NCBI GenBank assembly: GCA_944393665.1
Contig: CALYAX010000007.1
Location: 13,937-77,936 of the forward strand
Direction of reading: 5' to 3'
DNA from: an uncultured Alphaproteobacteria bacterium
GTDB lineage: Bacteria; Pseudomonadota; Alphaproteobacteria; RF32; CAG-239
Length of the DNA stretch: 64,000 bases
Shown here: positions 1 through 64,000 of the stretch, in pieces
How positions within the stretch are numbered: the first letter of the stretch is position 1
Layout of the letters: the number at the start of each line of letters is the position of its first letter
Notes under the pieces: generated by a model
Told to the model about the DNA's origin: nothing
Seen by the model: only the letters and a program-made list of their open reading frames with translations
Database searches by the model: none
Position numbers and translations under genes: made by a program

Positions 1-120
1 TTTGAGCAGCCCGCGCTCGCCGTTGACGGCGTGAAACGCAAAATAGACCATCAGCAATGCCCCGAAGATCCAAATTCCCGAATTGCGGAGGCGGTTCTGT
101 AAATCTAAAAAAAGCCCCAT
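1..120 (-). CDS. Partial CDS running off the window start. The N-terminus 'MGLFLDLQNRLRNSGIWIFGALLMVYFAFHAVNGERGLLK' looks like a septum-formation initiator (FtsB/DivIC-like) with a membrane anchor.
   Basis: Reverse-complement translation from the ATG at 118-120 gives one TM helix followed by 'NGERGLL', which is typical of alphaproteobacterial FtsB-like proteins. Only 40 aa are visible. Confidence 0.3.
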   Translation of the reverse strand, partial: MGLFLDLQNRLRNSGIWIFGALLMVYFAFHAVNGERGLLK

Positions 121-293
121 AATGTGACGGTTCCCCAACATGGCCGGCGGTGTTACAGCGACTCCGGCTCCCCGCTTTCTGGCGGCAAAGCCGGAGTTAA
201 AAATTTTCCGCAACAGACTCGCCGGTAATTTTTTAACCTGCCTCAAGTGGACCATATTTAAGTTAATAATTGGTTACGCGGCGGAGAGATTTA

Positions 294-704
294 TCAGTCG
301 GCGACACAGTTGTTGCCACGCCATTTCCAGGCCGTTACCCGGTTGTTTTGCAGCAAAAAGACCGTCTGGCAGTAATATTCAACCTGATAGCCGAAGGCTT
401 CGCCATAAGGCGTGTAGTCATAATCGCCCAAAAACGGCGAGTAAATTCCGTCATACTGATTGGCAAAGCTTCCCTGGTTGTAAATATAAAATTCCGACGG
501 GACATAAACATCATTGGCTTTGACATAAGCCAAAACCTCGTCGCCGCCCGCCAGCATTTTGACGGCGCTCGGCTCGCCCAGCTTATTGATAAGCTCGGAT
601 TTGGTCAACCCCACCAGCGTATTGAGTTTGGCGTCATATTTGGCCGGCGTGGCGCAGGCAAAAATCAGAAAAGTGACGATTAAGGCAAAAGATATTTTTT
701 TCAT
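294..704 (-). CDS. Small lipoprotein of unknown function (136 aa)
   Basis: N-terminus 'MKKISFALIVTFLIFAC' is a signal peptide with a lipobox-like Cys. A strong RBS 'AAGGAAGGAAAAG' lies upstream on the minus strand. Confidence 0.5.
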   Translation of the reverse strand: MKKISFALIVTFLIFACATPAKYDAKLNTLVGLTKSELINKLGEPSAVKMLAGGDEVLAYVKANDVYVPSEFYIYNQGSFANQYDGIYSPFLGDYDYTPYGEAFGYQVEYYCQTVFLLQNNRVTAWKWRGNNCVAD

Positions 705-999
705 TTGCTTTTCCTTCCTTGTTAAACGGCTCAGGTGCTATATAAGCTGTGAAAACGGCAATTTTCAGCTAGCCAAAAGTTCTTTTTCCGGCAAAACGGC
801 TAAAAATTTTCATAACCGGAAAATCACAAAATGCCCCCTGAACAAGTTGTATTTCTTATATAACTTATATATTGGGATTTTAAAAAATCCGCGGTCTCCA
901 AAATATTTCTGTCTACCATATGCTAATTGGTATTGATTGTTGCGCAGTTTTAGATTATAATAAAGGGAGTTTCGGAACAGCAATTATTGGAGAACAGCC

Positions 1000-3738
1000 A
1001 TGAGAACAGTATTTCTTGCTATATTAGCTTTAGCCTTGAGCAGTATTTCTGCGATGGCTTTACCTCCAGGCCATACATACACACACAACACCACCTTTGC
1101 TGTTCCGGAACAGTCTTATCAGGAAGCCAGGCTGTGGTTTCTTCCCGATTATCAGGACAGTACCTTCTCCAAACGTACCGATACCGCTCCCAGCGGCTCC
1201 GGCGACCGCAACGACGCCGATTATACCTGTGAGAAGACTTATAACCTCAATACCTCCTGTACAACCCCGCAGATTGTCGAAAAAGTCCACAACATGGGCA
1301 AAACTGTCTGTTATAAGTGCAAATGTCCCGACAATTATAAAACAACTTCCTGCAAAACCGGATGGCATTTGAGCGGCACCCCCTGCAAAATCGGCACCAC
1401 CAGTTATTACACCGGCTGTGCCGCTGATTCCTGTCCCAACGGATATACGGCAGGCAAAACCTGCGGTGCCGGATATACTCTGGAAAAATCCGGACAGTCC
1501 GGCGACCAGTACTGCGGCAAATGCGTGGCCAAGACCTGTCCTTCGGGTTACAGCGCCGGCCTGAGCAACTGCAACGGCAAGGCCTATCCCTCGGGCTGGA
1601 CTTATGCCTCCAACGGTTATTCCGGCGACAGTATCTGCGGCAAATGTACCGCCAAGACCTGTTCTTCGGGCACGGCGGGCTTGTCCAACTGTAGCGGCAA
1701 AGCACATCCGGAGGGGTGGACTTACAGCTCCAGCGGTTATGCGGGGGACAATATCTGCGGCACCTGTACGGCGAAGGGCTGCCCGGCGGGTTATACGGCG
1801 GGCACCACCCAGTGCAGCAACACCACAAGCTGGACCTATGGTTCCAACGGTTATGCCGGTGACAGTATTTGCGGCAAATGTACGGAAAAAGGCTGTGCCG
1901 AAGGCTTTACGAAAGGCCTGGCCAACTGTAATGCAAAAGCGCACCCGGCAGGATGGAGTTACAGCACCGGAACGCCCAGCGGCAACACCGTTTGCGGCAA
2001 ATGTACCGCCAAAACCTGCACATCCGGCACCACCAGCTGTTCAACCGGTTATGTGGGCGAAGCCAACGGCTATTATTCTGGTGACAGCGCCTGCCTGACC
2101 TGTAAGGTGGCCTGTACGCCGACCTGTCCGACCGGCTGGAGCCTGACGGCGCCGACAAACTGCAAATACGGCGGCACGGTTACGACAGCCGATTCAGCCG
2201 GCTGCGGCAGCACATGTTACCGCTGCGAGGCGATGGTTGCCACATCATGCCAGCAGGTTATTGATCATACCAACAGCAAATATCCGGGCAAGATTGTCCT
2301 GGAAGGTATTTATGACTGCGGCGACAAGACAATCACTTTGGCTGACGGGCAGTCCCTGGTCGGCAAGTCTTACTATACCGGAGCCACAGAATCGGCGACG
2401 TCCAAATCTGCCGGACTGACCTTCTCGACGACCAAATCAGGTGTCAAGAGCATTACAGCCACCGGAAACAACACGACGGTTGCCAATATGCAGATTAAAC
2501 ACACGGCTACTTCGACTAGCCAGACAGTGATTGATATGGGCTTTAATCTGACCGATCAGGTTGTCAAAGATGTTAATATCGTGTTTGACTCCCAGACTGT
2601 GCCGCAATTTTCCTCGAGCTCTAACCATACAACCGGTATCGCCATCGGCGGCACGAGTGCGACGATGACTTTGAAGGGTAATGTTTACATCAGCAATATT
2701 GATGCCAACCCCTCAAACCCGACCAGCCGCTACAATAACGGCATTATGGCCTGCAGAACCAAGTCGGGAAGCAACAATATGGCAGAATCGTCGGCCTTTG
2801 TTACGATCGGAAAAGACACCACCGTCAATGTTAATATTGTGGGCAATTTCGATGATATCGGTATTGGCTGCGGTAGCTATGATGTGACCGACAATGCCAA
2901 GGTTTACACCGATGTCAACGGCTCAAGCTTTTACGGGGCATCGGTTCGCGGAAATGCGGTTGTCAATGCCAACTGCAACCGTGACAATTATCTTGGCGGC
3001 TGTGTCTCAAGCCTTCAGTTGTATGACAACGCGGCGGTTAACGTTTACCTGTACGGTTCTTACACCGGCGGTTTGAGCTCCTATGCAACTGGCGGCACGG
3101 TCTCGTTAAACTCGTCCAAGAGCGTTATCACGATTACTCAGGATAATCGCCAGTACAGTAATTCCAAGTGTTTCCAATGGACTAATCTGGGCTGTGTGAC
3201 CGGCTCTAAGATCAGCTGCTTTGGCAAGACCTATAACTGTACCATTGATACGGAAAAGACAATTAAGTCGGAATCCGGGGATGTCCCGCCCTCACCGTGG
3301 TTTGTCCCCGCGGGCGGAGCACAAAGCTGCCAGCCTTATTTCTCGACAACAGGCACCTGTCCGGCTCACGGAACCTGCACTACCTGTCCGATTAACAAGT
3401 CGTACATCCGGGTTGATAAATGTGATGACGGCTGGGCTGTCGACGGCATTAAATGTAAACAGACCTGCCTGTATAACAACACATATGAGCCCGATGGTTA
3501 CCGCTGCCAAACCTGCACACGGTTAGGGGTGACCTACTATGGCGGAACTTGTTATAAAGATTGCCAGATGGAATCAGATAAAAACATGCAGAAATGTTAC
3601 CAAAACATGGAAAGCTGTATGAGTGGCGGCAGCAGCCAGGATGTCTGCTACCAGGCGATGGATACCTGCATGTACAATGCTCAGATGTCTTATCAAGATT
3701 GCATGATGAATATGGAAGATAATACCATAATCTGGTAG
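1000..3738 (+). CDS. Large secreted Cys-rich protein. It has about 8 tandem repeats of roughly 40 aa ('GDSICGKCTAKTC...NC.GKAHP.GWTY'), a central Gly/Asn/Val-rich beta-helix-like region and a Cys-rich C-terminus.
   Basis: Signal peptide 'MRTVFLAILALALSSISAMA'. RBS 'GGAG' 8 nt upstream. A roughly 120-bp nucleotide tandem periodicity spans 1440-2100. The C-terminal 150 aa carry many Cys and Met. Confidence 0.7.
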   Translation: MRTVFLAILALALSSISAMALPPGHTYTHNTTFAVPEQSYQEARLWFLPDYQDSTFSKRTDTAPSGSGDRNDADYTCEKTYNLNTSCTTPQIVEKVHNMGKTVCYKCKCPDNYKTTSCKTGWHLSGTPCKIGTTSYYTGCAADSCPNGYTAGKTCGAGYTLEKSGQSGDQYCGKCVAKTCPSGYSAGLSNCNGKAYPSGWTYASNGYSGDSICGKCTAKTCSSGTAGLSNCSGKAHPEGWTYSSSGYAGDNICGTCTAKGCPAGYTAGTTQCSNTTSWTYGSNGYAGDSICGKCTEKGCAEGFTKGLANCNAKAHPAGWSYSTGTPSGNTVCGKCTAKTCTSGTTSCSTGYVGEANGYYSGDSACLTCKVACTPTCPTGWSLTAPTNCKYGGTVTTADSAGCGSTCYRCEAMVATSCQQVIDHTNSKYPGKIVLEGIYDCGDKTITLADGQSLVGKSYYTGATESATSKSAGLTFSTTKSGVKSITATGNNTTVANMQIKHTATSTSQTVIDMGFNLTDQVVKDVNIVFDSQTVPQFSSSSNHTTGIAIGGTSATMTLKGNVYISNIDANPSNPTSRYNNGIMACRTKSGSNNMAESSAFVTIGKDTTVNVNIVGNFDDIGIGCGSYDVTDNAKVYTDVNGSSFYGASVRGNAVVNANCNRDNYLGGCVSSLQLYDNAAVNVYLYGSYTGGLSSYATGGTVSLNSSKSVITITQDNRQYSNSKCFQWTNLGCVTGSKISCFGKTYNCTIDTEKTIKSESGDVPPSPWFVPAGGAQSCQPYFSTTGTCPAHGTCTTCPINKSYIRVDKCDDGWAVDGIKCKQTCLYNNTYEPDGYRCQTCTRLGVTYYGGTCYKDCQMESDKNMQKCYQNMESCMSGGSSQDVCYQAMDTCMYNAQMSYQDCMMNMEDNTIIW

Positions 3739-3756
3739 AAGCTTTAACAGAAATAC

Positions 3757-3790
3757 TCCCCGGTGGATTTATCCGGGGAGTTTTTTTGTT
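3757..3790. terminator. Bidirectional rho-independent terminator between the Cys-rich protein gene and lexA
   Basis: Hairpin 'ctccccggtggatttatccggggag' followed by a T7 run. The reverse complement also carries an A/T run. Confidence 0.6.
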
Positions 3791-3798
3791 AAATCATT

Positions 3799-4455
3799 TC
3801 AGTGATAGGTCCGGATTAAACCGCTGAGAATCCCCTGAACTTTAACGCGCCCTGCTTCCAGCCGCCGCGGCTGATAAGCCTCATTTTTGGGGATAAGCAC
3901 CACCTCGGGTCCTTCTTTGCGCAGTTCTTTCAATGTGGCCTCGCATTCATCAACCAGCGCCACAACAATATCGCCGTTATTGGCGTAATCAGCTTTTTTA
4001 ATAATGACGGTATCTCCGTCCATAATACCAATCCCGGTCATGGAATCTCCCTCAATCGTGAGGGCGTAATAGCGGCCGCGGCTGACCATATCAAAAGGAA
4101 CCGGAAATTTTTCGGTTTCATTGGCAATGGCCTCTATCGGCGTTCCCGCGGCAATTTTTCCGTACAGGGGAATTTCAACCATGCCGTTATGAATGGCCTC
4201 CTCACGCTTTTTTTCTTCTTCCACAATAGAACTGGGTTTAAGTTTGGGCAGGCGGACAACCTCAAGGGCGCGGGCTTTATGAGGAAGTTTTTTCAAGAAA
4301 TTGCGCTCGACCAGCGCCTCAATGAGAGCGTGAATACCTGATTTTGACTTGACGCCGACGGCCTCTTTCATTTCATCAAACGAAGGGCAGCAGCCGGTTT
4401 CACGGAGAACTTTGTTGATGTACATCAGCAGGTTATATTGTTTTTCTGTCAGCAT
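3799..4455 (-). CDS. lexA: LexA SOS repressor (S24 peptidase)
   Basis: N-terminal wHTH 'MLTEKQYNLLMYINKVLRETGCCPSFDEM' and C-terminal 'GDSMTG...GDIVVALVDECEATLKELR...VKVQGILSGLIRTY'. This is the canonical LexA length and Ser/Lys dyad context. Confidence 0.9.
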   Translation of the reverse strand: MLTEKQYNLLMYINKVLRETGCCPSFDEMKEAVGVKSKSGIHALIEALVERNFLKKLPHKARALEVVRLPKLKPSSIVEEEKKREEAIHNGMVEIPLYGKIAAGTPIEAIANETEKFPVPFDMVSRGRYYALTIEGDSMTGIGIMDGDTVIIKKADYANNGDIVVALVDECEATLKELRKEGPEVVLIPKNEAYQPRRLEAGRVKVQGILSGLIRTYH

Positions 4456-4489
4456 CGGTGCGGCTCCTTATTTTATTCAGCTTGTAAAT

Positions 4490-4504
4490 GTTCTACTTTA
4501 GTTC
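4490..4504. promoter_or_regulatory. Alphaproteobacterial-type LexA box GTTC-N7-GTTC (GTTCtactttaGTTC) in the lexA/lysS divergent region
   Basis: An exact direct-repeat GTTC N7 GTTC lies 35 bp upstream of the lexA start codon. This matches the established SOS operator of Alphaproteobacteria. Confidence 0.6.
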
Positions 4505-4634
4505 TGCGGCAATGTCAAGCGCGGATATTGTTTTCCGGTCAAAATTAATAATTTTTATTGAAAAAATTTTTGCAATGTTTATAGTTGTGGGTAATTGTGT
4601 AAATTTTAATAAACTTCGTGATCAGGAAACTGTT

Positions 4635-6107
4635 ATGACAACCGAAACCAACATTCACCGCGACGCCCGCCTTGCCAAGCTGAAAGCTTTGCAGGATAAA
4701 GGCTATAATCCCTACCCTTATCGATTTGAACCGAATGCTCACGCCGCAGACCTGCAGGAAAAATATAAAGACCTGGAAGCCGGAACCGATACTGAAGACC
4801 GGGTTACCATTGCCGGCCGCGCCATGGCGGTCCGCAACAACGGCATGTTCATCGACCTTAAGGATAAAAGCGGCAAAATCCAAGCTTTCTGCCACAAAAA
4901 CCATCTGAGCGAAGAAGAACTTGAGCGCTTAAAATGCCTGGATGTCGGCGATATTGTCGGCATCAGCGGTTATGTCCGGCGCACACCGCGCGGCGAGTTG
5001 TCGGTTGCCGCCGAAAAGTTTGATATTATTGCCAAATCGTTGCAGCCGCTGCCGGAAAAATTCCACGGGCTGACAGACCTGGAAGCGCGCTACCGCCAGC
5101 GCTATGTCGATTTTATCATGAATGACGAGAGCCGGGCCATCTTTGAAACACGCTGTAAAATTACTTCAGCGGTCCGTCATTATTTTGAAGAGCATGGTTT
5201 TCTGGAAGTTGAAACCCCGATGCTTCACCCGATTATGGGCGGTGCCAATGCCAAACCGTTTATTACCCACCACAACACTCTGGATATGGATTTGTTTTTG
5301 CGGATTGCGCCGGAACTGTATCTTAAAAAGCTGGTTGTCGGCGGCTTTGACCGGGTTTTTGAAATCGGGCGCAATTTCCGCAATGAGGGCGTTGATAAGA
5401 CGCACAATCCCGAATTTACGGCTTTAGAGGCTTATCAGGCTTATGCCGACTACAACAATATGGCAGACTTGATTCCCGAGCTGATCGCCTATGTCGCGGA
5501 AAAAGTCCACGGTACCAAAAAAATTACTTTCCGCGGCCATGAAATTGATTTTTCGAAACCGTTTGCCCGCAAATCAATGCTGGAACTGGTTAAAGAATAC
5601 ACCGGGCTTGATTTTATGGAAGCCAAAGATGTTGATGAGGCTAAAGCTATGGCCAAATCCATCGGGATTGATGCGTCAGACTGTATTTCCTGGGGCAAGG
5701 TGATTTCCGAGGTTTTTGACGAGCGTGTCGAAGCCCACCTGATTGATCCGATTTTGGTGATGGACATGCCGCGCGATGTTTCGCCGCTGGCCAAAACCCA
5801 CCGCAGCAATCCGCGGCTGGTTGAGCATTTTGATGCCTATGTCGCCGGAATGGAAATGGGCTGCGCTTATTCCGAATTATCCAATCCCCTGGAACAGCGC
5901 GAACGTTTTGAGGCCCAATGTGCTGACCGCGAAAAAGGCGATGATGAAGCACAAATGCTTGATGAGGATTTTGTAAACGCCCTGGAAAATGCTTTTCCGC
6001 CGACCGGCGGGATGGGTATGGGCATCGACCGCCTGGCAATTTTACTTACCGATGCCGAAACCATCCGCGATGTCATTGCTTTTCCGACGCTGCGCAGAAA
6101 AGACTAA
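4635..6107 (+). CDS. lysS: Lysyl-tRNA synthetase, class II
   Basis: '[23 protein letters not shown]' (motif 2 region) and '[14 protein letters not shown]' (motif 3), with an N-terminal OB anticodon-binding region. The start is placed at 'MTTETNIH' with RBS AGGAAA. The ORF track start at 4488 adds an implausible leader. Confidence 0.9.
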
Positions 6108-6134
6108 ATCCAACTGTATCAAGGACCTGCCGCG

Positions 6135-7442
6135 GTGAAGAACAAGCCACCCAAAAAACTGCCTGCCCAGCCTAAGCTTTTATTGAGAAAGCTGGTCTGC
6201 GCGGCAGTTATGGCCGGGGGTGCGGTTATGCTTCATTACGGGTTAACGCATCATCAGAATAGAGCCCTTCGCCGGCAGACACCGCAGGCGCAAATTGAAA
6301 TTACAATTGAGGAAGTTCCGCCGGAACCTGATGCAGAAACGCAGGCGCTGATGAAAACGGCAGCCGAAGCCGAAGATTTTTTATACGGCGGTAATGAAGT
6401 GGTTCATGTCATTGTTCCGGAAGAAGCCAAACCGGAACTATTAGAGCCGCTTTCTGTTTCTGAGCCGCTGCCGGCGGCGTCTGAGGTTCTGCCAGAAGTT
6501 TCCGAAACCGATAAAATCGCAGCCTTGATCGAACAGGAGATAAGCTTTGAACTGCCGCCGCTGACCGAAAAGAAACTGCTGACAGAAATGGAAAGCTGCA
6601 ATCAGGATATTCTTGATACAATTTATGAAGAAGAATTGCCGGATAATATCATTGATGAAAACGCCGGGAATATGTATACCCATATCAACCATACCAAGAT
6701 AACCAAACTGAAAATTATTCCCCTGAAAAAACCGCCGTATTTCGGAGAGAAACCTGTTGTGGCTATTGTTATCGACGATATGGGGGTCAGCCAGAGGCGC
6801 ACTAAGGATATCACCTCTTTGCAGGCCCCGTTGACAGCTTCTTTTTTAACATACAGTTCCAATCTTGCCCCGCAGATTGAAAATGCCCGCCAGGCCGGCC
6901 ACGAGATTATGATTCACGTGCCGATGGAAGCGCAAAAAAAAGTTGATACGGCGCCGGATGTTTTAACAACGCAGATGACACCGGAGGAACTGCGGCAAAA
7001 TTTCAGCGCCATGCTGGCAAAATTTCACGGCATAAAAGGCGTAAACAACCATATGGGCAGTAAACTGACGGAAGACGAGCCGCGTATGGAAGTGATCATG
7101 GATGTTTTGAAAAAACACAACCTGTTTTTCCTTGATTCTAAGACTTCAGCAAAATCAAAAGCCGAAACAGCAGCCAAAAACCGCAGGGTTGCATATGGGC
7201 ATCGTCATGTTTTTTTAGATAATAACAATGATAAGGCTTATATTTTGGGACAACTGGCCCTGACTGAAAAGCTGGCGCGCAAAAACGGCTATGCCATTGC
7301 CATCGGACACCCCAAAAGCCAGACTTATGAAGCCTTGAAAGACTGGCTGAAAACGCTGGAAGAAAAACATATCCGTCTCATTCACCTGAGTGAAATTATG
7401 GCAGTTTTAAATCCCGGCAGCAAAATCACTGCTTTAAATTAA
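6135..7442 (+). CDS. Membrane-anchored protein with a Pro/Glu-rich linker and a C-terminal divergent polysaccharide deacetylase (YibQ-like) domain
   Basis: N-terminal TM 'LVCAAVMAGGAVMLHY'. The C-terminal 'VVAIVIDDMGVS...HVPMEAQ...GVNNHMGS' is typical of the DUF610 / divergent polysaccharide deacetylase family. GTG start. Confidence 0.55.
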   Translation: MKNKPPKKLPAQPKLLLRKLVCAAVMAGGAVMLHYGLTHHQNRALRRQTPQAQIEITIEEVPPEPDAETQALMKTAAEAEDFLYGGNEVVHVIVPEEAKPELLEPLSVSEPLPAASEVLPEVSETDKIAALIEQEISFELPPLTEKKLLTEMESCNQDILDTIYEEELPDNIIDENAGNMYTHINHTKITKLKIIPLKKPPYFGEKPVVAIVIDDMGVSQRRTKDITSLQAPLTASFLTYSSNLAPQIENARQAGHEIMIHVPMEAQKKVDTAPDVLTTQMTPEELRQNFSAMLAKFHGIKGVNNHMGSKLTEDEPRMEVIMDVLKKHNLFFLDSKTSAKSKAETAAKNRRVAYGHRHVFLDNNNDKAYILGQLALTEKLARKNGYAIAIGHPKSQTYEALKDWLKTLEEKHIRLIHLSEIMAVLNPGSKITALN

Positions 7443-7652
7443 TTTTCAATCAGAGTATCTTTACTTTATTATAAATTACTATCGGACAAACCACCCGGAA
7501 TTTTTATATGTTTTATCTTTATTACAGACAGTTACCATACATTAGAAAGAGAGGATTTTCTGTTCCGGCGGTAATTACGACAGGTTTTTACACTAACAAA
7601 ACCTTTCTCACAAATATTCTTAAAAAAATTTACATTTTATGTAAAAAAATTC

Positions 7653-7681
7653 TTGACCGATAAGATTTTTACATATATATA
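7653..7681 (+). promoter_or_regulatory. Putative sigma70 promoter for tRNA-Glu (TTGACC, 17-nt spacer, TATATA)
   Basis: -35 TTGACC at 7653-7658 and -10 TATATA at 7676-7681. The perfect palindrome tttacatTTatgtaaa at 7629-7645 sits just upstream. Confidence 0.35.
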
Positions 7682-7697
7682 TGCAACCAGCCTAGAT

Positions 7698-7772
7698 GGT
7701 CCCATCGTCTAATGGTTAGGACACCACCCTTTCACGGTGGTAATATGGGTTCGAATCCCGTTGGGATCACCA
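7698..7772 (+). tRNA. tRNA-Glu (anticodon UUC)
   Basis: The cloverleaf can be drawn by hand. Acceptor stem GGTCCCA/TGGGATC, anticodon loop CTTTCAC, T-arm GGTTCGAATCC, and the 3' end ACCA is encoded. A terminator hairpin follows at 7781-7807. Confidence 0.85.
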
Positions 7773-7979
7773 ATCGCAATACCCTCAGTTTTTGAGGGTA
7801 TTTTTTTGTTTAAAGACCTGATGTAATCGTACGGTTTTCTAAGTGTATAAGAGATTTTGCGGTCTTGTAATTTCAAGTTCGAAAGTAAAAGGTGCAAAAT
7901 CTCTCTTTTTGTTTCTACTTTCGAACTCTGGAAGATTTGGTACGCATTATTACCCAAGGAAAGTATTGTGGCGACTGCG
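7767..7979. repeat. Direct repeat copy A (213 bp). It starts with the last 6 nt of tRNA-Glu (TCACCA) plus the tRNA terminator, and is about 90% identical to copy B.
   Basis: Visual alignment of 7767-7979 with 10590-10801, for example the shared 'gtttaaagacctgatgtaatcgtacggtt', 'cttgtaatttcaagtt[c/t]gaaagtaaaaggt', 'ctactttcgaactctggaagatttggtacgcattattacccaaggaaagtattgtggcgactgcg'. Confidence 0.8.
7781..7807 (+). terminator. Rho-independent terminator after tRNA-Glu
   Basis: 'ccctca gtttt tgaggg' followed by a T9 run. Confidence 0.6.
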
Positions 7980-8048
7980 TGTAGCGCGCAAAATGGTTCT
8001 GGATTTATTGCAAAATGGTTCTGGGTCGGTTTTAAAGTCTAGGTTTTT

Positions 8049-8150
8049 GTAAGAAGAAAGATGGATTTACATAACTGGGATTCCGATATATCCCGGTAAA
8101 TCTCGGTTAATCCCAGTTATCCAGAACTATCTTTCTTCTTACACTTTTCG
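8049..8150. repeat. Long imperfect palindrome (about 34-bp arms, about 30-nt centre) in an ORF-free AT-rich stretch
   Basis: Left arm 'gtaagaagaaagatggatttacataactgggatt'. The right arm's reverse complement is 'gtaagaagaaagatagttctggataactgggatt'. The central part 'ccgatatatcccggtaaatctcgg' is itself partly palindromic. Confidence 0.6.
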
Positions 8151-8533
8151 CCATTCTGATGTTTAGTTATGATTTCATTCTTAATACTGTTGGAGAATTT
8201 TGAAGCGTGCATAGAGTTTTTCTTAATATTTACATTGAATAGCTAAAAATGAACTTATTATATAGAATTATTGGCTATTAGCTGAAAAGCTTTACTAATA
8301 AAAGATTTTTCAGATCCATTTTTAGCATATATTGCTGTTTTATTAGTTTCTAGATTGCAATTATGAGTCTTATTTTAATTGGCCCTATATTGACAGCCTA
8401 AATCCTAAATTAAAAGTCATATTCTTAACCTTTCTAATATAAAAGGACATCAAAACGAATACATTTTTCATTAATTAATGTATGGGTTTCCATAATATAC
8501 AACTAGATAATGTTATCAAGAAAAATAAAATAA

Positions 8534-9073
8534 TTAGGTAATTAGCTTATTATAAACTTGTTCTAACAATAGAAAATATACAGATTGACATTTTTCTAAT
8601 TCGCTATCTTTTACAATAGTACCAGCGATAGGAATATCAATTTCAACGATAAAATAATTATCCAAATAACGAACAATATCTAAAAATTGATATAAATATT
8701 CCTTAGTTATAAATTCTTGGTCTGTTAGAAAAAAATCAAAAAAACTATGTGCACATATATTTCTTATTTTTCTAGCCTTTTCTATTATGTCAATTTGGTC
8801 GCTTTTCAAGCAATAGAACTCGAATCCATATTCAAATACACCACCACAACGACTACAATTATTTTTATATTTACTGCTTACCTTTTGGTAAGGCTTGCAA
8901 TTATCAATCAGTTCTATGCTGAAAAAATCTTTTAATTTCTCTGTCAGCATAATTTTTGAATATTCGTATAAAAGCATATGTAATGTTGAAAATATTATTT
9001 GTTCTTTTAATGTTGATGTATCTTCAGACAAGAGTTTCTCCAATTTTTCATTTATACTATCGTAGGTATGCAT
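8534..9073 (-). CDS. Hypothetical protein with a HEPN-like Rx4H motif (Abi_2/AbiD-like abortive-infection candidate)
   Basis: 'EKARKIRNICAHSF' matches the HEPN R-x4-6-H signature. The protein is 179 aa, AT-rich, and located on the island. Confidence 0.3.
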   Translation of the reverse strand: MHTYDSINEKLEKLLSEDTSTLKEQIIFSTLHMLLYEYSKIMLTEKLKDFFSIELIDNCKPYQKVSSKYKNNCSRCGGVFEYGFEFYCLKSDQIDIIEKARKIRNICAHSFFDFFLTDQEFITKEYLYQFLDIVRYLDNYFIVEIDIPIAGTIVKDSELEKCQSVYFLLLEQVYNKLIT

Positions 9074-9169
9074 GTGTTTCAGACCTTTTTACATATAATT
9101 AATTTAAGATATTGTATGTAGTTAATTCTGAGAATACAATATCTTTATTGTAATGATGAGGATTCTAAA

Positions 9170-9790
9170 ATGGATATTAAAGAAATACATGACCAGCAAA
9201 TGTTTCATAAAGAAAATTTAATAAATGTTGAAGAGAATCAACTTTTACAGCATGTAATGGATTTCGCTAAAATGGGACTAAAAGGGATTTTCATACTAAA
9301 TGGAACGGCAGCAATATCTCTATTAACCTTATTTACACACATCATTCTTATAGAAAAATATGATATTGCGCATGGAATTTTCTGGGCAACAATTACTTTT
9401 GCTGTTGGCGCAGCCCTATCTTCATTAAGTATCTTTCTGGCATGGTATGCCCAAGGAAAATTTCAAGATACGGCCTATTATGCTAATCTAATCGAAATTG
9501 CTCGGATTAGAACTTCTCATAGTAAGGACGATAAATTAGATTACATAAAGAAAATGCACATCAAAGAAATATCTATTGATGAAAAAAATGATAAGTTTTT
9601 TAAGAGCTTAAAAATATATCAGGAAGAAAATAATAAGTATATTGATGAACAAATGAAAAAGGAAAGCTCATCAAGGCTAAAAGGAAACTTTACTCAAGGA
9701 TTTGTTGTATTTATAATTTTTCTAGCATTCGCTGCATTCGTCTATGGCATCTTTCTTACTTATGATTCTTTAGAGTGTGTTATAAAATGA
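9170..9790 (+). CDS. Hypothetical membrane protein (2-3 TM helices)
   Basis: Hydrophobic segments 'GIFILNGTAAISLLTLFTHIILI', 'IFWATITFAVGAALSSLSIFLAWY' and 'FVVFIIFLAFAAFVYGIFL'. It overlaps the next ORF by 16 nt. Confidence 0.4.
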   Translation: MDIKEIHDQQMFHKENLINVEENQLLQHVMDFAKMGLKGIFILNGTAAISLLTLFTHIILIEKYDIAHGIFWATITFAVGAALSSLSIFLAWYAQGKFQDTAYYANLIEIARIRTSHSKDDKLDYIKKMHIKEISIDEKNDKFFKSLKIYQEENNKYIDEQMKKESSSRLKGNFTQGFVVFIIFLAFAAFVYGIFLTYDSLECVIK

Positions 9791-10470
9791 TTTATTCCAA
9801 TGCCGATATTAAATTTGAGAATAGATATAGTAGTATTTTCAAGGCCCAGATAGAAATTCATAAAAAAGGTTTGGGAGAAGCTTTTTACAATGAAAAATTT
9901 CAATATTATGAAAAAGTTTTATACAATACTGATGTTATATTTGATAAAATATCTTTACTGGAAAAAAAAGCATTTAATAAAAACTTATATAAACCTTTTA
10001 AATACATAAATATTAAAGGTTTGTATCATGTTCATCATTTTCAGCCACTCAATATGGCAAAAAATTGCAAAAAAATATTCAACGCAAAAGCTAAAAATTA
10101 TTCAATGAATGTTGAACAATATGAAGAGTGCATATTCAGTGTATTATATTTATATAATCGCATGATTAAGAATTTATCTGAAAATGAAGCATATGAAAAA
10201 GCTCTGGGTTATTTAACAAGAAATAGGATCGATGACTGTTATATTGAAGCGTGCGACAAAAAGATACTAACTGGAGATTGGCTTGTCTTATTGCGTAAGG
10301 ATGATGTAAATTACTATTTAACATTAGCTAGACATGAAGAACCTCAAGATATGATTTTCAAACGTGTATTTATAGCAATTGAAGAATTAATATTTGGTAG
10401 AAAGCATGGCTTTGATATTAAGAATGTTGAAGCGGTTAAAAAGCCCTTAGAAACGGAGCTTTGGGATTAA
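9775..10470 (+). CDS. Hypothetical protein (231 aa)
   Basis: Long ORF in the low-GC island, apparently translationally coupled to the preceding membrane protein. No recognisable motif. Confidence 0.35.
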   Translation: MCYKMIYSNADIKFENRYSSIFKAQIEIHKKGLGEAFYNEKFQYYEKVLYNTDVIFDKISLLEKKAFNKNLYKPFKYINIKGLYHVHHFQPLNMAKNCKKIFNAKAKNYSMNVEQYEECIFSVLYLYNRMIKNLSENEAYEKALGYLTRNRIDDCYIEACDKKILTGDWLVLLRKDDVNYYLTLARHEEPQDMIFKRVFIAIEELIFGRKHGFDIKNVEAVKKPLETELWD

Positions 10471-10589
10471 TATTTACTTAATAGTTAGGTATACCGAAAA
10501 AAGAGGTTCGAAATTTTATTGCAACCTACATTGCATTAATGAGACTTAAAAATGTATAAAATCGCATTAGTCCGTACAATTTATTCGGT

Positions 10590-10801
10590 TCACCAATCAC
10601 AACACCTTCCTTTTTGGAGGGTGTTTTTTGTTTAAAGACCTGATGTAATCGTACGGTTTCCTTAGGGTATACGAAATTTTACTGTCTTGTAATTTCAAGT
10701 TTGAAAGTAAAAGGTTCAAAATCTCTCTTTTGTTTTCTACTTTCGAACTCTGGAAGATTTGGTACGCATTATTACCCAAGGAAAGTATTGTGGCGACTGC
10801 G
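10590..10801. repeat. Direct repeat copy B (212 bp). It begins with a tRNA 3'-end-like TCACCAATCACAA and a degenerate terminator hairpin.
   Basis: See copy A. 'ttcaccaatcacaacaccttcctttttggagggtgttttttgtttaaagacctgatgtaatcgtacggtt...'. Confidence 0.8.
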
Positions 10802-10971
10802 ATTGAAAACTTTTCATCGGCTTTAGTCAACAGTTCCGACCTTCCTTCGAGTTTGTACTGTTCTTTTTTTATCTCCTCACTCATATCACGGTATTCTTCC
10901 GGCGTGATTTTCCTTTTATATAACAGTGACCATTGCAACTTGGTTTTTGACAAGATTTTTGTAGATAACAC
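10597..10971 (-). CDS. Repeat-associated hypothetical protein (124 aa). Its C-terminal 70 aa are encoded inside repeat B, and a truncated near-identical reading frame exists in repeat A.
   Basis: The ORF extends from unique sequence into the repeat. The copy-A frame (7709-7957) lacks the N-terminal 42 aa and runs into the tRNA, so it is likely non-functional. Confidence 0.3.
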   Translation of the reverse strand: MLSTKILSKTKLQWSLLYKRKITPEEYRDMSEEIKKEQYKLEGRSELLTKADEKFSIAVATILSLGNNAYQIFQSSKVENKREILNLLLSNLKLQDSKISYTLRKPYDYIRSLNKKHPPKRKVL

Positions 10972-11371
10972 AGCTTAGGTTTCTGATTTTAAAATTTCAA
11001 TCAATACAAAATTTTGGAGAACTTATAGATGTGATATAATAAAAAACTTAGATCGAGAAAATAATGAGGAAAGAATAATTGGTTATAATATAGTATTGCT
11101 TTGCACGATATCGTTTTTTTGCAAGCATATTATCCAATTATTAAGTTAATTTTATATTTCGAACTGGCTGAACTAATTAATAAAAGGTAAAATTTACTAT
11201 TCTTATGAAAGCCCTTTAACTTTATCGGGAAATAAACAAAAAATAAACAAAAAAGACATTTTCTATTTTTTATTCTTGAAAGTTAAAGAAACTTATTATA
11301 TATTATCATCGTATTAAATTAATTACAATGTAGATATTCTAAAAATGAAATAATTTAAAATTTTTATTGAG

Positions 11372-12577
11372 ATGGACAAAAGTGAAAAATTGGCACGGAT
11401 TGAAAAAATCCTGTCTCGTGGTGTAATTAAGAATATTATGCCATCTGAAGAAGAATTCAAAGCACGTTTGTTATCCGATGAGTCTATGCGTTTTTACATA
11501 GGTGCTGACCCAACTAGTAATTCATTACATTTGAGTCATGCAAAGAACTTCATGCTTTTAGAGGAGTTTAGGCAACTCGGGCATAAAGTTTTCGTTCTTT
11601 TCGGAGATTTAACCGCTTGTATCGGAGACCCTAGTGACCGGAATTCTGCTCGTGCAAGACTGACTAGAGAACAGGCTCGGAAAAATGTTGAAGATTGGGT
11701 TCGTCAAATTCGCCCCATAATTAACTTTGATGATCTTGAAAATCCTGCCGAAGTTGTTCTTAACAGTACGTGGTTTGATAAAATGTCAGTTACGAATTTA
11801 ATCGACCTGCTATCCAATTCCACAGTGCAAAGAATGCTTGAAAGGGATATGTTCCAGAAACGTCTCAGCGAGAACAGGCCTATCCATTTGCATGAGTTTA
11901 TCTACCCCATGTTTCAGGGATTTGATAGCGTCGCATTGGATGTAGATGTAGAAATTTGTGGTTTAGACCAGACATTTAATGCCCTTATGGGAAGAACTCT
12001 TGTCAAACGCTTTAAAGACAAGGAAAAGTTCGTTGTTTGTGTTAATTTGATGGAAAACCCTGTTACTGGTGAATTGATGTCAAAATCAAATGGTACAGGG
12101 GTTTTCCTTAACATTGATGCACAAACCATGTTCGGTCAAATCATGGCACTACCGGATGAAATGATTAAGCTTATTCTTATTAACAATACCCGCGTTTCTT
12201 TAGAAGAAATAGAGGCGTTGGATATTAAGAATCACCCTCGAGATGCTAAAATCTTTACAGCGACAGAAGTTGTCAGAATTTTCCATGGCCAAAAAGCAGC
12301 AAATAATGCGAAACAGACTTTTTTAGAGACATTCTCTAATAAGACGTTTCCCGCAGATGCTCCGGTTATTGAAATTGAGACCCCTGAAATTCAGGTGTTG
12401 GAACTTCTGAAAAAATGCAAAAATGAGTCGAATTCTGAATTGAGACGGCTTGTTAAGCAGGGTGCTGTAAGTGCTGATGGCAAAAAAATTACCGATGAAA
12501 CCTCAATTCTTGAGGTCAAACAAGAGCTTCAGCTCAAAGTTGGTAAACGAGGATTTTTCTTAATAAGAAGTAAGTAA
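11372..12577 (+). CDS. tyrS: Tyrosyl-tRNA synthetase paralog (class I; HIGH-like 'HLSH', KMSKS-like 'LMSKS', C-terminal S4 domain)
   Basis: 'FYIGADPTSNSLHLSHAKNFMLLEEFRQLGHKVFVLFGDLTACIGDPS' aligns with the E. coli TyrRS 'GFDPTADSLHLGHL...[22 protein letters not shown]'. 'ELMSKSNGTGVFL' corresponds to KFGKT/KMSKS. C-terminal 'LVKQGAVSADGKKITDE' is S4-like. Confidence 0.8.
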   Translation: MDKSEKLARIEKILSRGVIKNIMPSEEEFKARLLSDESMRFYIGADPTSNSLHLSHAKNFMLLEEFRQLGHKVFVLFGDLTACIGDPSDRNSARARLTREQARKNVEDWVRQIRPIINFDDLENPAEVVLNSTWFDKMSVTNLIDLLSNSTVQRMLERDMFQKRLSENRPIHLHEFIYPMFQGFDSVALDVDVEICGLDQTFNALMGRTLVKRFKDKEKFVVCVNLMENPVTGELMSKSNGTGVFLNIDAQTMFGQIMALPDEMIKLILINNTRVSLEEIEALDIKNHPRDAKIFTATEVVRIFHGQKAANNAKQTFLETFSNKTFPADAPVIEIETPEIQVLELLKKCKNESNSELRRLVKQGAVSADGKKITDETSILEVKQELQLKVGKRGFFLIRSK

Positions 12578-12590
12578 ATTATTCACTATA

Positions 12591-12633
12591 AAAGAAAAGG
12601 TTAGAGTTTTATTCTCTAGCCTTTTCTTTTTAT
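12591..12633 (+). terminator. Rho-independent terminator after the TyrRS-like gene (16-bp stem)
   Basis: 'aaagaaaaggttagag-ttttatt-ctctagccttttcttt' followed by a T-rich stretch. Confidence 0.6.
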
Positions 12634-12641
12634 AAAAAATA

Positions 12642-12670
12642 TTGACAAAATTTTAAAGAAGCTTATAAGT
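12642..12670 (+). promoter_or_regulatory. Putative sigma70 promoter (TTGACA, 16-17 nt, TATAAG) for the sulfotransferase-to-HAD operon
   Basis: 'aaaaatATTGACAaaattttaaagaagctTATAAGtt'. A nearly identical -35 context 'aaaaatattgacaa' recurs at 16337 upstream of the TrpRS-like gene. Confidence 0.4.
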
Positions 12671-12701
12671 TAATTATTCATTAAAAATTCAGGAGAGTAG
12701 T

Positions 12702-13586
12702 ATGGGAAAAGATATTATCCCTATTTTTGTATTAGGTACTCCTAGATCTGGAACTACTGTTATTGGAAAATATATTTCAACCCACAAAGATATCTTGGAC
12801 ATGGGAGAATATGCCGGTTTTGATTTTACTTATCGTGTTGCTCCCAATTTAATGAAAACATTACCGTCTACTTTTAAGGATGAGTATTTATTTAGTCTTC
12901 AAAATCATGCAACACAATTCGCTCACGAAATGGCAATAAAAAATAATTGCCATTATTTTTGTGATTCTACTCCATGGACATTATTAGCTATGGATAAAAT
13001 TAAAGACAAATTGCCCGGTGCAAAATTTGTTTTATGTATACGAGAACCTCAAGGTGTGATACAGAGCCTGGAACGCAGCTTCAAAAGCGGGAGGAAATGG
13101 GCCGGAGAAAATAATCAGGAGCGTTTTAGACTTTGGAAAGATTTTTATGAAAAAGTAAAATTTATTCCTCAAAAAGATCTAATGGTATTCAATTATAGTA
13201 ATTTCTGCAAAAAACCTGAGGAAGAACTCTCTCTATTAGATCAGCAGTTATTTGCGCATGGTATTACTCCAACTTCGCTAGATAAAACGATTTTTGCAGA
13301 AACTCATGCCACTGTTGTATCTGATCATCGGCCTGTTAGTGCCAGAGTTGATAATAACGGTCATATTACATTATTGGCACGGGAAGATTGGAACAATGAA
13401 AAATGGACCATTCAAGATGAAATGATGTTGCAAACTGACAATGGATATAAGGAAATTTTAAATTTTTTAAAGAATTTACCGTTAAAAAATAGTTTACACC
13501 CTGCTGTTATTTATAAAAATAAATATCTTTCTTCTTTAGCTCAAAATGTTAATATGGTAACAAATTTGAAAGATAATATTCGGTAA
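12702..13586 (+). CDS. PAPS-dependent sulfotransferase family protein
   Basis: N-terminal 5'-PSB-like P-loop 'VLGTPRSGTTVIGKYI'. Size and architecture are typical of the Sulfotransfer family. Confidence 0.5.
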   Translation: MGKDIIPIFVLGTPRSGTTVIGKYISTHKDILDMGEYAGFDFTYRVAPNLMKTLPSTFKDEYLFSLQNHATQFAHEMAIKNNCHYFCDSTPWTLLAMDKIKDKLPGAKFVLCIREPQGVIQSLERSFKSGRKWAGENNQERFRLWKDFYEKVKFIPQKDLMVFNYSNFCKKPEEELSLLDQQLFAHGITPTSLDKTIFAETHATVVSDHRPVSARVDNNGHITLLAREDWNNEKWTIQDEMMLQTDNGYKEILNFLKNLPLKNSLHPAVIYKNKYLSSLAQNVNMVTNLKDNIR

Positions 13587-13619
13587 AGAAAGTACATATA
13601 TTTAAGCTAGAGTTTAATT

Positions 13620-14690
13620 ATGAAAAATTATGAGCTACTACTGCACCATATTCAAAATGGTGTTGTGTTATCAAGATTAGAAATTTTTAATGCTTTGAAG
13701 ACATTGTACCATGAGACAGACAACCAGCAAGCAAAATTTTGCATGGGAATGATTCTTTATGGGTTATCCGTAAGAGTTCCTACGCCTGAAGAACTTTGGG
13801 GCTTAGTTGATTTTGTTGAATATCTAGAACCATCTCTCCTAAAAAATAAGAGAAAACTTCCAATTTGTGAACCTGTCATTGGTTTGGCGGGAAGTGGCAA
13901 AAAAGGTATAAAAACCTTTAATATATCAACTATCTCTGCAATTGTTGCAAGTGCGGCGGGGTGCTTTATTTCTAAAGCCGTATCCAAATCAGTTTCTTCT
14001 GTGACCGGCTCTTCTGATATATTAAGTGCTGCCGGAGTTAACATAGATATTTCATTTGAAAAAATGATAAAAATTTTTACAGAAACAGGGCTTGGTATTT
14101 TTCAAATCGAAAAGACCATTCCTAAATTTGACAATTTTTATGGTGGAATATTTTTAGTCCCTCATGCACTATCGTATGCGCTTGCTGCTATTGTTAACCC
14201 TATTTTATGTGATAGCATTATTTATGGTTTTGCTGGAAAAAATATTGAAATTTCCAGTAAAATTTTGCATCAGATAGGATTAAAAAAAGGTGTGGTTGTT
14301 TCATCAACAGATGATAAAGTCTTATATATTGATGAGCTCACTCCATTGCAATATAATAATATTTCTTATATTGAGACACAAAAAACCTCTAAAAATATTA
14401 ATCTAACAAACATATTTGGATGTAAAAGATGTTCTCCTGATGAATTGAAAAGCAGCATAGATATAAATGGTCAATTAGATATTTTTAATTTATGTCTTTC
14501 AGGAAAGGCATCTCAAGCTCAAAATAATGCTATTGCAATGAATACAGCTTTTATGATTACCGAAGCTGGGATTACAGACAATCTAAAAACAGCTTTTGAA
14601 ATGGCTCATGATATTATTATGTCGGGAAAGGCATTAAAACAATTTAATCATTTCAAAGAAATGGTCAATGATTTGGGAGAGGACAGATGA
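13620..14690 (+). CDS. Divergent anthranilate phosphoribosyltransferase (TrpD)/glycosyltransferase family 3 homolog with an altered PRPP-binding loop
   Basis: 'GLAGSGKKGIKTFNISTISAIVASAAGCFISKAVSKSVSSVTGSSDILSAAGVNIDI' compared with the E. coli TrpD '[54 protein letters not shown]'. GTGGDG and KHGNR are replaced, suggesting a changed substrate. Confidence 0.6.
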   Translation: MKNYELLLHHIQNGVVLSRLEIFNALKTLYHETDNQQAKFCMGMILYGLSVRVPTPEELWGLVDFVEYLEPSLLKNKRKLPICEPVIGLAGSGKKGIKTFNISTISAIVASAAGCFISKAVSKSVSSVTGSSDILSAAGVNIDISFEKMIKIFTETGLGIFQIEKTIPKFDNFYGGIFLVPHALSYALAAIVNPILCDSIIYGFAGKNIEISSKILHQIGLKKGVVVSSTDDKVLYIDELTPLQYNNISYIETQKTSKNINLTNIFGCKRCSPDELKSSIDINGQLDIFNLCLSGKASQAQNNAIAMNTAFMITEAGITDNLKTAFEMAHDIIMSGKALKQFNHFKEMVNDLGEDR

Positions 14691-15685
14691 ATAATAGTGT
14701 AATTCTATTTGATATAAAAAAGAATTGCTGGAAAGAATATTCTCGTCCTCTGCCAGAGTTAACTACCGACGAAAGCCTCGTTAAGGTAGAATTTGCCGGA
14801 TTGTGCGGCAGTGACATGCACAGAATAAAAGCACCTACAAGCCATGAAACTCAGGTTGTCATGGGACATGAAATAATTGGTACTGTTAAAAAATCTGATA
14901 AAGAAACATTAATAGGAAAGAAAGTCGTCATTAACCCAATTGCTAATTGTAGAAAATGCTCTTCTTGCAATGATGGCTTAACACAATTCTGTTCAAATAG
15001 TAGAAATATAGGAAAAAATATCGATGGAGCCTTTGCTAAATATTTAAAAGTTCCCAACAAAAGTCTGTATATTGTTCCAGCGAATTTTCAAGCTGAGTTG
15101 GGGGTTTTAGTTGATGGAGCGGCCGTGATCATAAATGGTATAAAAAAGCTGTCAAAAAAACCCCATTCTGTTTTAGTTATTGGGGATGGAACCGTTGGCT
15201 GCCTATCCATTGCGGTGTTGAAAGCCTTATATCCGGAAATAAAAATTTCGTTACGCGGGCATCATAATACTGATTATGTAAATCAAGTATATAGCACATC
15301 AGCCCCCCAAGAAAATGAAAAGTTTGATTTAACAATCGAAACTGTAGGACGTGCACAATCAGATACTTTAAACCAATGTGTTGAATATGCTTCTATTGGG
15401 GGTCAAATTTTAATAATGGGGGTTTATCCTCCTAACTTTTCTTTAGATTTTAATGCCAGAACCGCTTTTTATAAGGAATTAGCAATATATGGTGTTAATT
15501 CGTTTTGTGTTACAAAAAAAAGAGACGATTTTAGAGAAGCATTAGCTTTAATTGATTCCCATCCGGAGTTTTTTGCTCCATTAATCACTCACAAATTTTT
15601 ATTATCCGATTTCAATCTTGGTATTGCAAAAATGTTGGATAAAAGTAAAGAAGCTGTCATAAAAGTTATTTATACTACTGCTTAA
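14687..15685 (+). CDS. Zn-dependent medium-chain alcohol dehydrogenase (threonine/sorbitol dehydrogenase-like)
   Basis: 'GLCGSDMH', 'GHEIIGTV', the structural Zn Cys cluster 'CRKCSSCNDGLTQFC', and Rossmann 'VLVIGDGTVG'. A 4-nt ATGA overlap with the upstream gene. Confidence 0.75.
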   Translation: MNNSVILFDIKKNCWKEYSRPLPELTTDESLVKVEFAGLCGSDMHRIKAPTSHETQVVMGHEIIGTVKKSDKETLIGKKVVINPIANCRKCSSCNDGLTQFCSNSRNIGKNIDGAFAKYLKVPNKSLYIVPANFQAELGVLVDGAAVIINGIKKLSKKPHSVLVIGDGTVGCLSIAVLKALYPEIKISLRGHHNTDYVNQVYSTSAPQENEKFDLTIETVGRAQSDTLNQCVEYASIGGQILIMGVYPPNFSLDFNARTAFYKELAIYGVNSFCVTKKRDDFREALALIDSHPEFFAPLITHKFLLSDFNLGIAKMLDKSKEAVIKVIYTTA

Positions 15686-15692
15686 GGATTTC

Positions 15693-16310
15693 ATGAAAGA
15701 CATCAATATAAAAAATTATCAGCTTGTTTTATTGGACTGGGATGGTACATTAGTCAGAACTCGAGAGAATGTTATTTATGCAATGCAACCCGTTTCTCAA
15801 AAATATAGAAAACTAGACTGGTTTGAATTAGATAAAATTAGAAATCACAATTTATCTTTAGAAGACAATTTTGAAAATTTCTTTCATGAAAATAAAGATA
15901 TTGCATACGATTTATATCTAAAAACTTACATATCTGGTATAAAAAATAATGTGCATAAAATTACCGGTGCGGATAAATTACTTAAAATTCTAGATACCTT
16001 ATCCATAAAAAAAGCTATAGTTACCAGCAAAGACAGAATACTTTGGGAAATAGAAAAGAACACATTTAATACATCTTTTGATTTTTCTGTATGTAAAGAT
16101 GAATGTGATCACAATAAACCCCTGCCTGATCCAATACTTAAGGCAATAGCCCATTTTTCAATTTCCAAAAGTAACGTGTTGATGATTGGAGACAGCCGAC
16201 ACGATTATATAGCGGCTAAAAAAGCAAAAATCGATTCTATCATTATTGGAGAAGAAATATACGCTACTTTTGATAATTTAGACACACTAATAAAAAAAAT
16301 ATTCTTTTAG
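15693..16310 (+). CDS. HAD-superfamily hydrolase (phosphatase)
   Basis: Motif I 'LVLLDWDGTLV'. Motifs 'VTSK' and 'IGDSRHD' later in the protein. 8 nt after the ADH stop. Confidence 0.65.
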   Translation: MKDINIKNYQLVLLDWDGTLVRTRENVIYAMQPVSQKYRKLDWFELDKIRNHNLSLEDNFENFFHENKDIAYDLYLKTYISGIKNNVHKITGADKLLKILDTLSIKKAIVTSKDRILWEIEKNTFNTSFDFSVCKDECDHNKPLPDPILKAIAHFSISKSNVLMIGDSRHDYIAAKKAKIDSIIIGEEIYATFDNLDTLIKKIFF

Positions 16311-16349
16311 ACCCTTTAAACATCGAAAACTTATTTTAGCTAAAAAATA

Positions 16350-16392
16350 TTGACAATTTGACAAAATAAAATTAATGATTTACTAATAATAT
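16350..16392 (+). promoter_or_regulatory. Putative promoter upstream of the TrpRS-like gene (tandem TTGACA elements)
   Basis: 'aaaaatATTGACAatTTGACAaaataaaattaatgatttactaataat'. It shares the 14-mer 'aaaaatattgacaa' with the 12636 promoter. Confidence 0.3.
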
Positions 16393-16435
16393 TAGGTGCG
16401 AGAATAACAATTCGCTTTTAAACGGAACTAAAAAT

Positions 16436-17557
16436 ATGTCTAAAGATATTTCATCAAACTTAATCTTTAATGATGAATATTATAAAGAAGTCATTGATAA
16501 ATATGGCTACAATGCTTTTGATTTCAAACCTATTGATTTTGATATTTCTCATTTGGATAAAAAGGCACTCAATCAACGGTGGTTATGTCATTTTGATGGA
16601 GAACCTTTTTCTCAAGCAATAAATAATAAAGAAAAAGCAATCGTCACAACTGGAGTTGGATTATCCGGGGCTCCTCACATGGGAACAATTTCCCAAATGA
16701 TGCGTGCAATATTTTTACAGGAACAAGGATTTAATGTTCAATTCGTCTTGGGGGACTTAGATTCATATAATGCTCGCTCTCAACCATATCCTGTTGTAAA
16801 AGCCAGGGCTGAACAATATAAAGAATTCATTACCAACCTTGGCTTTTCAAAGGAAAAAGGAATTTTACGCTCACAAGATAATAATCCTGAAGTCTGCAGA
16901 ACGGCTTATTTGATTTCTCGATGCCTGACAGATGAAGATTTCCTTAATGCAGAAGAAGACTTATCGGAATTATATCAAAAACAAGGTGCTTATCCAGGTA
17001 TTAAATATCCGGTTAAACAGGCTATCAATCTAATGGTGGCTGATTTTATTCATCTTGGAATGGCAGATAAGAATAAAAGTGTTATGGTAATGCTTGGTTT
17101 GGAAGAACATCTCTATGTCAGAATTGCAAAGGATGTTATAAAAAGGATGGAAATGCCTTTTCATCTCGGAGCAATGTATTCCAAAATTATTAAAGGCTTC
17201 AATGGTTTTCCTAAAATGAGTAAAAGTATTCCCGGATCCTCAATAAACGTTGATATGAATATTGATCAAATAAGACATAAACTTCAACATGAAGAAGGGC
17301 ATTACAGCAAACCTGATGATTCTGTTGCCTATCAAATGATGTGTGCTGTCTCAAATTATACCCCTAGAGATCTAAATATTCTTCACGAAAAATGTTCTGT
17401 CGGCGGTCGGTATTGGAGTGCGGCAAAAGATGAATATGCAGAATATCTTGACTCTATTTTTAAAAAATGGCCTAAGGATAAGGTATTCGATCGGAGTGCA
17501 ACTATGAATCCTATAGATATGTTTATTATGAAAAATGGCTGCGGCAGAAAACTCTAA
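16436..17557 (+). CDS. trpS: Tryptophanyl-tRNA synthetase paralog (class I, KMSKS present)
   Basis: 'TGVGLSGAPHMGTISQMM' resembles the TrpRS 'GxQPSGELHLGNY'. 'GLEEHLYVRIAKDV' resembles 'GEDQKQHLELSRDIA'. Exact 'FPKMSKSIPGS'. Confidence 0.7.
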   Translation: MSKDISSNLIFNDEYYKEVIDKYGYNAFDFKPIDFDISHLDKKALNQRWLCHFDGEPFSQAINNKEKAIVTTGVGLSGAPHMGTISQMMRAIFLQEQGFNVQFVLGDLDSYNARSQPYPVVKARAEQYKEFITNLGFSKEKGILRSQDNNPEVCRTAYLISRCLTDEDFLNAEEDLSELYQKQGAYPGIKYPVKQAINLMVADFIHLGMADKNKSVMVMLGLEEHLYVRIAKDVIKRMEMPFHLGAMYSKIIKGFNGFPKMSKSIPGSSINVDMNIDQIRHKLQHEEGHYSKPDDSVAYQMMCAVSNYTPRDLNILHEKCSVGGRYWSAAKDEYAEYLDSIFKKWPKDKVFDRSATMNPIDMFIMKNGCGRKL

Positions 17558-17958
17558 AATTTAATTTTAGCCAAGACTTCATCACTATTATATTCTTTTT
17601 TTTCAAGCTTAGGCCATGTATCTAACCCATCATTGTCAAAACGAGGGAAAATATGGATATGAAAATGGAATACTGACTGCTGAGCAGATTTACCGCTGGC
17701 ATGTAATATATTAATACCTGTAGCACCTAACCGTTCTTTTAAATGCAAACTAATTTTTTTTGCAAACTTGATAATATGAGTAAGCTCTTCTTCTGGAATA
17801 TCAAAAATATTTTCATAATGCTTATTAGGAACGATAAGCAAATGACCATAGACCTCCATTTTTCTGGGTAGAAAACAAGATAAGATATTATCTTGATAAA
17901 TTATTTTTCCCGGAAGTTCTTTGGCACAAATCTTACAAAATACACACTCCATGAGCAA
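17554..17958 (-). CDS. HIT-family (histidine triad) nucleotide phosphoramidase/hydrolase
   Basis: N-terminal 'CVFCKI' and the histidine triad 'HFHIHIFPR'. It is convergent with the TrpRS-like gene, sharing 4 nt with it. Confidence 0.75.
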   Translation of the reverse strand: MLMECVFCKICAKELPGKIIYQDNILSCFLPRKMEVYGHLLIVPNKHYENIFDIPEEELTHIIKFAKKISLHLKERLGATGINILHASGKSAQQSVFHFHIHIFPRFDNDGLDTWPKLEKKEYNSDEVLAKIKF

Positions 17959-18706
17959 CTCCTTATTGGAAAATTATATTATTTGTAGCTTAATATAATA
18001 AAAAATATATGTCAAACAGGTAGTTAATGAGTAAACTATATAAAAAATACCAATCCAAGTTAAATTTACTGGAATTTTCAATACAAATTATTTCAAAAGA
18101 AAATAAAAAAAGATTTTTGAAGGATATAATTATATCGCTAATGTTGCTTTAGATGAATTTCCTCGGATATCTTTTCAACAAGGCAGTACTTTGATGACAC
18201 CGCATATTCACGGAATATTTTCATAGTTGTCAAAACGGATTTGTGTGGAAATATATTCTTTTATAATACTCTCAGGTAGCATTTTTTTATCCTTATCTAA
18301 AATTTTAATTTTCATAAAATTTAGAGCGACCGAAATTTTAAGGTACAAAAAAGCATCTTAAAACTTCAAACAAAAGTCCTAAGACGCTAGTTTTGGTCCG
18401 GATATTTTTTTAACAGACTTTACGCTAAGCACTAGCAACGCACGAGAGTCCCGAGGAAGAGCCCTCGGAAAATTCCAGGCACCTTGTTTCCAAGATACAA
18501 GGTTATTGTGCCTTATTTTTGTAAAATTATCAAGTTTATATTTGTTGTGATTAAAACTTATAGTTTTTTGTTTGTTGGATTGTCAGAGAATGAGGAACTT
18601 TAATTTTTCAGTACGAATTTATCGTTTTTTCGAAACAACACACCAGACATCAAGAAAACGAGTTTTTTGTTGCTTCAAAAAAATTACTGATATTTGTTAC
18701 ATTGAG

Positions 18707-19825
18707 CTAAAAAGGAAGTTCATCATAGATTTGTTTAGCTTCTAAATATTCTGTTTGTATATTGCTAATAAATGTTTCACCAAATGTTTCTACGAGCTGA
18801 TTTAATACATTGAATTTTCCATATTGCTCATGTAATTTATAAAGCGTCGAATACGGGTATTTATCAATATTTAAATTTTTTATACTTGAGATGAATAGGC
18901 TAGACATAGTATCATTCATAAAAATATCTGTTAGACTAGAGGAAAATGATAGATTTAGTGAATAAATTTTATAATACTCTTTATGGTCAATATATTCAAA
19001 AATATATTGCATATATAAGGGCAATAAATCATTATTATTTTTAATTTCGTAGCATTCCATATTTTTGTTGTCGCACCAGTCTTTCAAGCTTGTTAATAAT
19101 ATTTTATTAATGCGTTTTTGAGAGAGTTTAGATATATCTTTCCAGTGTTCATTTCTTAAAATATATATTAGCAGAGCAATTTCTTTTAAATTGTTAGATT
19201 TTTCTAGTTTTGTATCAGCACTTTTAATATAAATGTATTGTTCATTTTGAGGGAGACTATTAAATATTTTATATGTAAAATTAAATACATTAGGATTGAT
19301 ACTATCATCACATAAAGAAATTAATGTATCTAATAATTTTTTTTCTGGAATTCTATTTAGAATTTCATTTATATATTCTTCATCGTCGACATAATATAAA
19401 TCATTAAGTTTTTGATGAATATCATTTATAGAATAAAAAGCTTCTCCTTTTATAAGTGCGGCTAGCGCATAATTAATCATTATTAGCTGTAAATCACAGA
19501 CCTCTTTAGACGGGGTTATAATATTGTGGTGAACTGGATTTCTGTACATATAATATAAACTACAAATGTAGCTCATCATTCCTTGTTGGATATTTTTATC
19601 TGTTTCCGTTTTTAGTGGGTTCATTTTTATTAAAGGTTTGTTTAGTGAAAATGCTTCTTGAACTAGTTTAGCTCCATCTTTGTCTAATCCAGACTTTTCA
19701 CGCAATTTATTGGTTAAATAAAGCATTGCATTGCTTAATACGTCTCGGTAGTTTTCTATTTCATAATTTTTTTTTATGAAATTATATAAATCATTATCAA
19801 TATTAATTTCCGGCCTGAATTTCAT
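18707..19825 (-). CDS. Hypothetical protein (372 aa), very AT-rich
   Basis: Long ORF with no recognisable catalytic motif. Confidence 0.35.
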   Translation of the reverse strand: MKFRPEINIDNDLYNFIKKNYEIENYRDVLSNAMLYLTNKLREKSGLDKDGAKLVQEAFSLNKPLIKMNPLKTETDKNIQQGMMSYICSLYYMYRNPVHHNIITPSKEVCDLQLIMINYALAALIKGEAFYSINDIHQKLNDLYYVDDEEYINEILNRIPEKKLLDTLISLCDDSINPNVFNFTYKIFNSLPQNEQYIYIKSADTKLEKSNNLKEIALLIYILRNEHWKDISKLSQKRINKILLTSLKDWCDNKNMECYEIKNNNDLLPLYMQYIFEYIDHKEYYKIYSLNLSFSSSLTDIFMNDTMSSLFISSIKNLNIDKYPYSTLYKLHEQYGKFNVLNQLVETFGETFISNIQTEYLEAKQIYDELPF

Positions 19826-19847
19826 TATTTTTTCCTAATTGGATACA

Positions 19848-20204
19848 TTATTTGCTATTCCACCATGCTAAAGCAGCTAATCCGGCTAATGAGATAGATT
19901 GAATTATATTTCCTAAGATAGATTCCTTTGCTCTATAATTATATTTAATAGTTTTTAAAATGCTATCTGTCCCGATTAATGCACAAATGAAAATTATACC
20001 CATAAAAATAAATGGAGGCATTATCTGTTTTATATTTTCTTTGTTTTGATATAAAGAAATCATATCTAAACAATAAGATATAAGCCATATAACAATTAAC
20101 CAAATAACAGCTAAAATGATTGTGGCTGATACTTTTGAAATGTTGTTTGCTAAAAGATTAGTTTCTGTTTTAGGTTCTTGTTCTGTCTTTGTTTCTATGT
20201 CCAC
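19848..20204 (-). CDS. Small hypothetical membrane protein (3 TM)
   Basis: 'ATIILAVIWLIVIWLISY', 'FIFMGIIFICALIG', 'IIQSISLAGLAALAWW'. Confidence 0.35.
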   Translation of the reverse strand: MDIETKTEQEPKTETNLLANNISKVSATIILAVIWLIVIWLISYCLDMISLYQNKENIKQIMPPFIFMGIIFICALIGTDSILKTIKYNYRAKESILGNIIQSISLAGLAALAWWNSK

Positions 20205-20700
20205 TAGAGATATCCTTTCAATTTTTTTAATCTATATTACACCACTTTGACTTACAAGATAAAATGTAATTATATTTTTTTATCTTTGGGATAAATATTA
20301 GAGTTAATAAAATGGTGATGAATGATATATCAAATTAATTTTCTATAATTTCTTGATATTTGTGATTATTTTGTAAAAATGTCTTAGCTAATCGGTATGT
20401 GTACATAGTTGCCTTGTAATATTCAGGAGTAAATAATAGTTCGAAATTCGTTGCGAAACTGTCACCAATGCAAACGGCGGCCTACAAAATGGCTGCTTTT
20501 TCTTTATTTTCCAAAGCTTTCAGCGAGTTCGAGTGTTTGATTTTCAAAAATTGCGTTTGGGGAAGTTTTTCTGAACTTTGGCGCTAAGGTTTCTTTGTTT
20601 TTCAATGGATTAATTGATTTGTTTGGTTTTGAGATTCTGGGATATTTAAAACTTGTCAATTAAAATAATTTATTGTTTAATTTCATTATAGGAGATTACA

Positions 20701-21177
20701 ATGATGAAAATAAGGGTTCCTTTGGCAAAAGATGTTCCTGCAATCACAGAAGTAATTCAATCAGCATATAAAGTTTGTTATCGTGGATATGTGCCTGATG
20801 AATATTTGAATAATTTATGTATTACTGCAGATATTTTACAAAAATGGCATGATTATTTACAAAAATATGAATGCTATGTGGCAGAAAAAAATAAACAGAT
20901 TGTAGCATTTCTAATGGCAATGGAAGATAACTCAGATACTTTTGAAATTGGGGTATTATACGTAAAACCAGAGTACCAAAAAATGGGAATAGGCACTTTA
21001 TTAGTTGATTATTTGTGTAAAATAAAGAAAAAAAACGATTATAAAACCTGCAAAGTTTGGACCATAAAAAATGGTCCTTCAGTTGGTTTTTATAATAAGG
21101 TAGGATTTACAATTACAAAATATGAAAAACCTTGGAAATTTGACATTCCAATTATAATGATGTTAAAAATTTTATAA
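20701..21177 (+). CDS. GNAT-family N-acetyltransferase
   Basis: Motif A-like 'YVKPEYQKMGIGTLLVDYL', 158 aa. It is flanked by short intergenic repeats. Confidence 0.55.
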   Translation: MMKIRVPLAKDVPAITEVIQSAYKVCYRGYVPDEYLNNLCITADILQKWHDYLQKYECYVAEKNKQIVAFLMAMEDNSDTFEIGVLYVKPEYQKMGIGTLLVDYLCKIKKKNDYKTCKVWTIKNGPSVGFYNKVGFTITKYEKPWKFDIPIIMMLKIL

Positions 21178-21393
21178 AAGCTCGTAAACTGTGAGTTAAG
21201 AAGCACCAATACAAACAGTACTCTTTTCAGGGCGCTGTTTTGCTTTTGTAATCAGGGCTTTCAGCGAGTTCGAAAGTTGTAAATACAAAAATTGCATTTT
21301 TGGAAATTTTACGAGCTCACCTTGACAAAATTACAATAAAATCAAGCACTAAACTATACATTTGAGTATTTTTATTGACAAAAAAATATAGAT

Positions 21394-22380
21394 ATGACAC
21401 ATTATACTTATGGTATGGCTCTTTTATCTGGAGATAAAATTATGCTTTCAGAAGAACAAATGATGTTGCTCATTAATAAGCATAAACCGAATAACTATTT
21501 AACATGTTCTCCGGAAGAAGCTTTTCAGATGACGGAGTATGTTAAAGATAAAATTTCAAAAAGTGAAGTTCGTGAAGTTTATGACCTTTTGGAGATTATA
21601 GAAAAGTGTTCTCCTCCTGACCATGATGATTTTGAATTGATTAAACATTACAACGAATTATATGCAGATATTAATATTACCAAATATCCTTCTTACCAAG
21701 GAAAAAATTTGAAATATGGTTGCAATATAAAAAATTTTTATGATGCTAATCAATATATGAATGATGAGAATAGCGTTTCCCGTTGTGTATCAATTTTTAA
21801 TCGAATTGCCGATCCATCAAAAGGTCTTCCAAACAAAGCTTTGTTTGATTTATCTCGGAAATGTGATATCACCTTCAAGATAATTTCAGGGACAAATTTT
21901 GATGGCGAATGCCGTTATATCCAGCCTGAGGAAAAATCAAAACCGGCCATTGCGGTCGTTATCACTCAAAAAGCTCTTGAGGCTTCAGATGACTCTTTGG
22001 CCGTTCTTTTAGGACATGAATTGTCACACGCTATTGATATTAATCGACGGCCATTTGGTTATAATGGCAGCATCGGATGGGAAGCCCCTGAAGATTTTGC
22101 AAACATTGTAGGTTCTCAGATTGCTCAAAATGCAGGATACGATCCTAGAGAATTTATCAAAAGTCAGGGAGTGGAAAATGAAAAAACACAAAGGGCTGCC
22201 GAAATGATTTTAAAATACTCCTTAGATCCGTTTCGATTAAAATGCAGCAGATTACACGAAAAAATAAAAAATAAGAGTGGTGAAACAGCACATGTTGAAA
22301 CAGATAAAGCCGAGGAAAAGAAAACACAAGTGAATATTTCACAATTGATAATGAAACGAAAAAAAAGGTTCAGGGGATAA
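21394..22380 (+). CDS. Hypothetical protein with an HExxH zinc-metallopeptidase motif
   Basis: 'LLGHELSHAID'. An acidic/Lys-rich C-terminal tail. No signal peptide. Confidence 0.35.
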   Translation: MTHYTYGMALLSGDKIMLSEEQMMLLINKHKPNNYLTCSPEEAFQMTEYVKDKISKSEVREVYDLLEIIEKCSPPDHDDFELIKHYNELYADINITKYPSYQGKNLKYGCNIKNFYDANQYMNDENSVSRCVSIFNRIADPSKGLPNKALFDLSRKCDITFKIISGTNFDGECRYIQPEEKSKPAIAVVITQKALEASDDSLAVLLGHELSHAIDINRRPFGYNGSIGWEAPEDFANIVGSQIAQNAGYDPREFIKSQGVENEKTQRAAEMILKYSLDPFRLKCSRLHEKIKNKSGETAHVETDKAEEKKTQVNISQLIMKRKKRFRG

Positions 22381-22708
22381 TAAATTTTAGCTCATAATTT
22401 GCTTGCTAAGCATCATCAATACAAACAACAGATCTAAAAACAGTTTGTTATTAGCATTTACACTAAATGTTTATTTCCCGGTTCTTTATTTTCTTCTGAA
22501 ATAAGATATCGGTAATATTGTTTTATTTAAAAACAGTGCCAGAGGCCGGGATACATATCAGCAAAGCAAGTCATACAAACCTTGTGGATATCTTGATTTC
22601 GGAAGATTGAAAAGCAGGCTTTAGTTTCCAACATCTTTAGTATTGCATAAAAGATATCAGATAAAAATATCCGGACTTATACAAAACTATTTATCTTTTT
22701 GTAACTTT

Positions 22709-23695
22709 CTAAGCTGGCAGATACAACTTACGTAGTGGCAGAAGAACCTTTCCTTCTGCTCTAAAATTATCGTAATGCACACCTATCAGCTCGGTCAGGA
22801 TATCTAAATCGACCAAGAATACGGGGGTCTTAGCCCTTTCTGCTTCATATCTAGCTTCTTTAGTAAAACCACCCGTGCTGACGTAAATACAGCGATCTCC
22901 GACCTGTCTTCCACCGAGGAAAGTTCTAATTTCAGGAGCTCCCATTTGTCCTTTGCGATGTTTAACCTCAACAAAAATACGTGGCTCTTCCAGGCCCAAA
23001 CCATCTCTGGAGGCAAAAACGTCAATACCCCGGTCTGCCCCTTTAGGACTTCTACGAGCAATATAACCCATTGCATTCAATATTTCTTTGACAAGTTCTT
23101 CCATATCATCTGGAGATAAATTTAATATTCGATCTTTTAATGTTTCTGTTGAATTTTCAAGAAGTTCATTAGATTGAAGTTCCAGCTCTTCAGCAACTTC
23201 CTGTTCATTTTTGGCAATTTCTTTTTTGTTTTTAAGGAGGCTCAAAATTTCAACTTCAGCATCGTGAGAAAGACGAAACACTGTTGACAGACTGCCCAAA
23301 GAATTTTTAGAAGTACTGGACAAATCATCTCTGGATATTGTTCTAGCATTCCATTCAACTTTACGCAGATTGGGATATTCCTTAATGAGTTTATTATTAT
23401 AATAGTAATCGCTGACAACTTCGCCAATGTAATACAAGCGGTTACTTTTATCATATGTTATAATGTAATCACCCTTTTTTATGAAATTAACAAAAGAATC
23501 AATGATGCCAATCCACTGGAATATAGCTTTTTCATTAGGGTATTTTTCCTGTACAAGTTCCTTAATTTGATTTCTGCTTTTTCCAGCCAAATCACCTAAA
23601 GCCTCCCAGCCAAGAGCCGCAACTTTATTTTTTAAGAATAAAGGAAGTAATTCTCCTCCCTGAGAACGAACCATCCAGATATTCACCATGATCAA
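22709..23695 (-). CDS. Mrr-family restriction endonuclease (Mrr_N plus Mrr_cat PD-(D/E)xK)
   Basis: C-terminal 'GADRGIDVFASRD...IFVEVKHRKGQMGAPEIRTFLG...YVSTGGFTKEA', typical of Mrr_cat. The N-terminal 110 aa are Mrr_N-like. Confidence 0.6.
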   Translation of the reverse strand: MIMVNIWMVRSQGGELLPLFLKNKVAALGWEALGDLAGKSRNQIKELVQEKYPNEKAIFQWIGIIDSFVNFIKKGDYIITYDKSNRLYYIGEVVSDYYYNNKLIKEYPNLRKVEWNARTISRDDLSSTSKNSLGSLSTVFRLSHDAEVEILSLLKNKKEIAKNEQEVAEELELQSNELLENSTETLKDRILNLSPDDMEELVKEILNAMGYIARRSPKGADRGIDVFASRDGLGLEEPRIFVEVKHRKGQMGAPEIRTFLGGRQVGDRCIYVSTGGFTKEARYEAERAKTPVFLVDLDILTELIGVHYDNFRAEGKVLLPLRKLYLPA

Positions 23696-23934
23696 ACTCC
23701 TTATCTTTTTTGTTTATAAAATAACGTAAAACAAATTTATTTAAGACAGGTTAATACAATATGTTCTTATCTATTCTTAAAATTTACGGACTATCTGAAA
23801 ACACTAAAAAATCATTCGGCAAAAAATCTAAAAAACAGATTTAACGCCATAATTTGCTCTCTTCTTGTAAGTCCCGGAATTCCGGGGTTTATTTTTTGAA
23901 AAAACTGTTTTATAAAATAGCCAAGGAGATGATT

Positions 23935-24780
23935 ATGCGAAAAATCTGTTTATTGCTTATTTTTTTATTATGGAGCTGTTCCCAGCCCCAGACAACGAAA
24001 GAAACCTCTTTTATTACCCCGCAAAATGATCCCCTCTTTGTGACGGTTGAAGGGTTGGACAATGCGGATAATCACAAACTGGCATTTATACAGCACGGGC
24101 TGGCCTCTAATCAGCAGCATCAGGCGGTTCAGGCCGCCAAAAAAGCTTTTCTGGCCAACGGATATGTCGTTGTGACCTTTGACAGCCGCTATTCATTGGG
24201 CAAAAGCAACCGCGATGTTGAAAACACCCGGATATCCACTTTTGCCGAGGATTTAAATAACGTTACCGCCTGGGCAGCCAAACAAAACTTTTACAGCGAA
24301 CCGTTTGCCGTCGCCGGACATTCGCTGGGCGGCGCATCAGTCTGGACATACGCCGTACAGAATCCGCAAAAAGTCAATATTCTCATCGGCATTGCCCCAG
24401 TCATCAGCGGCGATTTGTGGGAACTTTCATGTTTTAAGAATATGCCGGAATTCTGCCGCAAATGGAAATCGGACGGTGCTTATACTTACCAAACGCCGGA
24501 CGGGAAAGACAAAGCTCTTATTTCCTACCAAACCCTTGAGGACGCCAAGAGCTTTAATGCCTTAGACGATGCACAAAGCCTGAAAGCTCAGCCTTTTCTG
24601 ATTGCGGCAGACAATGACAATGTTATTCCGCCGCAGGACGTCCAAAAATTATATGACCGCCTCCCCGCCCCTAAATATATGGCCATAATTACCGACAGCA
24701 GCCATAATTTTGTCAGCGGAAAGAATCAGGACGACTTGACCGAAGCAATCAGCTCATTTCTGAAGCAGAATACAAAATAA
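23935..24780 (+). CDS. Alpha/beta-hydrolase-fold lipoprotein (esterase/lipase-like)
   Basis: 'MRKICLLLIFLLWSC' lipobox, nucleophile elbow 'GHSLGG', RBS AAGGAG. GC returns to the core level here. Confidence 0.6.
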   Translation: MRKICLLLIFLLWSCSQPQTTKETSFITPQNDPLFVTVEGLDNADNHKLAFIQHGLASNQQHQAVQAAKKAFLANGYVVVTFDSRYSLGKSNRDVENTRISTFAEDLNNVTAWAAKQNFYSEPFAVAGHSLGGASVWTYAVQNPQKVNILIGIAPVISGDLWELSCFKNMPEFCRKWKSDGAYTYQTPDGKDKALISYQTLEDAKSFNALDDAQSLKAQPFLIAADNDNVIPPQDVQKLYDRLPAPKYMAIITDSSHNFVSGKNQDDLTEAISSFLKQNTK

Positions 24781-24874
24781 AAGAAAATTCTTGACTTAGA
24801 GCCGTCTCTAACAATTAAGATATAAAAGCTTACATTTAGCCGTAAAGTTTAACTTACCGCGAAGGGAAAAATTT

Positions 24875-25978
24875 ATGAAAATATTGTTCTTTGCCTTATG
24901 CCTGGTCATTATTGCCGGAACCGGCTATCTGCAGACGCCGAAATTCGGCAGACTGCCCCGGGGAAAAGAGCTGGAAGCAATTAAACTCTCCCCGAACTAT
25001 AAAAACGGCAAGTTTCAAAATCTGGTTCCGACACAGCAGATCACCGGAGAAAACGGCTTTTTGAGCGTTATGGCCGACTACTTATTCGGAAAACACCCGA
25101 ACACCAAACCGGATTATCGTCTGCCGAGCCTCAAAACCGATTTGAAAAAGATTGCACCCGATAAAAACGTTTTGATTTGGTTCGGACATTCTTCTTATTT
25201 TATTCAGCTGAACGGCATCCGTCTGCTGGTTGATCCGGTGCTGAGCAACACCGCCTCTCCGGTTCCCTATAACGTCGTTTCTTTTGACGGCACCGATATA
25301 TACCGCCCCGAAGATATGCCGGAACTTGACTATATTATCATTACGCATGACCACTGGGACCATTTGGACTATCCGACCATGAAAAAGCTAAAGGCCCAAA
25401 CGAAAAAAGTTATTGCCGGGCTCGGTGTCGGTGCCCATCTCCGGCGCTGGGGCTTTAAGGAAGAACAAATTGAGGAAATGGACTGGAATGACAAGTTTGC
25501 TGCCAAAGGTTTTGAGATTCACTGCCTCCCGGCACGGCATTTTTCCGGCAGAGGATTAATCGCCAACCAGTCTTTGTGGGCGTCGTTTTTGCTGAAATTC
25601 CCCGATTTTAAGCTTTATATCGGCGGTGATTCCGGTTATGGCGGACACTATAAAACCATCGGCGGCCAATTTGAAAAGATAGATTTGGCCCTGCTGGACA
25701 GCGGACAATATGATCCAAACTGGAAATTCATTCATGAGATGCCGGAACAGGTTATTCAGGCCGCAAAAGATTTGAACGCCGCTGCTCTTATGCCGGTTCA
25801 TAACTCACGGTTTACCATTTCCAATCACGCGTGGAACGAGCCGCTGGAACGGATTACGGAACTCGGTAAAGATGAAAACTTCCGCATTTTAACGCCGATG
25901 ATTGGCGAAGAAGTTGAGTTGAAAAACCCCAAACAGCGTTTTCGCTCGTGGTGGGAAGAGACGCCGCCGAAGAAATAA
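24875..25978 (+). CDS. Secreted MBL-fold metallo-hydrolase (NAPE-PLD-like)
   Basis: Signal peptide, then 'IIITHDHWDHLD' (HxHxDH). Confidence 0.65.
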   Translation: MKILFFALCLVIIAGTGYLQTPKFGRLPRGKELEAIKLSPNYKNGKFQNLVPTQQITGENGFLSVMADYLFGKHPNTKPDYRLPSLKTDLKKIAPDKNVLIWFGHSSYFIQLNGIRLLVDPVLSNTASPVPYNVVSFDGTDIYRPEDMPELDYIIITHDHWDHLDYPTMKKLKAQTKKVIAGLGVGAHLRRWGFKEEQIEEMDWNDKFAAKGFEIHCLPARHFSGRGLIANQSLWASFLLKFPDFKLYIGGDSGYGGHYKTIGGQFEKIDLALLDSGQYDPNWKFIHEMPEQVIQAAKDLNAAALMPVHNSRFTISNHAWNEPLERITELGKDENFRILTPMIGEEVELKNPKQRFRSWWEETPPKK

Positions 25979-26119
25979 CTTATATTGCCGAGATAAAGAA
26001 CGCCCCATCTGATGCGGGGCCAATTACTTTATTATTTTTGAGGCTTTCAGTCCGCTTAACTGTCATATTGAAAAATGGAAGGTGTTTTTTGTTTAAATAC
26101 TTTACGCAATTGAAAGGCT

Positions 26120-46442: not shown

Positions 46443-47240
46443 CTAATCAGCAACCATAATGTTGCGGCGTCCCTGCAGTGCCTCGTCAATAAACCTGACC
46501 TGCTCCATAATCATCGGATTGTCCGCAAATTTTTCATGAGCCTTGGCAAGGCGGGTTTCAAAATTGTCTTCTTTGCCTTTGAAGATATACATAAAGGCGC
46601 GGGTAATCGCTTTAACCTGTTCAGGCTCCATGCCGCTGCGTTTGAGCCCGATAACGTTCAACCCGCGCAGTTTGGCACGATCTGATGCTACAATGCCGAA
46701 CGGAATAACATCACGGTCAACACCGGACATACCGCCGATCATAGCTTTGCGACCGATACGGACAAACTGGTGAACCGCACAGTTACCACCGAGGATTGCT
46801 CCGTCACCGACACGGACATGGCCGCCGATAACAGCATTATTGGTCATAATGACATTGTTGCCGACAACACAGTCATGCGCCACATGGGAGTTGATCATAA
46901 ACATTCCGCCGTCGCCGACAGTGGTGGTAAAATGCTCTTTGGGCGTTCCGGCATGCATGGTGACATTTTCGCGGATAATATTGTTTTTACCGATAATCAG
47001 TTTGGCTTCTTCCTGAAATTCATTGCCATGATCCTGCGGGCCGGCTCCCAAAACCGCTCCCGGAAAAACGACAGTCCCTTCGCCAACGGTGGTATCGCCC
47101 ATAATCGTCACACGGCCGAGCAACTGAACATTTTCACCGATTTTAGCACGGGAACTGATCCAGCAAAGAGGACCGATTTTGGCCGAGGCAGCAATCTGGG
47201 CACCGTCTTCAACAACGGCAGAAGGATGAATATTGGACAT
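46443..47240 (-). CDS. lpxA: Acyl-ACP:UDP-GlcNAc O-acyltransferase
   Basis: Hexapeptide repeats. 'MSNIHPSAVVEDGAQIAASAKIGP'. Confidence 0.85.
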   Translation of the reverse strand: MSNIHPSAVVEDGAQIAASAKIGPLCWISSRAKIGENVQLLGRVTIMGDTTVGEGTVVFPGAVLGAGPQDHGNEFQEEAKLIIGKNNIIRENVTMHAGTPKEHFTTTVGDGGMFMINSHVAHDCVVGNNVIMTNNAVIGGHVRVGDGAILGGNCAVHQFVRIGRKAMIGGMSGVDRDVIPFGIVASDRAKLRGLNVIGLKRSGMEPEQVKAITRAFMYIFKGKEDNFETRLAKAHEKFADNPMIMEQVRFIDEALQGRRNIMVAD

Positions 47241-47420
47241 ACTTAGAGTTCCTTTTTTTTAAGAGTTACGTTGATTTCTTTATAACAGAAATATATTAAA
47301 CTTTCGTTGAGAAGTAAACACACAAATCTTTACAAACCTGAAATAATCCGGGGCAATTGGGGATTGACAGCTTAGCCGGATTTGACTAAAATCAGCCTGT
47401 ATATTTAAAATTAAAAAACT

Positions 47421-48044
47421 ATGAAAGAGATTATTTTTTTCGATGAAACGGAACGGGCGATTGCCAGTCAGGCAAAATTTAATGCCCGGGAATTATTAAC
47501 GTTTTTTCTGGCAGCCGGAACTTTTGGCTATTGCAGCGACGGAAACATATCAATGCCGGCCATACGGTTTTGGAATTATCTGAAACCCCAGCTGGCAGAA
47601 AAAGAAAATGAAATTGCCGCGCTGATGCAAAAACTGGTGACCCTGCTGACCGGCAAAAAAGAACTCCGGCTGCGCAAAACCAGCAGACTGATAGCCGAAA
47701 TGCTGTGCCGGCACTATTTATCCGAACCCGGCAGCAGCTCTCCCTATTATGAAGTATGGGAAACCCTGCTTAACCGGCTTGAGAGCCACAGCAGAAAAGA
47801 AAAAGGCAAAGTTTATTTTGACCTTTGGGCGTTCATTTGCGGAAACAGAACAATTCCGCAGCTAAAGGCCGCAAAAATTCTGGTTTTTTGGCCTCAGCTG
47901 GAAAATGTATTGGCTCAGTCCGAACGTGCCAAAGAAAAAGCTGAAAAAGCCCGCAAAAAAGCTATTGAAGCTCTGGAAAGCCTGGATGCCCTGTCTCCGG
48001 CCGAGCGTCATGAAGCAAAAATTGTGATTGCGGCTGGATTATAA
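47421..48044 (+). CDS. Hypothetical protein (207 aa)
   Basis: ORF with a bidirectional terminator at 48046-48078. Confidence 0.35.
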   Translation: MKEIIFFDETERAIASQAKFNARELLTFFLAAGTFGYCSDGNISMPAIRFWNYLKPQLAEKENEIAALMQKLVTLLTGKKELRLRKTSRLIAEMLCRHYLSEPGSSSPYYEVWETLLNRLESHSRKEKGKVYFDLWAFICGNRTIPQLKAAKILVFWPQLENVLAQSERAKEKAEKARKKAIEALESLDALSPAERHEAKIVIAAGL

Positions 48045-48092
48045 AAAACAACCCCGTTCAAATGAGCGGGGTTGTTTTAATGACAGGCAAAA

Positions 48093-48545
48093 TTATTCAA
48101 CAATCATTGCCGTGAATTCAGCCTCGGAAACCGGCTGGCCGTCAACATAATTGACACCTTTGAAAACAAAAATGTTGCGGCGCTCCTTAATTTTCTCAAC
48201 GTGCATTTTGAGCACATCGCCGGGCTTAACCGGTTTGCGGAATTTTACGCCGTCAATCGACATGAACAAAACGCCGGCGTTTTTGCCGTTTTCCTTTTTC
48301 TCACGGCCGGCAATAACAATCGCGCCCGCTGTCTGGGCCATCGCCTCGACCTGCAGGACGCCCGGCATAACCGGGTTGCCGGGGAAATGTCCCTGGAAAA
48401 ACTCTTCGTTCATGGTAACATTTTTGGTACCGATCCCTTTTTCGCCCGGAACCTCGACTTCTAACCTGTCGAGCAGCAAAAACGGATAACGGTGCGGAAG
48501 CATTTCCATAATTTCTTCAATGTGATAAATTTTATTTTCAGACAT
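48093..48545 (-). CDS. fabZ: 3-hydroxyacyl-ACP dehydratase
   Basis: 'LPHRYPFLLLDRL', 'FFQGHFPGNPVMPGVL'. Confidence 0.9.
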   Translation of the reverse strand: MSENKIYHIEEIMEMLPHRYPFLLLDRLEVEVPGEKGIGTKNVTMNEEFFQGHFPGNPVMPGVLQVEAMAQTAGAIVIAGREKKENGKNAGVLFMSIDGVKFRKPVKPGDVLKMHVEKIKERRNIFVFKGVNYVDGQPVSEAEFTAMIVE

Positions 48546-48559
48546 TGGTCTTTTAATCC

Positions 48560-49573
48560 TTATTTCTTTGAATTTTTTTGCAAGAATGCAACTTGGCGCA
48601 TAAAGTCCTTAATCGGAACCGCGGGAGTTCCCATTACGACAGCGCCGGGTTCAACATCGCGCATAATGCCTGATTGAGCGGCAATCTGCGCTCCGCTGCC
48701 AATCGTCAGATGGTCAGCAAAGCCGGTTTGTCCACCGCAGACAACATAATCGCCAAACGTACAGCTGCCGGCGATGCCGGTTTGAGAAACCAGGACACAG
48801 CCGCGGCCAAGTTTGATGTTATGCGCAACCATAACTAAATCATCGATACGGCAACCGTCGCCGATGACGGTGTCGTCCAATGCACCGCGGTCAATGCAGG
48901 TATTGGCGCCGATTTCAACATCGTTACCGATTATCACCCGTCCCAACTGCGGAATTTTTTCGTGCCGGCCCTGAATAAACATAAAGCCGAAACCATCCCA
49001 GCCGATCCGGACGCCGCCGTAAATATAGCAGCCGTTCCCCATCAGGCAATGGGAAATATGAGCATTAACGCCAATGCGGCAGTTGCTGCCGATCTCACAG
49101 CCGCGGGAAATGACCACGCCGGTCTCAAGAATGCAATTGGCGCCGATTTTAACATTTTCTTCAATCACCACATGGTCGCCGATAAAACAGTTTTCCCCGA
49201 TGACAGCCGATTTGTCAATAACCGCCGTGGGGCGGATTTCCGGCGCCGGAACCGGTTCCGAATACATGGCGCGGTTCAGTTTTAAAAAGGCCAGATGCGG
49301 GTTGGCAGCCGTAAGGATAATAATACCCTTCGGCATAAAGGGAAGCAGCTCCTCAGTGGTGACACAGGCCGAAGCTTTTATTTCTGCCGCTTTGGCTTTC
49401 TGCTTGCGGTCGTAGAAAAAACAAATTTCCCCCTCACCGGCATTCTGCATTGTTGCCAGGCCGGAAATTTTGACGCCGCTTTTACTTTCGTCAACCAATT
49501 TGGCATCGCAGATTTGTGCAATTTCAGCCAAAGCCATGGGAGCGTTGCTGTTAAAAAACCGGGTATCAACCAT
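48560..49573 (-). CDS. lpxD: UDP-3-O-acylglucosamine N-acyltransferase
   Basis: Left-handed beta-helix hexapeptide repeats. Synteny with fabZ and lpxA. Confidence 0.85.
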
Positions 49574-49593
49574 ATCTTTTCTCCATAAAGATC

Positions 49594-51855
49594 TTATAAG
49601 CGGGTTCCGAAATTCAGCCGGAAGACCTGGGTTTCATCGTAATTTTCCTTAACAATCGGGAAGGCAAAGTCAATATCAATCTGCCCCATCGGCGACAGCC
49701 ATTGGAAGCCGAAACCGGCGGCAACACGGGGACTGTCAGAATAATCGACATTTGCCCGGTTAAGGTTATCCGGTTTGCCGAGCATACCCATATCCACAAA
49801 GGTGCGGCCTTTAATACCCACCTCGTCCAAACCGATCGGGAACATCAATTCGCCGCCGGTGTATAACATCCAGTTACCGCCGAGGGCATCTTTGGTGTAT
49901 TTGTCACGGGCGCCGATACCGGCAACATCAAAGCCGCGAAGCGTGTTTCCGCCGAGATAATAGCGATTGCTCAAGCGAACGTCTTTTCCGCCGTATCCGG
50001 TAATGTAACCACCGTTAACAAAGAATTTGAACGTATAGTAATCGGCCAAAGTATAGTAAGCATAAGCCTTGGCATCAAACTTAAGATATTTTTCATCCCC
50101 GCCCAAACCAGCAACATCATTGCCGAAAGACAGGAAATATCCCTCTTTGGGATACATGGCGTTATCACGTTTATCATAGACAATTGTCTGGCCGATGGAA
50201 GAATCGTTATATTTTCCCTCTTCTTCTTTAATATAGATGGAAGCATCTTCATCAACATTGCTGATCTTATCCTGGCGGAGCGTATAACGAAGCTGCTGCG
50301 ACAGGTCATCGGTATAGTTCCAGCCCAGACGCAGGCGGCCGCCGGTGGTTTCGCTGTCATAAGACCCCTCGTCCTGATAATCCTGCTCGTTGCGGAATAA
50401 ATCAAAACCAGCCCGCAGGCGGCGCCCCATGAAATAGGGTTCGGTGAAGCTGAGATCATATTCCTGGCTGCGCTGCGAAACGCCGACATCAACCCCCAGA
50501 CGCTGGCCAAGGCCGCGGAAGTTATTTTCGACAACGCCGGCCCGGACCAAAGCCCCGTTGATGGTTGAGTAACCGACACCGACATTGAAATAACCGGTGG
50601 ATTTTTCCTCAACATTAACATTGATATCCGCCTTATTGTCATCCGTAGGAACGGTTTCGATATTTATTTTGCTGAAGTAATCCAGATTCTCAACGTTGCG
50701 GCGGGAATCTTTGATTTTTGAGTAGTTAAAGGCATCGCCCTCCTGAATACGGAACTCACGGCGAATAACCTTATCGTGGGTGCGGGTGTTGCCGGTAATA
50801 TTAATGCGGTCAACGAAAATGCGCTGTCCCTCACGGATGTTATAAATGATATCAATTTCTCCGGTATCGGTATTCTTTACCAGATCAGGCTCAACATCGA
50901 CGAAGGCAAATCCCTTGCGGCCCAATTCATCCGTAATTGCGGAAATGCTTTTTTCAACCTTCTCGGCATTGTACCAGTCGCCTGCCTCCTGCAACAACTC
51001 GGGACGCAGATCAGCCGTATTGACCTCGGCAATTTCCGAATTGATATCTATCTTGCGGATTTTGTAGCGTTTGCCTTCATCAATAACAAAGGTGAGAACA
51101 AAAGATTTTTTATCCGGACTCAGTTCGGCAATGGCGGAAATTACCCGGAAATCGGCATAACCGCGTTTTAAGTAAAAACGGCGCAGCATTTCCTTATCAT
51201 AATTAGTCTTTTCGGCATCATAATTTTCTGCCGAGGAGAAAATACGGTACCAGCGGCTTTCCTTACTCATAATCTCTTCCGCCAGATCATCATCAGAGTA
51301 ATGACGGTTGCCGACAAAATTTACTTTGGTGATGGTGGCCAGCGGGCCTTCGTCAATATTAAAAATCAGGTCGACGCGGTTCTGGTCACGTTCAATAATC
51401 TGCGGCTCTACCACCACGGCATAGCGGCCGGTGCGCTTATAGATGTCGAGAATACGCTGCACATCTTCCTGCACTTTGGCCCGGGAATAAGTTGAACGCG
51501 GCGCCAGCTGCACTTCGGCCTCAAGCATGGCATCATCGACCTTGTTGTTGCCGTCAAACAAAACCTTGTTGATGACCGGGTTCTCGGTAACTTTAATGGT
51601 CAGGAGCCCGTCTTTCCGAATATTCAAGCGGACATCGTTAAACAGGCCGGTGGCATATAACTGCTTCAATGAAGCGTCCAGTCTGGCGTCATCGGTTACC
51701 GCGCCTTTTTTTACTTCAACATAAGAAAGCACGGTTTCCGGCTCAACCCGTTCCAGGCCCTCGACCTTGATATCGCGTACATAGACAGATGCCGCCAGCG
51801 CCGAAGTGGAACTCAGCAGAACTGTCATGGTAGTCCAAAGTTTGAGCATTTTCAT
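49594..51855 (-). CDS. bamA: Outer membrane protein assembly factor BamA
   Basis: Signal peptide, POTRA repeats, C-terminal beta-barrel. Located upstream of rseP-cdsA-uppS. Confidence 0.9.
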
Positions 51856-51884
51856 CAGTTATATCCTTAAGTTAATAAAAAGCT

Positions 51885-53015
51885 TTATGAAAACCAGCGG
51901 TGAAACAGCCGGACAAAATCATTATAAGTCGCAAACAACATCAGCGATACGATTAAAAACAAGCCGAACCGGAAAACATAATCCTTCACACGTTCGTTTA
52001 ATTCGTGCCCGCTGAAAATCTCTATCAGGTAAATGACAACATGACCGCCGTCCAACAATGGAATCGGAAAAAGATTAATCAGGCCGAGGTTAATGGACAA
52101 CAGGGCCATAAAAATCAGAAAATCCAGGGCGCCGCTTGATTTGGTTATATCGCCCGACATTTCGGCAATGCGGATAATTCCCCCGACTTCTTCGGAACTG
52201 CGTTTGCCGGTAATCATCTGGCCGACCCCGCGCAAAGTCATGACGGTAATCCGCCAGGTTTCTTTAGAAGCATCGCTCAGGGCCTCAAAGACGGAAACAT
52301 CTTCCGGGGTAACTTCAACAACGTTCAGGGACTGAATCCCCAGCATCGGCTTAGCTCCGGCTGCCTGATTATTTTCAACTTCCAGAGGAATGCTTTTCAG
52401 CGGAAAAGACAAATGGATTATCTCATCGCCGCGTTTGATTTCCAAACTGACTTCCGGATTGGTATTGAGTTCAACCTCCTGGCGGACCTGGGCGAAACTG
52501 TCCACCGTTTTGCCGTTGACTTTCAAAATCCGGTCACCTTTTAAAACCCCTGCAGCCTGCGCGGCACCGCCGTCAATAACATCACCGACGACCGCAGGAA
52601 AATCGACCTTGCCCATAAAAAAGAAAACGCCGGCAAAAATCAAAATGGCAAACAAGTAGTTAGCCCCCGGTCCGGCAATGACAATAGCCAGTTTCTTAAA
52701 CGGATTTTGATAAGCAAAGGCATACTTTTTATCTTCTTCGGGCAATTCGGCCGACTCATCGGTGGAACTGGCGGCATCGCCATCTCCCAAAAACTTGCAG
52801 TATCCGCCGAGCGGTACGGCACAAAGTTTCCACTCGGTGCCGGAACGATCGCGAAAGCCCCAGAGTTTTTTGCCGAAGCCGAGCGAAAATTCCGCCACTT
52901 TGACACCGGTAAACTTGGCCATCAGATAATGACCAAGTTCGTGTACAAATACAAGAATACCTAATAAAACAATAAAAGGAACAACGTAGTAGACCGCGTT
53001 TATTAACCAATCCAT
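51885..53015 (-). CDS. rseP: RIP zinc metalloprotease RseP
   Basis: 'HELGHYLMAKF', a PDZ domain, 'LNLFPIPLLDGGH'. Confidence 0.85.
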   Translation of the reverse strand: MDWLINAVYYVVPFIVLLGILVFVHELGHYLMAKFTGVKVAEFSLGFGKKLWGFRDRSGTEWKLCAVPLGGYCKFLGDGDAASSTDESAELPEEDKKYAFAYQNPFKKLAIVIAGPGANYLFAILIFAGVFFFMGKVDFPAVVGDVIDGGAAQAAGVLKGDRILKVNGKTVDSFAQVRQEVELNTNPEVSLEIKRGDEIIHLSFPLKSIPLEVENNQAAGAKPMLGIQSLNVVEVTPEDVSVFEALSDASKETWRITVMTLRGVGQMITGKRSSEEVGGIIRIAEMSGDITKSSGALDFLIFMALLSINLGLINLFPIPLLDGGHVVIYLIEIFSGHELNERVKDYVFRFGLFLIVSLMLFATYNDFVRLFHRWFS

Positions 53016-53026
53016 AATTTTTGACC

Positions 53027-53812
53027 TTAATTCAACATAAATTTAACAAACAGGAAGACGAAAGGTGCGGCAAAGATCAGTCCGTCAACCCGGTCAAACA
53101 CGCCGCCGTGTCCGGGAATCAAGTCACTCGAATCTTTCAGGTTCAAACGGCGTTTAATCGCTGATTCAACCAAATCGCCGATTTGGGCGACAACGGCAAC
53201 AGCCGCGGCCCAAGCGCCGAACAAGATAATGCTGTTGTCTGGAACGCCGAGCCCCCACAAGTAAGCCGAACTGACGGCAAAGGAAAGAAACATACCGCCC
53301 AGCAATCCGGACCAGGTTTTATTGGGGCTGACAGAAGGGGCCAGTTTGGGACCTTTAATTGAGCAGCCGAAAACATAACCGCCGACATCAACAGCCCAAA
53401 CAGCCAGGACATACCATAAAGTCAGGCTGAACCCCGCCAGCTCATAAAGCCAGATCAGCGAACCGATACCGATGGAAATATAAGGAACGCCCAGTACCAG
53501 CAAATTGCGGTGAGCCTCGCCACGGGCTTTGAACCATACCAAGACTGTTCCGCCGGCAAGCATTATCCAATAGCCGGTCCAGGAGCCAAGCGCCACGGCC
53601 GAAGCCATGACAGCCGTGTAAGATACCGCATAAAAAGCACCGCGCACTGACGGAACCATCCGCGCCCATTCCCACGCCAGGAGCGCTCCGGTAATCAGAG
53701 CAAACAACTGGATATAAGGATAGCCGGCCCACAGACAGAAAATGGTAACCGGTACCAAGATCAAGGCGGTTACAATACGTTTGAGCAAAGAATTAAGTTT
53801 AGACCTTTCCAT
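53027..53812 (-). CDS. cdsA: Phosphatidate cytidylyltransferase
   Basis: Polytopic. C-terminal 'SAIKRRLNLKDSSDLIPGHGGVFDRVD'. Confidence 0.85.
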   Translation of the reverse strand: MERSKLNSLLKRIVTALILVPVTIFCLWAGYPYIQLFALITGALLAWEWARMVPSVRGAFYAVSYTAVMASAVALGSWTGYWIMLAGGTVLVWFKARGEAHRNLLVLGVPYISIGIGSLIWLYELAGFSLTLWYVLAVWAVDVGGYVFGCSIKGPKLAPSVSPNKTWSGLLGGMFLSFAVSSAYLWGLGVPDNSIILFGAWAAAVAVVAQIGDLVESAIKRRLNLKDSSDLIPGHGGVFDRVDGLIFAAPFVFLFVKFMLN

Positions 53813-54515
53813 AGCGTCGCTCCCGGTTAGAATAATCAGTCAATACGGCCTCCAGCTCAGCTTTGGTAAAGTCGGGCCACAGGGTGGGGGTGAAAAATAA
53901 TTCGGCATAAGCCAGCTGCCAGAGCAGGTAATTGCTGACACGCTGCTCACCGCTGGTCCGCAGCACCAGATCCGGATCCGGAATGTCTCTGGTATAGAGC
54001 ATATCAGAAAACATTTTTATATCAATATCTTCCGGCGAAATTTGCCCTGCTTTTGCCATAGCGGCTATTTTGCGGGCAGCGGCAATAATTTCCTGGCGGG
54101 ATCCGTAGCTCAGGGCAATGCACAGCGTCATTTTATTGTTGGCGGCGGTTTCCTGTTCCAGTTTTTCCATTTGTCCGGCAATATCAGAATCGAGCATATA
54201 CCGCTCTCCGATAAAACGAATCCGCACGCCGTTTTCCTGTATTTCTTTAAGATCAGATTTCAGATAGTCGCGCAGCAGCCCCATCAGTGTGTCGACTTCT
54301 TCGGGCGGGCGCTGCCAATTCTCGGTTGAAAAAGCATACAGTGTCAGGTATTTAATCCCCAGTTCCCCGCAGGCACGGGTAATTTCTTTGACGGTTTCGG
54401 CCCCTTTTTTGTGTCCCATAGCGCGGGGCAGACCGCGTTTTTGAGCCCAGCGGCCATTCCCGTCCATAATGATAGCAAGGTGCGCCGGCACCGTCTTTGT
54501 GGTCACGTTTGTCAC
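53799..54515 (-). CDS. uppS: Undecaprenyl-diphosphate synthase
   Basis: 'HLAIIMDGNGRWA', 'ALSYGSRQEI'. Confidence 0.9.
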   Translation of the reverse strand: MTNVTTKTVPAHLAIIMDGNGRWAQKRGLPRAMGHKKGAETVKEITRACGELGIKYLTLYAFSTENWQRPPEEVDTLMGLLRDYLKSDLKEIQENGVRIRFIGERYMLDSDIAGQMEKLEQETAANNKMTLCIALSYGSRQEIIAAARKIAAMAKAGQISPEDIDIKMFSDMLYTRDIPDPDLVLRTSGEQRVSNYLLWQLAYAELFFTPTLWPDFTKAELEAVLTDYSNRERRYGKV

Positions 54516-54528
54516 TTACGGCAGCCTC

Positions 54529-55092
54529 TTATACCTGAAGAATGTCTTTTTCTTTTGATGCGAGAAGCGAATCAATTTTCCTGATGGCTTCATCGGTCAG
54601 TTTCTGAATTTCATTTTCAAATCGTTTTTCATCATCTTCCGAGATGGCGTTATCCTTTTTAAGTTTTTTGATTTCATCCATCGCGTCGCGGCGGATATTG
54701 CGGACAGCCACCTTGCTGTTTTCAGAATATTTCCCGGCAATTTTGGTAAGTTCTTTGCGGCGCTCTTCCGACAACGGCGGAATCGGGATACGGATCAGCT
54801 GCCCGTCAGAAGCCGGGTTAAGCCCGAGGTCAGATTCCATAATCGCTTTTTCAACCGCTTTGGCCAGGCCGCGGTCCCAAACACTGACGGAAAGAGTCCG
54901 GGCATCGGGTACGGAAACAGTTCCGACCTGGGCCAGCGGCGTGGGAGAGCCGTAAGCCTCGACCATAATCCCGTCGAGCAGGCTGACATGCGCCCGACCG
55001 GCACGCAACGACCCGAAATCGGTCTTGAGTGCCTCGAGAGTTTTATCCATGCGGGTTTGCGTATCGTTTTTGATTGTATTAAAATCTGACAT
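54529..55092 (-). CDS. frr: Ribosome recycling factor
   Basis: 187 aa, 'MSDFNTIKNDTQTRMDKTLEALKTDF'. Confidence 0.9.
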   Translation of the reverse strand: MSDFNTIKNDTQTRMDKTLEALKTDFGSLRAGRAHVSLLDGIMVEAYGSPTPLAQVGTVSVPDARTLSVSVWDRGLAKAVEKAIMESDLGLNPASDGQLIRIPIPPLSEERRKELTKIAGKYSENSKVAVRNIRRDAMDEIKKLKKDNAISEDDEKRFENEIQKLTDEAIRKIDSLLASKEKDILQV

Positions 55093-55097
55093 TGTTT

Positions 55098-55817
55098 TTA
55101 TACCTCTTTCCTTATAATGGTAAAACGGCCTTTGCCTGCGACGGCTTTTTCCAAAGCATCATCACCATGCTGGTTAAAGACCACAATCGGGATATTATTT
55201 TCGCGGGCAAGCGCCACGGCAGCAATATCCATCACTTTAAGCTGGCAGGAAATAACCTCGTCAAAGCTGATGGTTTCGTAACGTTTGGCCTGCGGATTTT
55301 TCTTGGGATCAGAATCATAGACGCCGTCAACCTGGGTGGCTTTCAAAATGACATCGCACCCCATTTCAGAGGCGCGGAGAGCCGCGCCGGTATCAGTCGT
55401 AAAATACGGGTTTCCGGTTCCGGCGGCAAAAATAACCACCCGCCCTTTTTCAAGATGGCGGAGAGCACGGCGGTAAACGTAATGTTCACAGACCTCGGGA
55501 ATATTCAGCCCCGACAAGACCCGGGCCGGCGTATCCAGATTTTCAAGAGCGTTTTGGATATACAAGGCATTCATTACCGTGGCCAGCATACCGACATGAT
55601 CGGCCACGGTGCGGTTCATTCCCCCGGAGGCCTCTTTGGCGCCGCGGAAAATATTGCCGCCGCCGACAACAATGCAGACCTCAACGCCGGAATCCTGAAC
55701 GGATTTAATCTGCCGGGCAAGATTTTGAATAACGGCGGGGTCCATGCCAAAAGGCTTGTCACCCATCAGGCCTTCGCCGGAAAGTTTGAGCAAAATACGT
55801 TTATAAATCGGTTTCAT
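55098..55817 (-). CDS. pyrH: UMP kinase
   Basis: '[12 protein letters not shown]', '[10 protein letters not shown]'. Start trimmed to 'MKPIYKR'. Confidence 0.85.
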
Positions 55818-55965
55818 ACCAGACTCATCTTTATTAATTTGTTTCAATATTAACGATTTTATCGGCTTTGTCACCAAATATTTACACTTATTATTAAAAA
55901 GGTTGCAAAAACAGAGTGAAAAGTTTATCAAGAATGCAGGAAGAACTTTTGACAAGGAATTTATC

Positions 55966-56607
55966 ATGACCCTTATGACTACTTTGTTAAGCTGGGGCGG
56001 AATCGGTTATCTGCTCGGCTCAATTCCTTTTGGTCTGGTTTTATGTTATCTGGCCGGATACGGCGACATCCGTAAAATCGGCTCAGGAAATATCGGCGCA
56101 ACCAATGTTCTGCGTACCGGCAACAAAACCCTGACGCTTTTAACGATTATTCTGGATGCCTCCAAAGCGGGTATTGCAGCTTATCTGGCGTTCCGTCTGG
56201 TTAAACCGGAACCGGTTATCTTTCTCGGCATGAGCACGACAGCCAATATTGCCGCCTCGCTGATTGCCGGATCACTGGGCGTTATCGGCCACAATTTTCC
56301 GGTTTGGCTGAAATTCAAAGGCGGCAAAGGCGTTGCTTCGGCTTTTGGCTTTATTGTCGCCACCTGTCCGGCGGTAGGGCTTTTGGCCCTGGTTACCTGG
56401 GTTGTTATGGCGTTTGCAAGCCGGATTTCCTCTTTATCGGCTTTGACAGCAGCTGCTTTGGTTCCGGTTTATGCTTATTTTTACACCCAGCCGATGTACG
56501 CAGCTTTTTACACCGCCATTGCCCTGCTGGTGATTGTCCGCCATCATGCCAATATCGGGCGGCTGCTGCGCGGTGAAGAAAGCAAAATCAAGTTCAAAAA
56601 GGACTAG
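55966..56607 (+). CDS. plsY: Glycerol-3-phosphate acyltransferase PlsY
   Basis: '[14 protein letters not shown]'. RBS AAGGAA 7 nt upstream. Confidence 0.85.
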
Positions 56608-56612
56608 GAACG

Positions 56613-57716
56613 GTGGCTGCCGCTGCCGACATAATCGACTGCCTGCGGCTGATTAATTCGCCGCGCGTGGGAGCAGCGACTTTTTATAAACTGATCAAAA
56701 ATTACGGGTCGGCGGCAGCGGCCCTGGAAACCCTCAAGTCGCCCTGCCCGGCCGCCTGGGCGGAAGAAGAAGCCGAACGTGCCGAAAAAGCCGGTATTGA
56801 ACTTGTGTTATATACTTCTGAAGCTTATCCCCAAAACCTGAAAAATATCGATGCGGCTCCGCCGGTTCTGTATGTCCGCGGGCAGACGGAATTTCTGAAT
56901 ACACCGCTCAGCCTGTCGATTGTCGGGGCCCGCAACGCCAGCATAAACGGCCGTAAAACCGCTTCCCGAATCGCATATGATCTCTGTGAGCAAAAGGTGA
57001 TGATTGTCTCCGGGATGGCACGGGGCATTGACAGCGCCGCCCATAAGGGAGCCATGTATGCCCTTCATCAAAAAGGTCCGACCATAGCGGTGCTGGGAAC
57101 CGGAGCCGATATCCCCTACCCGGAAGAGAATCGGAATTTGTATGAGCAGATTGCCGGACAAGGGGCAATCGTTTCGGAATTTCCGCTCGGGACCTTGCCT
57201 TCTGCCAATAATTTCCCCCGGCGCAACCGGATCGTGGCTGCTTTGTCGCAGGCTGTTTTGGTGGTGGAAGCAACCGCCAAGTCCGGTTCGCTGATTACGG
57301 CAGGACTGGCGGAAGAACTGGGGCGAAAAATTTTTGCGGTACCCGGAGCGCCGACTGACGCGCGGGCCAGCGGCCCCAATCATTTGATTAAGTCCGGCGC
57401 TGTTCTGGCGGAAAACGCGGCGGATATTCTGCCGGTTTTAAAAATGCTGCCGCAGGGACCGGCCCTGAAAGCTGCAAGAATGCCCAAGCCCCGGCAGCGG
57501 GAATTGTTTGTTCCCGCGGCGGCAAATGAATTCACAACCGAGGAGCCTGTCAAATCAAAAATCATTGACTATCTGAACCGAGATGGAGTATACGTGGACG
57601 AGATTATCCGCGCCAGCGGGCTGGATCAGGCCGTCATCAACCTGGAACTGCTGCAGCTGGAAATGAGCGGCAGGATTACCCGTCTGCCCGGCAATAAGGT
57701 TGCCCTGATAAAGTAA
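56613..57716 (+). CDS. dprA: DNA processing protein DprA (Smf)
   Basis: 'SGMARGIDSAAHKGA', Rossmann-like core. smf-topA synteny. Confidence 0.8.
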   Translation: MAAAADIIDCLRLINSPRVGAATFYKLIKNYGSAAAALETLKSPCPAAWAEEEAERAEKAGIELVLYTSEAYPQNLKNIDAAPPVLYVRGQTEFLNTPLSLSIVGARNASINGRKTASRIAYDLCEQKVMIVSGMARGIDSAAHKGAMYALHQKGPTIAVLGTGADIPYPEENRNLYEQIAGQGAIVSEFPLGTLPSANNFPRRNRIVAALSQAVLVVEATAKSGSLITAGLAEELGRKIFAVPGAPTDARASGPNHLIKSGAVLAENAADILPVLKMLPQGPALKAARMPKPRQRELFVPAAANEFTTEEPVKSKIIDYLNRDGVYVDEIIRASGLDQAVINLELLQLEMSGRITRLPGNKVALIK

Positions 57717-57725
57717 GGAAATAAA

Positions 57726-64000: not shown

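Follow-up and report, generated by a model that had tools for sequence, protein, structure and literature searches.

A predicted exported, cysteine-rich protein with a conserved repeat stalk and a variable beta-helix head, encoded in a putative recombining cassette of uncultured gut Alphaproteobacteria

In the sap family of Campylobacter fetus, several S-layer paralogs have a conserved 5' region and an N-terminal anchor in common, and recombination reassorts the variable rest. Sap proteins are Cys-poor, leave the cell by type I secretion without a Sec signal, and are served by one promoter that is moved by inversion. The family described here likewise joins a conserved 5' region and N-terminal part to a variable remainder, but each of its cassettes has a promoter and a terminator, whereas sap uses one shared promoter. 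A second comparison is offered by type Va autotransporters (pertactin, Hap, IgA1 protease, and chlamydial Pmps). They share with the protein studied here (the query) a Sec signal peptide, a right-handed beta-helix, and a low-charge composition rich in T, S, G, and N. A distant family member (P0048) is itself an autotransporter, in which the same Cys units are fused to the barrel. However, where these proteins have a C-terminal beta-barrel (PF03797), the query has a Cys-stapled helical hairpin. PF03797 had no match in the query at E<=1, while a control gene at 26120-28822 in the window, the 64,000-nucleotide stretch of alphaproteobacterial DNA analysed here, matched at 4e-14. The query also differs in its Cys-rich stalk of 355 aa and in its Cys content of 7%; the window encodes a classical Pmp-type autotransporter as well, and that protein has only 2 Cys.

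Pectin-lyase-fold enzymes and tailspikes (FdlA 7xze, HK620, PL6 alginate lyases, and polygalacturonases) have the fold predicted for aa 431-748 of the query, with Foldseek E-values of 5.7e-4 to 1e-1 and probabilities of up to 1.0. Tailspikes also resemble it in that a beta-helix head can be exchanged on an N-terminal part that stays conserved. However, the identity is 9-13%, no signature of these families is present, and the query is a Sec-exported protein in a context of chromosomal housekeeping genes. The remaining comparison is with protozoa of the gut lumen. The variant surface proteins (VSPs) of Giardia carry CXXC motifs (PMC2188815), and the Entamoeba Gal/GalNAc lectin undergoes gene conversion (PMC3125142). 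The likeness to the query family is a functional analogy only: these are CxxC-rich, presumably protease-resistant extracellular multigene families of gut-lumen organisms that diversify by recombination, but they have no detectable homology to the query, their Cys spacing differs, and the query organism is bacterial. The conserved part is N-terminal in the query family, whereas the conserved anchor of Giardia VSPs is C-terminal.

The 912-aa reading frame described in an earlier note stands, with ATG as its start (Table 1). So does its description as Cys-rich, as 64 residues (7.0%) are Cys; T, G, S, and N are also abundant. The overall architecture given there, a signal peptide followed by a Cys-repeat module, a beta-helix, and a Cys-rich tail, is broadly borne out. 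Searches of the whole protein against Pfam, NCBIfam, PADLOC, and PHROG gave nothing meaningful; the sole Pfam match at E<=1 was a chance TBP hit, and a PDB sequence search returned chance matches only.

Table 1. Features of the locus (positions are those of the window; a full stop denotes no single strand)
Feature	Position	Strand	Basis or remark
Sigma-70-like promoter, TTGATT-17-TATAAT	933..961	+	paralogs have a -35/-10 pair at equal distance from ATG
Conserved 5'UTR box, GTTTCGGAACAGCAATTATTGGAGAA	969..994	+	contains RBS GGAGAA (989-994)
CDS, 912 aa, secreted Cys-rich modular protein (predicted)	1000..3738	+	ORF call, composition, homologs
Predicted signal peptide, aa 1-20, MRTVFLAILALALSSISAMA, AxA-type site	1000..1059	+	hydropathy; kept in homologs
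Family leader, aa 21-75	1060..1224	+	homolog alignments; AlphaFold2 predicts disorder
Cys-repeat stalk, aa 76-430, ~8 CxxC beta-hairpin units (predicted)	1225..2289	+	repeats, models, alignment, dN/dS
Right-handed parallel beta-helix head, aa 431-748 (predicted)	2290..3243	+	AlphaFold2, Foldseek, alignment
Cys-rich linker module, aa 749-850	3244..3549	+	AlphaFold2 (low confidence), searches
C-terminal helical hairpin, aa 851-912 (predicted)	3550..3735	+	AlphaFold2, alignment, searches
Conserved terminator hairpin, CTCCCCGGTGGATTTATCCGGGGAG, with U-run	3756..3787	.	folding, locus comparison
Putative allelic-replacement tract	1230..~3800	+	comparison with same-species locus L032

The signal peptide, also proposed earlier, was called by a rule of thumb that combines hydropathy with an AxA site. 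The N-terminus begins with MR; aa 4-18 form its hydrophobic core (mean Kyte-Doolittle value 2.4), and A-M-A follows at aa 18-20. There is no second hydrophobic segment in the rest of the protein (maximum 0.85). The query lacks a Cys after the signal peptide, and a lipoprotein reading was rejected for this reason. A Cys is found at this place in some paralogs, but their lipobox is poor. The leader consists of a spacer (YTHNTTFAVPEQSYQEARL), the segment WFLPDYQ (aa 46-52, nt 1135-1155), and RTDTAPSGSGD, in that order. Its consensus in the family is A-x-x-[WY][WF]LPD[WY], in which A, P, and D are present at 100%, and at least 74 distinct complete proteins bear the leader and have this invariant N-terminal motif in common. 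A profile search with the leader only yielded just 12 short fragments, all from metagenome-assembled genomes (MAGs) of gut Alphaproteobacteria. The shared leader may be a common sorting, processing, or anchoring signal.

The stalk is predicted by modelling to be a rod of ~8 Cys-stapled beta-hairpin units without a detectable relative in Pfam or the PDB. Eight CxxC-bearing units begin at aa 104, 172, 213, 253, 291, 332, 365, and 406 and together span nt about 1285-2289. The earlier note had placed about eight 120-bp repeats at nt 1440-2100. The eight units at the protein level and the 120-nt periodicity stand, but only four of the eight units are canonical 40-aa units (aa 164-323, nt 1489-1968) with the framework C-x2-C-x4-C-x9/10-C, a unit HMM detects five in the query, and Tandem Repeats Finder (TRF) reports only 2.3 copies (1499-1776, 77% matches). 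A nucleotide repeat search found four copies at 60-73% identity. The spacing of the canonical unit also separates it from the CysRRep repeats of fungi and bacteria, whose Cys spacing is Cx6-9Cx5-7Cx8-11Cx7-8CC (bioRxiv 10.64898/2026.06.07.730663). CysRRep was rejected as a candidate because the spacing differs.

Could the repeats make this a slipped-strand contingency gene of near-identical 120-bp repeats, as the earlier description would have it, built of eukaryote-like modules acquired for host mimicry? The detectable 120-nt periodicity and a unit number that ranges from 3 to 9 would fit, but the number varies solely among distant paralog lineages. The four canonical units share 59-74% nucleotide and 46-71% amino acid identity with one another, and no exact direct repeat in the gene is longer than 20 nt. 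In other words, the repeats are not near-identical, and slippage with size variation is not supported because they are too diverged. The unit HMM finds five units in each of the ten orthologs and close paralogs (61-100% identical), and their positions match apart from an offset due to leader length. No indel was found in aa 96-430 among five homologs aligned in full. The eukaryotic origin fares no better, as the units gave no profile match to eukaryotic Cys-module families (Pfam, E<=1) and no significant fold match; the top Foldseek matches of the stalk, the Entamoeba Gal/GalNAc lectin and EGF-type rods, are non-significant. A contingency gene of this kind is therefore very improbable. The stalk is under strong purifying selection, with 85% of columns invariant among five homologs and a dN/dS of 0.06-0.18 (about 0.1), where dS between two stalk classes is about 0.9-1.1.

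The head is modelled by AlphaFold2 as stacked short strands (aa 430-745, pLDDT 80-92). The top 40 Foldseek matches of the head in the PDB were all right-handed parallel beta-helices (best E 5.7e-4, probability 1.0), so the beta-helix-like core of the earlier note was confirmed at the level of models. From about aa 471 the head is hypervariable: 22% of its columns are invariant among five homologs, as against 85% in the stalk, and nucleotide identity between head types is ~45%. The heads have diverged to saturation. Within a head type there was no sign of positive selection, dN/dS between the query and P0001 being about 0.1. An exhaustive phmmer search, run with head and tail on 1.84 billion representatives, recovered the query's own cluster and, beyond it, two marginal matches only.

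One reading of the head is that it is catalytic. The protein would then be a secreted polysaccharide lyase or hydrolase acting on mucin, dietary glycan, or capsule, with the stalk as a spacer and the head variants as different substrate specificities. The top fold matches, which are fucoidan lyase FdlA, HK620 and Det7 tailspike endoglycosidases, PL6 alginate lyase, and polygalacturonase, point in this direction, and so do the charged residues K523, D524, D530, K559, and R577, which are invariant in the hypervariable head and lie on its successive rungs. However, no glycoside-hydrolase or lyase signature was found in Pfam or NCBIfam even at E<=1, there are no sequence relatives outside the family, and the Foldseek list also holds adhesins (PfbA, SRRP, and the IgA1 protease passenger). 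The beta-helix matches are generic, with E-values of only ~5e-4, and neither a ligand nor a catalytic site was recognised. A dedicated enzyme is thus possible but doubtful. The best reading is a more general one, a variable protein that is secreted or surface-exposed and recognises glycans, both the localisation and the ligand being putative. The role of adhesin or effector proposed in the earlier note would be plausible. After Sec export, periplasmic oxidation of the Cys framework would turn the stalk into a rigid rod that resists proteases and holds out the beta-helix head. Specificity would reside in the head, which would most likely bind or cleave a glycan that belongs to host mucus, to the diet, or to a neighbouring cell.

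Beyond the head, the linker carries two more CxxC units and the motif CP[IFL][ND]xxY[IK]; a linker-type module directly follows the leader in other family members (P0074 and P0023). The terminal hairpin has a twin Cx6C (C866/C873 and C883/C890) and the terminus ..I.W-COOH, and it has a stand-alone 50-aa homolog (P0075). The last 150 aa had been called extremely rich in Cys and Met. This holds for Cys, with 16 residues between aa 777 and 901, but Met-richness is restricted to the last ~62 aa and is not conserved, the last 75 aa of five homologs containing 10, 8, 5, 4, and 5 Met. Copper binding by a Met-rich tail was rejected as a conserved feature, as the Met-richness is found in this allele only.

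The tail also bears on whether the protein might stay in the periplasm, either as a polysaccharide-modifying enzyme or as a NosD/AlgG-like accessory factor, with a possible role of the Cys/Met tail in handling metal. Pfam, NCBIfam, and AlphaFold2 revealed neither an autotransporter barrel nor a lipobox nor a C-terminal sorting domain, which is consistent with a Sec-exported periplasmic protein, as is the Met/Cys-rich tail of this allele. Because no outer-membrane export or anchor domain was found, it is the variability alone that points to surface exposure. However, a periplasmic housekeeping factor would hardly explain the cassette hypervariability, the multicopy paralogy, and the rigid 355-aa stalk; the Met content is not a family trait; and in P0048 the family's Cys units are joined to the barrel of an autotransporter, a device for surface display. 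A periplasmic role is therefore improbable, and a secreted or surface-exposed protein is preferred.

Locus comparisons show that the gene lies in a cassette: promoter, 5'UTR, and leader are conserved at one border, and the terminator is conserved at the other. The 5'UTR box is invariant across orthologs and paralogs (L001 and L029-L032) and confined to this close clade; an exact scan of metagenome contigs gave 0 matches, and RNA folding analysis found no significant structure in it. The terminator hairpin (Delta-G -28.3 kcal/mol, z -7.2) is preceded by an A-run and is therefore predicted to be bidirectional and shared with the convergent lexA. This element recurs after each cassette in L001, L029, L030, and L032. 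Tandem paralog copies are present at related loci, and tblastn found no paralog elsewhere in the window.

A comparison with the same-species locus L032 shows sharp breakpoints. There are 0 differences over positions 1-1229, then 8-25 differences per 100 nt up to ~3800 (75-92% identity), and beyond the tract lexA and lysS are 99.2% and 99.0% identical. The whole gene body was replaced in a genome that is otherwise ~99% identical. The homologs also form a mosaic. The leader of the query is 100% identical to that of P0001 and 89% to those of P0002 and P0003. In the stalk, the query is closest to P0002 and P0003 (95.5-96.6%, against 82.6% to P0001), and P0001 pairs with P0004 (96.3%). In the head, the query again pairs with P0001 (88.9%) and P0002 with P0004 (66%), all other pairs being ~45% identical. 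P0001-P0003 come from one metagenome sample, and their similar coverage suggests a shared genome. Since leader, stalk, and head group the homologs differently, recombination among paralogs is indicated. Segmental exchange between copies is thus seen both in discordant identity matrices and in a sharp 2.6-kb tract within 99-100% identical flanks, in genomes that carry several paralogs with conserved borders and variable bodies. The gene varies by wholesale replacement of the body between conserved 5' and 3' borders, a mode that the earlier note had missed. The head would be diversified by recombination among paralogs in response to selection, whether from immunity, from phage, or from variation in the ligand.

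Phage receptor-binding proteins follow a similar plan, with C-terminal heads that can be swapped on a conserved N-terminal part, and tailspikes are among the best fold matches. The gene might then be a domesticated tailspike-like or receptor-binding protein, or part of a mobile element. However, there was no PHROG match, a Sec signal peptide and 7% Cys are both atypical of the tail proteins of phages, phage genes are not linked to any paralog in the window, and the housekeeping context (lipoprotein, lexA, lysS, and deacetylase genes) is syntenic in three other genomes; the lipoprotein gene and the lexA/lysS flank recur at L001, L029, and L032. A phage origin is the least probable of the explanations weighed here. 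No conserved partner gene adjoins the paralogs in 28 loci.

The search for relatives found 58 homologs, all unnamed. The MAGs of 5 gut species contain 27 loci, at 4-9 copies per MAG, and metagenome contigs contain at least 187 confirmed relatives, many of them labelled human gut and often several per contig. Relatives thus come almost exclusively from gut MAGs and human-gut metagenomes, in line with the earlier suggestion of a host-associated bacterium. The explanation that we favour, with a little more than even confidence in it as a whole, is that the query is an exported modular protein with a stalk and a variable head, encoded in recombining cassettes. It would belong to a large and hitherto undescribed family of paralogs, whose disulfide-rich products are exported by uncultured Alphaproteobacteria of the human and animal gut.

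A Cys content of 7-15% is rare among bacterial proteins. Here a human-gut lineage that is common but uncultured (with 'CAG:495' among the relatives) has a large family of such proteins, none of which is annotated. Its beta-helix heads are freely exchanged, while the stalk that carries them is conserved to an extreme degree. Should the heads bind ligands at the cell surface, a commensal would vary its interactions with host, phage, or glycans by recombination, and a search could be made for a new signal of export or anchoring. A bolder and tentative analogy would make the family a bacterial counterpart of the variant Cys-rich surface coats of protozoa. The family would then be a large repertoire of disulfide-armoured proteins, whose receptor-binding heads are reassorted between expression-competent cassettes. 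The invariant Ala followed by [WY][WF]LPD[WY] would be an N-terminal signal for sorting or processing, so far unrecognised, that routes all members to a putative outer-membrane export or anchoring machinery, and the stalk would be a new disulfide-rich repeat fold. For annotation, the leader, the 40-aa Cys unit, and the C-terminal hairpin deserve domain models. Family members also break short-read assemblies, as is seen from the many contigs that end within them.

The gene for the Cys-rich protein lies where the earlier note had placed it (1000..3738, plus strand, 912 aa). The protein contains 64 Cys (7.0%), and T, G, S, and N are also abundant. Hydrophobicity is confined to aa 4-18 (Kyte-Doolittle 2.4; elsewhere <=0.85), with MR before this segment and A-M-A after it. 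By rule-of-thumb hydropathy, this N-terminus fits a cleavable Sec signal with the rest of the protein soluble, supporting the signal peptide that had been proposed. The whole protein (24-sequence alignment as input) and aa 73-430 (28-sequence alignment; mean pLDDT 85.4) were modeled with AlphaFold2. The analysis shows a protein that is predicted to be both exported and modular.

Features of the Cys-rich gene and its protein, and genes of the low-GC island
Feature	Position	Strand	Remark
Promoter-like TTGATT-17-TATAAT	933-961	+	upstream of Cys-rich gene
RBS GGAGAA	989-994	+	5' of Cys-rich gene
Signal peptide and leader	aa 1-72		AlphaFold2: disordered
Stalk	aa 76-430		AlphaFold2: each unit one long beta-hairpin; elongated overall
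CxxC-bearing units	starts aa 104, 172, 213, 253, 291, 332, 365, 406	+	Cys-rich protein
Four canonical 40-aa units	aa 164-323, nt 1489-1968	+	framework C-x2-C-x4-C-x9/10-C
Head	aa 431-748		AlphaFold2: short strands stacked, pLDDT 80-92
Cys-rich linker	aa 749-850		AlphaFold2: low confidence
C-terminal hairpin	aa 851-903		AlphaFold2: two helices
Class-I Trp/Tyr-tRNA-synthetase-like proteins (two)	11372-12577, 16436-17557		low-GC island
Sulfotransferase	12702-13586		low-GC island
Glycos_transf_3 protein	13620-14690		low-GC island
Zn-dependent dehydrogenase	14687-15685		low-GC island
Hypoth_Ymh protein	18707-19825	-	low-GC island
Mrr-type restriction endonuclease	22709-23695	-	low-GC island

How does the gene vary? 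Near-identical nucleotide repeats prone to slippage and size variation had been claimed. Tandem Cys repeats are indeed present as eight CxxC units, but only four are canonical and they are much less uniform than described: identity among these four is 46-71% at the aa level and 59-74% at the nt level, and direct repeats that match exactly reach at most 20 nt anywhere in the gene. TRF found just 2.3 copies at 77%, and a second repeat search found four copies at 60-73%. Five HMM-detectable units occur in each of the ten orthologs and close paralogs (61-100% identity), at matching positions that shift only with leader length, and no indels occur in aa 96-430 among the five homologs aligned in full. 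Unit number varies (3-9) only between distant paralog lineages. Constant unit number and an indel-free repeat region exclude slippage as the mode of variation, and the gene did not qualify as a contingency-repeat gene.

The clearest evidence of how the gene varies comes from comparing the window with L032, the same-species locus encoding the homolog P0001. The two are identical over positions 1-1229 (upstream gene, intergenic region, and leader), differ by 8-25 per 100 nt between 1230 and ~3800, and are nearly identical past that point (lexA 99.2%, lysS 99.0%). Because a divergent tract sits between such flanks, the body of the gene coding for the mature protein has been replaced in an otherwise same-species background. 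P0001, P0004 (locus L001), and P0063 (locus L029) are syntenic with the window, sharing a 136-aa lipoprotein gene, lexA, lysS, and a deacetylase gene as flanks; P0002 and P0003 lie at other locations, where each has more family members in tandem with it. The putative lipoprotein (294-704, minus strand; begins MKKISFALIVTFLIFAC; without a Pfam match) is divergent from the Cys-rich gene, keeps its position in all three syntenic genomes, and has fully identical (100%) counterparts in L029 and L032. The near-identical genome L029 has no differences at 1-2500 and 30 clustered in 3200-3800, which spans the 3' end of the gene and its terminator; the neighbouring lysS differs by ~1-2%. This cluster possibly marks another conversion tract, smaller than the first.

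Module comparisons, in which W is the window's protein, also point to mosaicism. Leader identity to W is 100% for P0001, 89% for P0002 and P0003, and 76% for P0004. In the stalk, W is 95.5% identical to P0002, 96.6% to P0003, and only 82.6% to P0001, while P0001 and P0004 share 96.3%. Head identity is 88.9% for W and P0001, 66% for P0002 and P0004, and ~45% for the remaining pairs. By these identities, the relationships of leader, stalk, and head are discordant. Each gene also has conserved borders: at the 5' end the position of the -35/-10 pair is kept and a 27-nt stretch of the 5'UTR does not vary (GTTTCGGAACAGCAATTATTGGAGAA, 969-994), and at the 3' end all share a terminator hairpin (3756-3780; delta-G -28.3, z -7.2). 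Sequence homology of the kind needed for exchange is thus visible at both borders, and the comparisons show a cassette whose body is replaced by recombination. Head-to-tail tandem family members, all equipped with a terminator, promoter, and 5'UTR box of their own, occur at L030 (3743-5857, 6001-8730, 8870-9649) and L031 (5393-8119, 8259-8711), with differing head types and C-terminal motifs adjacent (e.g., ...GTYSGSAFSRYIN versus ...I.W).

Among five homologs (W, two syntenic orthologs, and two paralogs), invariant residues make up 85% of the stalk, 22% of the head, and 16% of the hairpin; at the sequence level, a conserved stalk with variable heads is shown. Stalk dN/dS (0.06-0.18) indicates strong purifying selection, and stalks fall into two old allele classes (dS ~0.9-1.1 between, ~0.07-0.13 within). 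Head types are mutually saturated. Since dN/dS within one head type is ~0.1, head diversity comes from reassortment, without detectable recent positive selection.

The top Foldseek matches of the full model in the PDB were all right-handed parallel beta-helices, so the beta-helix-like core noticed earlier is borne out at the fold level, and only generically. They included enzymes and tailspikes (fucoidan lyase FdlA, E 5.7e-4; HK620 and Det7 tailspikes; PL6 alginate lyase; polygalacturonase) and adhesins (PfbA, SRRP, IgA1 protease). In the proposed working, the leader would send all family members down one common pathway, periplasmic disulfide formation would yield a rigid, protease-resistant rod, and the outward-facing beta-helix would be the ligand-specific part that binds or cleaves a glycan. 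The head may be an enzyme, because a few charged residues from one rung to the next (K523, D524, D530, K559, and R577) never vary among the homologs, although the head is hypervariable elsewhere. The C-terminus had been called Cys/Met-rich; Met-richness is confined to this allele, and the Cys pairs are present. C866/C873 and C883/C890 are spaced i to i+7, each pair on one predicted helix, which suggests a disulfide-stapled twin-Cx6C hairpin; in the tails of the five homologs, invariance is limited to C866, C890, C901, and the terminal W912. In a second subgroup (P0013-P0016, P0005, P0006, P0029, P0058), a conserved C-terminal motif, G-x-Y-x-G-x-x-F-S-P/R-Y-I, replaces this W-ending hairpin.

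A 5.8-billion-protein collection contained 58 homologs, all unnamed metagenome/MAG proteins, whose common part is the N-terminal half, above all the leader. The leader consensus from 86 distinct N-termini is [FYL]-[KQ]-[LV]-A(100%)-[AGK]-[TIL]-[WY]-[WF]-L(98%)-P(100%)-D(100%)-[WY]-[QL]-x4-S-R, and a G/D-rich stretch comes after it. Where the leader is short, the invariant Ala occupies position -1 of an AxA signal-peptidase site, so the mature protein begins with the motif. Where it is long, as in W, ~25 conserved residues (YTHxTxFAVPEQSYQ) intervene; P0061 (87% identical to W; P0001 90%-identity cluster) has the short form. The leader presumably serves all members as a signal for sorting, processing, or anchoring. 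Its motif picks out 27 loci across five MAG species from the gut, 'Proteobacteria bacterium CAG:495' among them, at 4-9 copies each. Metagenome contigs yielded 187 confirmed relatives, often several per contig and many labelled human gut; many contig ends cut family genes. The fetched loci hold 74 distinct complete leader-bearing proteins (110-912 aa, typically 10-15% Cys), and no recurring neighbour gene was found beside paralogs. The multicopy family is restricted to gut Alphaproteobacteria. In some paralogs at L008-L028 (MAG E27__bin196, SI.A99 bin196), the residue right after the predicted signal peptide is a Cys (...FPAEATC-TTHT, ...DFASC-TTPTHT); this weak lipobox-like arrangement, absent from W, might mean that some are lipid-anchored.

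W had no meaningful match in Pfam (E<=1), NCBIfam, PADLOC, PHROGs, or PDB sequences, and no account of the family turned up in literature searches. Filter-free phmmer with aa 431-912 against 1.84 billion representatives returned only its own cluster and two marginal matches, P0074 and P0075, which show that the linker and the 50-aa hairpin are separable modules. P0048, the sole homolog with precomputed Pfam domains, is an Acetobacteraceae-type autotransporter whose passenger bears the same Cys units; W tested negative for an autotransporter barrel. The suggested resemblance to eukaryote-like Cys modules found no support in either profiles or folds. In its working, W resembles beta-helix adhesins and tailspike-like glycan binders that sit on a stalk, and the family as a whole is reminiscent of variable surface-protein repertoires that recombine. 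Conceptually, it comes closest to the Cys-rich coats of protists living in the gut, namely Giardia VSPs (PMC2188815) and the Entamoeba lectin, which has gene conversion (PMC3125142); W is a member of none of these groups. The family is unusual, abundant in the human gut, and clear-cut in its evolutionary behaviour, with uncultured hosts.

Elsewhere in the window, a low-GC island (8000-23800; 27-35% GC versus ~48% elsewhere) lies directly downstream of tRNA-Glu(ttc) (7698-7772) and looks horizontally acquired; its duplicated aaRS-like genes beside tailoring enzymes are unusual. A gene for a highly charged, K/E-rich 680-aa protein with no Pfam match (29229-31271, plus strand) adjoins that of a classical 900-aa autotransporter (26120-28822, minus strand) with Chlamydia-PMP-type GGAI/FxxN repeats, a PF03797 barrel, and only 2 Cys. 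This shows that the organism has the standard type V pathway too and employs it for a beta-helix protein poor in Cys.

Follow-up and report, generated by a model that had tools for sequence, protein, structure and literature searches.

In this study, we analysed a window of 64,000 nucleotides and found that the sequence from position 7773 to about 23900 is very probably a composite island of horizontal origin, in which site-specific integration took place again and again at one attachment site (CACCAAT). As its observed basis we take the base composition, the junction sequences, the remains of large serine recombinase (LSR) genes, intact elements with the same ends, the alternative occupancy of the site in the conspecific strain L002, and the distribution of the cargo. 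An earlier note on this DNA had described one insertion of about 16 kb beside a tRNA gene. Horizontal acquisition at the tRNA is now supported by the compositional shift, recombination junctions, recombinase gene remains and comparative data, whereas the single piece gives way to a tandem array of at least five core-bounded units.

The GC content of positions 7773-23870 is 0.314, against 0.483 for 1-7697 and 0.467 for 23871-64000. Windows of 1 kb within the island (n=15) have a mean GC of 0.312 and a maximum of 0.368, and those beyond it (n=47) a mean of 0.471 and a minimum of 0.367 (Mann-Whitney p = 4e-9). Cumulative GC places the change points at about 7421 and 23971. With the exception of a recombinase fragment (0.46), all ORFs between 8534 and 23695 have a GC3 of 0.20-0.35, versus 0.45-0.61 for core genes; values in the flanking genes are 0.49-0.53 (3799-7442) and 0.52-0.56 (23854-25978). 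The profile is not uniform, and both the sharp drop straight after tRNA-Glu and the return to core values near the alpha/beta hydrolase at about 23.9 kb, as the earlier note had them, are borne out, with island coordinates correct to within about 100 nt. The left edge lies straight after the tRNA gene: L002 is 99.8% identical to the window up to 7774 and then continues into a different LSR family. The right edge falls somewhere in 23696-23928, and in a sister species the strains have sequence in common only from a point some 60 nt before the start codon of the hydrolase.

23696-23928: right boundary zone, intergenic and AT-rich, including a terminator-like hairpin (23871-23898)
23929-24780: alpha/beta hydrolase, GC3 0.52, first gene of core-like composition right of the island

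The tRNA-Glu gene is intact with an encoded CCA end, and its final 5 nt belong to the recombination core. This 7-bp core, CACCAAT, consists of the last five bases of the tRNA, including CCA, plus AT. Copies start at 7768, 10591, 20463 and 21204, with a CATCAAT variant at 22414, so that the island falls into five segments (S1 to S5). The arms preceding the five copies are of three different kinds. The short core pattern is not significant on its own (at least three matches in 12 of 100 shuffles), so the argument for these junctions depends on the wider context: preceded on its left by an arm-like sequence, the core occurs at those five positions only, all on the + strand and all within the island.

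7698-7772, +: tRNA-Glu(UUC) (ARAGORN; Rfam RF00005, 64.6 bits)
7768-7774, +: core copy 1 (CACCAAT), attL junction, the point past which L002 is unrelated
7775-10590: S1, about 2.8 kb, GC 0.288, LSR relic 1 and three ORFs
10562-10597, +: S1-S2 junction, diverged right arm GTCCGTACAATTTATTCGGTT, then core copy 2 (CACCAAT, 10591-10597)
10598-20462: S2, about 9.9 kb, GC 0.315, gutted LSR element with three backbone relics and foreign cargo
20353-20469, +: right end (attR) of S2, an LSR-element relic with arm AGTTCGAAATTCGTTGCGAAACTGT (20438-20462) and core copy 3 (20463-20469)
20463-20597, +: element E, core, terminator hairpin and inverted repeat GAGTTCG...CGAACTC spanning 50 bp
20470-21203: S3, 0.74 kb, element E and a GNAT acetyltransferase
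21179-21320, +: S3-S4 junction, arm AGCTCGTAAACTGTGAGTTAAGAAG, core copy 4 (21204-21210) and a second, degenerate E
21211-22413: S4, 1.2 kb, a single 328-aa orphan protein
22389-22420, +: S4-S5 junction, degenerate arm AGCTCATAATTTGCTTGCTAAGCAT and core variant 5 (CATCAAT, 22414-22420)
22421-23870: S5, about 1.5 kb, Mrr-like nuclease

Element E measures 135 nt and lies directly 3' of tRNA-Glu in relatives. An nhmmer profile of E made without the window sequence recovers the copy at 20463 (86 bits, E = 7.6e-26) and the one at the S3-S4 junction (55 bits, E = 2.7e-16). The arm of this junction resembles a tRNA 3' half, and the junction motif also occurs in the relatives L018, L119, L012, L022 and L017. 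At the right end of S5, near 23.9 kb, there is no recognisable junction motif.

S1 and S2 each open with the final 106-126 codons of an LSR gene. The two relics form a direct repeat (7789-7979 and 10611-10801, 92% identity) and represent different subfamilies, as their nearest intact LSRs differ. Fragment 1 is 98.7% identical to residues 436-513 of P0150 (intact, 539 aa) and 61.9% to residues 402-518 of the L024 LSR. Fragment 2 is 85.8% identical to residues 393-498 of P0137 (intact, 546 aa) and 72.6% to residues 392-497 of the L024 LSR. The island thus holds its own recombinase remains, two truncated 3' ends, and the search for an integrase outside the window that had been proposed is not needed. 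No LSR catalytic domain or intact recombinase is left in the window, which implies that the island is immobilised. These are two dead copies of an LSR element targeting the end of a tRNA gene, a target rarely documented for LSRs; a tRNA gene as LSR attB is experimentally unproven for any element (PMC7192596).

7727-8104, -: LSR pseudogene fragment 1, C-terminal part only, its 3' end entering the antisense of the tRNA 3' end
10597-10971, -: LSR pseudogene fragment 2, 124-aa ORF, homology over 10612-10929
18068-18221: internal backbone-gene relic of the intact LSR element, 89.6% identical to L123rc 4715-4867 and L124rc 13177-13329, 94.7% to MT836653

Intact elements of 9.65-9.68 kb are present in other gut Alphaproteobacteria (S2 measures 9.87 kb). 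Both of their ends agree with those seen here: tRNA-Glu, core and LSR on the left, and on the right the arm AGTTCGAAATTCGTTGCAAAACTGT with the core behind it. In L123rc the order over 9,680 bp is tRNA-Glu, core, LSR, 13 more called genes, AGTTCGAAATTCGTTGCAAAACTGT, core and E; the L124rc element measures 9,651 bp. S2 shares with them this arm, with one mismatch, and its three backbone relics, and its right-end relic is 78.6% identical to the right ends of L124rc and L126rc. The sequence past the core differs among the window, L123 and L124, which places the recombination junction at the core. Intact LSRs with Resolvase, Recombinase and Zn_ribbon domains adjoin tRNA-Glu in L024, L019 and L123, an LSR homologue does so in L020, and MT836653 has the same tRNA-core-LSR order. 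Neither an excised circle nor an attP junction turned up; the one "phage" record that contains this LSR is the integrated form.

In at least five relatives (L040, L041, L021, L016 and L119) tRNA-Glu is joined straight to E, and in L012, L014 and L022 only 0.2-kb scars lie between the two. The direct join is the empty-site equivalent for S1 and S2. It stands in for the expected join of tRNA-Glu to the 23.9-kb flank, of which no example was found; nor is there a nucleotide-exact empty site in a conspecific strain, and every long-enough conspecific assembly has the island. At least six relatives have arrays of core and hairpin behind tRNA-Glu, and in L017 an EcoRV restriction-modification pair forms one unit. 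The aminoacyl-tRNA synthetase (aaRS)-type cluster of S2 also lies behind tRNA-Glu in the distant relative L119. The earlier note had counted the same genes at the same locus in related genomes against transfer. L119 is formally such a case, and the mismatch in divergence speaks against vertical descent: identity between the window and L119 is 57-83% for the cluster proteins and only 46% for the flanking deacetylase. Within the downstream DNA covered, the cluster occurs in none of 30 closer relative loci, 19 of which have tRNA-Glu after the deacetylase. Because the cluster is more conserved than its flank and absent from these closer loci, its distribution points to a shared site-specific vehicle rather than vertical descent.

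Altogether, the vehicles would be elements of about 9.7 kb with the LSR gene at one end, oriented so that its 3' end enters the tRNA in antisense. Each integration would spare the tRNA, set a new terminator hairpin behind it and put a second core copy at the far end, allowing further elements to stack by tandem accretion. S1 and S2 are two such elements in tandem, with three single-gene units, S3 to S5, behind them, bounded by copies of this core. Both LSR genes would afterwards have lost their catalytic part through deletion and exchange of cargo, leaving the array frozen. We infer both the order of insertions and the LSR as catalyst of the integration events. S3 to S5 contain no recombinase relic; the repeated junction motifs are what suggests their mobility, and they may have been mobilised in trans.

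Could the region have arisen without horizontal transfer, as a native fast-evolving AT-rich stretch, a mis-assembly or a binning chimera? The source is metagenome-assembled, AT-rich regions often assemble poorly, and Logan contigs end at 7776, 10772, 18192 and 23728. We nevertheless regard this as extremely improbable. Assemblies of several samples show the same joins, and two of these assemblies reach across both boundaries: ERZ24773224, 100% identical and possibly the window's own source, and GCA_964316525.1, 99.3% identical and clearly independent; ERR15648817 covers the right part of the island. The first three Logan breaks coincide with repeats or relics common to other elements (at 18192 the cause is probably the backbone relic), and the fourth, inside the AT-rich boundary zone, has no such explanation. 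Moreover, the cargo is more conserved across distant hosts than the flanks, and the junctions are identical to those of the intact elements. It is also improbable, if less so, that the island is what remains of a prophage, its LSR elements being decayed prophages or phage satellites. In GenBank MT836653.1 ("UNVERIFIED: Bacteriophage sp.", from a human faecal sample) the LSR is 94.5% identical to P0137, the narrow size range could mean a packaging limit, and there are many small ORFs and a weak PHROG match for DUF3768. However, MT836653 includes the host tRNA-Glu and attL and is thus integrated chromosomal DNA; capsid, terminase, portal and tail families were not found in the island or in four intact-element ORFs tested, and IMG/VR holds no close relative of the LSR.

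Acquisition of the whole 16 kb in a single event, with the internal repeats as later duplications, would fit the fairly even composition (the GC3 range above) and the presence of the island as a block in all spanning conspecific assemblies. It is very doubtful, given the two LSR relics of different subfamilies and the five core copies bearing three kinds of arm; in addition, the S2 ends by themselves match a complete element, and E at 20463 is the sequence straight after tRNA-Glu in relatives. A pre-assembled array could, though, have moved as one block. A further alternative, which we consider unlikely, is that S1 and S2 (the left 12.7 kb) entered via tRNA-Glu, and that S5, perhaps S3 to S5, came from another, hydrolase-linked variable region joined by chromosomal rearrangement. 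In the sister species, the hydrolase orthologue (79% identity) adjoins tRNA-Lys, not tRNA-Glu, and has beside it low-GC inserts that vary among strains, from 0.26 kb to at least 8-10 kb in size; for this reason S5 may have a separate history. Synteny is also broken, with ClpB 5 kb from tRNA-Glu in L018 and 53 kb in the window, and the right end of S5 is the one without a junction motif. On the other hand, S3 and S4 start with E and CACCAAT, specific to tRNA-Glu loci among relatives, no relic of a tRNA-Lys 3' end was found in the window, and the sister-species inserts have no genes in common with S3 to S5. Repeated integration at the tRNA-Glu core therefore remains our preferred reading.

The present contribution of the island would be its cargo: two Rx4H/HEPN proteins and an Mrr-like protein (predicted defence-type nucleases), an acetyltransferase and the seven-gene cluster. 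The gene content described earlier is borne out, namely hypothetical ORFs, a HEPN Rx4H protein, Mrr and the aaRS-paralogue operon, which has two class-I aaRS-type genes; the functions named here are predictions.

8534-9073, -: S1, 179-aa Rx4H protein, motif RNICAH
9170-9790, +: S1, 206-aa protein with hydrophobic stretches
9775-10470, +: S1, 231-aa protein
11372-12577, +: tyrosyl-tRNA synthetase (TyrRS), full length, 401 aa, PF00579 and SYY C-terminal domain
12702-13586, +: sulfotransferase (Sulfotransfer_3)
13620-14690, +: TrpD-like phosphoribosyltransferase (Glycos_transf_3, PF00591)
14687-15685, +: zinc-dependent alcohol dehydrogenase
15693-16310, +: HAD-family phosphatase
16436-17557, +: divergent class-Ic aaRS paralogue (TrpRS/TyrRS-like), 373 aa, PF00579, 44 bits
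17554-17958, -: HIT-family (HinT-like) hydrolase, convergent with the operon
18707-19825, -: HEPN protein, Hypoth_Ymh domain, motif RNPVHH (PF09509, 85 bits; TIGR02391)
20701-21177, +: S3, GNAT acetyltransferase
21394-22380, +: S4, orphan protein, 328 aa
22709-23695, -: S5, Mrr-like nuclease, PF04471 (Mrr_cat), GC3 0.31

Six genes of the S2 cluster lie on the + strand and one, HIT, is convergent. TyrRS exceeds the TIGR00234 cut-off (312.9 bits versus 113.8), and the TrpD-like enzyme falls under that of TIGR01245 (138 bits versus 199). The aaRS paralogue retains PHMG (HIGH-like) and KMSKS motifs, and every NCBIfam TrpRS model scores it well under cut-off; its top PDB match is an archaeal TrpRS (E = 2e-5), and its 189 homologues at E <= 1e-5 are mostly about 340 aa long. 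A six-gene core (TyrRS, TrpRS-like ligase, TrpD-like phosphoribosyltransferase, Zn alcohol dehydrogenase, HAD phosphatase and HIT) recurs in a distant alphaproteobacterial relative, a Gram-negative metagenome contig, Clostridium and a Bacillus thuringiensis plasmid; the sulfotransferase is missing in all other versions examined. The cluster adjoins tRNA-Thr in L115; in Clostridium beijerinckii its neighbours are a transposase and a resolvase, and on pBMB172, the B. thuringiensis plasmid, it is flanked by IS elements. A TyrRS inhibitor is a possible product of the cluster.

Among the nuclease candidates, the Hypoth_Ymh HEPN protein matches PADLOC PD-Lambda-3_B (47 bits); outside the domain, its C-terminal part, about 250 aa long, is uncharacterised, and a 118-aa ORF next to the gene (19848-20204, -) is a possible partner. 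The Mrr-like protein matches the PADLOC candidate PDC-S02 (295.7 bits). The three S1 ORFs gave no matches in Pfam, NCBIfam or PADLOC, and the 206-aa protein has a homologue of 34% identity in the L024 island. Family searches gave no match for the S4 protein, which has 8 matches, itself included, in 5.8 billion clusters; in L128 and L129, its homologue lies in a low-GC islet of about 5 kb adjoining tRNA-Thr.

The DNA that follows the tRNA-Glu gene departs sharply in composition and codon usage from its surroundings. This gene, tRNA-Glu(UUC) at 7698-7772 on the plus strand, is intact and is the only tRNA gene in the window, and the island adjoins its 3' end. GC content changes from 0.483 (1-7697) to 0.314 (7773-23870) and then to 0.467 (23871-64000). 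One-kb windows have a mean GC of 0.312 inside (n=15, maximum 0.368) and 0.471 outside (n=47, minimum 0.367; Mann-Whitney p = 4e-9), and the cumulative GC curve shows change points at about 7421 and 23971. GC3 is 0.20-0.35 in all ORFs between 8534 and 23695, compared to 0.49-0.53 in three left-flank genes, 0.52-0.56 in two right-flank genes and 0.45-0.61 in core genes overall. These data bear out the fall in GC after tRNA-Glu and the return near 23.9 kb that the earlier note had described, and family searches match the contents it listed (hypothetical ORFs, HEPN Rx4H and Mrr proteins, and an operon of aminoacyl-tRNA synthetase (aaRS) paralogs). The right limit is set by composition, with GC3 rising from 0.31 to 0.52; no junction motif or att-derived repeat was found at this outermost end. 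Since the DNA from 24 to 60 kb is of native composition, it is not counted as island. Within it, an autotransporter gene (26120-28822, GC3 0.38) and a 680-aa orphan ORF (29229-31271, GC3 0.41) are intermediate in composition, with GC falling to 0.35-0.37 at 28.5-30 kb; the region 26120-31271 may represent an older acquisition.

The island is divided into five segments (S1 to S5) by direct repeats of the core CACCAAT, that is, the last five bases of tRNA-Glu followed by AT. Cores lie at 7768, 10591, 20463 and 21204, and a variant (CATCAAT) lies at 22414. Our search for a second tRNA 3' end in the window, allowing up to three mismatches, returned the S1/S2 junction only; those at 20463, 21204 and 22414 came to light later, through inspection of the sequence and through relatives. 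At two of these junctions the island retains remains of a large serine recombinase (LSR) gene.

Features of the island (window coordinates)
8104-7727, minus strand: LSR relic 1, aligning to residues 402-518 of the 518-aa LSR of comparison locus L024
10929-10612, minus strand: LSR relic 2, aligning to residues 392-497 of the same LSR
10590-10931: S2 backbone relic, LSR 3' end
18068-18221: S2 backbone relic, internal fragment, 89.6% identical to the intact element
20353-20469: S2 backbone relic, right end
S3, 0.74 kb: element E and a GNAT gene
S4, 1.2 kb: E' and the gene of a 328-aa orphan protein
S5, about 1.5 kb: gene of an Mrr-like protein matching PDC-S02

The two LSR relics share a direct repeat (7789-7979 and 10611-10801, 92% identity) that starts at the last tRNA bases and whose minus strand encodes an LSR C-terminus. 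A stretch at 26076-26120, considered as a third copy, matches at 78% over 45 nt with a protein-level E of 0.59 and was treated as chance. Relic 1 is 98.7% identical to P0150, an intact 539-aa LSR from another genome, and relic 2 is 85.8% identical to the 546-aa P0137. The LSR of L024 abuts tRNA-Glu and has the Resolvase, Recombinase and Zn_ribbon_recom domains, which are present in the intact homologues (L024, P0121-P0158); the window relics comprise residues 392-518 only, and tblastn found no LSR catalytic domain in the whole 64-kb window. The earlier note had suggested searching for an integrase outside the window; recombinase remains do exist, but inside it, and the att sites are accompanied by two C-terminal LSR fragments and by no intact LSR within the 64 kb. 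Because only fragments are left here and intact genes occupy the same position in relatives, the island is a decayed member of the tRNA-associated integrative elements. The LSR reading frame ends within the antisense of the tRNA-Glu 3' end (L024 11677-11725; L019; L002, a conspecific strain, 3953-4010; window 7727-7772). The last ~16 LSR codons (...IGDPNGIRTH) are supplied by the tRNA gene, so that the C-terminus of the recombinase is set by integration. Where relic 1 breaks off, at 8104, there is a near-perfect 35-nt inverted repeat (8048-8143, 86% complementary, 26-nt spacer); it may mark the scar of a deletion or represent a small hairpin element.

Intact elements in other genomes allowed us to define both ends. 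In the reverse-complemented contig L123, tRNA-Glu(CUC) is followed by CACCAAT, the LSR gene, 13 more called genes, the arm AGTTCGAAATTCGTTGCAAAACTGT, a second CACCAAT and E. The core-to-core distance is 9,680 bp in this contig and 9,651 bp in L124 and L126, where the same arm and core lead into unrelated sequence. In the window this arm, with one mismatch, and the core together occupy 20438-20469, and E follows; the arm itself, at 20438-20462, resembles the tRNA T-arm and acceptor. The sequence beyond the core differs among the window, L123 and L124, and 7 bp are common to all junctions, a short crossover core with non-identical arms as in LSR elements. Divergence exactly at the core in independent genomes is a signature of site-specific recombination. 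The att sites are legible from the sequences, and the predicted attP lies around AGTTCGAAATTCGTTGCAAAACTGT-CACCAAT-TGCGATACCCTCAG. Segment S2 (10591-20462, 9.87 kb) retains the three backbone relics listed. Its length is close to the 9.65-9.68 kb of intact elements, though nearly all of its content has been replaced; the match may be a coincidence or may reflect a size constraint such as packaging.

Element E provides an equivalent of the empty site. It spans about 135 nt (20463-20597 in the window) and consists of the core, a terminator hairpin and the inverted repeat GAGTTCG...CGAACTC spanning 50 bp. E directly follows tRNA-Glu in L040, L041, L021, L016 and L119, and in L012, L014 and L022 it comes after 0.2-kb scars bearing a repeated tRNA 3' end. 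A first pattern for the native downstream sequence, CAARCGGCAGKYATRAAAAC, missed the window copy, which has more than three mismatches to it. A profile built without the window matched 20463-20596 (86 bits, E = 7.6e-26) and, as a second match, 21204-21320 (55 bits, E = 2.7e-16). Since E adjoins tRNA-Glu elsewhere, the 12.7 kb of S1 and S2 are intercalated here. The empty site that had been anticipated, tRNA-Glu joined directly to the 23.9-kb flank, is therefore matched for the left three quarters of the island, where relatives have tRNA-Glu and then E, but no join of tRNA-Glu straight to the alpha/beta hydrolase gene of the right flank was found in 30 relatives (genome contigs) or 11 loci (metagenome contigs). 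E is conserved at about 75-80% between genomes whose flanking deacetylases are only 46-65% identical to that of the window. Its terminator stem covaries, and the inverted repeat GTTCGAA...TTCGAAC is nearly invariant at exactly 50 bp. The same repeat and spacing occur inside the LSR 3' coding region (window 7870-7919 and 10692-10741). Possible roles are those of a binding site for a protein or of a second att site, and it could also be what is left of an LSR gene end; the translated similarity between E and the LSR C-terminus is weak and comes partly from tRNA-encoded residues.

The assembly of the island is well supported. ERZ24773224 NODE_2052 (ENA) is 100% identical to the window and spans the whole island, but it is possibly the window's own source; GCA_964316525.1, which is clearly independent, is 99.3% identical and also spans the whole island. 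Logan contigs from several further samples cover parts of it. Relatives retrieved through the flanking deacetylase are uncultured gut Alphaproteobacteria, and the source record names one related recombinase 'Acetobacter sp. CAG:267'. The order class-II aaRS, deacetylase, tRNA-Glu is kept in 19 of the 30 relative loci. The island genes and the right-flank genes were found in none of them (0/30) within the downstream DNA, of which up to 10 kb was examined. GC falls after tRNA-Glu in many of these loci too, and those inspected more closely have other occupants: L017 has an EcoRV restriction-modification pair, L013, L021, L040 and L041 have a C5 methyltransferase pair, and L018 has HAD, GNAT and kinase genes. 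In L002 the left flank is 99.8% identical to the window and divergence begins exactly after ...GGGATCACCAAT (7774); its occupant is an LSR of another family, 55% identical to the LSR of L019, which itself abuts tRNA-Glu. Altogether, related genomes present both empty-equivalent and differently occupied tRNA-Glu sites, which makes the site a lineage-wide hot spot. The island is present in every conspecific assembly spanning the locus, so within-species variability is seen at the left junction only. In L124 and L125 an array extends beyond the intact element (11842-21641, downstream of the LSR), with DUF3800, a HATPase_c_3 protein, RhuM/Fic, an AAA_25 protein and a Cas1-Cas2-Cas9 locus; here the same attachment-site array holds recognised defence systems. 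ClpB (89% identical) and two neighbours lie 5 kb 3' of tRNA-Glu in L018 and 53 kb from it in the window (60239-63999 here versus 10324-14043 there). This difference in placement makes the tRNA-Glu locus a synteny breakpoint, and rearrangement between element arrays is a possible cause. We rejected ClpB as the ancestral right flank because the L018 synteny was seen in one relative only.

The right quarter of the island is made of smaller units. The cores at 21204 and 22414 are each preceded by AGCTCGTAAxxTGxGAGxTAAGxAx, which recurs at unit boundaries in L018, L119, L012, L022 and L017. In our reading this motif is laid out as a putative tRNA 3' half, with a 5-bp stem, a 7-nt loop, 7 nt and CACCA. 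The origin of S5 has to be weighed separately. In a sister species (L104-L113), what strains have in common begins with the orthologue (79% identical) of the hydrolase (window 23929-24780), which lends support to the right limit of the island, and the low-GC inserts on its 5' side (0.26, 2.3, 3.9 and at least 8-10 kb) adjoin a tRNA-Lys gene; this locus is a second tRNA-linked hot spot. The tRNA in question is tRNA-Lys(UUU), and L109 and L112 carry a partial duplicate of its T-arm. As the sister-species hydrolase borders these inserts, S5 may have a separate history. The right part of the island, or at least S5, would then come from a different variable region beside the hydrolase and have been joined by rearrangement. 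The shared right-end limit and the lack of a junction motif at the outer end of S5 are in line with this explanation, but no relic of tRNA-Lys was found in the window, and we consider it unlikely. A prophage or phage-satellite origin of the LSR elements is still less probable. It could draw on MT836653.1 (L131), a 9,264-nt record from human faeces deposited as 'UNVERIFIED: Bacteriophage sp.', but this record contains the host tRNA-Glu and attL, so we rejected it as a phage genome: it is an integrated LSR element in bacterial chromosomal DNA. No excised form was found in that record or in IMG/VR, where no relative of the LSR was found either. Capsid, packaging and phage replication families (Pfam, PHROG) were absent from the island ORFs and from the four backbone ORFs tested; the remaining ~9 backbone ORFs are almost without precomputed Pfam matches.

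The favoured mechanism is serial integration at the tRNA gene. Elements with an LSR gene that terminates, in antisense, within the tRNA would integrate at CACCAAT, leaving the tRNA with its CCA end and a fresh terminator hairpin. The core would be duplicated at the distal end and so permit tandem accretion, a process that TIGER describes in general terms (PMC7192596). S1 and S2 would have been gutted later by deletion and cargo replacement. As no recombinase is left, the array would now be fixed, in agreement with its occurrence in every conspecific assembly. From these arrangements we infer LSR catalysis, an order of insertion and the mobilisation of short units in trans. A bolder reading, in which we have low confidence, is that in these gut Alphaproteobacteria the tRNA-Glu 3' end acts as an integron-like capture platform, where LSRs supplied in trans by the 9.7-kb elements would insert, stack and shuffle short units. 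Such units would consist of one or two genes without a recombinase, with a mimic of the tRNA 3' half on one side and E on the other. If this were true, the locus would keep a permanent stock of genes for defence and of antibiotic-related genes.

Among known systems, those most similar are the SCC-type LSR cassettes and the tRNA islands of tyrosine integrases. SCC elements target rlmH/orfX and encode a ccrA/ccrB pair or ccrC. Like them, the elements described here use an LSR, insert at the very 3' end of a conserved housekeeping gene and leave that gene functional, form tandem arrays that include recombinase-less units and carry defence genes. Unlike them, they target the CCA end of a tRNA gene, encode a single LSR whose frame ends in the antisense of the target, and reside in uncultured gut Alphaproteobacteria, with no resistance gene seen. 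SCC of staphylococci (SCCmec and relatives) and the Enterococcus cassette chromosome are large LSR cassettes that form tandem stacks where a conserved gene ends (PMC11470126, PMC6222049). In classical tRNA islands (Islander, TIGER), insertion at the tRNA 3' end regenerates the target and leaves a displaced or mimicking 3' fragment at the far end, and tandem arrays arise because the core is restored at both ends (PMC4383910, PMC7192596). All three traits, 3' insertion, far-end mimic and tandem arrays, are found here too, but with a serine instead of a tyrosine recombinase and with only 5 tRNA nt within the shared core. In the TIGER survey, 44.5% of tyrosine but 4.9% (14/297) of serine integrases used a tRNA or tmRNA gene, and tRNA use by serine integrases was termed previously unreported and in need of experimental proof (PMC7192596). 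Similar to integrons, S3, S4 and the units in L017, L018, L022 and L023 form arrays of one or two genes with repeated junctions in one orientation beside a fixed anchor. Unlike integrons, there is no IntI, attI, Pc or attC-type site, the junctions mimic a tRNA 3' half plus terminator hairpin, and the genes do not all point the same way, Mrr being encoded on the minus strand. Phage_integrase had no match in the 16 island and 4 flanking ORFs scanned. In CIME/ICE arrays of streptococci, recombinase-less att-flanked units pile up beside elements using the same site. To our knowledge, these arrays and the tycheposons of Prochlorococcus use tyrosine recombinases. Our locus shares with them att-flanked recombinase-less units and tRNA-linked tandem cargo, in units that are much smaller (0.2-2 kb). 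Tycheposons likewise form tandem cargo arrays linked to tRNA genes (bioRxiv 10.1101/2020.12.28.424599).

The bare finding of an island is ordinary, since tRNA-linked islands are textbook material. What we regard as of moderate interest is the target choice of the recombinase, the very small size of the arrayed units and an aaRS cluster that is still unexplored. Identical junctions of intact and decayed elements in several genomes are clean comparative evidence that an LSR family uses a tRNA gene as its chromosomal target. As the att sites can be read from the sequences, the enzyme is testable, and it might find use in genome engineering as an integrase directed to a conserved tRNA gene. The locus also reveals the accessory-genome layout of an uncultured human-gut lineage, in which small units accrete at one site and then fossilise.

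The cargo of S2 is an aaRS cluster. Two of its genes are of synthetase type and encode a TyrRS (TIGR00234, 313 bits) and a divergent TrpRS/TyrRS-like enzyme that has PHMG and KMSKS motifs. The others encode a sulfotransferase, a TrpD-like phosphoribosyltransferase, a Zn alcohol dehydrogenase, a HAD phosphatase and, convergently, a HIT protein.

Copies of the aaRS cluster
11372-17958: the window
5975-11584: L119, a distant relative
8621-15138: L115, islet beside tRNA-Thr
10001-17247: comparison locus L121
110240-116636: comparison locus L133 (NZ_CP021438.1)

In L119 the cluster follows tRNA-Glu, is devoid of the sulfotransferase, and its proteins are 57-83% identical to those of the window, versus 46% for the flank. 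It lies in a low-GC islet in L115 and adjoins a transposase and a resolvase in Clostridium beijerinckii. On the B. thuringiensis plasmid pBMB172 it is enclosed by IS elements and includes tyrS and an MFS transporter gene. Besides Alphaproteobacteria, its carriers are another Gram-negative metagenome contig, Clostridium and a Bacillus plasmid, and the context is always a mobile one. Its constant part comprises the TrpRS-like ligase, the TrpD-like phosphoribosyltransferase, the Zn alcohol dehydrogenase, the phosphatase and an entire TyrRS. Additional members in some versions are HIT, an MFS transporter, a GT4 glycosyltransferase, the sulfotransferase or an APH kinase. None of the versions examined lacks a complete TyrRS (263-313 bits with TIGR00234 in those scored; the pBMB172 gene is annotated as tyrS), and the plasmid tyrS is necessarily a second copy. 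Biosynthetic clusters with a resistant target synthetase include those of indolmycin (TrpRS), mupirocin (IleRS), albomycin (SerRS) and agrocin 84 (LeuRS). The S2 cargo resembles them in having a complete synthetase among small-molecule enzymes, to which pBMB172 adds an MFS transporter. Our preferred reading, held with somewhat less than even confidence, is that the aaRS cluster makes an inhibitor of TyrRS for secretion, that its own TyrRS is self-resistant and that HIT and GNAT are possible immunity enzymes. We found no description of the cluster in the literature searched, where its enzyme set matched no described pathway; in PADLOC it gave two chance-level hits (~14 bits). An architecture of this kind, that of an antibiotic pathway with a self-resistant target enzyme, spread across distant bacteria and with no describing paper found, gives the cluster its significance.

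The defence-type cargo consists of two Rx4H/HEPN proteins and the Mrr-like nuclease. PADLOC matches are candidate or partial only (PDC-S02, 296 bits; PD-Lambda-3_B, 47 bits, one domain; ThsC-like HIT, 64 bits), and no complete known defence system was recognised by PADLOC among the island ORFs. The S1 ORFs and the S4 protein obtained nothing usable from PADLOC, PHROGs or NCBIfam. Homologues of the S4 protein in other genomes lie beside tRNA-Thr or elsewhere, with no E or arm motifs found around them. Two low-GC islets of 5-8 kb beside tRNA-Thr(GGU) in gut proteobacterial genomes (L128 5874-10900; L115 7700-15727) hold an S4 orphan homologue with Fic and the aaRS cluster, respectively. In these gut proteobacterial genomes, small AT-rich islets beside tRNA genes seem to be a general trait.

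Follow-up and report, generated by a model that had tools for sequence, protein, structure and literature searches.

SCC/SCCmec cassettes are inserted by the large serine recombinases (LSRs) CcrAB and CcrC into a protein-coding target, the 3' end of rlmH/orfX; their Ccr genes lie inside the cassette rather than at its end, and a two-recombinase system is common. The ssrA islands of Dehalococcoides, for which the authors invoke accretion, depend on another LSR, DsiB (McMurdie et al. 2011, PMC3146451). Genomic islands of the Islander class carry tyrosine integrases, and the tRNA fragment that they displace usually measures 15-60 nt or more (PMC4383910). In Ralstonia, the filamentous phages phiRSM use a small serine recombinase whose attB is the 13-nt 3' end of tRNA-Ser (PMC3816273). 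Among streptococci, intact IMEs accreted at one site all have tyrosine integrases, with serine integrases in some decayed ones, and serine-integrase IMEs mostly disrupt protein genes (PMC5357655, PMC5704250). We found no description of an LSR that targets tRNA-Glu or tRNA-Lys in the literature surveyed, a survey that is incomplete and does not amount to proof of novelty. Here, we analyze a 64,000-nt stretch of DNA (the window; positions 13,937-77,936 of CALYAX010000007.1, assembly GCA_944393665.1) from the MAG of an uncultured member of the Alphaproteobacteria (RF32; CAG-239), and compare it with homologous loci in other genomes (L-numbered, each with a flank of at most 6 kb). We consider it highly probable that two long direct repeats in the window are the tRNA-side ends of two related, dead LSR elements that inserted at the terminal bases of a tRNA-Glu gene.

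The locus resembles the Dehalococcoides ssrA islands (PMC3146451) in its target, the 3' end of a tRNA-like gene; in having a serine recombinase gene (~540 aa there) first after attL on the reverse strand, the position that the LSR gene takes in relatives of our elements; in its tandem low-GC islands marked by target-end repeats, with two left ends and two to three right-end sites within 7.7-22.4 kb of the window; and in members that lack an integrase. The Dehalococcoides islands, from a different phylum, use tmRNA and a 20-bp repeat, whereas here the targets are tRNA-Glu and tRNA-Lys with an 8-bp core at the CCA end, and no DsiA-type small serine recombinase stands beside the LSR in L005; the comparison with DsiB is one of target and gene arrangement, not of sequence relatedness. 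With SCC/SCCmec, the locus would share LSR-driven serial insertion at one site, tandem arrays delimited by short site repeats, and decayed members without recombinase genes (summarized in part in PMC3146451). Like Islander islands, these elements use the 3' end of a tRNA, preserve the tRNA, place the integrase at the element's edge and form tandem arrays (PMC4383910); unlike them, they have a serine recombinase and repeat just 6 nt of the tRNA. The phiRSM phages likewise pair a serine-family recombinase with the 3' end of a tRNA gene, but their resolvase/invertase-type enzyme lacks the Recombinase and zinc-ribbon domains and their core is 13 nt (PMC3816273). As in streptococcal accretion and CIMEs, related elements pile up, and decayed members keep att sites and lose the integrase (PMC5357655, PMC5704250). 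The type of scar is thus an ordinary one; the enzyme family is unusual for a tRNA target.

Table 1. Features of the tRNA-Glu locus, in window coordinates
Feature	Position	Strand	Basis or remark
tRNA-Glu(UUC), intact, single	7698-7772	+	ARAGORN; Rfam tRNA, 64.6 bits
tRNA-Glu T-arm and acceptor 3' strand, TTCGAATCCCGT-TGGGA; putative target B half-site	within 7698-7772	+	Half-site alignment
S1 core TCACCAAT, 8 bp	7767-7774	+	Junction alignments, 20+ loci
Copy A, type 1 lineage: core, P' arm with hairpin, antisense end of LSR gene A	7767-7979	+	
Terminator-like hairpin of copy A	7778-7802		Inside P' arm
Right-end relic of Mu-like transposable prophage	7980-8080	+	Begins TGTAGCGCGC
2.6-kb module, three ORFs, no recombinase	8534-10470		GC 27-28%
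Module ORF, orphan	8534-9073	-	
Module ORF, possibly a membrane protein	9170-9790	+	Hydrophobic stretches seen by eye
Module ORF, RelE/ParE-like toxin fold	9775-10470	+	
S2 core TCACCAAT	10590-10597	+	Junction and half-site alignments
Copy B, type 2 lineage: core, P' arm with hairpin, antisense ORF	10590-10971	+	
Copy B ORF, 124 codons open	10597-10971	-	LSR homology to ~10932
Terminator-like hairpin of copy B	10601-10625		Inside P' arm
Cargo of element B	11372-17958		Stands where 5' part of LSR gene B is missing
Relic of 250-aa gene	18068-18241	+	88-89% DNA identity to L005, L006, L008; tblastn
S3, element B right end: P arm of type 2, TTCGAAATTCGT-TGCGAAACTG, and core TCACCAAT	20440-20469	+	Followed by terminator-like hairpin
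GNAT gene	20701-21177		Directly before S4
S4, probable right end of element A: type-1 P arm CTCGTAAACTGT-GAGTTAAGAA and core GCACCAAT	21181-21210	+	
S5, candidate for a third P-arm-like site, degenerate: CTCATAATTTGC-TTGCTAAGCA-TCATCAAT	22391-22420	+	Weak

The repeat occupies 7761/7767-7979 (copy A) and 10584/10590-10801 (copy B) in direct orientation, as determined by repeat search and MAFFT; the portion of copy B held in common with copy A stops at 10801. By BLAST, the copies are 91.1% identical over 213 nt, with 77% identity in the first ~53 nt, 92% in the remaining 191 nt, and a single 1-nt indel in a T-run. A 19-mer across the tRNA end and the bases downstream occurs twice with up to 3 mismatches, against 0.02 occurrences expected, and the originally predicted repeat is confirmed in existence and extent (7767-7979 and 10590-10801, 91%), far above chance. 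An nhmmer profile of the 330-nt unit found no additional copies within the window, and Rfam assigned no RNA family other than tRNA to the repeat. The core TCACCAAT consists of the final 6 nt of the tRNA, encoded CCA included, plus AT. Alignments of 20+ loci identify it as the sole stretch common to all junctions of the family, and the movable unit begins exactly at TCACCAAT in every case. Because nothing else is common to every junction, the crossover must presumably fall inside this core. In L002, a strain with a 99.8% identical flank, the match runs to ...TCACCAAT and diverges beyond it, a strain polymorphism in which a different LSR element occupies the same junction; an empty attB was not seen among the loci examined.

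The unit of core, hairpin and integrase end recurs at tRNA-Glu(UUC), tRNA-Glu(CUC), tRNA-Lys(UUU) and some non-tRNA junctions, so the family is widespread, yet it is tightly tied to tRNA genes rather than being an unrelated dispersed repeat. The reading of the copies as site-specific integration scars at the tRNA-Glu 3' end is supported, with two of its details revised. The hairpin of copy A, first taken for the tRNA's native terminator, is borne by the element, since the same hairpin is found at tRNA-Lys and non-tRNA junctions. That of copy B, described as degenerate, is an intact hairpin of a different allele, kept through compensatory changes. Copy B was also said to begin like a tRNA 3' end; this holds for the 8 nt of TCACCAAT, past which only 5/8 of the next bases agree, and copy B is not a clear displaced tRNA fragment. 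The left flank of S2 (...TTTATTCGGT) resembles neither a tRNA nor a P arm.

The original prediction pointed to a cognate tyrosine integrase and noted a frame intact only in copy B. This frame is indeed open for 124 codons in copy B and cut in copy A, where it ends at 7979, but it is the C-terminal stump of a ~520-aa gene rather than an intact one. Scans with Pfam, NCBIfam, PADLOC and PHROG returned no match for the 124-aa ORF or the three module ORFs. A word-indexed protein search had suggested a family of small proteins from stumps of 70-214 aa, a candidate set aside when a genome scan revealed full-length genes: LSRs of ~500-545 aa in related uncultured gut Alphaproteobacteria, with Resolvase, Recombinase and Zn_ribbon_recom domains and an RRVST catalytic motif (in L005 and L013: PF00239, PF07508 and PF13408; phrog_95 integrase). 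Seven of these genes lie tail-to-tail with tRNA-Glu (L005, L006, L010-L013, L016), and others stand tail-to-tail against tRNA-Lys. The copy B ORF aligns to residues ~407-512 of the full-length LSRs at 86% identity, corresponding to about 110 terminal codons of LSR gene B, and copy A, which in antisense retains ~57 terminal codons of LSR gene A (AVATILSLGNNAYQ...SLNKK), aligns to residues ~452-512; these C-terminal stumps are all that the window retains of the LSRs. The predicted recombinase of these elements is therefore an LSR, not a tyrosine integrase, and we infer that LSRs catalyzed the insertions, with crossover within TCACCAAT.

Phage_integrase had no match in most ORFs of at least 100 aa in 7.7-23.7 kb, nor in ten large ORFs elsewhere in the window. 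Intact elements of relatives also encode a short (~192 aa) tyrosine-recombinase-like ORF, a point against the LSR reading; tblastn of these ORFs (L005-L018) against the window gave no match. A 162-aa small serine-recombinase-like ORF in L008 accompanies a different LSR. The family LSR had no match in a viral contig collection. Among the window ORFs checked, none encodes an intact recombinase, and so nothing here should be able to mobilize itself; no candidate RDF was identified either.

The two copies have separate ancestries. Copy A is 96.2-96.7% identical to sequences in L019-22, L026, L007, L006 and L028, and copy B is 95.3% identical to a tRNA-Lys-linked relic in L024/L025, against the 91.1% that they share with each other. 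Across 12 sequences, the hairpin alleles show 2 covarying pairs and 0 broken ones. Over 54 codons, 7.5 synonymous changes and 3.5 non-synonymous ones separate copies A and B, a dN/dS of 0.10 that compares with 0.07-0.19 for pairs of intact genes. The preponderance of synonymous differences therefore indicates two separately evolving elements, in line with the predicted accretion of two related elements, which is also borne out by the lineage identities and hairpin alleles. An in-place duplication of the tRNA-flanking segment followed by divergence, the alternative raised at the outset, would account for two copies that share a contig and an orientation and lie 2.8 kb from each other; we consider it very improbable, since either copy is more closely related to sequences in other species than to its neighbor, the compensatory hairpin changes recur in other genomes, and a dead fragment would drift towards a dN/dS of 1. 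That the assembly joined strain variants into a chimera is scarcely credible, even though the source is a MAG and strain variants exist at this tRNA (L002): the arrangement and gene order are identical on all five contigs (5/5, up to 50-200 kb) that encode the 124-aa product, which argues that they are no assembly artifact, and the 9% divergence of the copies would make collapse or mis-joining difficult.

Att-like sites of two types, which we take for the right ends, are found at 20.4 and 21.2 kb. S3, of type 2, is identical at 32/38 nt to the attR of L024, the locus with the attL region most closely related to copy B. S4, of type 1, is identical at 26-29/38 nt to the P arms of L008, L014, L007 and L026 copy 2; the P arm of L026 is likewise preceded by a GNAT gene, and the hairpin after S4 resembles those behind the attR sites of L015 and L026. 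S5 is 74% identical to S4 over 39 nt and shows no clear 12-mer peak at 10-nt spacing. Right ends of intact elements were not found within the 6-kb flanks.

In LSR systems, attP half-sites carry the distal recognition motif 5 bp further out from the crossover than attB half-sites do (PMC3783163). In the tRNA, 5 nt separate the T-arm 12-mer TTCGAATCCCGT from the core, and the best match to this 12-mer falls at 10-nt spacing in five P arms of two types (7-9/12 positions). In S3, the T-arm-like 12-mer is 10 nt from the core, as against 5 nt in the tRNA; the 7/12 match at this spacing in S4 ties with another spacing. The left half-sites thus show the 5-bp attP/attB offset typical of LSRs; the right half-sites show no obvious 5-bp offset, and dyad symmetry of the putative attP and junctions was no better than in shuffles.

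Between the left ends (S1, S2) and the right ends (S3, S4), (T/G)CACCAAT is the sole common sequence. LSR attL and attR have just the core in common, and the 213-bp repeat is best described as homology between two predicted left ends: it looks like a long direct repeat because both element ends carry the same homologous ~210 bp. This bears on the prediction that the copies are attL and attR around the 2.6-kb module, which would make the module a non-autonomous, CIME-like unit mobilized in trans by an integrase from another locus. The repeats do enclose a low-GC three-gene block, family integrases exist in related genomes, and Dehalococcoides offers examples of islands that lie between att repeats and lack an integrase (PMC3146451). 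We nonetheless judge this improbable: both copies represent the same element end (core, P' arm and integrase 3' end), copy B has no preceding P arm although genuine P arms occur further right, the left edge of the module is a Mu-like phage terminus (its right edge being a non-canonical junction), and the module is present on every contig that carries the 124-aa ORF, an empty form not having been seen.

An integrated element reads tRNA, the 8-bp core TCACCAAT, an element-borne hairpin and the 3' end of the integrase gene, the gene lying at the extreme end of the element and pointing toward the tRNA. Element A (type 1) would extend from 7767 to a probable right end at 21210, and element B (type 2) from 10590 to 20469. 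Gene A would have been cut by a Mu-like phage, afterwards deleted down to ~100 bp, and gene B would have lost its first ~400 codons, in whose place a biosynthetic gene cluster now stands. In our preferred model of the order of events, B entered a secondary attB-like site within A and became nested there. The left flank of copy B, neither a tRNA fragment nor a recognizable P arm, is not what would follow from either of the simple models (insertion into attL and insertion into attR); a pseudo-site or a later rearrangement is therefore needed. LSRs normally do not recombine attP with attL or attR (PMC3783163), so that arrays would require use of a pseudo-attB, homologous recombination or relaxed specificity.

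A rather unlikely competitor to nesting is serial accretion, in which newcomers inserted between the tRNA and the previous element, giving P(new)-core-P'(old) junctions and an oldest-to-youngest order from right to left. This would suit the att-like array S1-S5, in which single genes separate S3, S4 and S5, and the right flanks of S3 and S4, whose 74% similarity across ~110 nt would suggest P' arms left by two related old relics and is explained only in part by our main reading. A clear P-core-P' junction accompanied by a degenerate integrase stump is present in L026, a displaced 21-nt tRNA-Glu fragment is present in L009, and composite SCC islands and the Dehalococcoides ssrA islands grow in this mode. 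Yet the left flank of copy B is no P arm, the S3 and S4 flanks are not detectably integrase-derived (the idea that they are very old integrase stumps was dropped when the nhmmer profile found no further copies in the window), and LSRs disfavor attP x attL recombination (PMC3783163). The pairing of lineages, type 1 with type 1 and type 2 with type 2, better fits B nested within A.

Beyond this locus, we tentatively suggest an undescribed LSR family of gut Alphaproteobacteria that would integrate where tRNA-Glu and tRNA-Lys genes encode their CCA ends, with the 8-bp TCACCAAT core, the T-arm as recognition motif of the zinc-ribbon domain, and attB, attP, attL and attR readable from genomes. If true, it would clearly contradict the working rule that tyrosine integrases alone target tRNA genes, and would supply an integrase with a highly conserved RNA gene as its natural target. 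Tools that map islands via tRNA fragments or tyrosine integrases would miss the class, because the repeated part of the tRNA is just 6 nt long and the integrase belongs to the serine family. These elements would provide a natural set of serine-integrase att sites in which the T-arm and acceptor end of a tRNA serve as the target half-site, with a 5-bp attP/attB offset legible in plain sequence, and could interest researchers who work on serine integrases or engineer them; the copies in the window itself are all dead.

For this genome, the low-GC island of 13-16 kb can be explained as a graveyard of integrative elements at one tRNA, which carries defense-like and biosynthetic cargo and was further scrambled by a transposable phage. 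The cargo of element B includes TyrRS-like, sulfotransferase, TrpD-like, Zn-ADH, HAD, divergent Trp/Tyr-RS-like and HIT genes. In intact elements, a 250-aa gene lies ~1.3 kb beyond the LSR gene, and its relic in the window keeps this order and orientation. In the module, an HEPN-like R-x4-H motif was seen by eye in the orphan ORF, for which a single-sequence AlphaFold model was too poor to use (pLDDT 48).

LSR gene A is interrupted at 7979|7980, where a Mu-like phage terminus truncates it. The relic has a 5'-TG start and two 15-nt repeats, copies of GCAAAATGGTTCTGG, at 7988-8002 and 8010-8024; no inverted copy of this end was found in the window, from which the opposite phage end is absent, and in the related loci that end falls beyond the flanks retrieved. 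The same terminus abuts LSR stumps in L019-L023, where it adjoins Mu-type genes (transposase rve/HTH_Tnp_Mu_1, Portal_Mu, Mu_F, Gp45-48 and Dam methylase), and these neighbors, the TG start and the repeated motifs are features of Mu-like ends. Landings of Mu-like phages were observed repeatedly, in one orientation, 207-366 bp from the tRNA, and may represent a second, less firmly supported novelty.

The repeat comprises two direct copies that are 91.1% identical over 213 nt (BLAST), and gene order is the same on 5/5 contigs bearing the 124-aa ORF of copy B; the repeat is thus real, as had been reported, and not an assembly artefact. Samples ERZ24773224, ERR10024924 and ERR4096332 contain the species. 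Identity is 77% in the first ~50 nt, which hold the tRNA end and a hairpin, and 92% in the last 191 nt, with a single 1-nt indel. A 19-mer spanning the tRNA end has two matches at ≤3 mismatches against 0.02 expected, and both copies retain a terminator-like hairpin followed by a T-run. The tRNA-Glu(UUC) gene is the only tRNA gene of the window (ARAGORN; Rfam 64.6 bits), and GC content falls exactly there from ~48% to ~30%, rising again near 23.8 kb.

Features of the tRNA-Glu island. L numbers denote related loci in other genomes
Feature	Position	Strand	Remarks
tRNA-Glu(UUC)	7698-7772
Copy A	tRNA last bases to 7979		direct with respect to copy B
Mu-like relic	7980-8080		about 100 nt survive
Inverted repeat, 35 nt	8048-8082 / 8109-8143		86% complementary, 26-nt loop
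Module ORF	8534-9073	-	orphan; structure prediction unusable
Module ORF	9170-9790	+	long hydrophobic stretches by eye; overlaps next ORF's start
Module ORF, 231 aa	9775-10470		unannotated family, ~90 distant relatives
Copy B	10584/10590 to 10801		direct with respect to copy A
124-aa ORF	10597-10971	-
Low-GC gene cluster	11372-17958		in element B
Relic of 250-aa gene	18068-18241		where elements are intact, the gene lies past that of the LSR
HEPN-type gene and small ORF	18707-20204
Right-end site S3	20440-20469		32/38 nt identical to right-end site of L024, closest relative of copy B
Right-end site S4	21181-21210		directly after GNAT gene; 26-29/38 against arms in L008, L014, L007, L026
Possible right-end site S5	22391-22420		weaker third site
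Mrr-like nuclease gene	22709-23695
Element A (putative)	7767-21210		copy A with S4
Element B (putative)	10590-20469		copy B with S3

Family searches with the 124-aa ORF gave no match, and its close database homologues are all short, ending in ...SLNKKxPSKxEGxAIG(D/E) and then running antisense into differing tRNAs. Scanning one genome per species yielded 14 loci with homologous sequence, most of them from MAGs with the label uncultured Alphaproteobacteria or proteobacteria, and in seven of the loci this sequence forms the C-terminal end of a 500-545-aa protein encoded tail-to-tail with tRNA-Glu (UUC or CUC). The protein has an RRVST catalytic motif, Resolvase, Recombinase and zinc-ribbon domains, and a match to a PHROG integrase family; these features identify it as a large serine recombinase (LSR) rather than the tyrosine integrase that had been expected. 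Intact LSR genes include those of L008 (509 aa) and L013 (520 aa). Copy B keeps residues ~407-512 of the LSR at 86% amino-acid identity, and copy A residues ~452-512. Recognizing the ORF's relatives as LSRs resolves the 213-bp repeat into three components: TCACCAAT, in which AT follows the tRNA's final 6 nt; the terminator hairpin; and, on the opposite strand, the 3' portion of an integrase gene. At the integrase 3' ends of all loci, the reading frame runs on without a stop across hairpin and antisense tRNA, so that gene callers append tails such as AIGDPNGIRTHITTVKG, which are probably not real protein and reveal the identity of the adjoining tRNA. A ~192-aa Phage_integrase-family ORF and a DUF3768 protein are further components of the family's intact elements (listed at L005, 2189-2767, and L026, 12780-13364).

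When junctions are aligned on TCACCAAT, the right side is conserved in every one, and the left side is tRNA-Glu(UUC), tRNA-Glu(CUC), tRNA-Lys(UUU) or, at some junctions, unrelated AT-rich DNA. The hairpin occurs as three alleles distinguished by compensatory substitutions, with two covarying pairs and none broken among 12 sequences. This hairpin is element-borne and under selection, which overturns the reading of the copy A hairpin as the native tRNA terminator. Locus L002 comes from a strain with 99.8% identity to the window over the upstream 4 kb, yet there a different LSR-like gene (3953-4504), 32% identical at its C-terminus and with its own hairpin, starts directly after ...TCACCAAT, at this very tRNA-Glu junction. 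The site thus serves at least two serine-recombinase families, and we infer that crossover would fall within these eight bases, at the encoded CCA end.

Duplication of the tRNA flank in place could also have produced two such copies, and was an alternative in the original prediction. Each copy has closer relatives elsewhere, however: copy A shares 96.2-96.7% identity with relics from other species (L019-22, L026, L007, L006, L028), and copy B 95.3% identical to a tRNA-Lys relic in L024/25. Their hairpins are of type 1 and type 2, respectively, and both types occur at other loci. Over 54 shared codons, 7.5 synonymous and 3.5 non-synonymous changes separate the copies, a dN/dS of 0.10 that matches the 0.07-0.19 between intact genes, so the copies diverged while still parts of working genes. 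Duplication of a dead flank is thereby excluded, and two related elements remain, as originally suspected, their repeat most likely the scar of site-specific integration by the LSR family.

We searched for right ends as a tRNA T-arm-like 12-mer near TCACCAAT, and found sites with the 12-mer 10 nt from this core, compared with 5 nt in the tRNA. The 12-mer matches best at 10-nt spacing in each of the five good arms, although in S4 this spacing is only joint-best. In serine integrases, the zinc-ribbon-domain motif is shifted 5 bp outward in attP relative to attB half-sites (PMC3783163), and the 10-nt spacing fits this geometry, marking the sites as P arms, that is, as element right ends. A GNAT gene precedes the arm in L026 as it does in S4. 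Pairing by lineage joins copy B to S3 and, probably, copy A to S4. Both copies are left ends; they do not form an attL/attR pair, nor do they bound the 2.6-kb module between them as such. The right flanks of S3 and S4 (20470-20569 and 21211-21310) are 74% identical over 73 nt, and up to ~110 nt when the hairpin is included. In the S4 flank, the hairpin shares ~90% identity with a hairpin of L026 and ~78% with one of L015; it occurs twice in the window and probably represents the native tRNA-Glu terminator. In L008, a second, unrelated 532-aa LSR and a 162-aa small serine-recombinase-like ORF (7718-9905) lie beyond the P arm.

Serial insertion beside the tRNA is a possible history of the two elements. 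The DNA on the left of copy B resembles neither a tRNA nor a P arm, which favors a model in which element B would have inserted into a secondary attB-like site within element A; the right half of this proposed site (10560-10589 joined to 20462-20500) is similar to the hairpin-bearing stretch that follows S4. Pile-ups at these sites recur in relatives: L026 has a clear P-core-P' junction and a degenerate stump, and in L009 (1118-1422) the LSR stump keeps a displaced 21-nt tRNA-Glu 3' fragment, and ~190 nt, opening with a long palindrome around CCAATAT, lie between it and the real tRNA. The L009 arrangement is an older attL displaced by a third kind of insertion.

The closest analogues are the Dehalococcoides ssrA islands, in which a ~540-aa serine recombinase lies beside attL on the reverse strand, and which are tandem, low in GC, in some cases integrase-less, and built by accretion (PMC3146451); composite SCC islands operate in a similar way. 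In phiRSM phages, the enzyme acting at a tRNA-Ser 3' end is a small serine recombinase (PMC3816273). A large survey of LSRs makes no mention of tRNA, and our incomplete coverage of the literature found no published description of a tRNA-Glu/tRNA-Lys LSR family. The main interest lies in this integrase family's specificity for the tRNA CCA end and in its clean att-site geometry.

Both elements' copies in the window are dead. Gene B lacks its first ~400 codons and is followed by a biosynthetic-type gene cluster, and neither a serine recombinase nor the predicted cognate tyrosine integrase was found among the scanned island ORFs and ten other large ORFs of the window. Copy A stops at 7979 because TGTAGCGCGCAAAATGG... 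begins at the next base; there a Mu-like transposable prophage has its right terminus. In its family, this terminus carries a TGTAGCG(C/G)GCAAAATGG end; in L019-L023 this end, bearing two 15-nt repeats, again adjoins LSR stumps, at different positions, and has genes for a Mu-type transposase, portal, Mu F, baseplate and Dam methylase beside it. The distance from the Mu-like right end to the tRNA-Glu CCA end is 207 nt in the window, 270 nt in L023 (~10049) and 366 nt in L019-22 (L019, ~10047), always in one orientation, and L019 and L023 represent the same species (98.7% backbone identity) with different insertion points. These positions suggest that the phage prefers this spot as a target, or that the way the loci were discovered introduces a bias. 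Directly after the phage relic lies the 35-nt inverted repeat, whose sole Rfam match is a weak, meaningless miRNA.

In the 2.6-kb module, this relic and inverted repeat are followed by three ORFs, plausibly a candidate toxin or abortive-infection cassette. The second may encode a membrane protein, and the 231-aa protein is predicted to adopt a RelE/ParE-type toxin fold with a helical insertion. The low-GC cluster of element B encodes a TyrRS-like protein (401 aa), a sulfotransferase, a TrpD-like glycosyl transferase family 3 protein, a Zn-alcohol dehydrogenase, a HAD hydrolase, a divergent class-I Trp/Tyr-RS-like protein (373 aa) and a convergent HIT protein, and looks like a set for small-molecule biosynthesis or self-resistance. 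Farther right, two loci are defence-like: a Hypoth_Ymh/HEPN-type protein matching PD-Lambda-3_B, adjoined by a small ORF that looks hydrophobic by eye, and an Mrr-like nuclease that matches the PADLOC candidate PDC-S02 (1e-88).

What the first reader, a model, noticed from the sequence alone, without database searches (positions are those of the whole stretch)
11372..17958. Operon-like cluster with two extra class I aaRS paralogs (TyrRS-like, TrpRS-like), sulfotransferase, divergent TrpD-like PRTase, Zn-ADH, HAD phosphatase and a convergent HIT hydrolase
Six co-directional genes have short or overlapping junctions (ATGA overlap at 14687, 8-nt gap at 15685/15693) and share promoter-like elements. 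A HIT gene converges on the 3' end. None of the genes is in core-like sequence. Full-length TyrRS and TrpRS homologs retain their catalytic motifs: HLSH/LMSKS plus an S4 domain, and an exact KMSKS. Second copies of aaRS genes embedded in horizontally acquired metabolic clusters are classic self-resistance determinants for aaRS-inhibiting natural products. Examples are mupirocin/IleRS, indolmycin/TrpRS, albomycin/SerRS and agrocin 84/LeuRS. A sulfotransferase is present, and sulfamoyl-adenosines are aminoacyl-AMP mimics. The phosphoribosyltransferase has an altered PRPP/anthranilate-binding loop (nucleoside formation on a non-canonical acceptor). A phosphatase, a dehydrogenase and a HIT phosphoramidase are also present. 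Together these are compatible with biosynthesis of, plus immunity to, an aminoacyl-nucleotide-like antimetabolite targeting TyrRS and/or TrpRS. Alternatives are that the aaRS homologs act biosynthetically (tRNA-dependent aminoacyl transfer) or that they are simply xenologous replacements of the housekeeping enzymes.
Basis: inference. Interest (0 to 1): 0.85.

Follow-up and report, generated by a model that had tools for sequence, protein, structure and literature searches.

The report
Mobile biosynthetic cassette with synthetase paralogs
This horizontally acquired gene block is one copy of an undescribed gene cassette found from Streptomyces to tiny symbiotic bacteria and archaea; it is built around a relative of tRNA-charging enzymes that works with a sugar-phosphate transferase and usually travels with a spare tyrosine-tRNA synthetase, so it probably makes a small molecule connected to tyrosine charging.

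Summary
The seven ORFs are real, at the stated coordinates. They lie in a 33.6% GC island beside tRNA-Glu, in a host of about 47-49% GC.

Only one gene is a true synthetase: the TyrRS (313 bits against a 113.8 cutoff, canonical Tyr pocket). The 'TrpRS' fails every trpS model. It belongs to a small, deep class Ic family (336 clusters among 1.84 billion representatives).

In 70 further loci this gene travels with the TrpD-like transferase (62 of 70 loci), the Zn-ADH (61), a phosphatase and a TyrRS-family gene (59). The taxa include Streptomyces, Clostridia, Bacilli, Alphaproteobacteria, CPR bacteria and DPANN archaea. TrpD-like::TrpRS-like and HAD::TrpRS-like fusion proteins exist. A B. thuringiensis plasmid carries the core plus an MFS transporter and an extra tyrS. 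L. iners adds an NRPS module and an MFS transporter.

Most cassettes carry a TyrRS paralog with Gln173 replaced by Met; the window lineage has a canonical TyrRS instead.

Best reading: a mobile small-molecule pathway. The PRTase probably builds a ribosyl scaffold and the class Ic ligase probably aminoacylates it. Here the product is probably also sulfated. The TyrRS would act as immunity or as a tyrosine donor. The chemistry is inferred. I found no description in the searchable literature.

The parts
7698..7772 (+). tRNA-Glu(UUC), the left boundary of the low-GC island
   Evidence: ARAGORN and Rfam tRNA at 64.6 bits. GC falls from about 0.49 to about 0.29 immediately downstream. No repeat of the tRNA 3' end occurs elsewhere in the window.
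7773..23800 (.). Low-GC genomic island (27-34% GC) that holds the cassette along with defence-like and unknown genes
   Evidence: Composition profile. A 191-nt direct repeat at 7789-7979 and 10611-10801. The Ymh and Mrr/PDC-S02 genes match PADLOC models.
11372..12577 (+). Full-length type-2 tyrosyl-tRNA synthetase (HLSH...LMSKS subtype) with a canonical Tyr-AMP pocket
   Evidence: TIGR00234 at 312.9 bits against a cutoff of 113.8. It aligns with solved TyrRS 6bqy (E = 6.5e-63) and 6byq (E = 2.2e-57, query 31-397) through the C-terminal domain. Y34, D78, Y169, Q173, D176 and Q195 are all conserved, and K230 is replaced by L as in its whole clade.
12702..13586 (+). PAPS-type sulfotransferase, a tailoring enzyme specific to this cassette variant
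   Evidence: PF13469 at 62.8 bits. The closest solved chains are protein-tyrosine sulfotransferases (E = 6e-5), matching only the PAPS-binding half. A homolog occurs in L020 (35% identity). A non-orthologous Sulfotransfer_1 gene is in the L076/L077 cassette.
13620..14690 (+). TrpD-like (Glycos_transf_3) transferase with GSGKK in place of GTGGD; a core gene
   Evidence: PF00591 at 111.8 bits; TIGR01245 at 138.5 bits, below the 199 cutoff. Alignment to solved AnPRTs. Family invariants are G91-S-G-K-K95, N101, S103, K119, S126-S127..G130-S131.D133 and D238-E239. It is found next to the TrpRS-like gene in 62 of 70 loci and is fused to it in P0434, P0463 and P0436.
14687..15685 (+). Zn-dependent medium-chain dehydrogenase (Tdh/polyol-DH-like); a core gene
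   Evidence: ADH_N at 73.6 bits and ADH_zinc_N. It falls below all NCBIfam equivalog cutoffs; the best is Tdh at 127 against 458. It is found in 61 of 70 loci. The closest solved chains are 4ej6 and L-threonine dehydrogenases.
15693..16310 (+). HAD-IA phosphatase; the phosphatase step of the core
   Evidence: HAD_2 at 105.8 bits. Other cassettes have a phosphatase of a different family: HAD in Streptomyces, Hydrolase_3 in L076, His_Phos_1 in L083. P0110 is a HAD::TrpRS-like fusion.
16436..17557 (+). TrpRS-like class Ic adenylate-forming enzyme (PHMGT, GDLDSYN, PKMSKS); the signature core gene and not a TrpRS
   Evidence: PF00579 at only 44.3 bits, and below every trpS and tyrS cutoff. Family alignment A1. 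The family profile matches archaeal TrpRS at 7e-13 and archaeal TyrRS at about 1e-10. AF2 model with pLDDT 82; Foldseek TM about 0.7 to archaeal and eukaryotic TrpRS at 13-19% identity. 336 clusters among 1.84e9 representatives.
17554..17958 (-). Hint-type HIT hydrolase, convergent and overlapping the TrpRS-like stop by 4 nt; a recurrent accessory gene
   Evidence: PF01230 at 77.7 bits. HIT genes lie next to the cassette in L006, L021, L067 and L070 and L083-85. Other gene callers start it at 17952, giving 132 aa.

Best explanation
The region is a horizontally acquired copy of a widespread, mobile and so far undescribed small-molecule biosynthetic cassette.

Shown:
- The conserved core has four genes: a deep-branching class Ic aaRS-like enzyme ('TrpRS-like'), a TrpD-like transferase, a Zn-dependent dehydrogenase and a phosphatase.
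- A TyrRS gene is almost always linked to this core.
- The components are co-inherited.
- In some genomes the TrpRS-like protein is fused to the TrpD-like protein or to the phosphatase.

Inferred mechanism:
1. The TrpD-like enzyme keeps the PRPP/Mg-binding Ser loop and Asp-Glu pair of anthranilate PRTase but has lost the anthranilate-binding residues. It probably transfers a phosphoribosyl group to a non-anthranilate acceptor.
2. The phosphatase removes the 5'-phosphate, and the dehydrogenase carries out a redox step on the sugar or side chain.
3. The TrpRS-like enzyme keeps KMSKS, the first His of HIGH, and the Asp that binds the side-chain hydroxyl in TyrRS. It probably adenylates an aromatic (Tyr-like) amino acid and esterifies or amidates the ribosyl scaffold. 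The ribose cis-diol is the natural acceptor of class I synthetases.
4. The product would be an aminoacyl-ribosyl compound that resembles Tyr-AMP or the 3' end of Tyr-tRNA.
5. In this variant a PAPS-dependent sulfotransferase adds sulfate. The HIT hydrolase either trims a nucleotide-linked intermediate or detoxifies adenylate-like species.
6. The linked TyrRS is an extra copy. It either keeps tyrosine charging going in the producer (immunity) or supplies activated tyrosine.
For: Core conservation among the 70 fetched genome loci, not counting the window: the TrpRS-like ORF in 69, TrpD-like in 62, ADH in 61 and a TyrRS-family gene in 59. The loci come from Actinobacteria, Clostridia, Bacilli, Alphaproteobacteria, Acidobacteria, Myxococcota, Thermodesulfobacteriota, Patescibacteria and Aenigmatarchaeota. 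The same core forms operons in Woesebacteria and in a DPANN-type archaeon.

Co-inheritance: Spearman 0.86-0.94 over all loci, and 0.49-0.57 (p <= 6e-4) after thinning the actinobacteria.

Physical coupling: the TrpRS-like and TrpD-like genes overlap by 4-13 nt in six loci, with longer apparent overlaps of 32 and 67 nt in two more. Fusions: TrpD-like::TrpRS-like (P0434, P0463, P0436) and HAD::TrpRS-like (P0110).

Non-orthologous phosphatases: HAD_2, Hydrolase_3 and His_Phos_1. Non-orthologous sulfotransferases.

Biosynthetic and export context: B. thuringiensis plasmid pBMB172 has the core plus an MFS transporter and tyrS between a recombinase gene and an IS4 transposase, with IS6 copies further out. 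L. iners has TetR, HIT, MFS, the core and an NRPS A-T-C module. C. beijerinckii has an ABC transporter, GT4, a TyrRS paralog and a transposase. Streptomyces has a radical SAM enzyme, a methyltransferase and GT2.

The TyrRS is an extra copy elsewhere: plasmid-borne or in tandem pairs in L008, L012 and L076.

Enzyme features.
Against: No product is known, and every chemical step is inferred from family membership.

The strictly conserved PRPP-loop motif GTGGD is changed to GSGKK. TrpD2 proteins that lack this motif bind DNA rather than PRPP, so PRPP use is not certain.

The window's cassette has no transporter, and its TyrRS has a fully canonical active site. Tandem TyrRS pairs elsewhere are identical at all 24 active-site positions examined. 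Neither result is what a target-based immunity gene would typically show.

The cassette also occurs in CPR and DPANN organisms with tiny genomes that rarely carry secondary-metabolite pathways.

tRNA-Tyr genes abut the cassette TyrRS in two loci, which fits a tRNA-dependent role better than immunity.
Confidence: 0.5

Rival explanations
1. tRNA-dependent biosynthesis. The linked TyrRS, sometimes with its own tRNA-Tyr gene, is a biosynthetic supplier of Tyr-tRNA or Tyr-AMP and not an immunity gene. The class Ic TrpRS-like enzyme and the TrpD-like enzyme use that activated tyrosine, or process a tyrosine derivative, to build the product.
For: tRNA-Tyr(GTA) genes lie 24 nt downstream (L012) and about 100 nt upstream (L018) of the cassette TyrRS in two unrelated loci. 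In L. iners, which has no TyrRS in the cassette, an NRPS A-T-C module occupies the operon; the gene spacing in Olsenella (L073) suggests the same arrangement. This could be a non-orthologous way to activate and carry an amino acid. In 48-50 of the 68 TyrRS-family ORFs clustered around the cassette, the gene is a co-evolving paralog in which the alpha-amino-contacting Gln173 is replaced by Met. The three further cassettes examined separately (L081, L083, L094) are also Met-type. This suggests a specialised substrate more than a merely insensitive housekeeping enzyme. The window TyrRS and the tandem pairs have canonical pockets. From memory, the valanimycin cluster encodes its own seryl-tRNA synthetase (VlmL) as a supplier.
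Against: No known aminoacyl-tRNA-using transferase fold (Fem/GNAT-type, CDPS, LanB-like) is part of the conserved core. The housekeeping TyrRS would already supply Tyr-tRNA. Only 2 of 27 loci scanned have a tRNA-Tyr gene. I could not verify the amino-acid specificity of the NRPS A domain; the Stachelhaus positions were read by hand.
Confidence: 0.2
2. One reading: both synthetase homologs are target-replacement resistance genes against a Tyr/Trp-AMP mimic, such as a sulfamoyl nucleoside, made by the other genes.
For: An extra TyrRS next to biosynthetic genes follows the pattern of the mupirocin, indolmycin, borrelidin, albomycin and agrocin 84 clusters (from memory; the agrocin 84 case is the subject of PMC5059758, listed). 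A sulfotransferase, a phosphatase and a HIT hydrolase are present.
Against: The 'TrpRS' is not a TrpRS: it scores 54 bits against a cutoff of 176.75 on TIGR00233, and the second His of HIGH is lost. It is the most conserved core gene, is fused to the TrpD-like protein or to a HAD, and occurs in cassettes with no other biosynthetic ligase. The sulfotransferase is absent from most cassettes, so sulfamate or sulfate chemistry cannot be the core. The window TyrRS has no distinguishing active-site substitution.
Confidence: 0.07
3. A translation- or tRNA-centred system that makes no secreted metabolite. The TrpD-like protein binds or ribosylates an RNA (for example tRNA-Tyr), and the TrpRS-like enzyme adds an amino acid to it, as GluQRS does to queuosine. 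Alternatively, it charges a tRNA with a non-standard amino acid made by the other enzymes. The TyrRS is the partner that handles the modified tRNA.
For: The cassette occurs in CPR and DPANN genomes among translation genes (GluRS, AspRS, CCA-adding enzyme). The TrpRS-like model is a full-length class Ic fold that keeps the C-terminal helical domain. The PRPP loop has gained two lysines, and TrpD2 relatives that lack GTGGD bind nucleic acid. tRNA-Tyr genes lie next to the cassette in two loci.
Against: The distribution is patchy and accessory: islands, a plasmid, IS-flanked copies. Tailoring enzymes vary and exporters are present (MFS, ABC, NRPS, glycosyltransferases, sulfotransferases, kinases). 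This is typical of small-molecule pathways and not of tRNA modification. No RNA element was found in the window.
Confidence: 0.12
4. Ordinary explanation. The TyrRS is simply the host's (xenologous) housekeeping enzyme, and the neighbouring genes are an unrelated metabolic operon that happens to sit beside it.
For: The TyrRS is fully canonical and 65% identical to chromosomal TyrRS of other bacteria. No second tyrS lies in the 64-kb window. Whether another copy exists elsewhere in the genome could not be tested.
Against: A TyrRS gene is linked to the same four-gene core in 59 of 70 loci from many phyla, whatever the TyrRS subtype. Extra copies are demonstrable on a plasmid and as tandem pairs. 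The whole block is 33.6% GC in a host of about 47-49% GC, which marks it as foreign DNA.
Confidence: 0.06
5. An anti-phage defence or counter-defence module carried on a defence island.
For: Island neighbours match defence models: Ymh matches PD-Lambda-3_B and the Mrr-like gene matches PDC-S02 at 296 bits. The same TyrRS subtype sits next to Abi_alpha (L086) and in a recombinase/ParB-methylase element (L090).
Against: None of the cassette proteins matches a PADLOC model, apart from a generic HIT hit. The family has no members on phage genomes or viral contigs. Many cassettes sit in non-defence contexts.
Confidence: 0.05

Closest known systems
Target-duplicate self-resistance aaRS genes in clusters for aaRS inhibitors (mupirocin/IleRS, indolmycin/TrpRS, borrelidin/ThrRS, albomycin/SerRS, agrocin 84/LeuRS)
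   Same: A full-length extra aaRS is physically linked to biosynthetic genes on horizontally mobile DNA. The extra-copy status is demonstrable on the B. thuringiensis plasmid and in tandem pairs.
   Different: No natural TyrRS-inhibitor cluster has been described in the literature I could search. The window TyrRS has a canonical pocket. The TyrRS subtype varies between cassettes, and most cassettes carry a Gln173-to-Met paralog. The product and its target are unknown.
HisZ-HisG (an aaRS paralog working with a phosphoribosyltransferase)
   Same: A synthetase paralog and a PRPP-type transferase are encoded side by side and, in some genomes, fused. The HisZ/ATP-PRT pairing is cited in PMC9835598, reference 19.
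   Different: HisZ is a class II HisRS-like regulatory subunit without catalytic activity. Here the paralog is class Ic and keeps an invariant KMSKS and adenylate-site residues. The transferase has the TrpD fold, not the HisG fold.
Non-canonical aaRS paralogs that aminoacylate something other than a tRNA 3' end (GluQRS/YadB, MshC), and cyclodipeptide synthases (class Ic fold)
   Same: A class I catalytic domain has been recruited to a non-translational ligation. CDPSs share the TyrRS/TrpRS-like fold.
   Different: The family is full-length with its C-terminal helical domain. Unlike CDPSs it retains KMSKS. It gave no match to those families in Pfam or NCBIfam. It comes with its own scaffold-building enzymes.
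Anthranilate phosphoribosyltransferase TrpD and the DNA-binding TrpD2/YbiB family
   Same: The Glycos_transf_3 fold. The beta2-alpha6 Ser-Ser loop and the Asp-Glu metal site of TrpD are retained.
   Different: GTGGD is replaced by GSGKK, and the anthranilate-contacting His, Asn and Arg are lost. The score is below the trpD equivalog cutoff. YbiB-type structures do not appear among the matches at E <= 1e-3.
Aminoacyl-nucleoside antibiotic pathways (puromycin; ascamycin/nucleocidin sulfamoyl-adenosines)
   Same: The combination of a dehydrogenase, a phosphatase, an amino-acid ligase, methyl- or sulfo-transferases and (in some loci) a purine nucleoside phosphorylase resembles the logic of those pathways. 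This comparison is from memory.
   Different: None of the enzymes is orthologous to the known pathway enzymes. The core has no aminotransferase. The ligase is an aaRS paralog. The sulfotransferase is optional.

Membership tests
Tyrosine--tRNA ligase (gene 11372-12577) | Scores above the curated equivalog cutoff of TIGR00234 | tested here: met
   312.9 bits against 113.8
Tyrosine--tRNA ligase (gene 11372-12577) | Tyr-AMP pocket residues (B. stearothermophilus numbering: Y34, D78, Y169, Q173, D176, Q195) and the HIGH/KMSKS signatures | tested here: met
   All six pocket residues are conserved. HIGH reads HLSH and KMSKS reads LMSKS, as in its whole subtype.
Tyrosine--tRNA ligase (gene 11372-12577) | C-terminal S4-like tRNA-binding domain | tested here: inconclusive
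   PF22421 scores 25.0 bits, just below its gathering score of 27. However, the alignment to solved TyrRS 6byq covers query residues 31-397.
Tyrosine--tRNA ligase (gene 11372-12577) | Charges tRNA-Tyr with tyrosine | not testable with these tools
   Needs an aminoacylation assay.
Tryptophan--tRNA ligase (gene 16436-17557) | Scores above a trpS equivalog cutoff | tested here: not met
   TIGR00233 at 54.0 against 176.75. The best archaeal-type model, NF008925, scores 76.8 against 451.
Tryptophan--tRNA ligase (gene 16436-17557) | HIGH and KMSKS signature motifs | tested here: inconclusive
   PKMSKS is invariant. HIGH is P-H-M-G-T, with the second His replaced by Thr in at least 90% of the family.
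Tryptophan--tRNA ligase (gene 16436-17557) | Class Ic Rossmann fold with a C-terminal helical domain | tested here: met
   AF2 model with pLDDT 82. Foldseek TM 0.65-0.72 to archaeal and eukaryotic TrpRS at 13-19% identity.
Anthranilate phosphoribosyltransferase TrpD (gene 13620-14690) | Scores above the TIGR01245 cutoff | tested here: not met
   138.5 against 199.05
Anthranilate phosphoribosyltransferase TrpD (gene 13620-14690) | The strictly conserved GTGGD loop and the anthranilate-binding residues | tested here: not met
   GSGKK is invariant in 63 family members. KHGN reads K-A-V-S. The motif definition comes from PMC9835598.
Anthranilate phosphoribosyltransferase TrpD (gene 13620-14690) | PRPP/Mg-binding Ser-Ser loop and Asp-Glu pair | tested here: met
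   S126-S127..G130-S131.D133 and D238-E239 are conserved in at least 90% of members.
aaRS self-resistance gene of an inhibitor-producing cluster | An additional copy alongside a housekeeping gene in the same genome | not testable with these tools
   For the window's organism the rest of the genome is unavailable. The window holds no second class Ic gene. In homologous cassettes the criterion is met: plasmid pBMB172 and tandem tyrS pairs.
aaRS self-resistance gene of an inhibitor-producing cluster | Physically linked to biosynthetic genes and co-inherited with them | tested here: met
   59 of 70 loci have a TyrRS-family gene within about 8 kb of the core. Spearman 0.94, or 0.49 after thinning, for the Met-type paralog.
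aaRS self-resistance gene of an inhibitor-producing cluster | Active-site differences from sensitive enzymes | tested here: not met
   The window TyrRS is canonical, and the tandem pairs are identical at 24 positions. In other cassettes the partner has Gln173 replaced by Met; its meaning is open.
aaRS self-resistance gene of an inhibitor-producing cluster | The cluster's product inhibits the cognate aaRS | not testable with these tools
   The product is unknown.
HisZ/HisG-type synthetase-paralog/PRTase pair | The aaRS paralog is encoded next to, or fused with, a phosphoribosyltransferase | tested here: met
   Overlapping genes and fusion proteins.
HisZ/HisG-type synthetase-paralog/PRTase pair | The paralog is a class II HisRS-like, catalytically inactive regulatory subunit | tested here: not met
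   The paralog is class Ic with an invariant KMSKS.
Known anti-phage defence systems (PADLOC) | The proteins match the models of a described system | tested here: not met
   Only the HIT protein gives a generic ThsC hit. The core proteins match nothing.
Cyclodipeptide synthase | A short class Ic-like domain that lacks the ATP-binding signatures | tested here: not met
   The protein is full-length with KMSKS retained. Pfam returned no CDPS family.

The most novel reading that the evidence does not exclude
The cassette encodes a previously unrecognised two-enzyme machine. A PRPP-type transferase makes a small ribosyl acceptor, and a class Ic synthetase paralog aminoacylates that acceptor as if it were the end of a tRNA. 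The product is a natural mimic of Tyr-AMP or Tyr-tRNA. The co-travelling TyrRS genes, including the Gln173-to-Met paralog clade, are its dedicated immunity or partner enzymes. If so, this would be the first gene-cluster family for a natural inhibitor of tyrosine charging, and it would be shared by bacteria, CPR bacteria and DPANN archaea.
Probability: 0.25. Interest if true: 0.85.

Novelty: new variant of a known kind. Interest (0 to 1): 0.68.

Why it matters
If the inference holds, this is a compact five- to seven-gene pathway with new enzymology: a synthetase paralog coupled to a TrpD-fold transferase. It is spread by horizontal transfer across very distant lineages, including gut and rumen bacteria, Lactobacillus iners, Bacillus thuringiensis, dozens of Streptomyces species and ultra-small symbionts. 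It is also linked to an essential drug target, TyrRS.

It gives natural-product discovery a concrete handle. The 6.4-kb plasmid operon from a cultured strain could be expressed directly.

It also defines two protein families that are annotated today as 'hypothetical' or mis-annotated as trpS and trpD. The Gln173-to-Met TyrRS paralog clade raises a separate question about what a TyrRS does when it lacks one of its alpha-amino ligands.

Tried and rejected
- **E. coli genomes.** Megablast of the flank and of the cassette found nothing. The host is not E. coli.
- **Rfam.** A permissive scan of 7-25 kb found only the tRNA, with no T-box or riboswitch. A weak HrrF-like hit (36.5 bits against a gathering score of 77) was dismissed.
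- **PADLOC.** No core protein matched.
- **Promoter and terminator scan.** Promoter-like sites occur at the chance level.
- **att-type repeat of the tRNA 3' end.** None found.
- **ORF 10597-10971 as a recombinase remnant.** No Pfam support.
- **Literature.** Ten full-text searches found no description of the cassette, of a TyrRS-linked cluster, of SB-219383 biosynthesis or of pBMB172.
- **Island-free strains.** A search through the flanking LexA protein returned only short contigs or contigs that carry the island.
- **N-terminal 570 aa of fusions P0376 and P0414.** A motif reading 'LLDDNIMSGMT' suggests a type I PRTase. There was no Pfam or PDB sequence match, and the AF2 model failed at pLDDT 34, so this stays unverified.
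- **afdb50 fold search.** The library was unavailable.
- **L090 329-aa class Ic protein.** It is not a family member (hhalign probability 62%).
- **HLSH/LMSKS as a mark of resistance.** Rejected, because the motifs are clade-wide.
- **Phage genomes and viral contigs.** No family members.
- **Specificity code of the L. iners A domain.** Read by hand as about DVSCLACVYK. The closest solved domain is LgrA module 2. I did not rely on it.

Full report
OBSERVATION. The junctions are tight: a 4-nt overlap at 14687-14690, 7 nt at 15685/15693, 33 nt at 13586/13620, two gaps of about 124 nt, and a 4-nt convergent overlap with the HIT gene. The block is 33.6% GC. It lies in a 27-34% GC island that begins right after tRNA-Glu(UUC) at 7698-7772 and ends near 23.8 kb, between host sequence of 48.6% and 46.7% GC. 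Host flanks encode LexA, LysRS, a polysaccharide deacetylase, hydrolases and an autotransporter. Rfam finds no leader RNA.

WHAT THE GENES ARE. The TyrRS is a genuine tyrS: TIGR00234 scores 312.9 bits against a cutoff of 113.8. It aligns with solved type-2 TyrRS through the C-terminal domain, and all six tyrosine-pocket residues are conserved. Its HLSH and LMSKS motifs are shared by a whole TyrRS subtype, including the chromosomal enzyme of Prosthecochloris at 65% identity. They say nothing about resistance.

The 'TrpRS' is not a TrpRS. It scores 54 bits against 176.75 on TIGR00233 and at best 76.8 against 451 on the archaeal-type models. A profile of its family matches archaeal TrpRS at 7e-13 and archaeal TyrRS at about 1e-10. 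A confident AF2 model (pLDDT 82) superposes on archaeal and eukaryotic TrpRS with TM about 0.7 at only 13-19% identity. The family has its own invariant signatures, G-x-G-x-S-G-x-P-H-x-G, GDLDxYN and PKMSKS. Mapped on M. jannaschii TyrRS, it keeps the Asp that binds the side-chain hydroxyl (D203) and Tyr151 (Y186). This is an aromatic-type pocket, but enlarged. An exhaustive HMM search of 1.84 billion representatives finds only 336 clusters at E <= 1e-3 and 119 at E <= 1e-30, so the family is small and discrete.

The TrpD-like protein falls below the trpD cutoff (138.5 against 199). Across 63 family members, GTGGD is invariably GSGKK and the anthranilate-binding His, Asn and Arg are gone. The Ser-Ser loop and the Asp-Glu metal site are kept (motif roles from PMC9835598).

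The ADH is a Zn-dependent medium-chain dehydrogenase, nearest to threonine and polyol dehydrogenases but below all equivalog cutoffs. The HAD is a class IA phosphatase. The sulfotransferase has the PAPS-binding motifs, and its nearest solved relatives are protein-tyrosine sulfotransferases. That match is weak (E = 6e-5) and covers only the cofactor half. The HIT is Hint-like.

COMPARATIVE GENOMICS. The TrpRS-like protein recovered 70 loci from named genomes. Clustering all neighbouring ORFs shows that it travels with the TrpD-like gene (62 of 70 loci), the ADH (61) and a TyrRS-family gene (59). Most of the exceptions are truncated contigs. The taxa include about 45 Streptomyces, Kitasatospora and Streptacidiphilus species, Jiangella, Micromonosporaceae, Clostridia, Bacilli, Alphaproteobacteria, Acidobacteria, Myxococcota, Thermodesulfobacteriota, Patescibacteria, Aenigmatarchaeota, Lactobacillus iners and Olsenella.

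A phosphatase is also always nearby, but from different families: HAD in Streptomyces, Hydrolase_3 in L076, His_Phos_1 in L083. This argues that the step matters, not the particular protein.

The core forms a four-gene operon in Woesebacteria and in a DPANN-type archaeon. Pairwise identities of the components are correlated across loci: Spearman 0.86-0.94, and 0.49-0.57 with p <= 6e-4 after thinning the actinobacteria. In six loci the TrpRS-like and TrpD-like genes overlap by 4-13 nt, and two more show longer apparent overlaps. Fusion proteins exist: TrpD-like::TrpRS-like (P0434, P0463, P0436) and HAD::TrpRS-like (P0110). These three activities therefore act together.

ACCESSORY GENES AND CONTEXT. 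The variable genes are those of small-molecule pathways.
- Streptomyces: a radical SAM enzyme, a SAM methyltransferase, an unknown protein and GT2.
- C. beijerinckii: an ABC transporter, GT4 and a transposase.
- L079: three radical SAM enzymes, a PNP-family protein and an SDR.
- L083: an APH-type kinase and HIT.
- L. iners: TetR, HIT, MFS and an NRPS A-T-C module inside the operon, with no TyrRS.
- L076/L077: the same six-gene set as the window (sulfotransferase, TrpRS-like, TrpD-like, ADH, HAD, TyrRS) in a different order, followed by a second tyrS. Its sulfotransferase is not orthologous to the window's.
- B. thuringiensis C15 plasmid pBMB172, the most telling case: recombinase | TrpRS-like, TrpD-like, ADH, HAD, MFS transporter, tyrS | IS4. 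The first two genes are annotated 'hypothetical protein'. There the tyrS is unambiguously an extra copy and an exporter is part of the operon.

The family is absent from phage genomes and viral contigs. No core protein matches an anti-phage defence model.

THE TyrRS PARTNER. All cassette TyrRS genes tested pass the tyrS cutoff, at 263-400 bits, but they fall into several groups. Of the 68 TyrRS-family ORFs clustered around the cassette, 48-50 form a co-evolving paralog clade. These genes come from Actinobacteria, Clostridia, Acidobacteria, Myxococcota and unclassified MAGs. The three further cassettes examined separately (L083, C. beijerinckii L081 and the DPANN archaeon L094) have the same substitution: the universal Y-x3-Q-x2-D reads Y-x3-M-x2-D. 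This is Gln173, a ligand of the substrate's alpha-amino group, replaced by Met. The clade is often 440-500 aa long, with an N-terminal extension.

The window and its nearest relatives (L006, L021, plus L069 and L017) instead carry the canonical Gln-type LMSKS subtype. Other cassettes carry a KQSKS subtype (the Bt plasmid, L013, L063, L067, L068) or tandem KMGKT type-1 genes (L008, L012, L076). The tandem copies are identical at all 24 active-site positions examined. tRNA-Tyr(GTA) genes lie directly beside the cassette TyrRS in two unrelated loci.

So the link between 'a TyrRS' and the core is robust and independent of subtype. However, the classical hallmark of target-based immunity, a divergent active site, is absent from the window's copy.

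The LMSKS subtype also turns up in other accessory contexts. L088 has two TyrRS genes with a GNAT, a PLP-decarboxylase and a carbamoyltransferase. L090 is a recombinase/ParB-methylase element with TyrRS, TrpRS, a radical SAM enzyme and Fic. L086 has Abi_alpha with a GNAT, a NUDIX and a phosphodiesterase.

MECHANISM (shown versus inferred). Shown:
- A conserved, co-inherited, horizontally mobile core of a class Ic paralog, a TrpD-fold transferase, a dehydrogenase and a phosphatase.
- Physical coupling of the first two and of the phosphatase.
- Frequent linkage to a TyrRS that is demonstrably an extra copy in several genomes.
- Variable tailoring and export genes.

Inferred:
- The TrpD-like enzyme still uses PRPP, because the Ser loop and Asp-Glu site are retained, but acts on a new acceptor.
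- The phosphatase and the dehydrogenase process the phosphoribosyl adduct.
- The class Ic paralog adenylates an aromatic amino acid and transfers it to the ribosyl scaffold. The ribose diol is the natural acceptor of such enzymes.
- The product is an aminoacyl-ribosyl compound that resembles Tyr-AMP or the end of Tyr-tRNA, sulfated in this variant.
- The HIT enzyme acts on adenylate-like species.
- The TyrRS protects or feeds the pathway.

I put about 0.5 on this general model. Within it, immunity and tyrosine supply remain roughly 60:40.

Points against: the altered GTGGD loop, since TrpD2 proteins without it bind DNA; the presence of the cassette in CPR and DPANN genomes; the canonical TyrRS pocket; and the lack of a transporter in the window.

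COMPARISON WITH KNOWN SYSTEMS AND NOVELTY. The nearest concepts are target-duplicate aaRS immunity genes in inhibitor clusters, the HisZ-HisG synthetase-paralog/PRTase pair, non-canonical aaRS paralogs (GluQRS, MshC, CDPS), and aminoacyl-nucleoside pathways. The cassette is not a member of any of them (see the membership table). Ten full-text searches found no description of it. Public annotations call the two signature proteins 'hypothetical', 'tryptophanyl-tRNA synthetase' or 'anthranilate phosphoribosyltransferase'. I therefore rate it a new variant of a known kind, namely a biosynthetic cluster containing synthetase paralogs. I give roughly one chance in four that the chemistry is new in kind.

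LIMITS. The 'sole housekeeping tyrS' alternative therefore cannot be formally excluded for this organism. The precedents for valanimycin, puromycin and the resistance genes are recalled, not checked.

Noticed in passing
window 7789-7979 and 10611-10801: A 191-nt direct repeat (92% identical) brackets a 2.8-kb segment with three ORFs of unknown function (8534-9073 on the - strand, 9170-9790, 9775-10470), immediately downstream of tRNA-Glu. It looks like a nested insertion. The repeat overlaps ORF 10597-10971 (- strand), which has no Pfam match.
   Followed up: partly
window 18707-19825 (-), 20701-21177 (+), 22709-23695 (-): The right half of the island carries defence-like genes. A Hypoth_Ymh protein matches PD-Lambda-3_B, and an Mrr-type nuclease matches candidate system PDC-S02 at 296 bits. 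A GNAT acetyltransferase is also present. GNAT genes also sit beside the same TyrRS subtype in L088 and L086.
   Followed up: partly
L012 10389-10472; L018 8417-8499; L014 14934-15018 (-): tRNA-Tyr(GTA) genes lie directly beside the cassette TyrRS in two unrelated genomes. ARAGORN also reports an odd tRNA-like gene with a 2-nt 'anticodon' near the Aenigmatarchaeota cassette.
   Followed up: partly
L023 13765-15240, L083 8621-9970, L081 15919-17247, L094 5401-6690 (-), and about 45 other loci: A TyrRS paralog clade in which the conserved alpha-amino ligand Gln173 is replaced by Met (Y-x3-M-x2-D-S), often with a 40-90 aa N-terminal extension. It still scores as tyrS (263-272 bits). In the archaeal member the HIGH and KMSKS motifs are also degenerate.
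   Followed up: partly
L088 4838-15031: A different accessory cluster with two TyrRS genes (LMSKS type and a canonical type-2), a GNAT, a HAD, an amidohydrolase, a PLP-dependent decarboxylase and a carbamoyltransferase, next to phage-like genes.
   Followed up: no
L090 4435-14140: A mobile element carrying a large serine recombinase, HNH, a ParB-methyltransferase, an LMSKS-type TyrRS, thymidylate kinase, a radical SAM protein, a bacterial-type TrpRS (329 aa) and a Fic protein.
   Followed up: no
P0376 (911 aa) and P0414 (885 aa): TrpRS-like proteins fused to a conserved N-terminal region of about 570 aa with no Pfam or PDB match. The region contains a 'LLDDNIMSGMT' stretch that resembles the PRPP loop of type I phosphoribosyltransferases. 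The AF2 model was unusable (pLDDT 34).
   Followed up: partly
L070 12074-15133 (Lactobacillus iners DSM 13335): A single-module NRPS (A-T-C, 1019 aa) is embedded between the TrpD-like and ADH genes, with MFS, HIT and TetR genes upstream. The A domain is closest to module 2 of linear gramicidin synthase (E = 5e-117).
   Followed up: partly
window 8048-8082 / 8109-8143: A 35-nt inverted repeat (86% complementary, 26-nt spacer) in the non-coding stretch after the tRNA.
   Followed up: no
window 12508-12627: A weak Rfam match to the HrrF sRNA (36.5 bits against a gathering score of 77, E = 0.003) spans the TyrRS stop and the 124-nt gap before the sulfotransferase. It is probably chance.
   Followed up: no
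window 26120-28822 (-): A 900-aa autotransporter with Chlamydia-type polymorphic membrane protein repeats lies in host-GC sequence just right of the island.
   Followed up: no

Follow-up and report, generated by a model that had tools for sequence, protein, structure and literature searches.

A canonical HIT-family hydrolase gene that recurs, facultatively, beside a mobile cluster of tRNA synthetase-type genes

RESULTS

We find that an intact HIT gene in a 64,000-nucleotide stretch of DNA from an uncultured Alphaproteobacteria bacterium (the whole stretch is called the window here) belongs to a pairing, between HIT genes and a cluster of aminoacyl-tRNA synthetase-type genes, that recurs too often for chance; the linkage is real but facultative. 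The protein is predicted from its residues to be a catalytically intact, canonical HIT-family nucleoside-monophosphate hydrolase, and the cluster beside it is conserved, horizontally mobile and so far uncharacterised. We see about an even chance that the protein is a generalist HIT hydrolase that was recruited as a protective or clean-up accessory of the cluster and that persists as an orphan after cluster loss. The features on which this analysis is built are as follows (window positions).

7698-7772 (+): tRNA-Glu(UUC), bordering the low-GC island on its left
11372-12577 (+): TyrRS, full-length bacterial (TIGR00234, 312.9 bits against a cut-off of 113.8)
12702-13586 (+): sulfotransferase, a variable tailoring gene (Pfam Sulfotransfer_3, 7e-17)
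13620-14690 (+): TrpD-like phosphoribosyltransferase (Pfam Glycos_transf_3, 5.5e-32)
14687-15685 (+): Zn-dependent alcohol/polyol dehydrogenase (ADH), threonine/sugar-alcohol dehydrogenase-like (Pfam ADH_N, ADH_zinc_N)
15693-16310 (+): HAD-family phosphatase (Pfam HAD_2, 3.8e-30)
16436-17557 (+): TrpRS-like protein, divergent class Ic aaRS-like, 373 aa, last gene of the plus-strand operon
17554-17557: tail-to-tail stop-codon overlap, TAA at 17555-17557 (+) and TAG at 17556-17554 (-), read from the sequence
17554-17952 (-): HIT gene, 132 aa
17953-18063 (-): 5' region of the HIT gene, with a Shine-Dalgarno sequence at 17959-17964 and a promoter-like site at 18063-18035, from the sequence and a promoter scan

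The HIT gene and its closest relatives

The original prediction had placed a HIT open reading frame at 17554-17958 (-). The gene is real and its reading frame is intact, but it was started too early: translation almost certainly begins at ATG 17952 (MECVFCKI...), because all homologs begin there and the Shine-Dalgarno sequence AAGGAG lies 6 nt upstream, and the TTG start at 17958 stems from mechanical ORF calling. The protein belongs to the HIT superfamily by its match to PF01230 (77.7 bits against a gathering threshold of 21.5, E=1.1e-21). Its histidine triad, H96-F-H98-I-H100-I-F, is the canonical HxHxHxx, in which x is hydrophobic and the central His is the nucleophile (PMC7157772). The zinc motif CxxC is formed by C3 and C6, and the N-terminal His of HinT-type proteins is present as H37, in a GHLLIVP segment that aligns with GHTLVIP of the PDB relatives; the corresponding residue of E. 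coli HinT, H39, stabilises the third triad His (PMC7157772). The gene is under purifying selection (dN/dS 0.04-0.10 against five orthologs). Prokaryotes typically have about one Hint gene (PMC3130732), and no second HIT gene is found within the 64-kb window; this single copy may be the lineage's only, housekeeping HIT.

The description of the protein as HinT-type proved too specific. It is not an E. coli-type HinT equivalog, scoring 45.2 bits against NF007965 where the cut-off is 206, and it also falls under the cut-off of the Mycoplasma HinT model NF045834 (83.9 bits against 130). E. coli HinT and human HINT1, which are purine nucleoside phosphoramidases, have the fold and catalytic triad in common with it but are only remotely related (41-44 bits in PDB). 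Among solved structures it comes nearest instead to generic bacterial/archaeal Hit proteins of COG0537, 2EO4 of S. tokodaii, 1Y23 of B. subtilis and 3IMI of B. anthracis (82-86 bits), which are of near-equal length and share the layout CxxC...GH...HxHxHxxPR; none of these has been assigned a physiological substrate or is known to be linked to clusters with aaRS paralogs. The window protein differs from them in its subgroup signature, ATGxNxLHASGKxAQQS...NDGLDxW. Immediately after the triad it has 'PR', as do Fhit and Hit proteins, whereas Hints generally carry 'GG' at this point.

The low-GC island and its gene cluster

The cluster lies in a low-GC island of ~16 kb (about 7.8-23.8 kb), with a GC content of 26-34% compared to 45-54% in the flanks. 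Its genes are ordered TyrRS, sulfotransferase, TrpD-like, ADH, HAD and TrpRS-like, followed by HIT. We infer that the genome encodes another TyrRS besides the one in the island. No T-box or riboswitch was found before tyrS, the tRNA being the only Rfam match over 7-25 kb, and a tRNA-derived direct repeat was sought at the right end of the island and not found. A 191-nt repeat is internal to the island.

Several of the cluster proteins score under the cut-offs of the families that they resemble. The TrpD-like protein scores 138 bits against TIGR01245, under the cut-off of 199, and the ADH scores 127 bits against the NCBIfam tdh-like model, also under its cut-off. The label 'TrpRS-like' in the original prediction is a fair one: the protein keeps a HIGH-like PHMGT and a KMSKS motif, but scores only 44 bits against Pfam tRNA-synt_1b and 54-77 bits against NCBIfam trpS models with cut-offs of 177-451, and the best match of its AlphaFold model (pTM 0.82) is the archaeal/eukaryotic TrpRS 3a04 (TM 0.71, 20% identity). 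The family is small, with 114 clusters at E<=1e-30 among 1.84e9 representatives.

We compared about 130 related loci. We find the cluster core in about 60 species, ranging from Streptomyces to archaea; the carriers include Streptomyces (~45 species), Clostridia, gut and rumen Alphaproteobacteria, Patescibacteria and DPANN archaea. Of about 125 loci, nearly all have a TyrRS gene with the cluster. Other genes vary: the sulfotransferase is missing from the orthologous cluster of a yak-rumen alphaproteobacterial MAG (L025), L007 has an APH kinase, which belongs to another operon, and other versions have radical SAM enzymes or glycosyltransferases. Fusions of core genes are also seen: TrpD-like is joined to TrpRS-like in P0387, P0417 and P0390, and in other lineages HAD is joined either to TyrRS or to TrpRS-like. 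The Streptomyces version has no specific names in NCBIfam, and a literature search that covered few subscription journals, and in which an absence is thus weak evidence, found no paper on the cluster.

Self-resistance copies of synthetases are carried in the clusters for several inhibitors, such as mupM (mupirocin), agnB2 (agrocin 84), borO (borrelidin) and abmK (albomycin). The present cluster is similar, in that a mobile island carries a full-length, housekeeping-type TyrRS alongside an operon that looks biosynthetic. Unlike those copies, however, this TyrRS is fused to a HAD phosphatase in some lineages, which hints at a catalytic rather than a purely protective role. The fusions suggest that TyrRS may act in the pathway instead of conferring resistance, and thus weaken a picture in which the cluster makes a TyrRS inhibitor and carries the immunity to it.

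The junction between the HIT gene and the TrpRS-like gene

As the original prediction had stated, the HIT gene and the TrpRS-like gene are convergent and have 4 nt in common (17554-17557). The same arrangement is found in L025, in which HIT is the end gene of the block shared with the window: blastn homology extends over window positions 16466-17952, is unbroken over the TrpRS-like/HIT junction and ends at the HIT start codon, and the two genes again overlap tail to tail, by 6 nt. The overlap had been taken to suggest co-evolution with the TrpRS-like gene, but it is no evidence for a tie to that gene specifically, as the gene that abuts HIT elsewhere is ADH, TyrRS or TrpD-like; in L007, HIT overlaps ADH by 11 nt.

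The HIT gene is monocistronic and has its own promoter-like site by the promoter scan, and ~60 nt 5' of its start are kept in orthologs that stand alone, without the cluster (L001, L018 and L155). Convergent, overlapping transcription argues against simple co-regulation of HIT with the operon.

Linkage of HIT genes to the cluster

In 13 of 40 informative lineages, the TrpRS-like/TrpD-like/ADH/TyrRS cluster has a HIT gene no more than 3 kb away; with lineages defined at 70% TrpRS-like identity, this is so for 6 of 16. The gap is no more than about 100 bp, or the genes overlap, in 8 loci. Moreover, 14 HIT matches were obtained in 1.23 Mb of cluster-proximal sequence, compared to 0 in 0.59 Mb of far flank. 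The adjacency is conserved both in the orthologous cluster (L025) and in independent versions (L007, L083, L119, L130-L133, L137, L139 and L141), and spans at least six deep lineages in which the partner genes and orientations vary.

The independent versions differ in how HIT is placed. In L007-L011, a GC-delimited island holds TyrRS-like, TrpRS-like, TrpD-like and ADH genes on one strand, an APH-kinase/His_Phos_1/HIT operon on the other strand and no genes beyond those two sets. The HIT of this group is only 55% identical to the window HIT; in L007 it is the last gene of its operon and lies inside the island rather than at its edge. In L083, from Patescibacteria, HIT is divergent against the TrpD-like gene. 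In an environmental clade (L119, L130, L131, L141, L122/L123 and L132), the genes are co-directional in the order TrpRS-like, TrpD-like, ADH, HAD-TyrRS fusion and HIT, and in several of the environmental loci HIT abuts the HAD-TyrRS gene or follows it co-directionally within about 100 bp. HIT in L123 is in the co-directional run about 2.2 kb further on, with glycosyltransferases adjoining; in L133 it lies on the other strand at a distance of about 1 kb, and L137 and L139 are further variants.

Within one TrpRS-like lineage, this slot is filled by two unrelated HIT subfamilies, one with the motif '...LHASGKxAQQS..HFHxHxxPR' and the other with '...GVPHAHLHLVP', a pattern that is, by these motifs, one of non-orthologous displacement. 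The linked HITs do not appear to form one dedicated clade, since they are interspersed with presumably unlinked CPR/archaeal HITs in a neighbour-joining tree, which is not robust given proteins of roughly 130 residues. No residue in the motif regions compared separates cluster-linked from stand-alone HITs.

The majority of cluster lineages have no linked HIT. It is missing from about 45 Streptomyces versions and from most Firmicutes versions, which argues that HIT is not a core biosynthetic step; in the Lactobacillus iners copy of the cluster, a HIT gene is 2.7 kb away.

Stand-alone orthologs

The presence of HIT does not depend on the cluster. Orthologs at 65-90% identity stand alone in L001, L018, L152, L154 and L155-L158, and their neighbours include GNATs, nitroreductase, MerR/SMR, LepA and NADH-dehydrogenase genes. 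The orthologs are also far more abundant than the cluster, P0244 being found on 651 contigs and P0008 on 353, compared to tens for the TrpRS-like protein. (An apparent HIT of Parabacteroides distasonis, reached through a database '90% cluster', does not stand up: the protein concerned, P0243, belongs to DUF6057, and the match is an artefact of the clustering.) The original prediction had counted an orthologous housekeeping hinT context as evidence against its view. This evidence exists in part, as orthologs 86-90% identical to the window HIT stand alone in sister genomes, in four other contexts, and are commoner than the cluster. However, at least one stand-alone copy came from the cluster: in L018, whose HIT is 89% identical, the HIT stop is directly followed by a pseudogene remnant, roughly 115 nt long and interrupted by an in-frame stop, of the 3' end of the TrpRS-like gene. 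This scar shows that the L018 copy, at least, descends from a cluster-linked HIT and not the reverse; it fits a pattern of orphan immunity and a generic function equally. HIT is kept under purifying selection after cluster loss, and the selection is alike with and without the cluster.

DISCUSSION

The original prediction had suggested that the HIT protein is an immunity or proof-reading component rather than a generic Hint. This is partly supported, in that the HIT gene is not randomly placed. In the reading that we give about even odds of being correct, a generalist hydrolase recruited as an accessory, the substrate class and the protective role are inferred. The cluster core comprises a TrpRS-like adenylate-forming enzyme, a TrpD-like phosphoribosyltransferase, a Zn-polyol dehydrogenase, a HAD phosphatase and TyrRS. 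HIT, which has its own promoter, would act in trans as a clean-up or self-protection enzyme that hydrolyses (amino)acyl-nucleotide-type species made by, or poisoning, the two class Ic synthetase-type enzymes, candidates being an aminoacyl-adenylate that is abortive or mis-activated and an adenylate-like product of the pathway. By the mechanism common to HIT proteins, His98 would attack the alpha-phosphate of such an NMP-X conjugate, and the covalent NMP-HIT intermediate would then be resolved by water to release NMP. E. coli HinT and HINT1 provide a precedent for a HIT enzyme that acts on a synthetase-made aminoacyl-adenylate (PMC3130732), as E. coli HinT hydrolyses the lysyl-AMP made by LysU (Chou & Wagner 2007, as reported in PMC3130732). 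A counter-point to a protective role is that the protein has no specialisation in the motif regions compared.

The physiological reason for which bacteria retain Hit/Hint proteins is still called a mystery (PMC3130732), and a canonical HIT that is repeatedly tied to a defined synthetase-type cluster offers a concrete setting in which to search for a natural HIT substrate. The cluster is notable in itself, being present in many gut and rumen bacteria with its own TyrRS and domain fusions and with no NCBIfam name. Should its product be directed against TyrRS, that compound would represent a new class of synthetase inhibitor, and HIT a new resistance determinant circulating in the gut microbiota; if HIT is generic, what remains is a plain housekeeping gene next to a cluster of interest.

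This last outcome, in which HIT is a generic housekeeping Hit/Hint with ordinary nucleotide phosphoramidase activity and is a neighbour or passenger of the mobile cluster with no functional tie to it, is possible, although we think it rather doubtful. It would account for the varied contexts and greater abundance of the 65-90% identical stand-alone orthologs, for a canonical triad with no cluster-specific substitution, for a promoter region that is HIT's own and common to the stand-alone copies, and for purifying selection that is equal with and without the cluster. It accounts less readily for recurrence in at least six deep lineages, co-operonic in several and involving two subfamilies, with no HIT in the far flanks, for the position of the L007 HIT within its island, or for the L018 scar, by which a stand-alone copy came from a cluster-linked one.

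A more ambitious joint reading, in which the island cluster is an undescribed, widely transferred pathway to a TyrRS-directed mimic and HIT is its portable antidote, is tentative and unlikely. The TrpD-like enzyme would build a ribosyl (nucleoside-like) scaffold from PRPP, which the TrpRS-like ligase would aminoacylate to give a tyrosyl-adenylate or aminoacyl-nucleoside mimic directed against TyrRS; the co-carried TyrRS would be the insensitive target. HITs with canonical triads would have been recruited repeatedly and kept as orphan immunity genes by gut non-producers after cluster loss.

An auxiliary role in the pathway itself, such as nucleotidyl or sulfo-nucleotidyl removal from an intermediate, degradation of Ap4A/Ap3A side products of the extra adenylate-forming enzymes or hydrolysis of sulfation-linked APS-type compounds, appears distinctly improbable. 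The HxHxHxxPR motif and the PDB relatives do belong to COG0537, 'Ap4A hydrolase and other HIT hydrolases', Fhit scores 35-38 bits against the window HIT, HIT is co-operonic after HAD-TyrRS and adjoins glycosyltransferases in L123, and the window has a sulfotransferase. HIT is nonetheless missing from most cluster versions, including the sulfotransferase-bearing L014, L027 and L097, is present without a sulfotransferase in L025 and L007, and is retained intact after cluster loss. A tie to sulfation (APS/PAPS) was rejected, as HIT does not co-vary with the sulfotransferase.

The original prediction had drawn on a microcin C precedent, in which HIT enzymes, whose homologs also stand alone, confer immunity to an aaRS-directed adenylate mimic (PMC7157772). 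There is a likeness to MccH of Hyalangium minutum, whose gene is linked to a cluster involving an aaRS-directed adenylate and has stand-alone homologs that confer resistance (PMC7157772), and aaRS-type genes are indeed in the neighbourhood here; even so, it is extremely unlikely that the window HIT is an immunity phosphoramidase of this type, which would cleave the P-N bond of a processed, microcin C-like peptide-nucleotide antibiotic. The MccH clade is defined by ExxxxxHxHxKxx together with replacement of the N-terminal His by Phe (PMC7157772). The window protein keeps His100 where MccH has Lys (HxHxH rather than HxHxK), keeps His37 and has Ala90 (...SAQQSVFHFH...) rather than Glu six residues before the first triad His, three differences that place it in another clade and on which MccH membership is rejected. 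Canonical HinTs neither hydrolysed processed McC nor protected against it (PMC7157772), and 3p0t, the modelling template for MccH, scores 39.5 bits compared to 86 for 2eo4. Nor is the cluster a RiPP/MccB system: its genes are TyrRS, sulfotransferase, TrpD-like, ADH, HAD and TrpRS-like, with no MccA/MccB-type genes among the annotated cluster ORFs.

We give equally little credence to HIT as an anti-phage defence component acting with the upstream Ymh/HEPN-like gene and an Mrr-like nuclease: PADLOC matches HIT to its ThsC 'HIT family' model for a Thoeris-type accessory (63.5 bits), Ymh to PD-Lambda-3_B/HEPN and the Mrr-like protein to PDC-S02 (295 bits), but the ThsC match is a generic domain match, the neighbours tested with PADLOC gave no ThsA or ThsB matches, Ymh/Mrr genes adjoin HIT in none of L001, L018, L025, L007 and L152-L158, and a 750-nt gap with a terminator-like hairpin at 18388-18352 (-) separates Ymh from HIT in the window.

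The HIT gene and its convergent partner

The original prediction placed a HIT gene at 17554-17958 on the minus strand. The ORF exists and carries a HIT domain (Pfam PF01230, E=1.1e-21, 77.7 bits versus a cut-off of 21.5), but the start at 17958 does not hold, as the TTG there is an ORF-calling artefact. Homologs all start at the position matching the ATG at 17952 (MECVFCKI/MDCIFCKI), and AAGGAG lies 6 nt 5' of this ATG (17959-17964, minus strand). Because both the homolog N-termini and this spacing fit the ATG at 17952, we assign the gene to 17554-17952.

Features of the window referred to in the text
7698-7772, tRNA-Glu(UUC)
11372-12577 (+), bona fide TyrRS (TIGR00234, 313 bits versus a cut-off of 114)
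12702-13586 (+), sulfotransferase
16436-17557 (+), TrpRS-like gene, convergent with HIT, stop TAA at 17555-17557
17554-17952 (-), HIT, 132 aa (Pfam PF01230 and homolog starts)
18707-19825 (-), Ymh/TIGR02391 HEPN-like gene, PADLOC PD-Lambda-3_B-like
19848-20204 (-), small membrane protein, next after the Ymh gene
22709-23695 (-), Mrr-like nuclease, PADLOC candidate defence family PDC-S02 (295.7 bits)

The HIT triad reads H96-F-H98-I-H100-I-F, the N-terminal His37 sits in GHLLIVP, and C3 and C6 form a CxxC pair. There is a promoter-like site for HIT at 18063-18035(-) and a terminator-like hairpin at 18388-18352(-), after the Ymh gene; no terminator was found between HIT and the convergent operon. 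From these signals, the HIT transcription unit appears monocistronic.

HIT ends in TAG, read on the minus strand at 17554-17556, and the stop-codon coordinates read in the sequence thus bear out the predicted 4-nt overlap with the TrpRS-like stop. The overlap had been taken as a sign of co-evolution with the TrpRS-like gene, but it is not evidence in itself, and the tie that we find is to the cluster. The TrpRS-like protein scores 44 bits with Pfam tRNA-synt_1b and 54-77 bits with NCBIfam trpS models (cut-offs 177-451), and its family profile is at roughly equal sequence distance from archaeal TrpRS and archaeal TyrRS. The best structural match for its AlphaFold model (pTM 0.82) is archaeal/eukaryotic TrpRS (3a04, TM 0.71), and every family member keeps the HIGH-like PHMGT motif and KMSKS unchanged. 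Based on profile and model, we class the partner as a class Ic aaRS-like protein that has diverged strongly. Its family is small and sharply bounded: a search of 1.84 billion representatives gives 114 clusters at E<=1e-30.

The HIT protein is neither MccH nor an E. coli-type HinT

The closest solved relatives of the window HIT are generic Hit proteins (2eo4, 1y23 and 3imi, 82-86 bits), compared with 41-44 bits for E. coli HinT and human HINT1 and 35-38 bits for Fhit. Assignment as E. coli HinT was rejected, as the protein scores below the equivalog cut-off. The analogy with microcin C immunity by MccH fails at the level of the active site. MccH, the HIT-family immunity phosphoramidase, belongs to a clade whose hallmarks are the motif ExxxxxHxHxKxx and a missing N-terminal His, and canonical HinTs gave cells no protection and left processed McC uncleaved (PMC7157772). 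The window protein differs from MccH at three diagnostic positions, where it has His100, His37 and Ala90, and MccH identity is therefore ruled out.

An uncharacterised cluster around the TrpRS-like gene

Upstream of the TrpRS-like gene are five same-strand genes, encoding TyrRS, a sulfotransferase, a TrpD-like phosphoribosyltransferase, a Zn-dependent dehydrogenase (ADH) of the polyol/threonine type and a HAD phosphatase. Among 66 species-level genome loci and 61 metagenome loci, TrpD-like, Zn-ADH and TyrRS genes accompany the TrpRS-like gene almost always and HAD frequently. Carriers include about 45 Streptomyces species, Kitasatospora, Clostridia, Bacilli, Thermodesulfobacteriota, Patescibacteria and Aenigmatarchaeota. 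NCBIfam holds no specific model for any cluster member and a search of largely open-access literature found no description of the cluster, a conserved, uncharacterised unit.

Fusions join TrpD-like to TrpRS-like domains (P0387, P0417, P0390; 604-736 aa), HAD to TrpRS-like (P0230; 590 aa) and HAD to TyrRS (619-630 aa; L123 13183-15075, L131 3305-5164), and we therefore argue that the cluster enzymes would act in one pathway. The HAD-TyrRS fusions also suggest that the role of TyrRS may go beyond resistance, and caution against a resistance-only assumption. Two tandem TyrRS genes follow the cluster in low-GC Bacilli/Firmicutes MAGs (L014, L027, L031, L085, L097, L138), and may be housekeeping and cluster-specific copies side by side.

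Tailoring genes vary: sulfotransferase, APH-type kinase with His_Phos_1 phosphatase, glycosyltransferases, radical SAM enzymes and methyltransferase. The sulfotransferase is missing from the otherwise orthologous cluster of L025, a yak-rumen alphaproteobacterial MAG. An APH kinase takes its place in L007, and a Sulfotransfer_1 gene, unlike that of the window, heads the operon in Firmicutes versions L014, L027 and L097.

HIT genes recur beside the cluster

DNA homology between the window and L025 spans TyrRS and then TrpD-like to HAD; a single unbroken alignment (window 16466-17952) crosses the TrpRS-like/HIT junction and stops at the HIT start codon. In L007-L011, identity to the window is 77% for the TrpRS-like protein but only ~30% for the remaining genes, and the gene order differs. 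Here a GC-delimited island has the four core genes on one strand and an APH-kinase/His_Phos_1/HIT operon on the other, with HIT (55% identity to the window HIT) overlapping the ADH stop by 11 nt. In an environmental clade (TrpRS-like ~40% identical), TrpRS-like, TrpD-like, ADH, HAD-TyrRS and HIT lie on one strand, often abutting. Other environmental arrangements are TrpRS-like then HIT, ADH then HIT, and HIT divergent from TrpD-like; in L133, HIT is convergent, about 1 kb past ADH. The HITs in all of these arrangements score above the Pfam threshold.

Of 40 informative lineages (defined at 90% TrpRS-like identity), 13 have a HIT gene no more than 3 kb from the cluster; at 70% identity, 6 of 16 do. 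Since cluster-proximal sequence (1.23 Mb) holds 14 HIT matches, the far flanks (0.59 Mb) hold none, and a prokaryotic genome carries roughly one Hint gene (PMC3130732), this adjacency is far above chance. Within a single TrpRS-like lineage the slot is filled by two unrelated HIT subfamilies. Such non-orthologous displacement suggests that it is the activity, and not a particular gene, that is under selection.

Stand-alone HITs and the role of the hydrolase

The main rival explanation is a housekeeping Hit merely travelling with, or sitting beside, the island. HIT is missing from all Streptomyces versions and most Firmicutes versions. Within the lineage of the window, stand-alone orthologs (65-90% identity) are found in four or more further gene settings (GNAT/GNAT/HIT/nitroreductase/MarR; MerR/SMR/HIT/resolvase; LepA/GNAT/HIT; unknown/HIT/NADH-dehydrogenase genes), and stand-alone copies are far commoner than the cluster. 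The L018 type alone (89% identity to the window HIT) occurs on 651 contigs of a very common gut alphaproteobacterial lineage. These orthologs and absences count against a strict link. No residue in the aligned motif regions distinguishes cluster-linked from stand-alone orthologs, and dN/dS is 0.04-0.10 in each comparison, cluster-linked or not, indicating strong purifying selection.

In L018-L023, a ~115-nt remnant of the last 38 TrpRS-like codons (about 10399-10512; 71% protein identity, an in-frame stop, homology lost further upstream) directly follows the intact HIT stop; the cluster was therefore deleted there and HIT kept. The genome has about 52% GC, and the scar together with HIT stands out from it as a small low-GC islet. 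Such orphan retention parallels MccH homologs, which also occur stand-alone (PMC7157772).

The original interpretation is partly supported: comparative genomics backs a functional tie to the aaRS-paralog cluster, and not to the TrpRS-like gene in particular. A generalist hydrolase that would benefit cells which carry the cluster, or are exposed to it, fits the data. Most plausibly, it would hydrolyse (amino)acyl-nucleotide species that the two class Ic synthetase-type enzymes produce or are inhibited by. A precedent for acting on a synthetase-made adenylate is HinT, which acts on lysyl-AMP made by LysU (PMC3130732). This precedent, the optional presence and repeated recruitment of HIT, the L007 kinase/phosphatase sub-operon and orphan retention after cluster loss all support this generalist reading. 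An auxiliary metabolic role in hydrolysis of ApnA or nucleotidyl intermediates is a minor rival. The importance of a HIT hydrolase associated with an aaRS-centred cluster lies mostly in the uncharacterised cluster and in the prospect of a natural HIT substrate.

The low-GC island

GC content is 26-34% at about 7.8-23.8 kb (7773-23800), directly after tRNA-Glu(UUC), versus 45-54% in the flanks. By composition, HIT and its neighbours sit in an island gained by horizontal transfer; a search of its right end for a direct repeat derived from the tRNA gave none. The stand-alone-HIT loci L001-L006 also have a lower-GC patch, which ends at a tRNA-Glu 92% identical to that of the window, with HIT at the far end. 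To the right of HIT are the Ymh/HEPN-like, small membrane protein, GNAT, unknown ORF and Mrr-like nuclease genes, and the right half looks like a defence island.

A 191-nt direct repeat (7789-7979 and 10611-10801, 92% identity) flanks a 2.8-kb segment with three ORFs (8534-9073, 9170-9790, 9775-10470), none with a Pfam match. On the minus strand, the repeat codes for C-terminal ORF fragments that resemble each other (7709-7957 and 10597-10971); it may have been left behind by successive insertions. An intergenic element of ~135 nt (21179-21314; partial copy 20516-20569) has complementary ends, AGCTCGTAAA...TTTACGAGCT, and a predicted long-hairpin fold (-39 kcal/mol); it looks MITE- or REP-like. 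It occurs twice per L001-L006 locus (about 13499-13630 and 15459-15534), one copy abutting tRNA-Glu. Just beyond the island is a 900-aa autotransporter with Chlamydia PMP-type repeats (26120-28822(-)), and AIDA/pertactin-type autotransporters are found at related loci.
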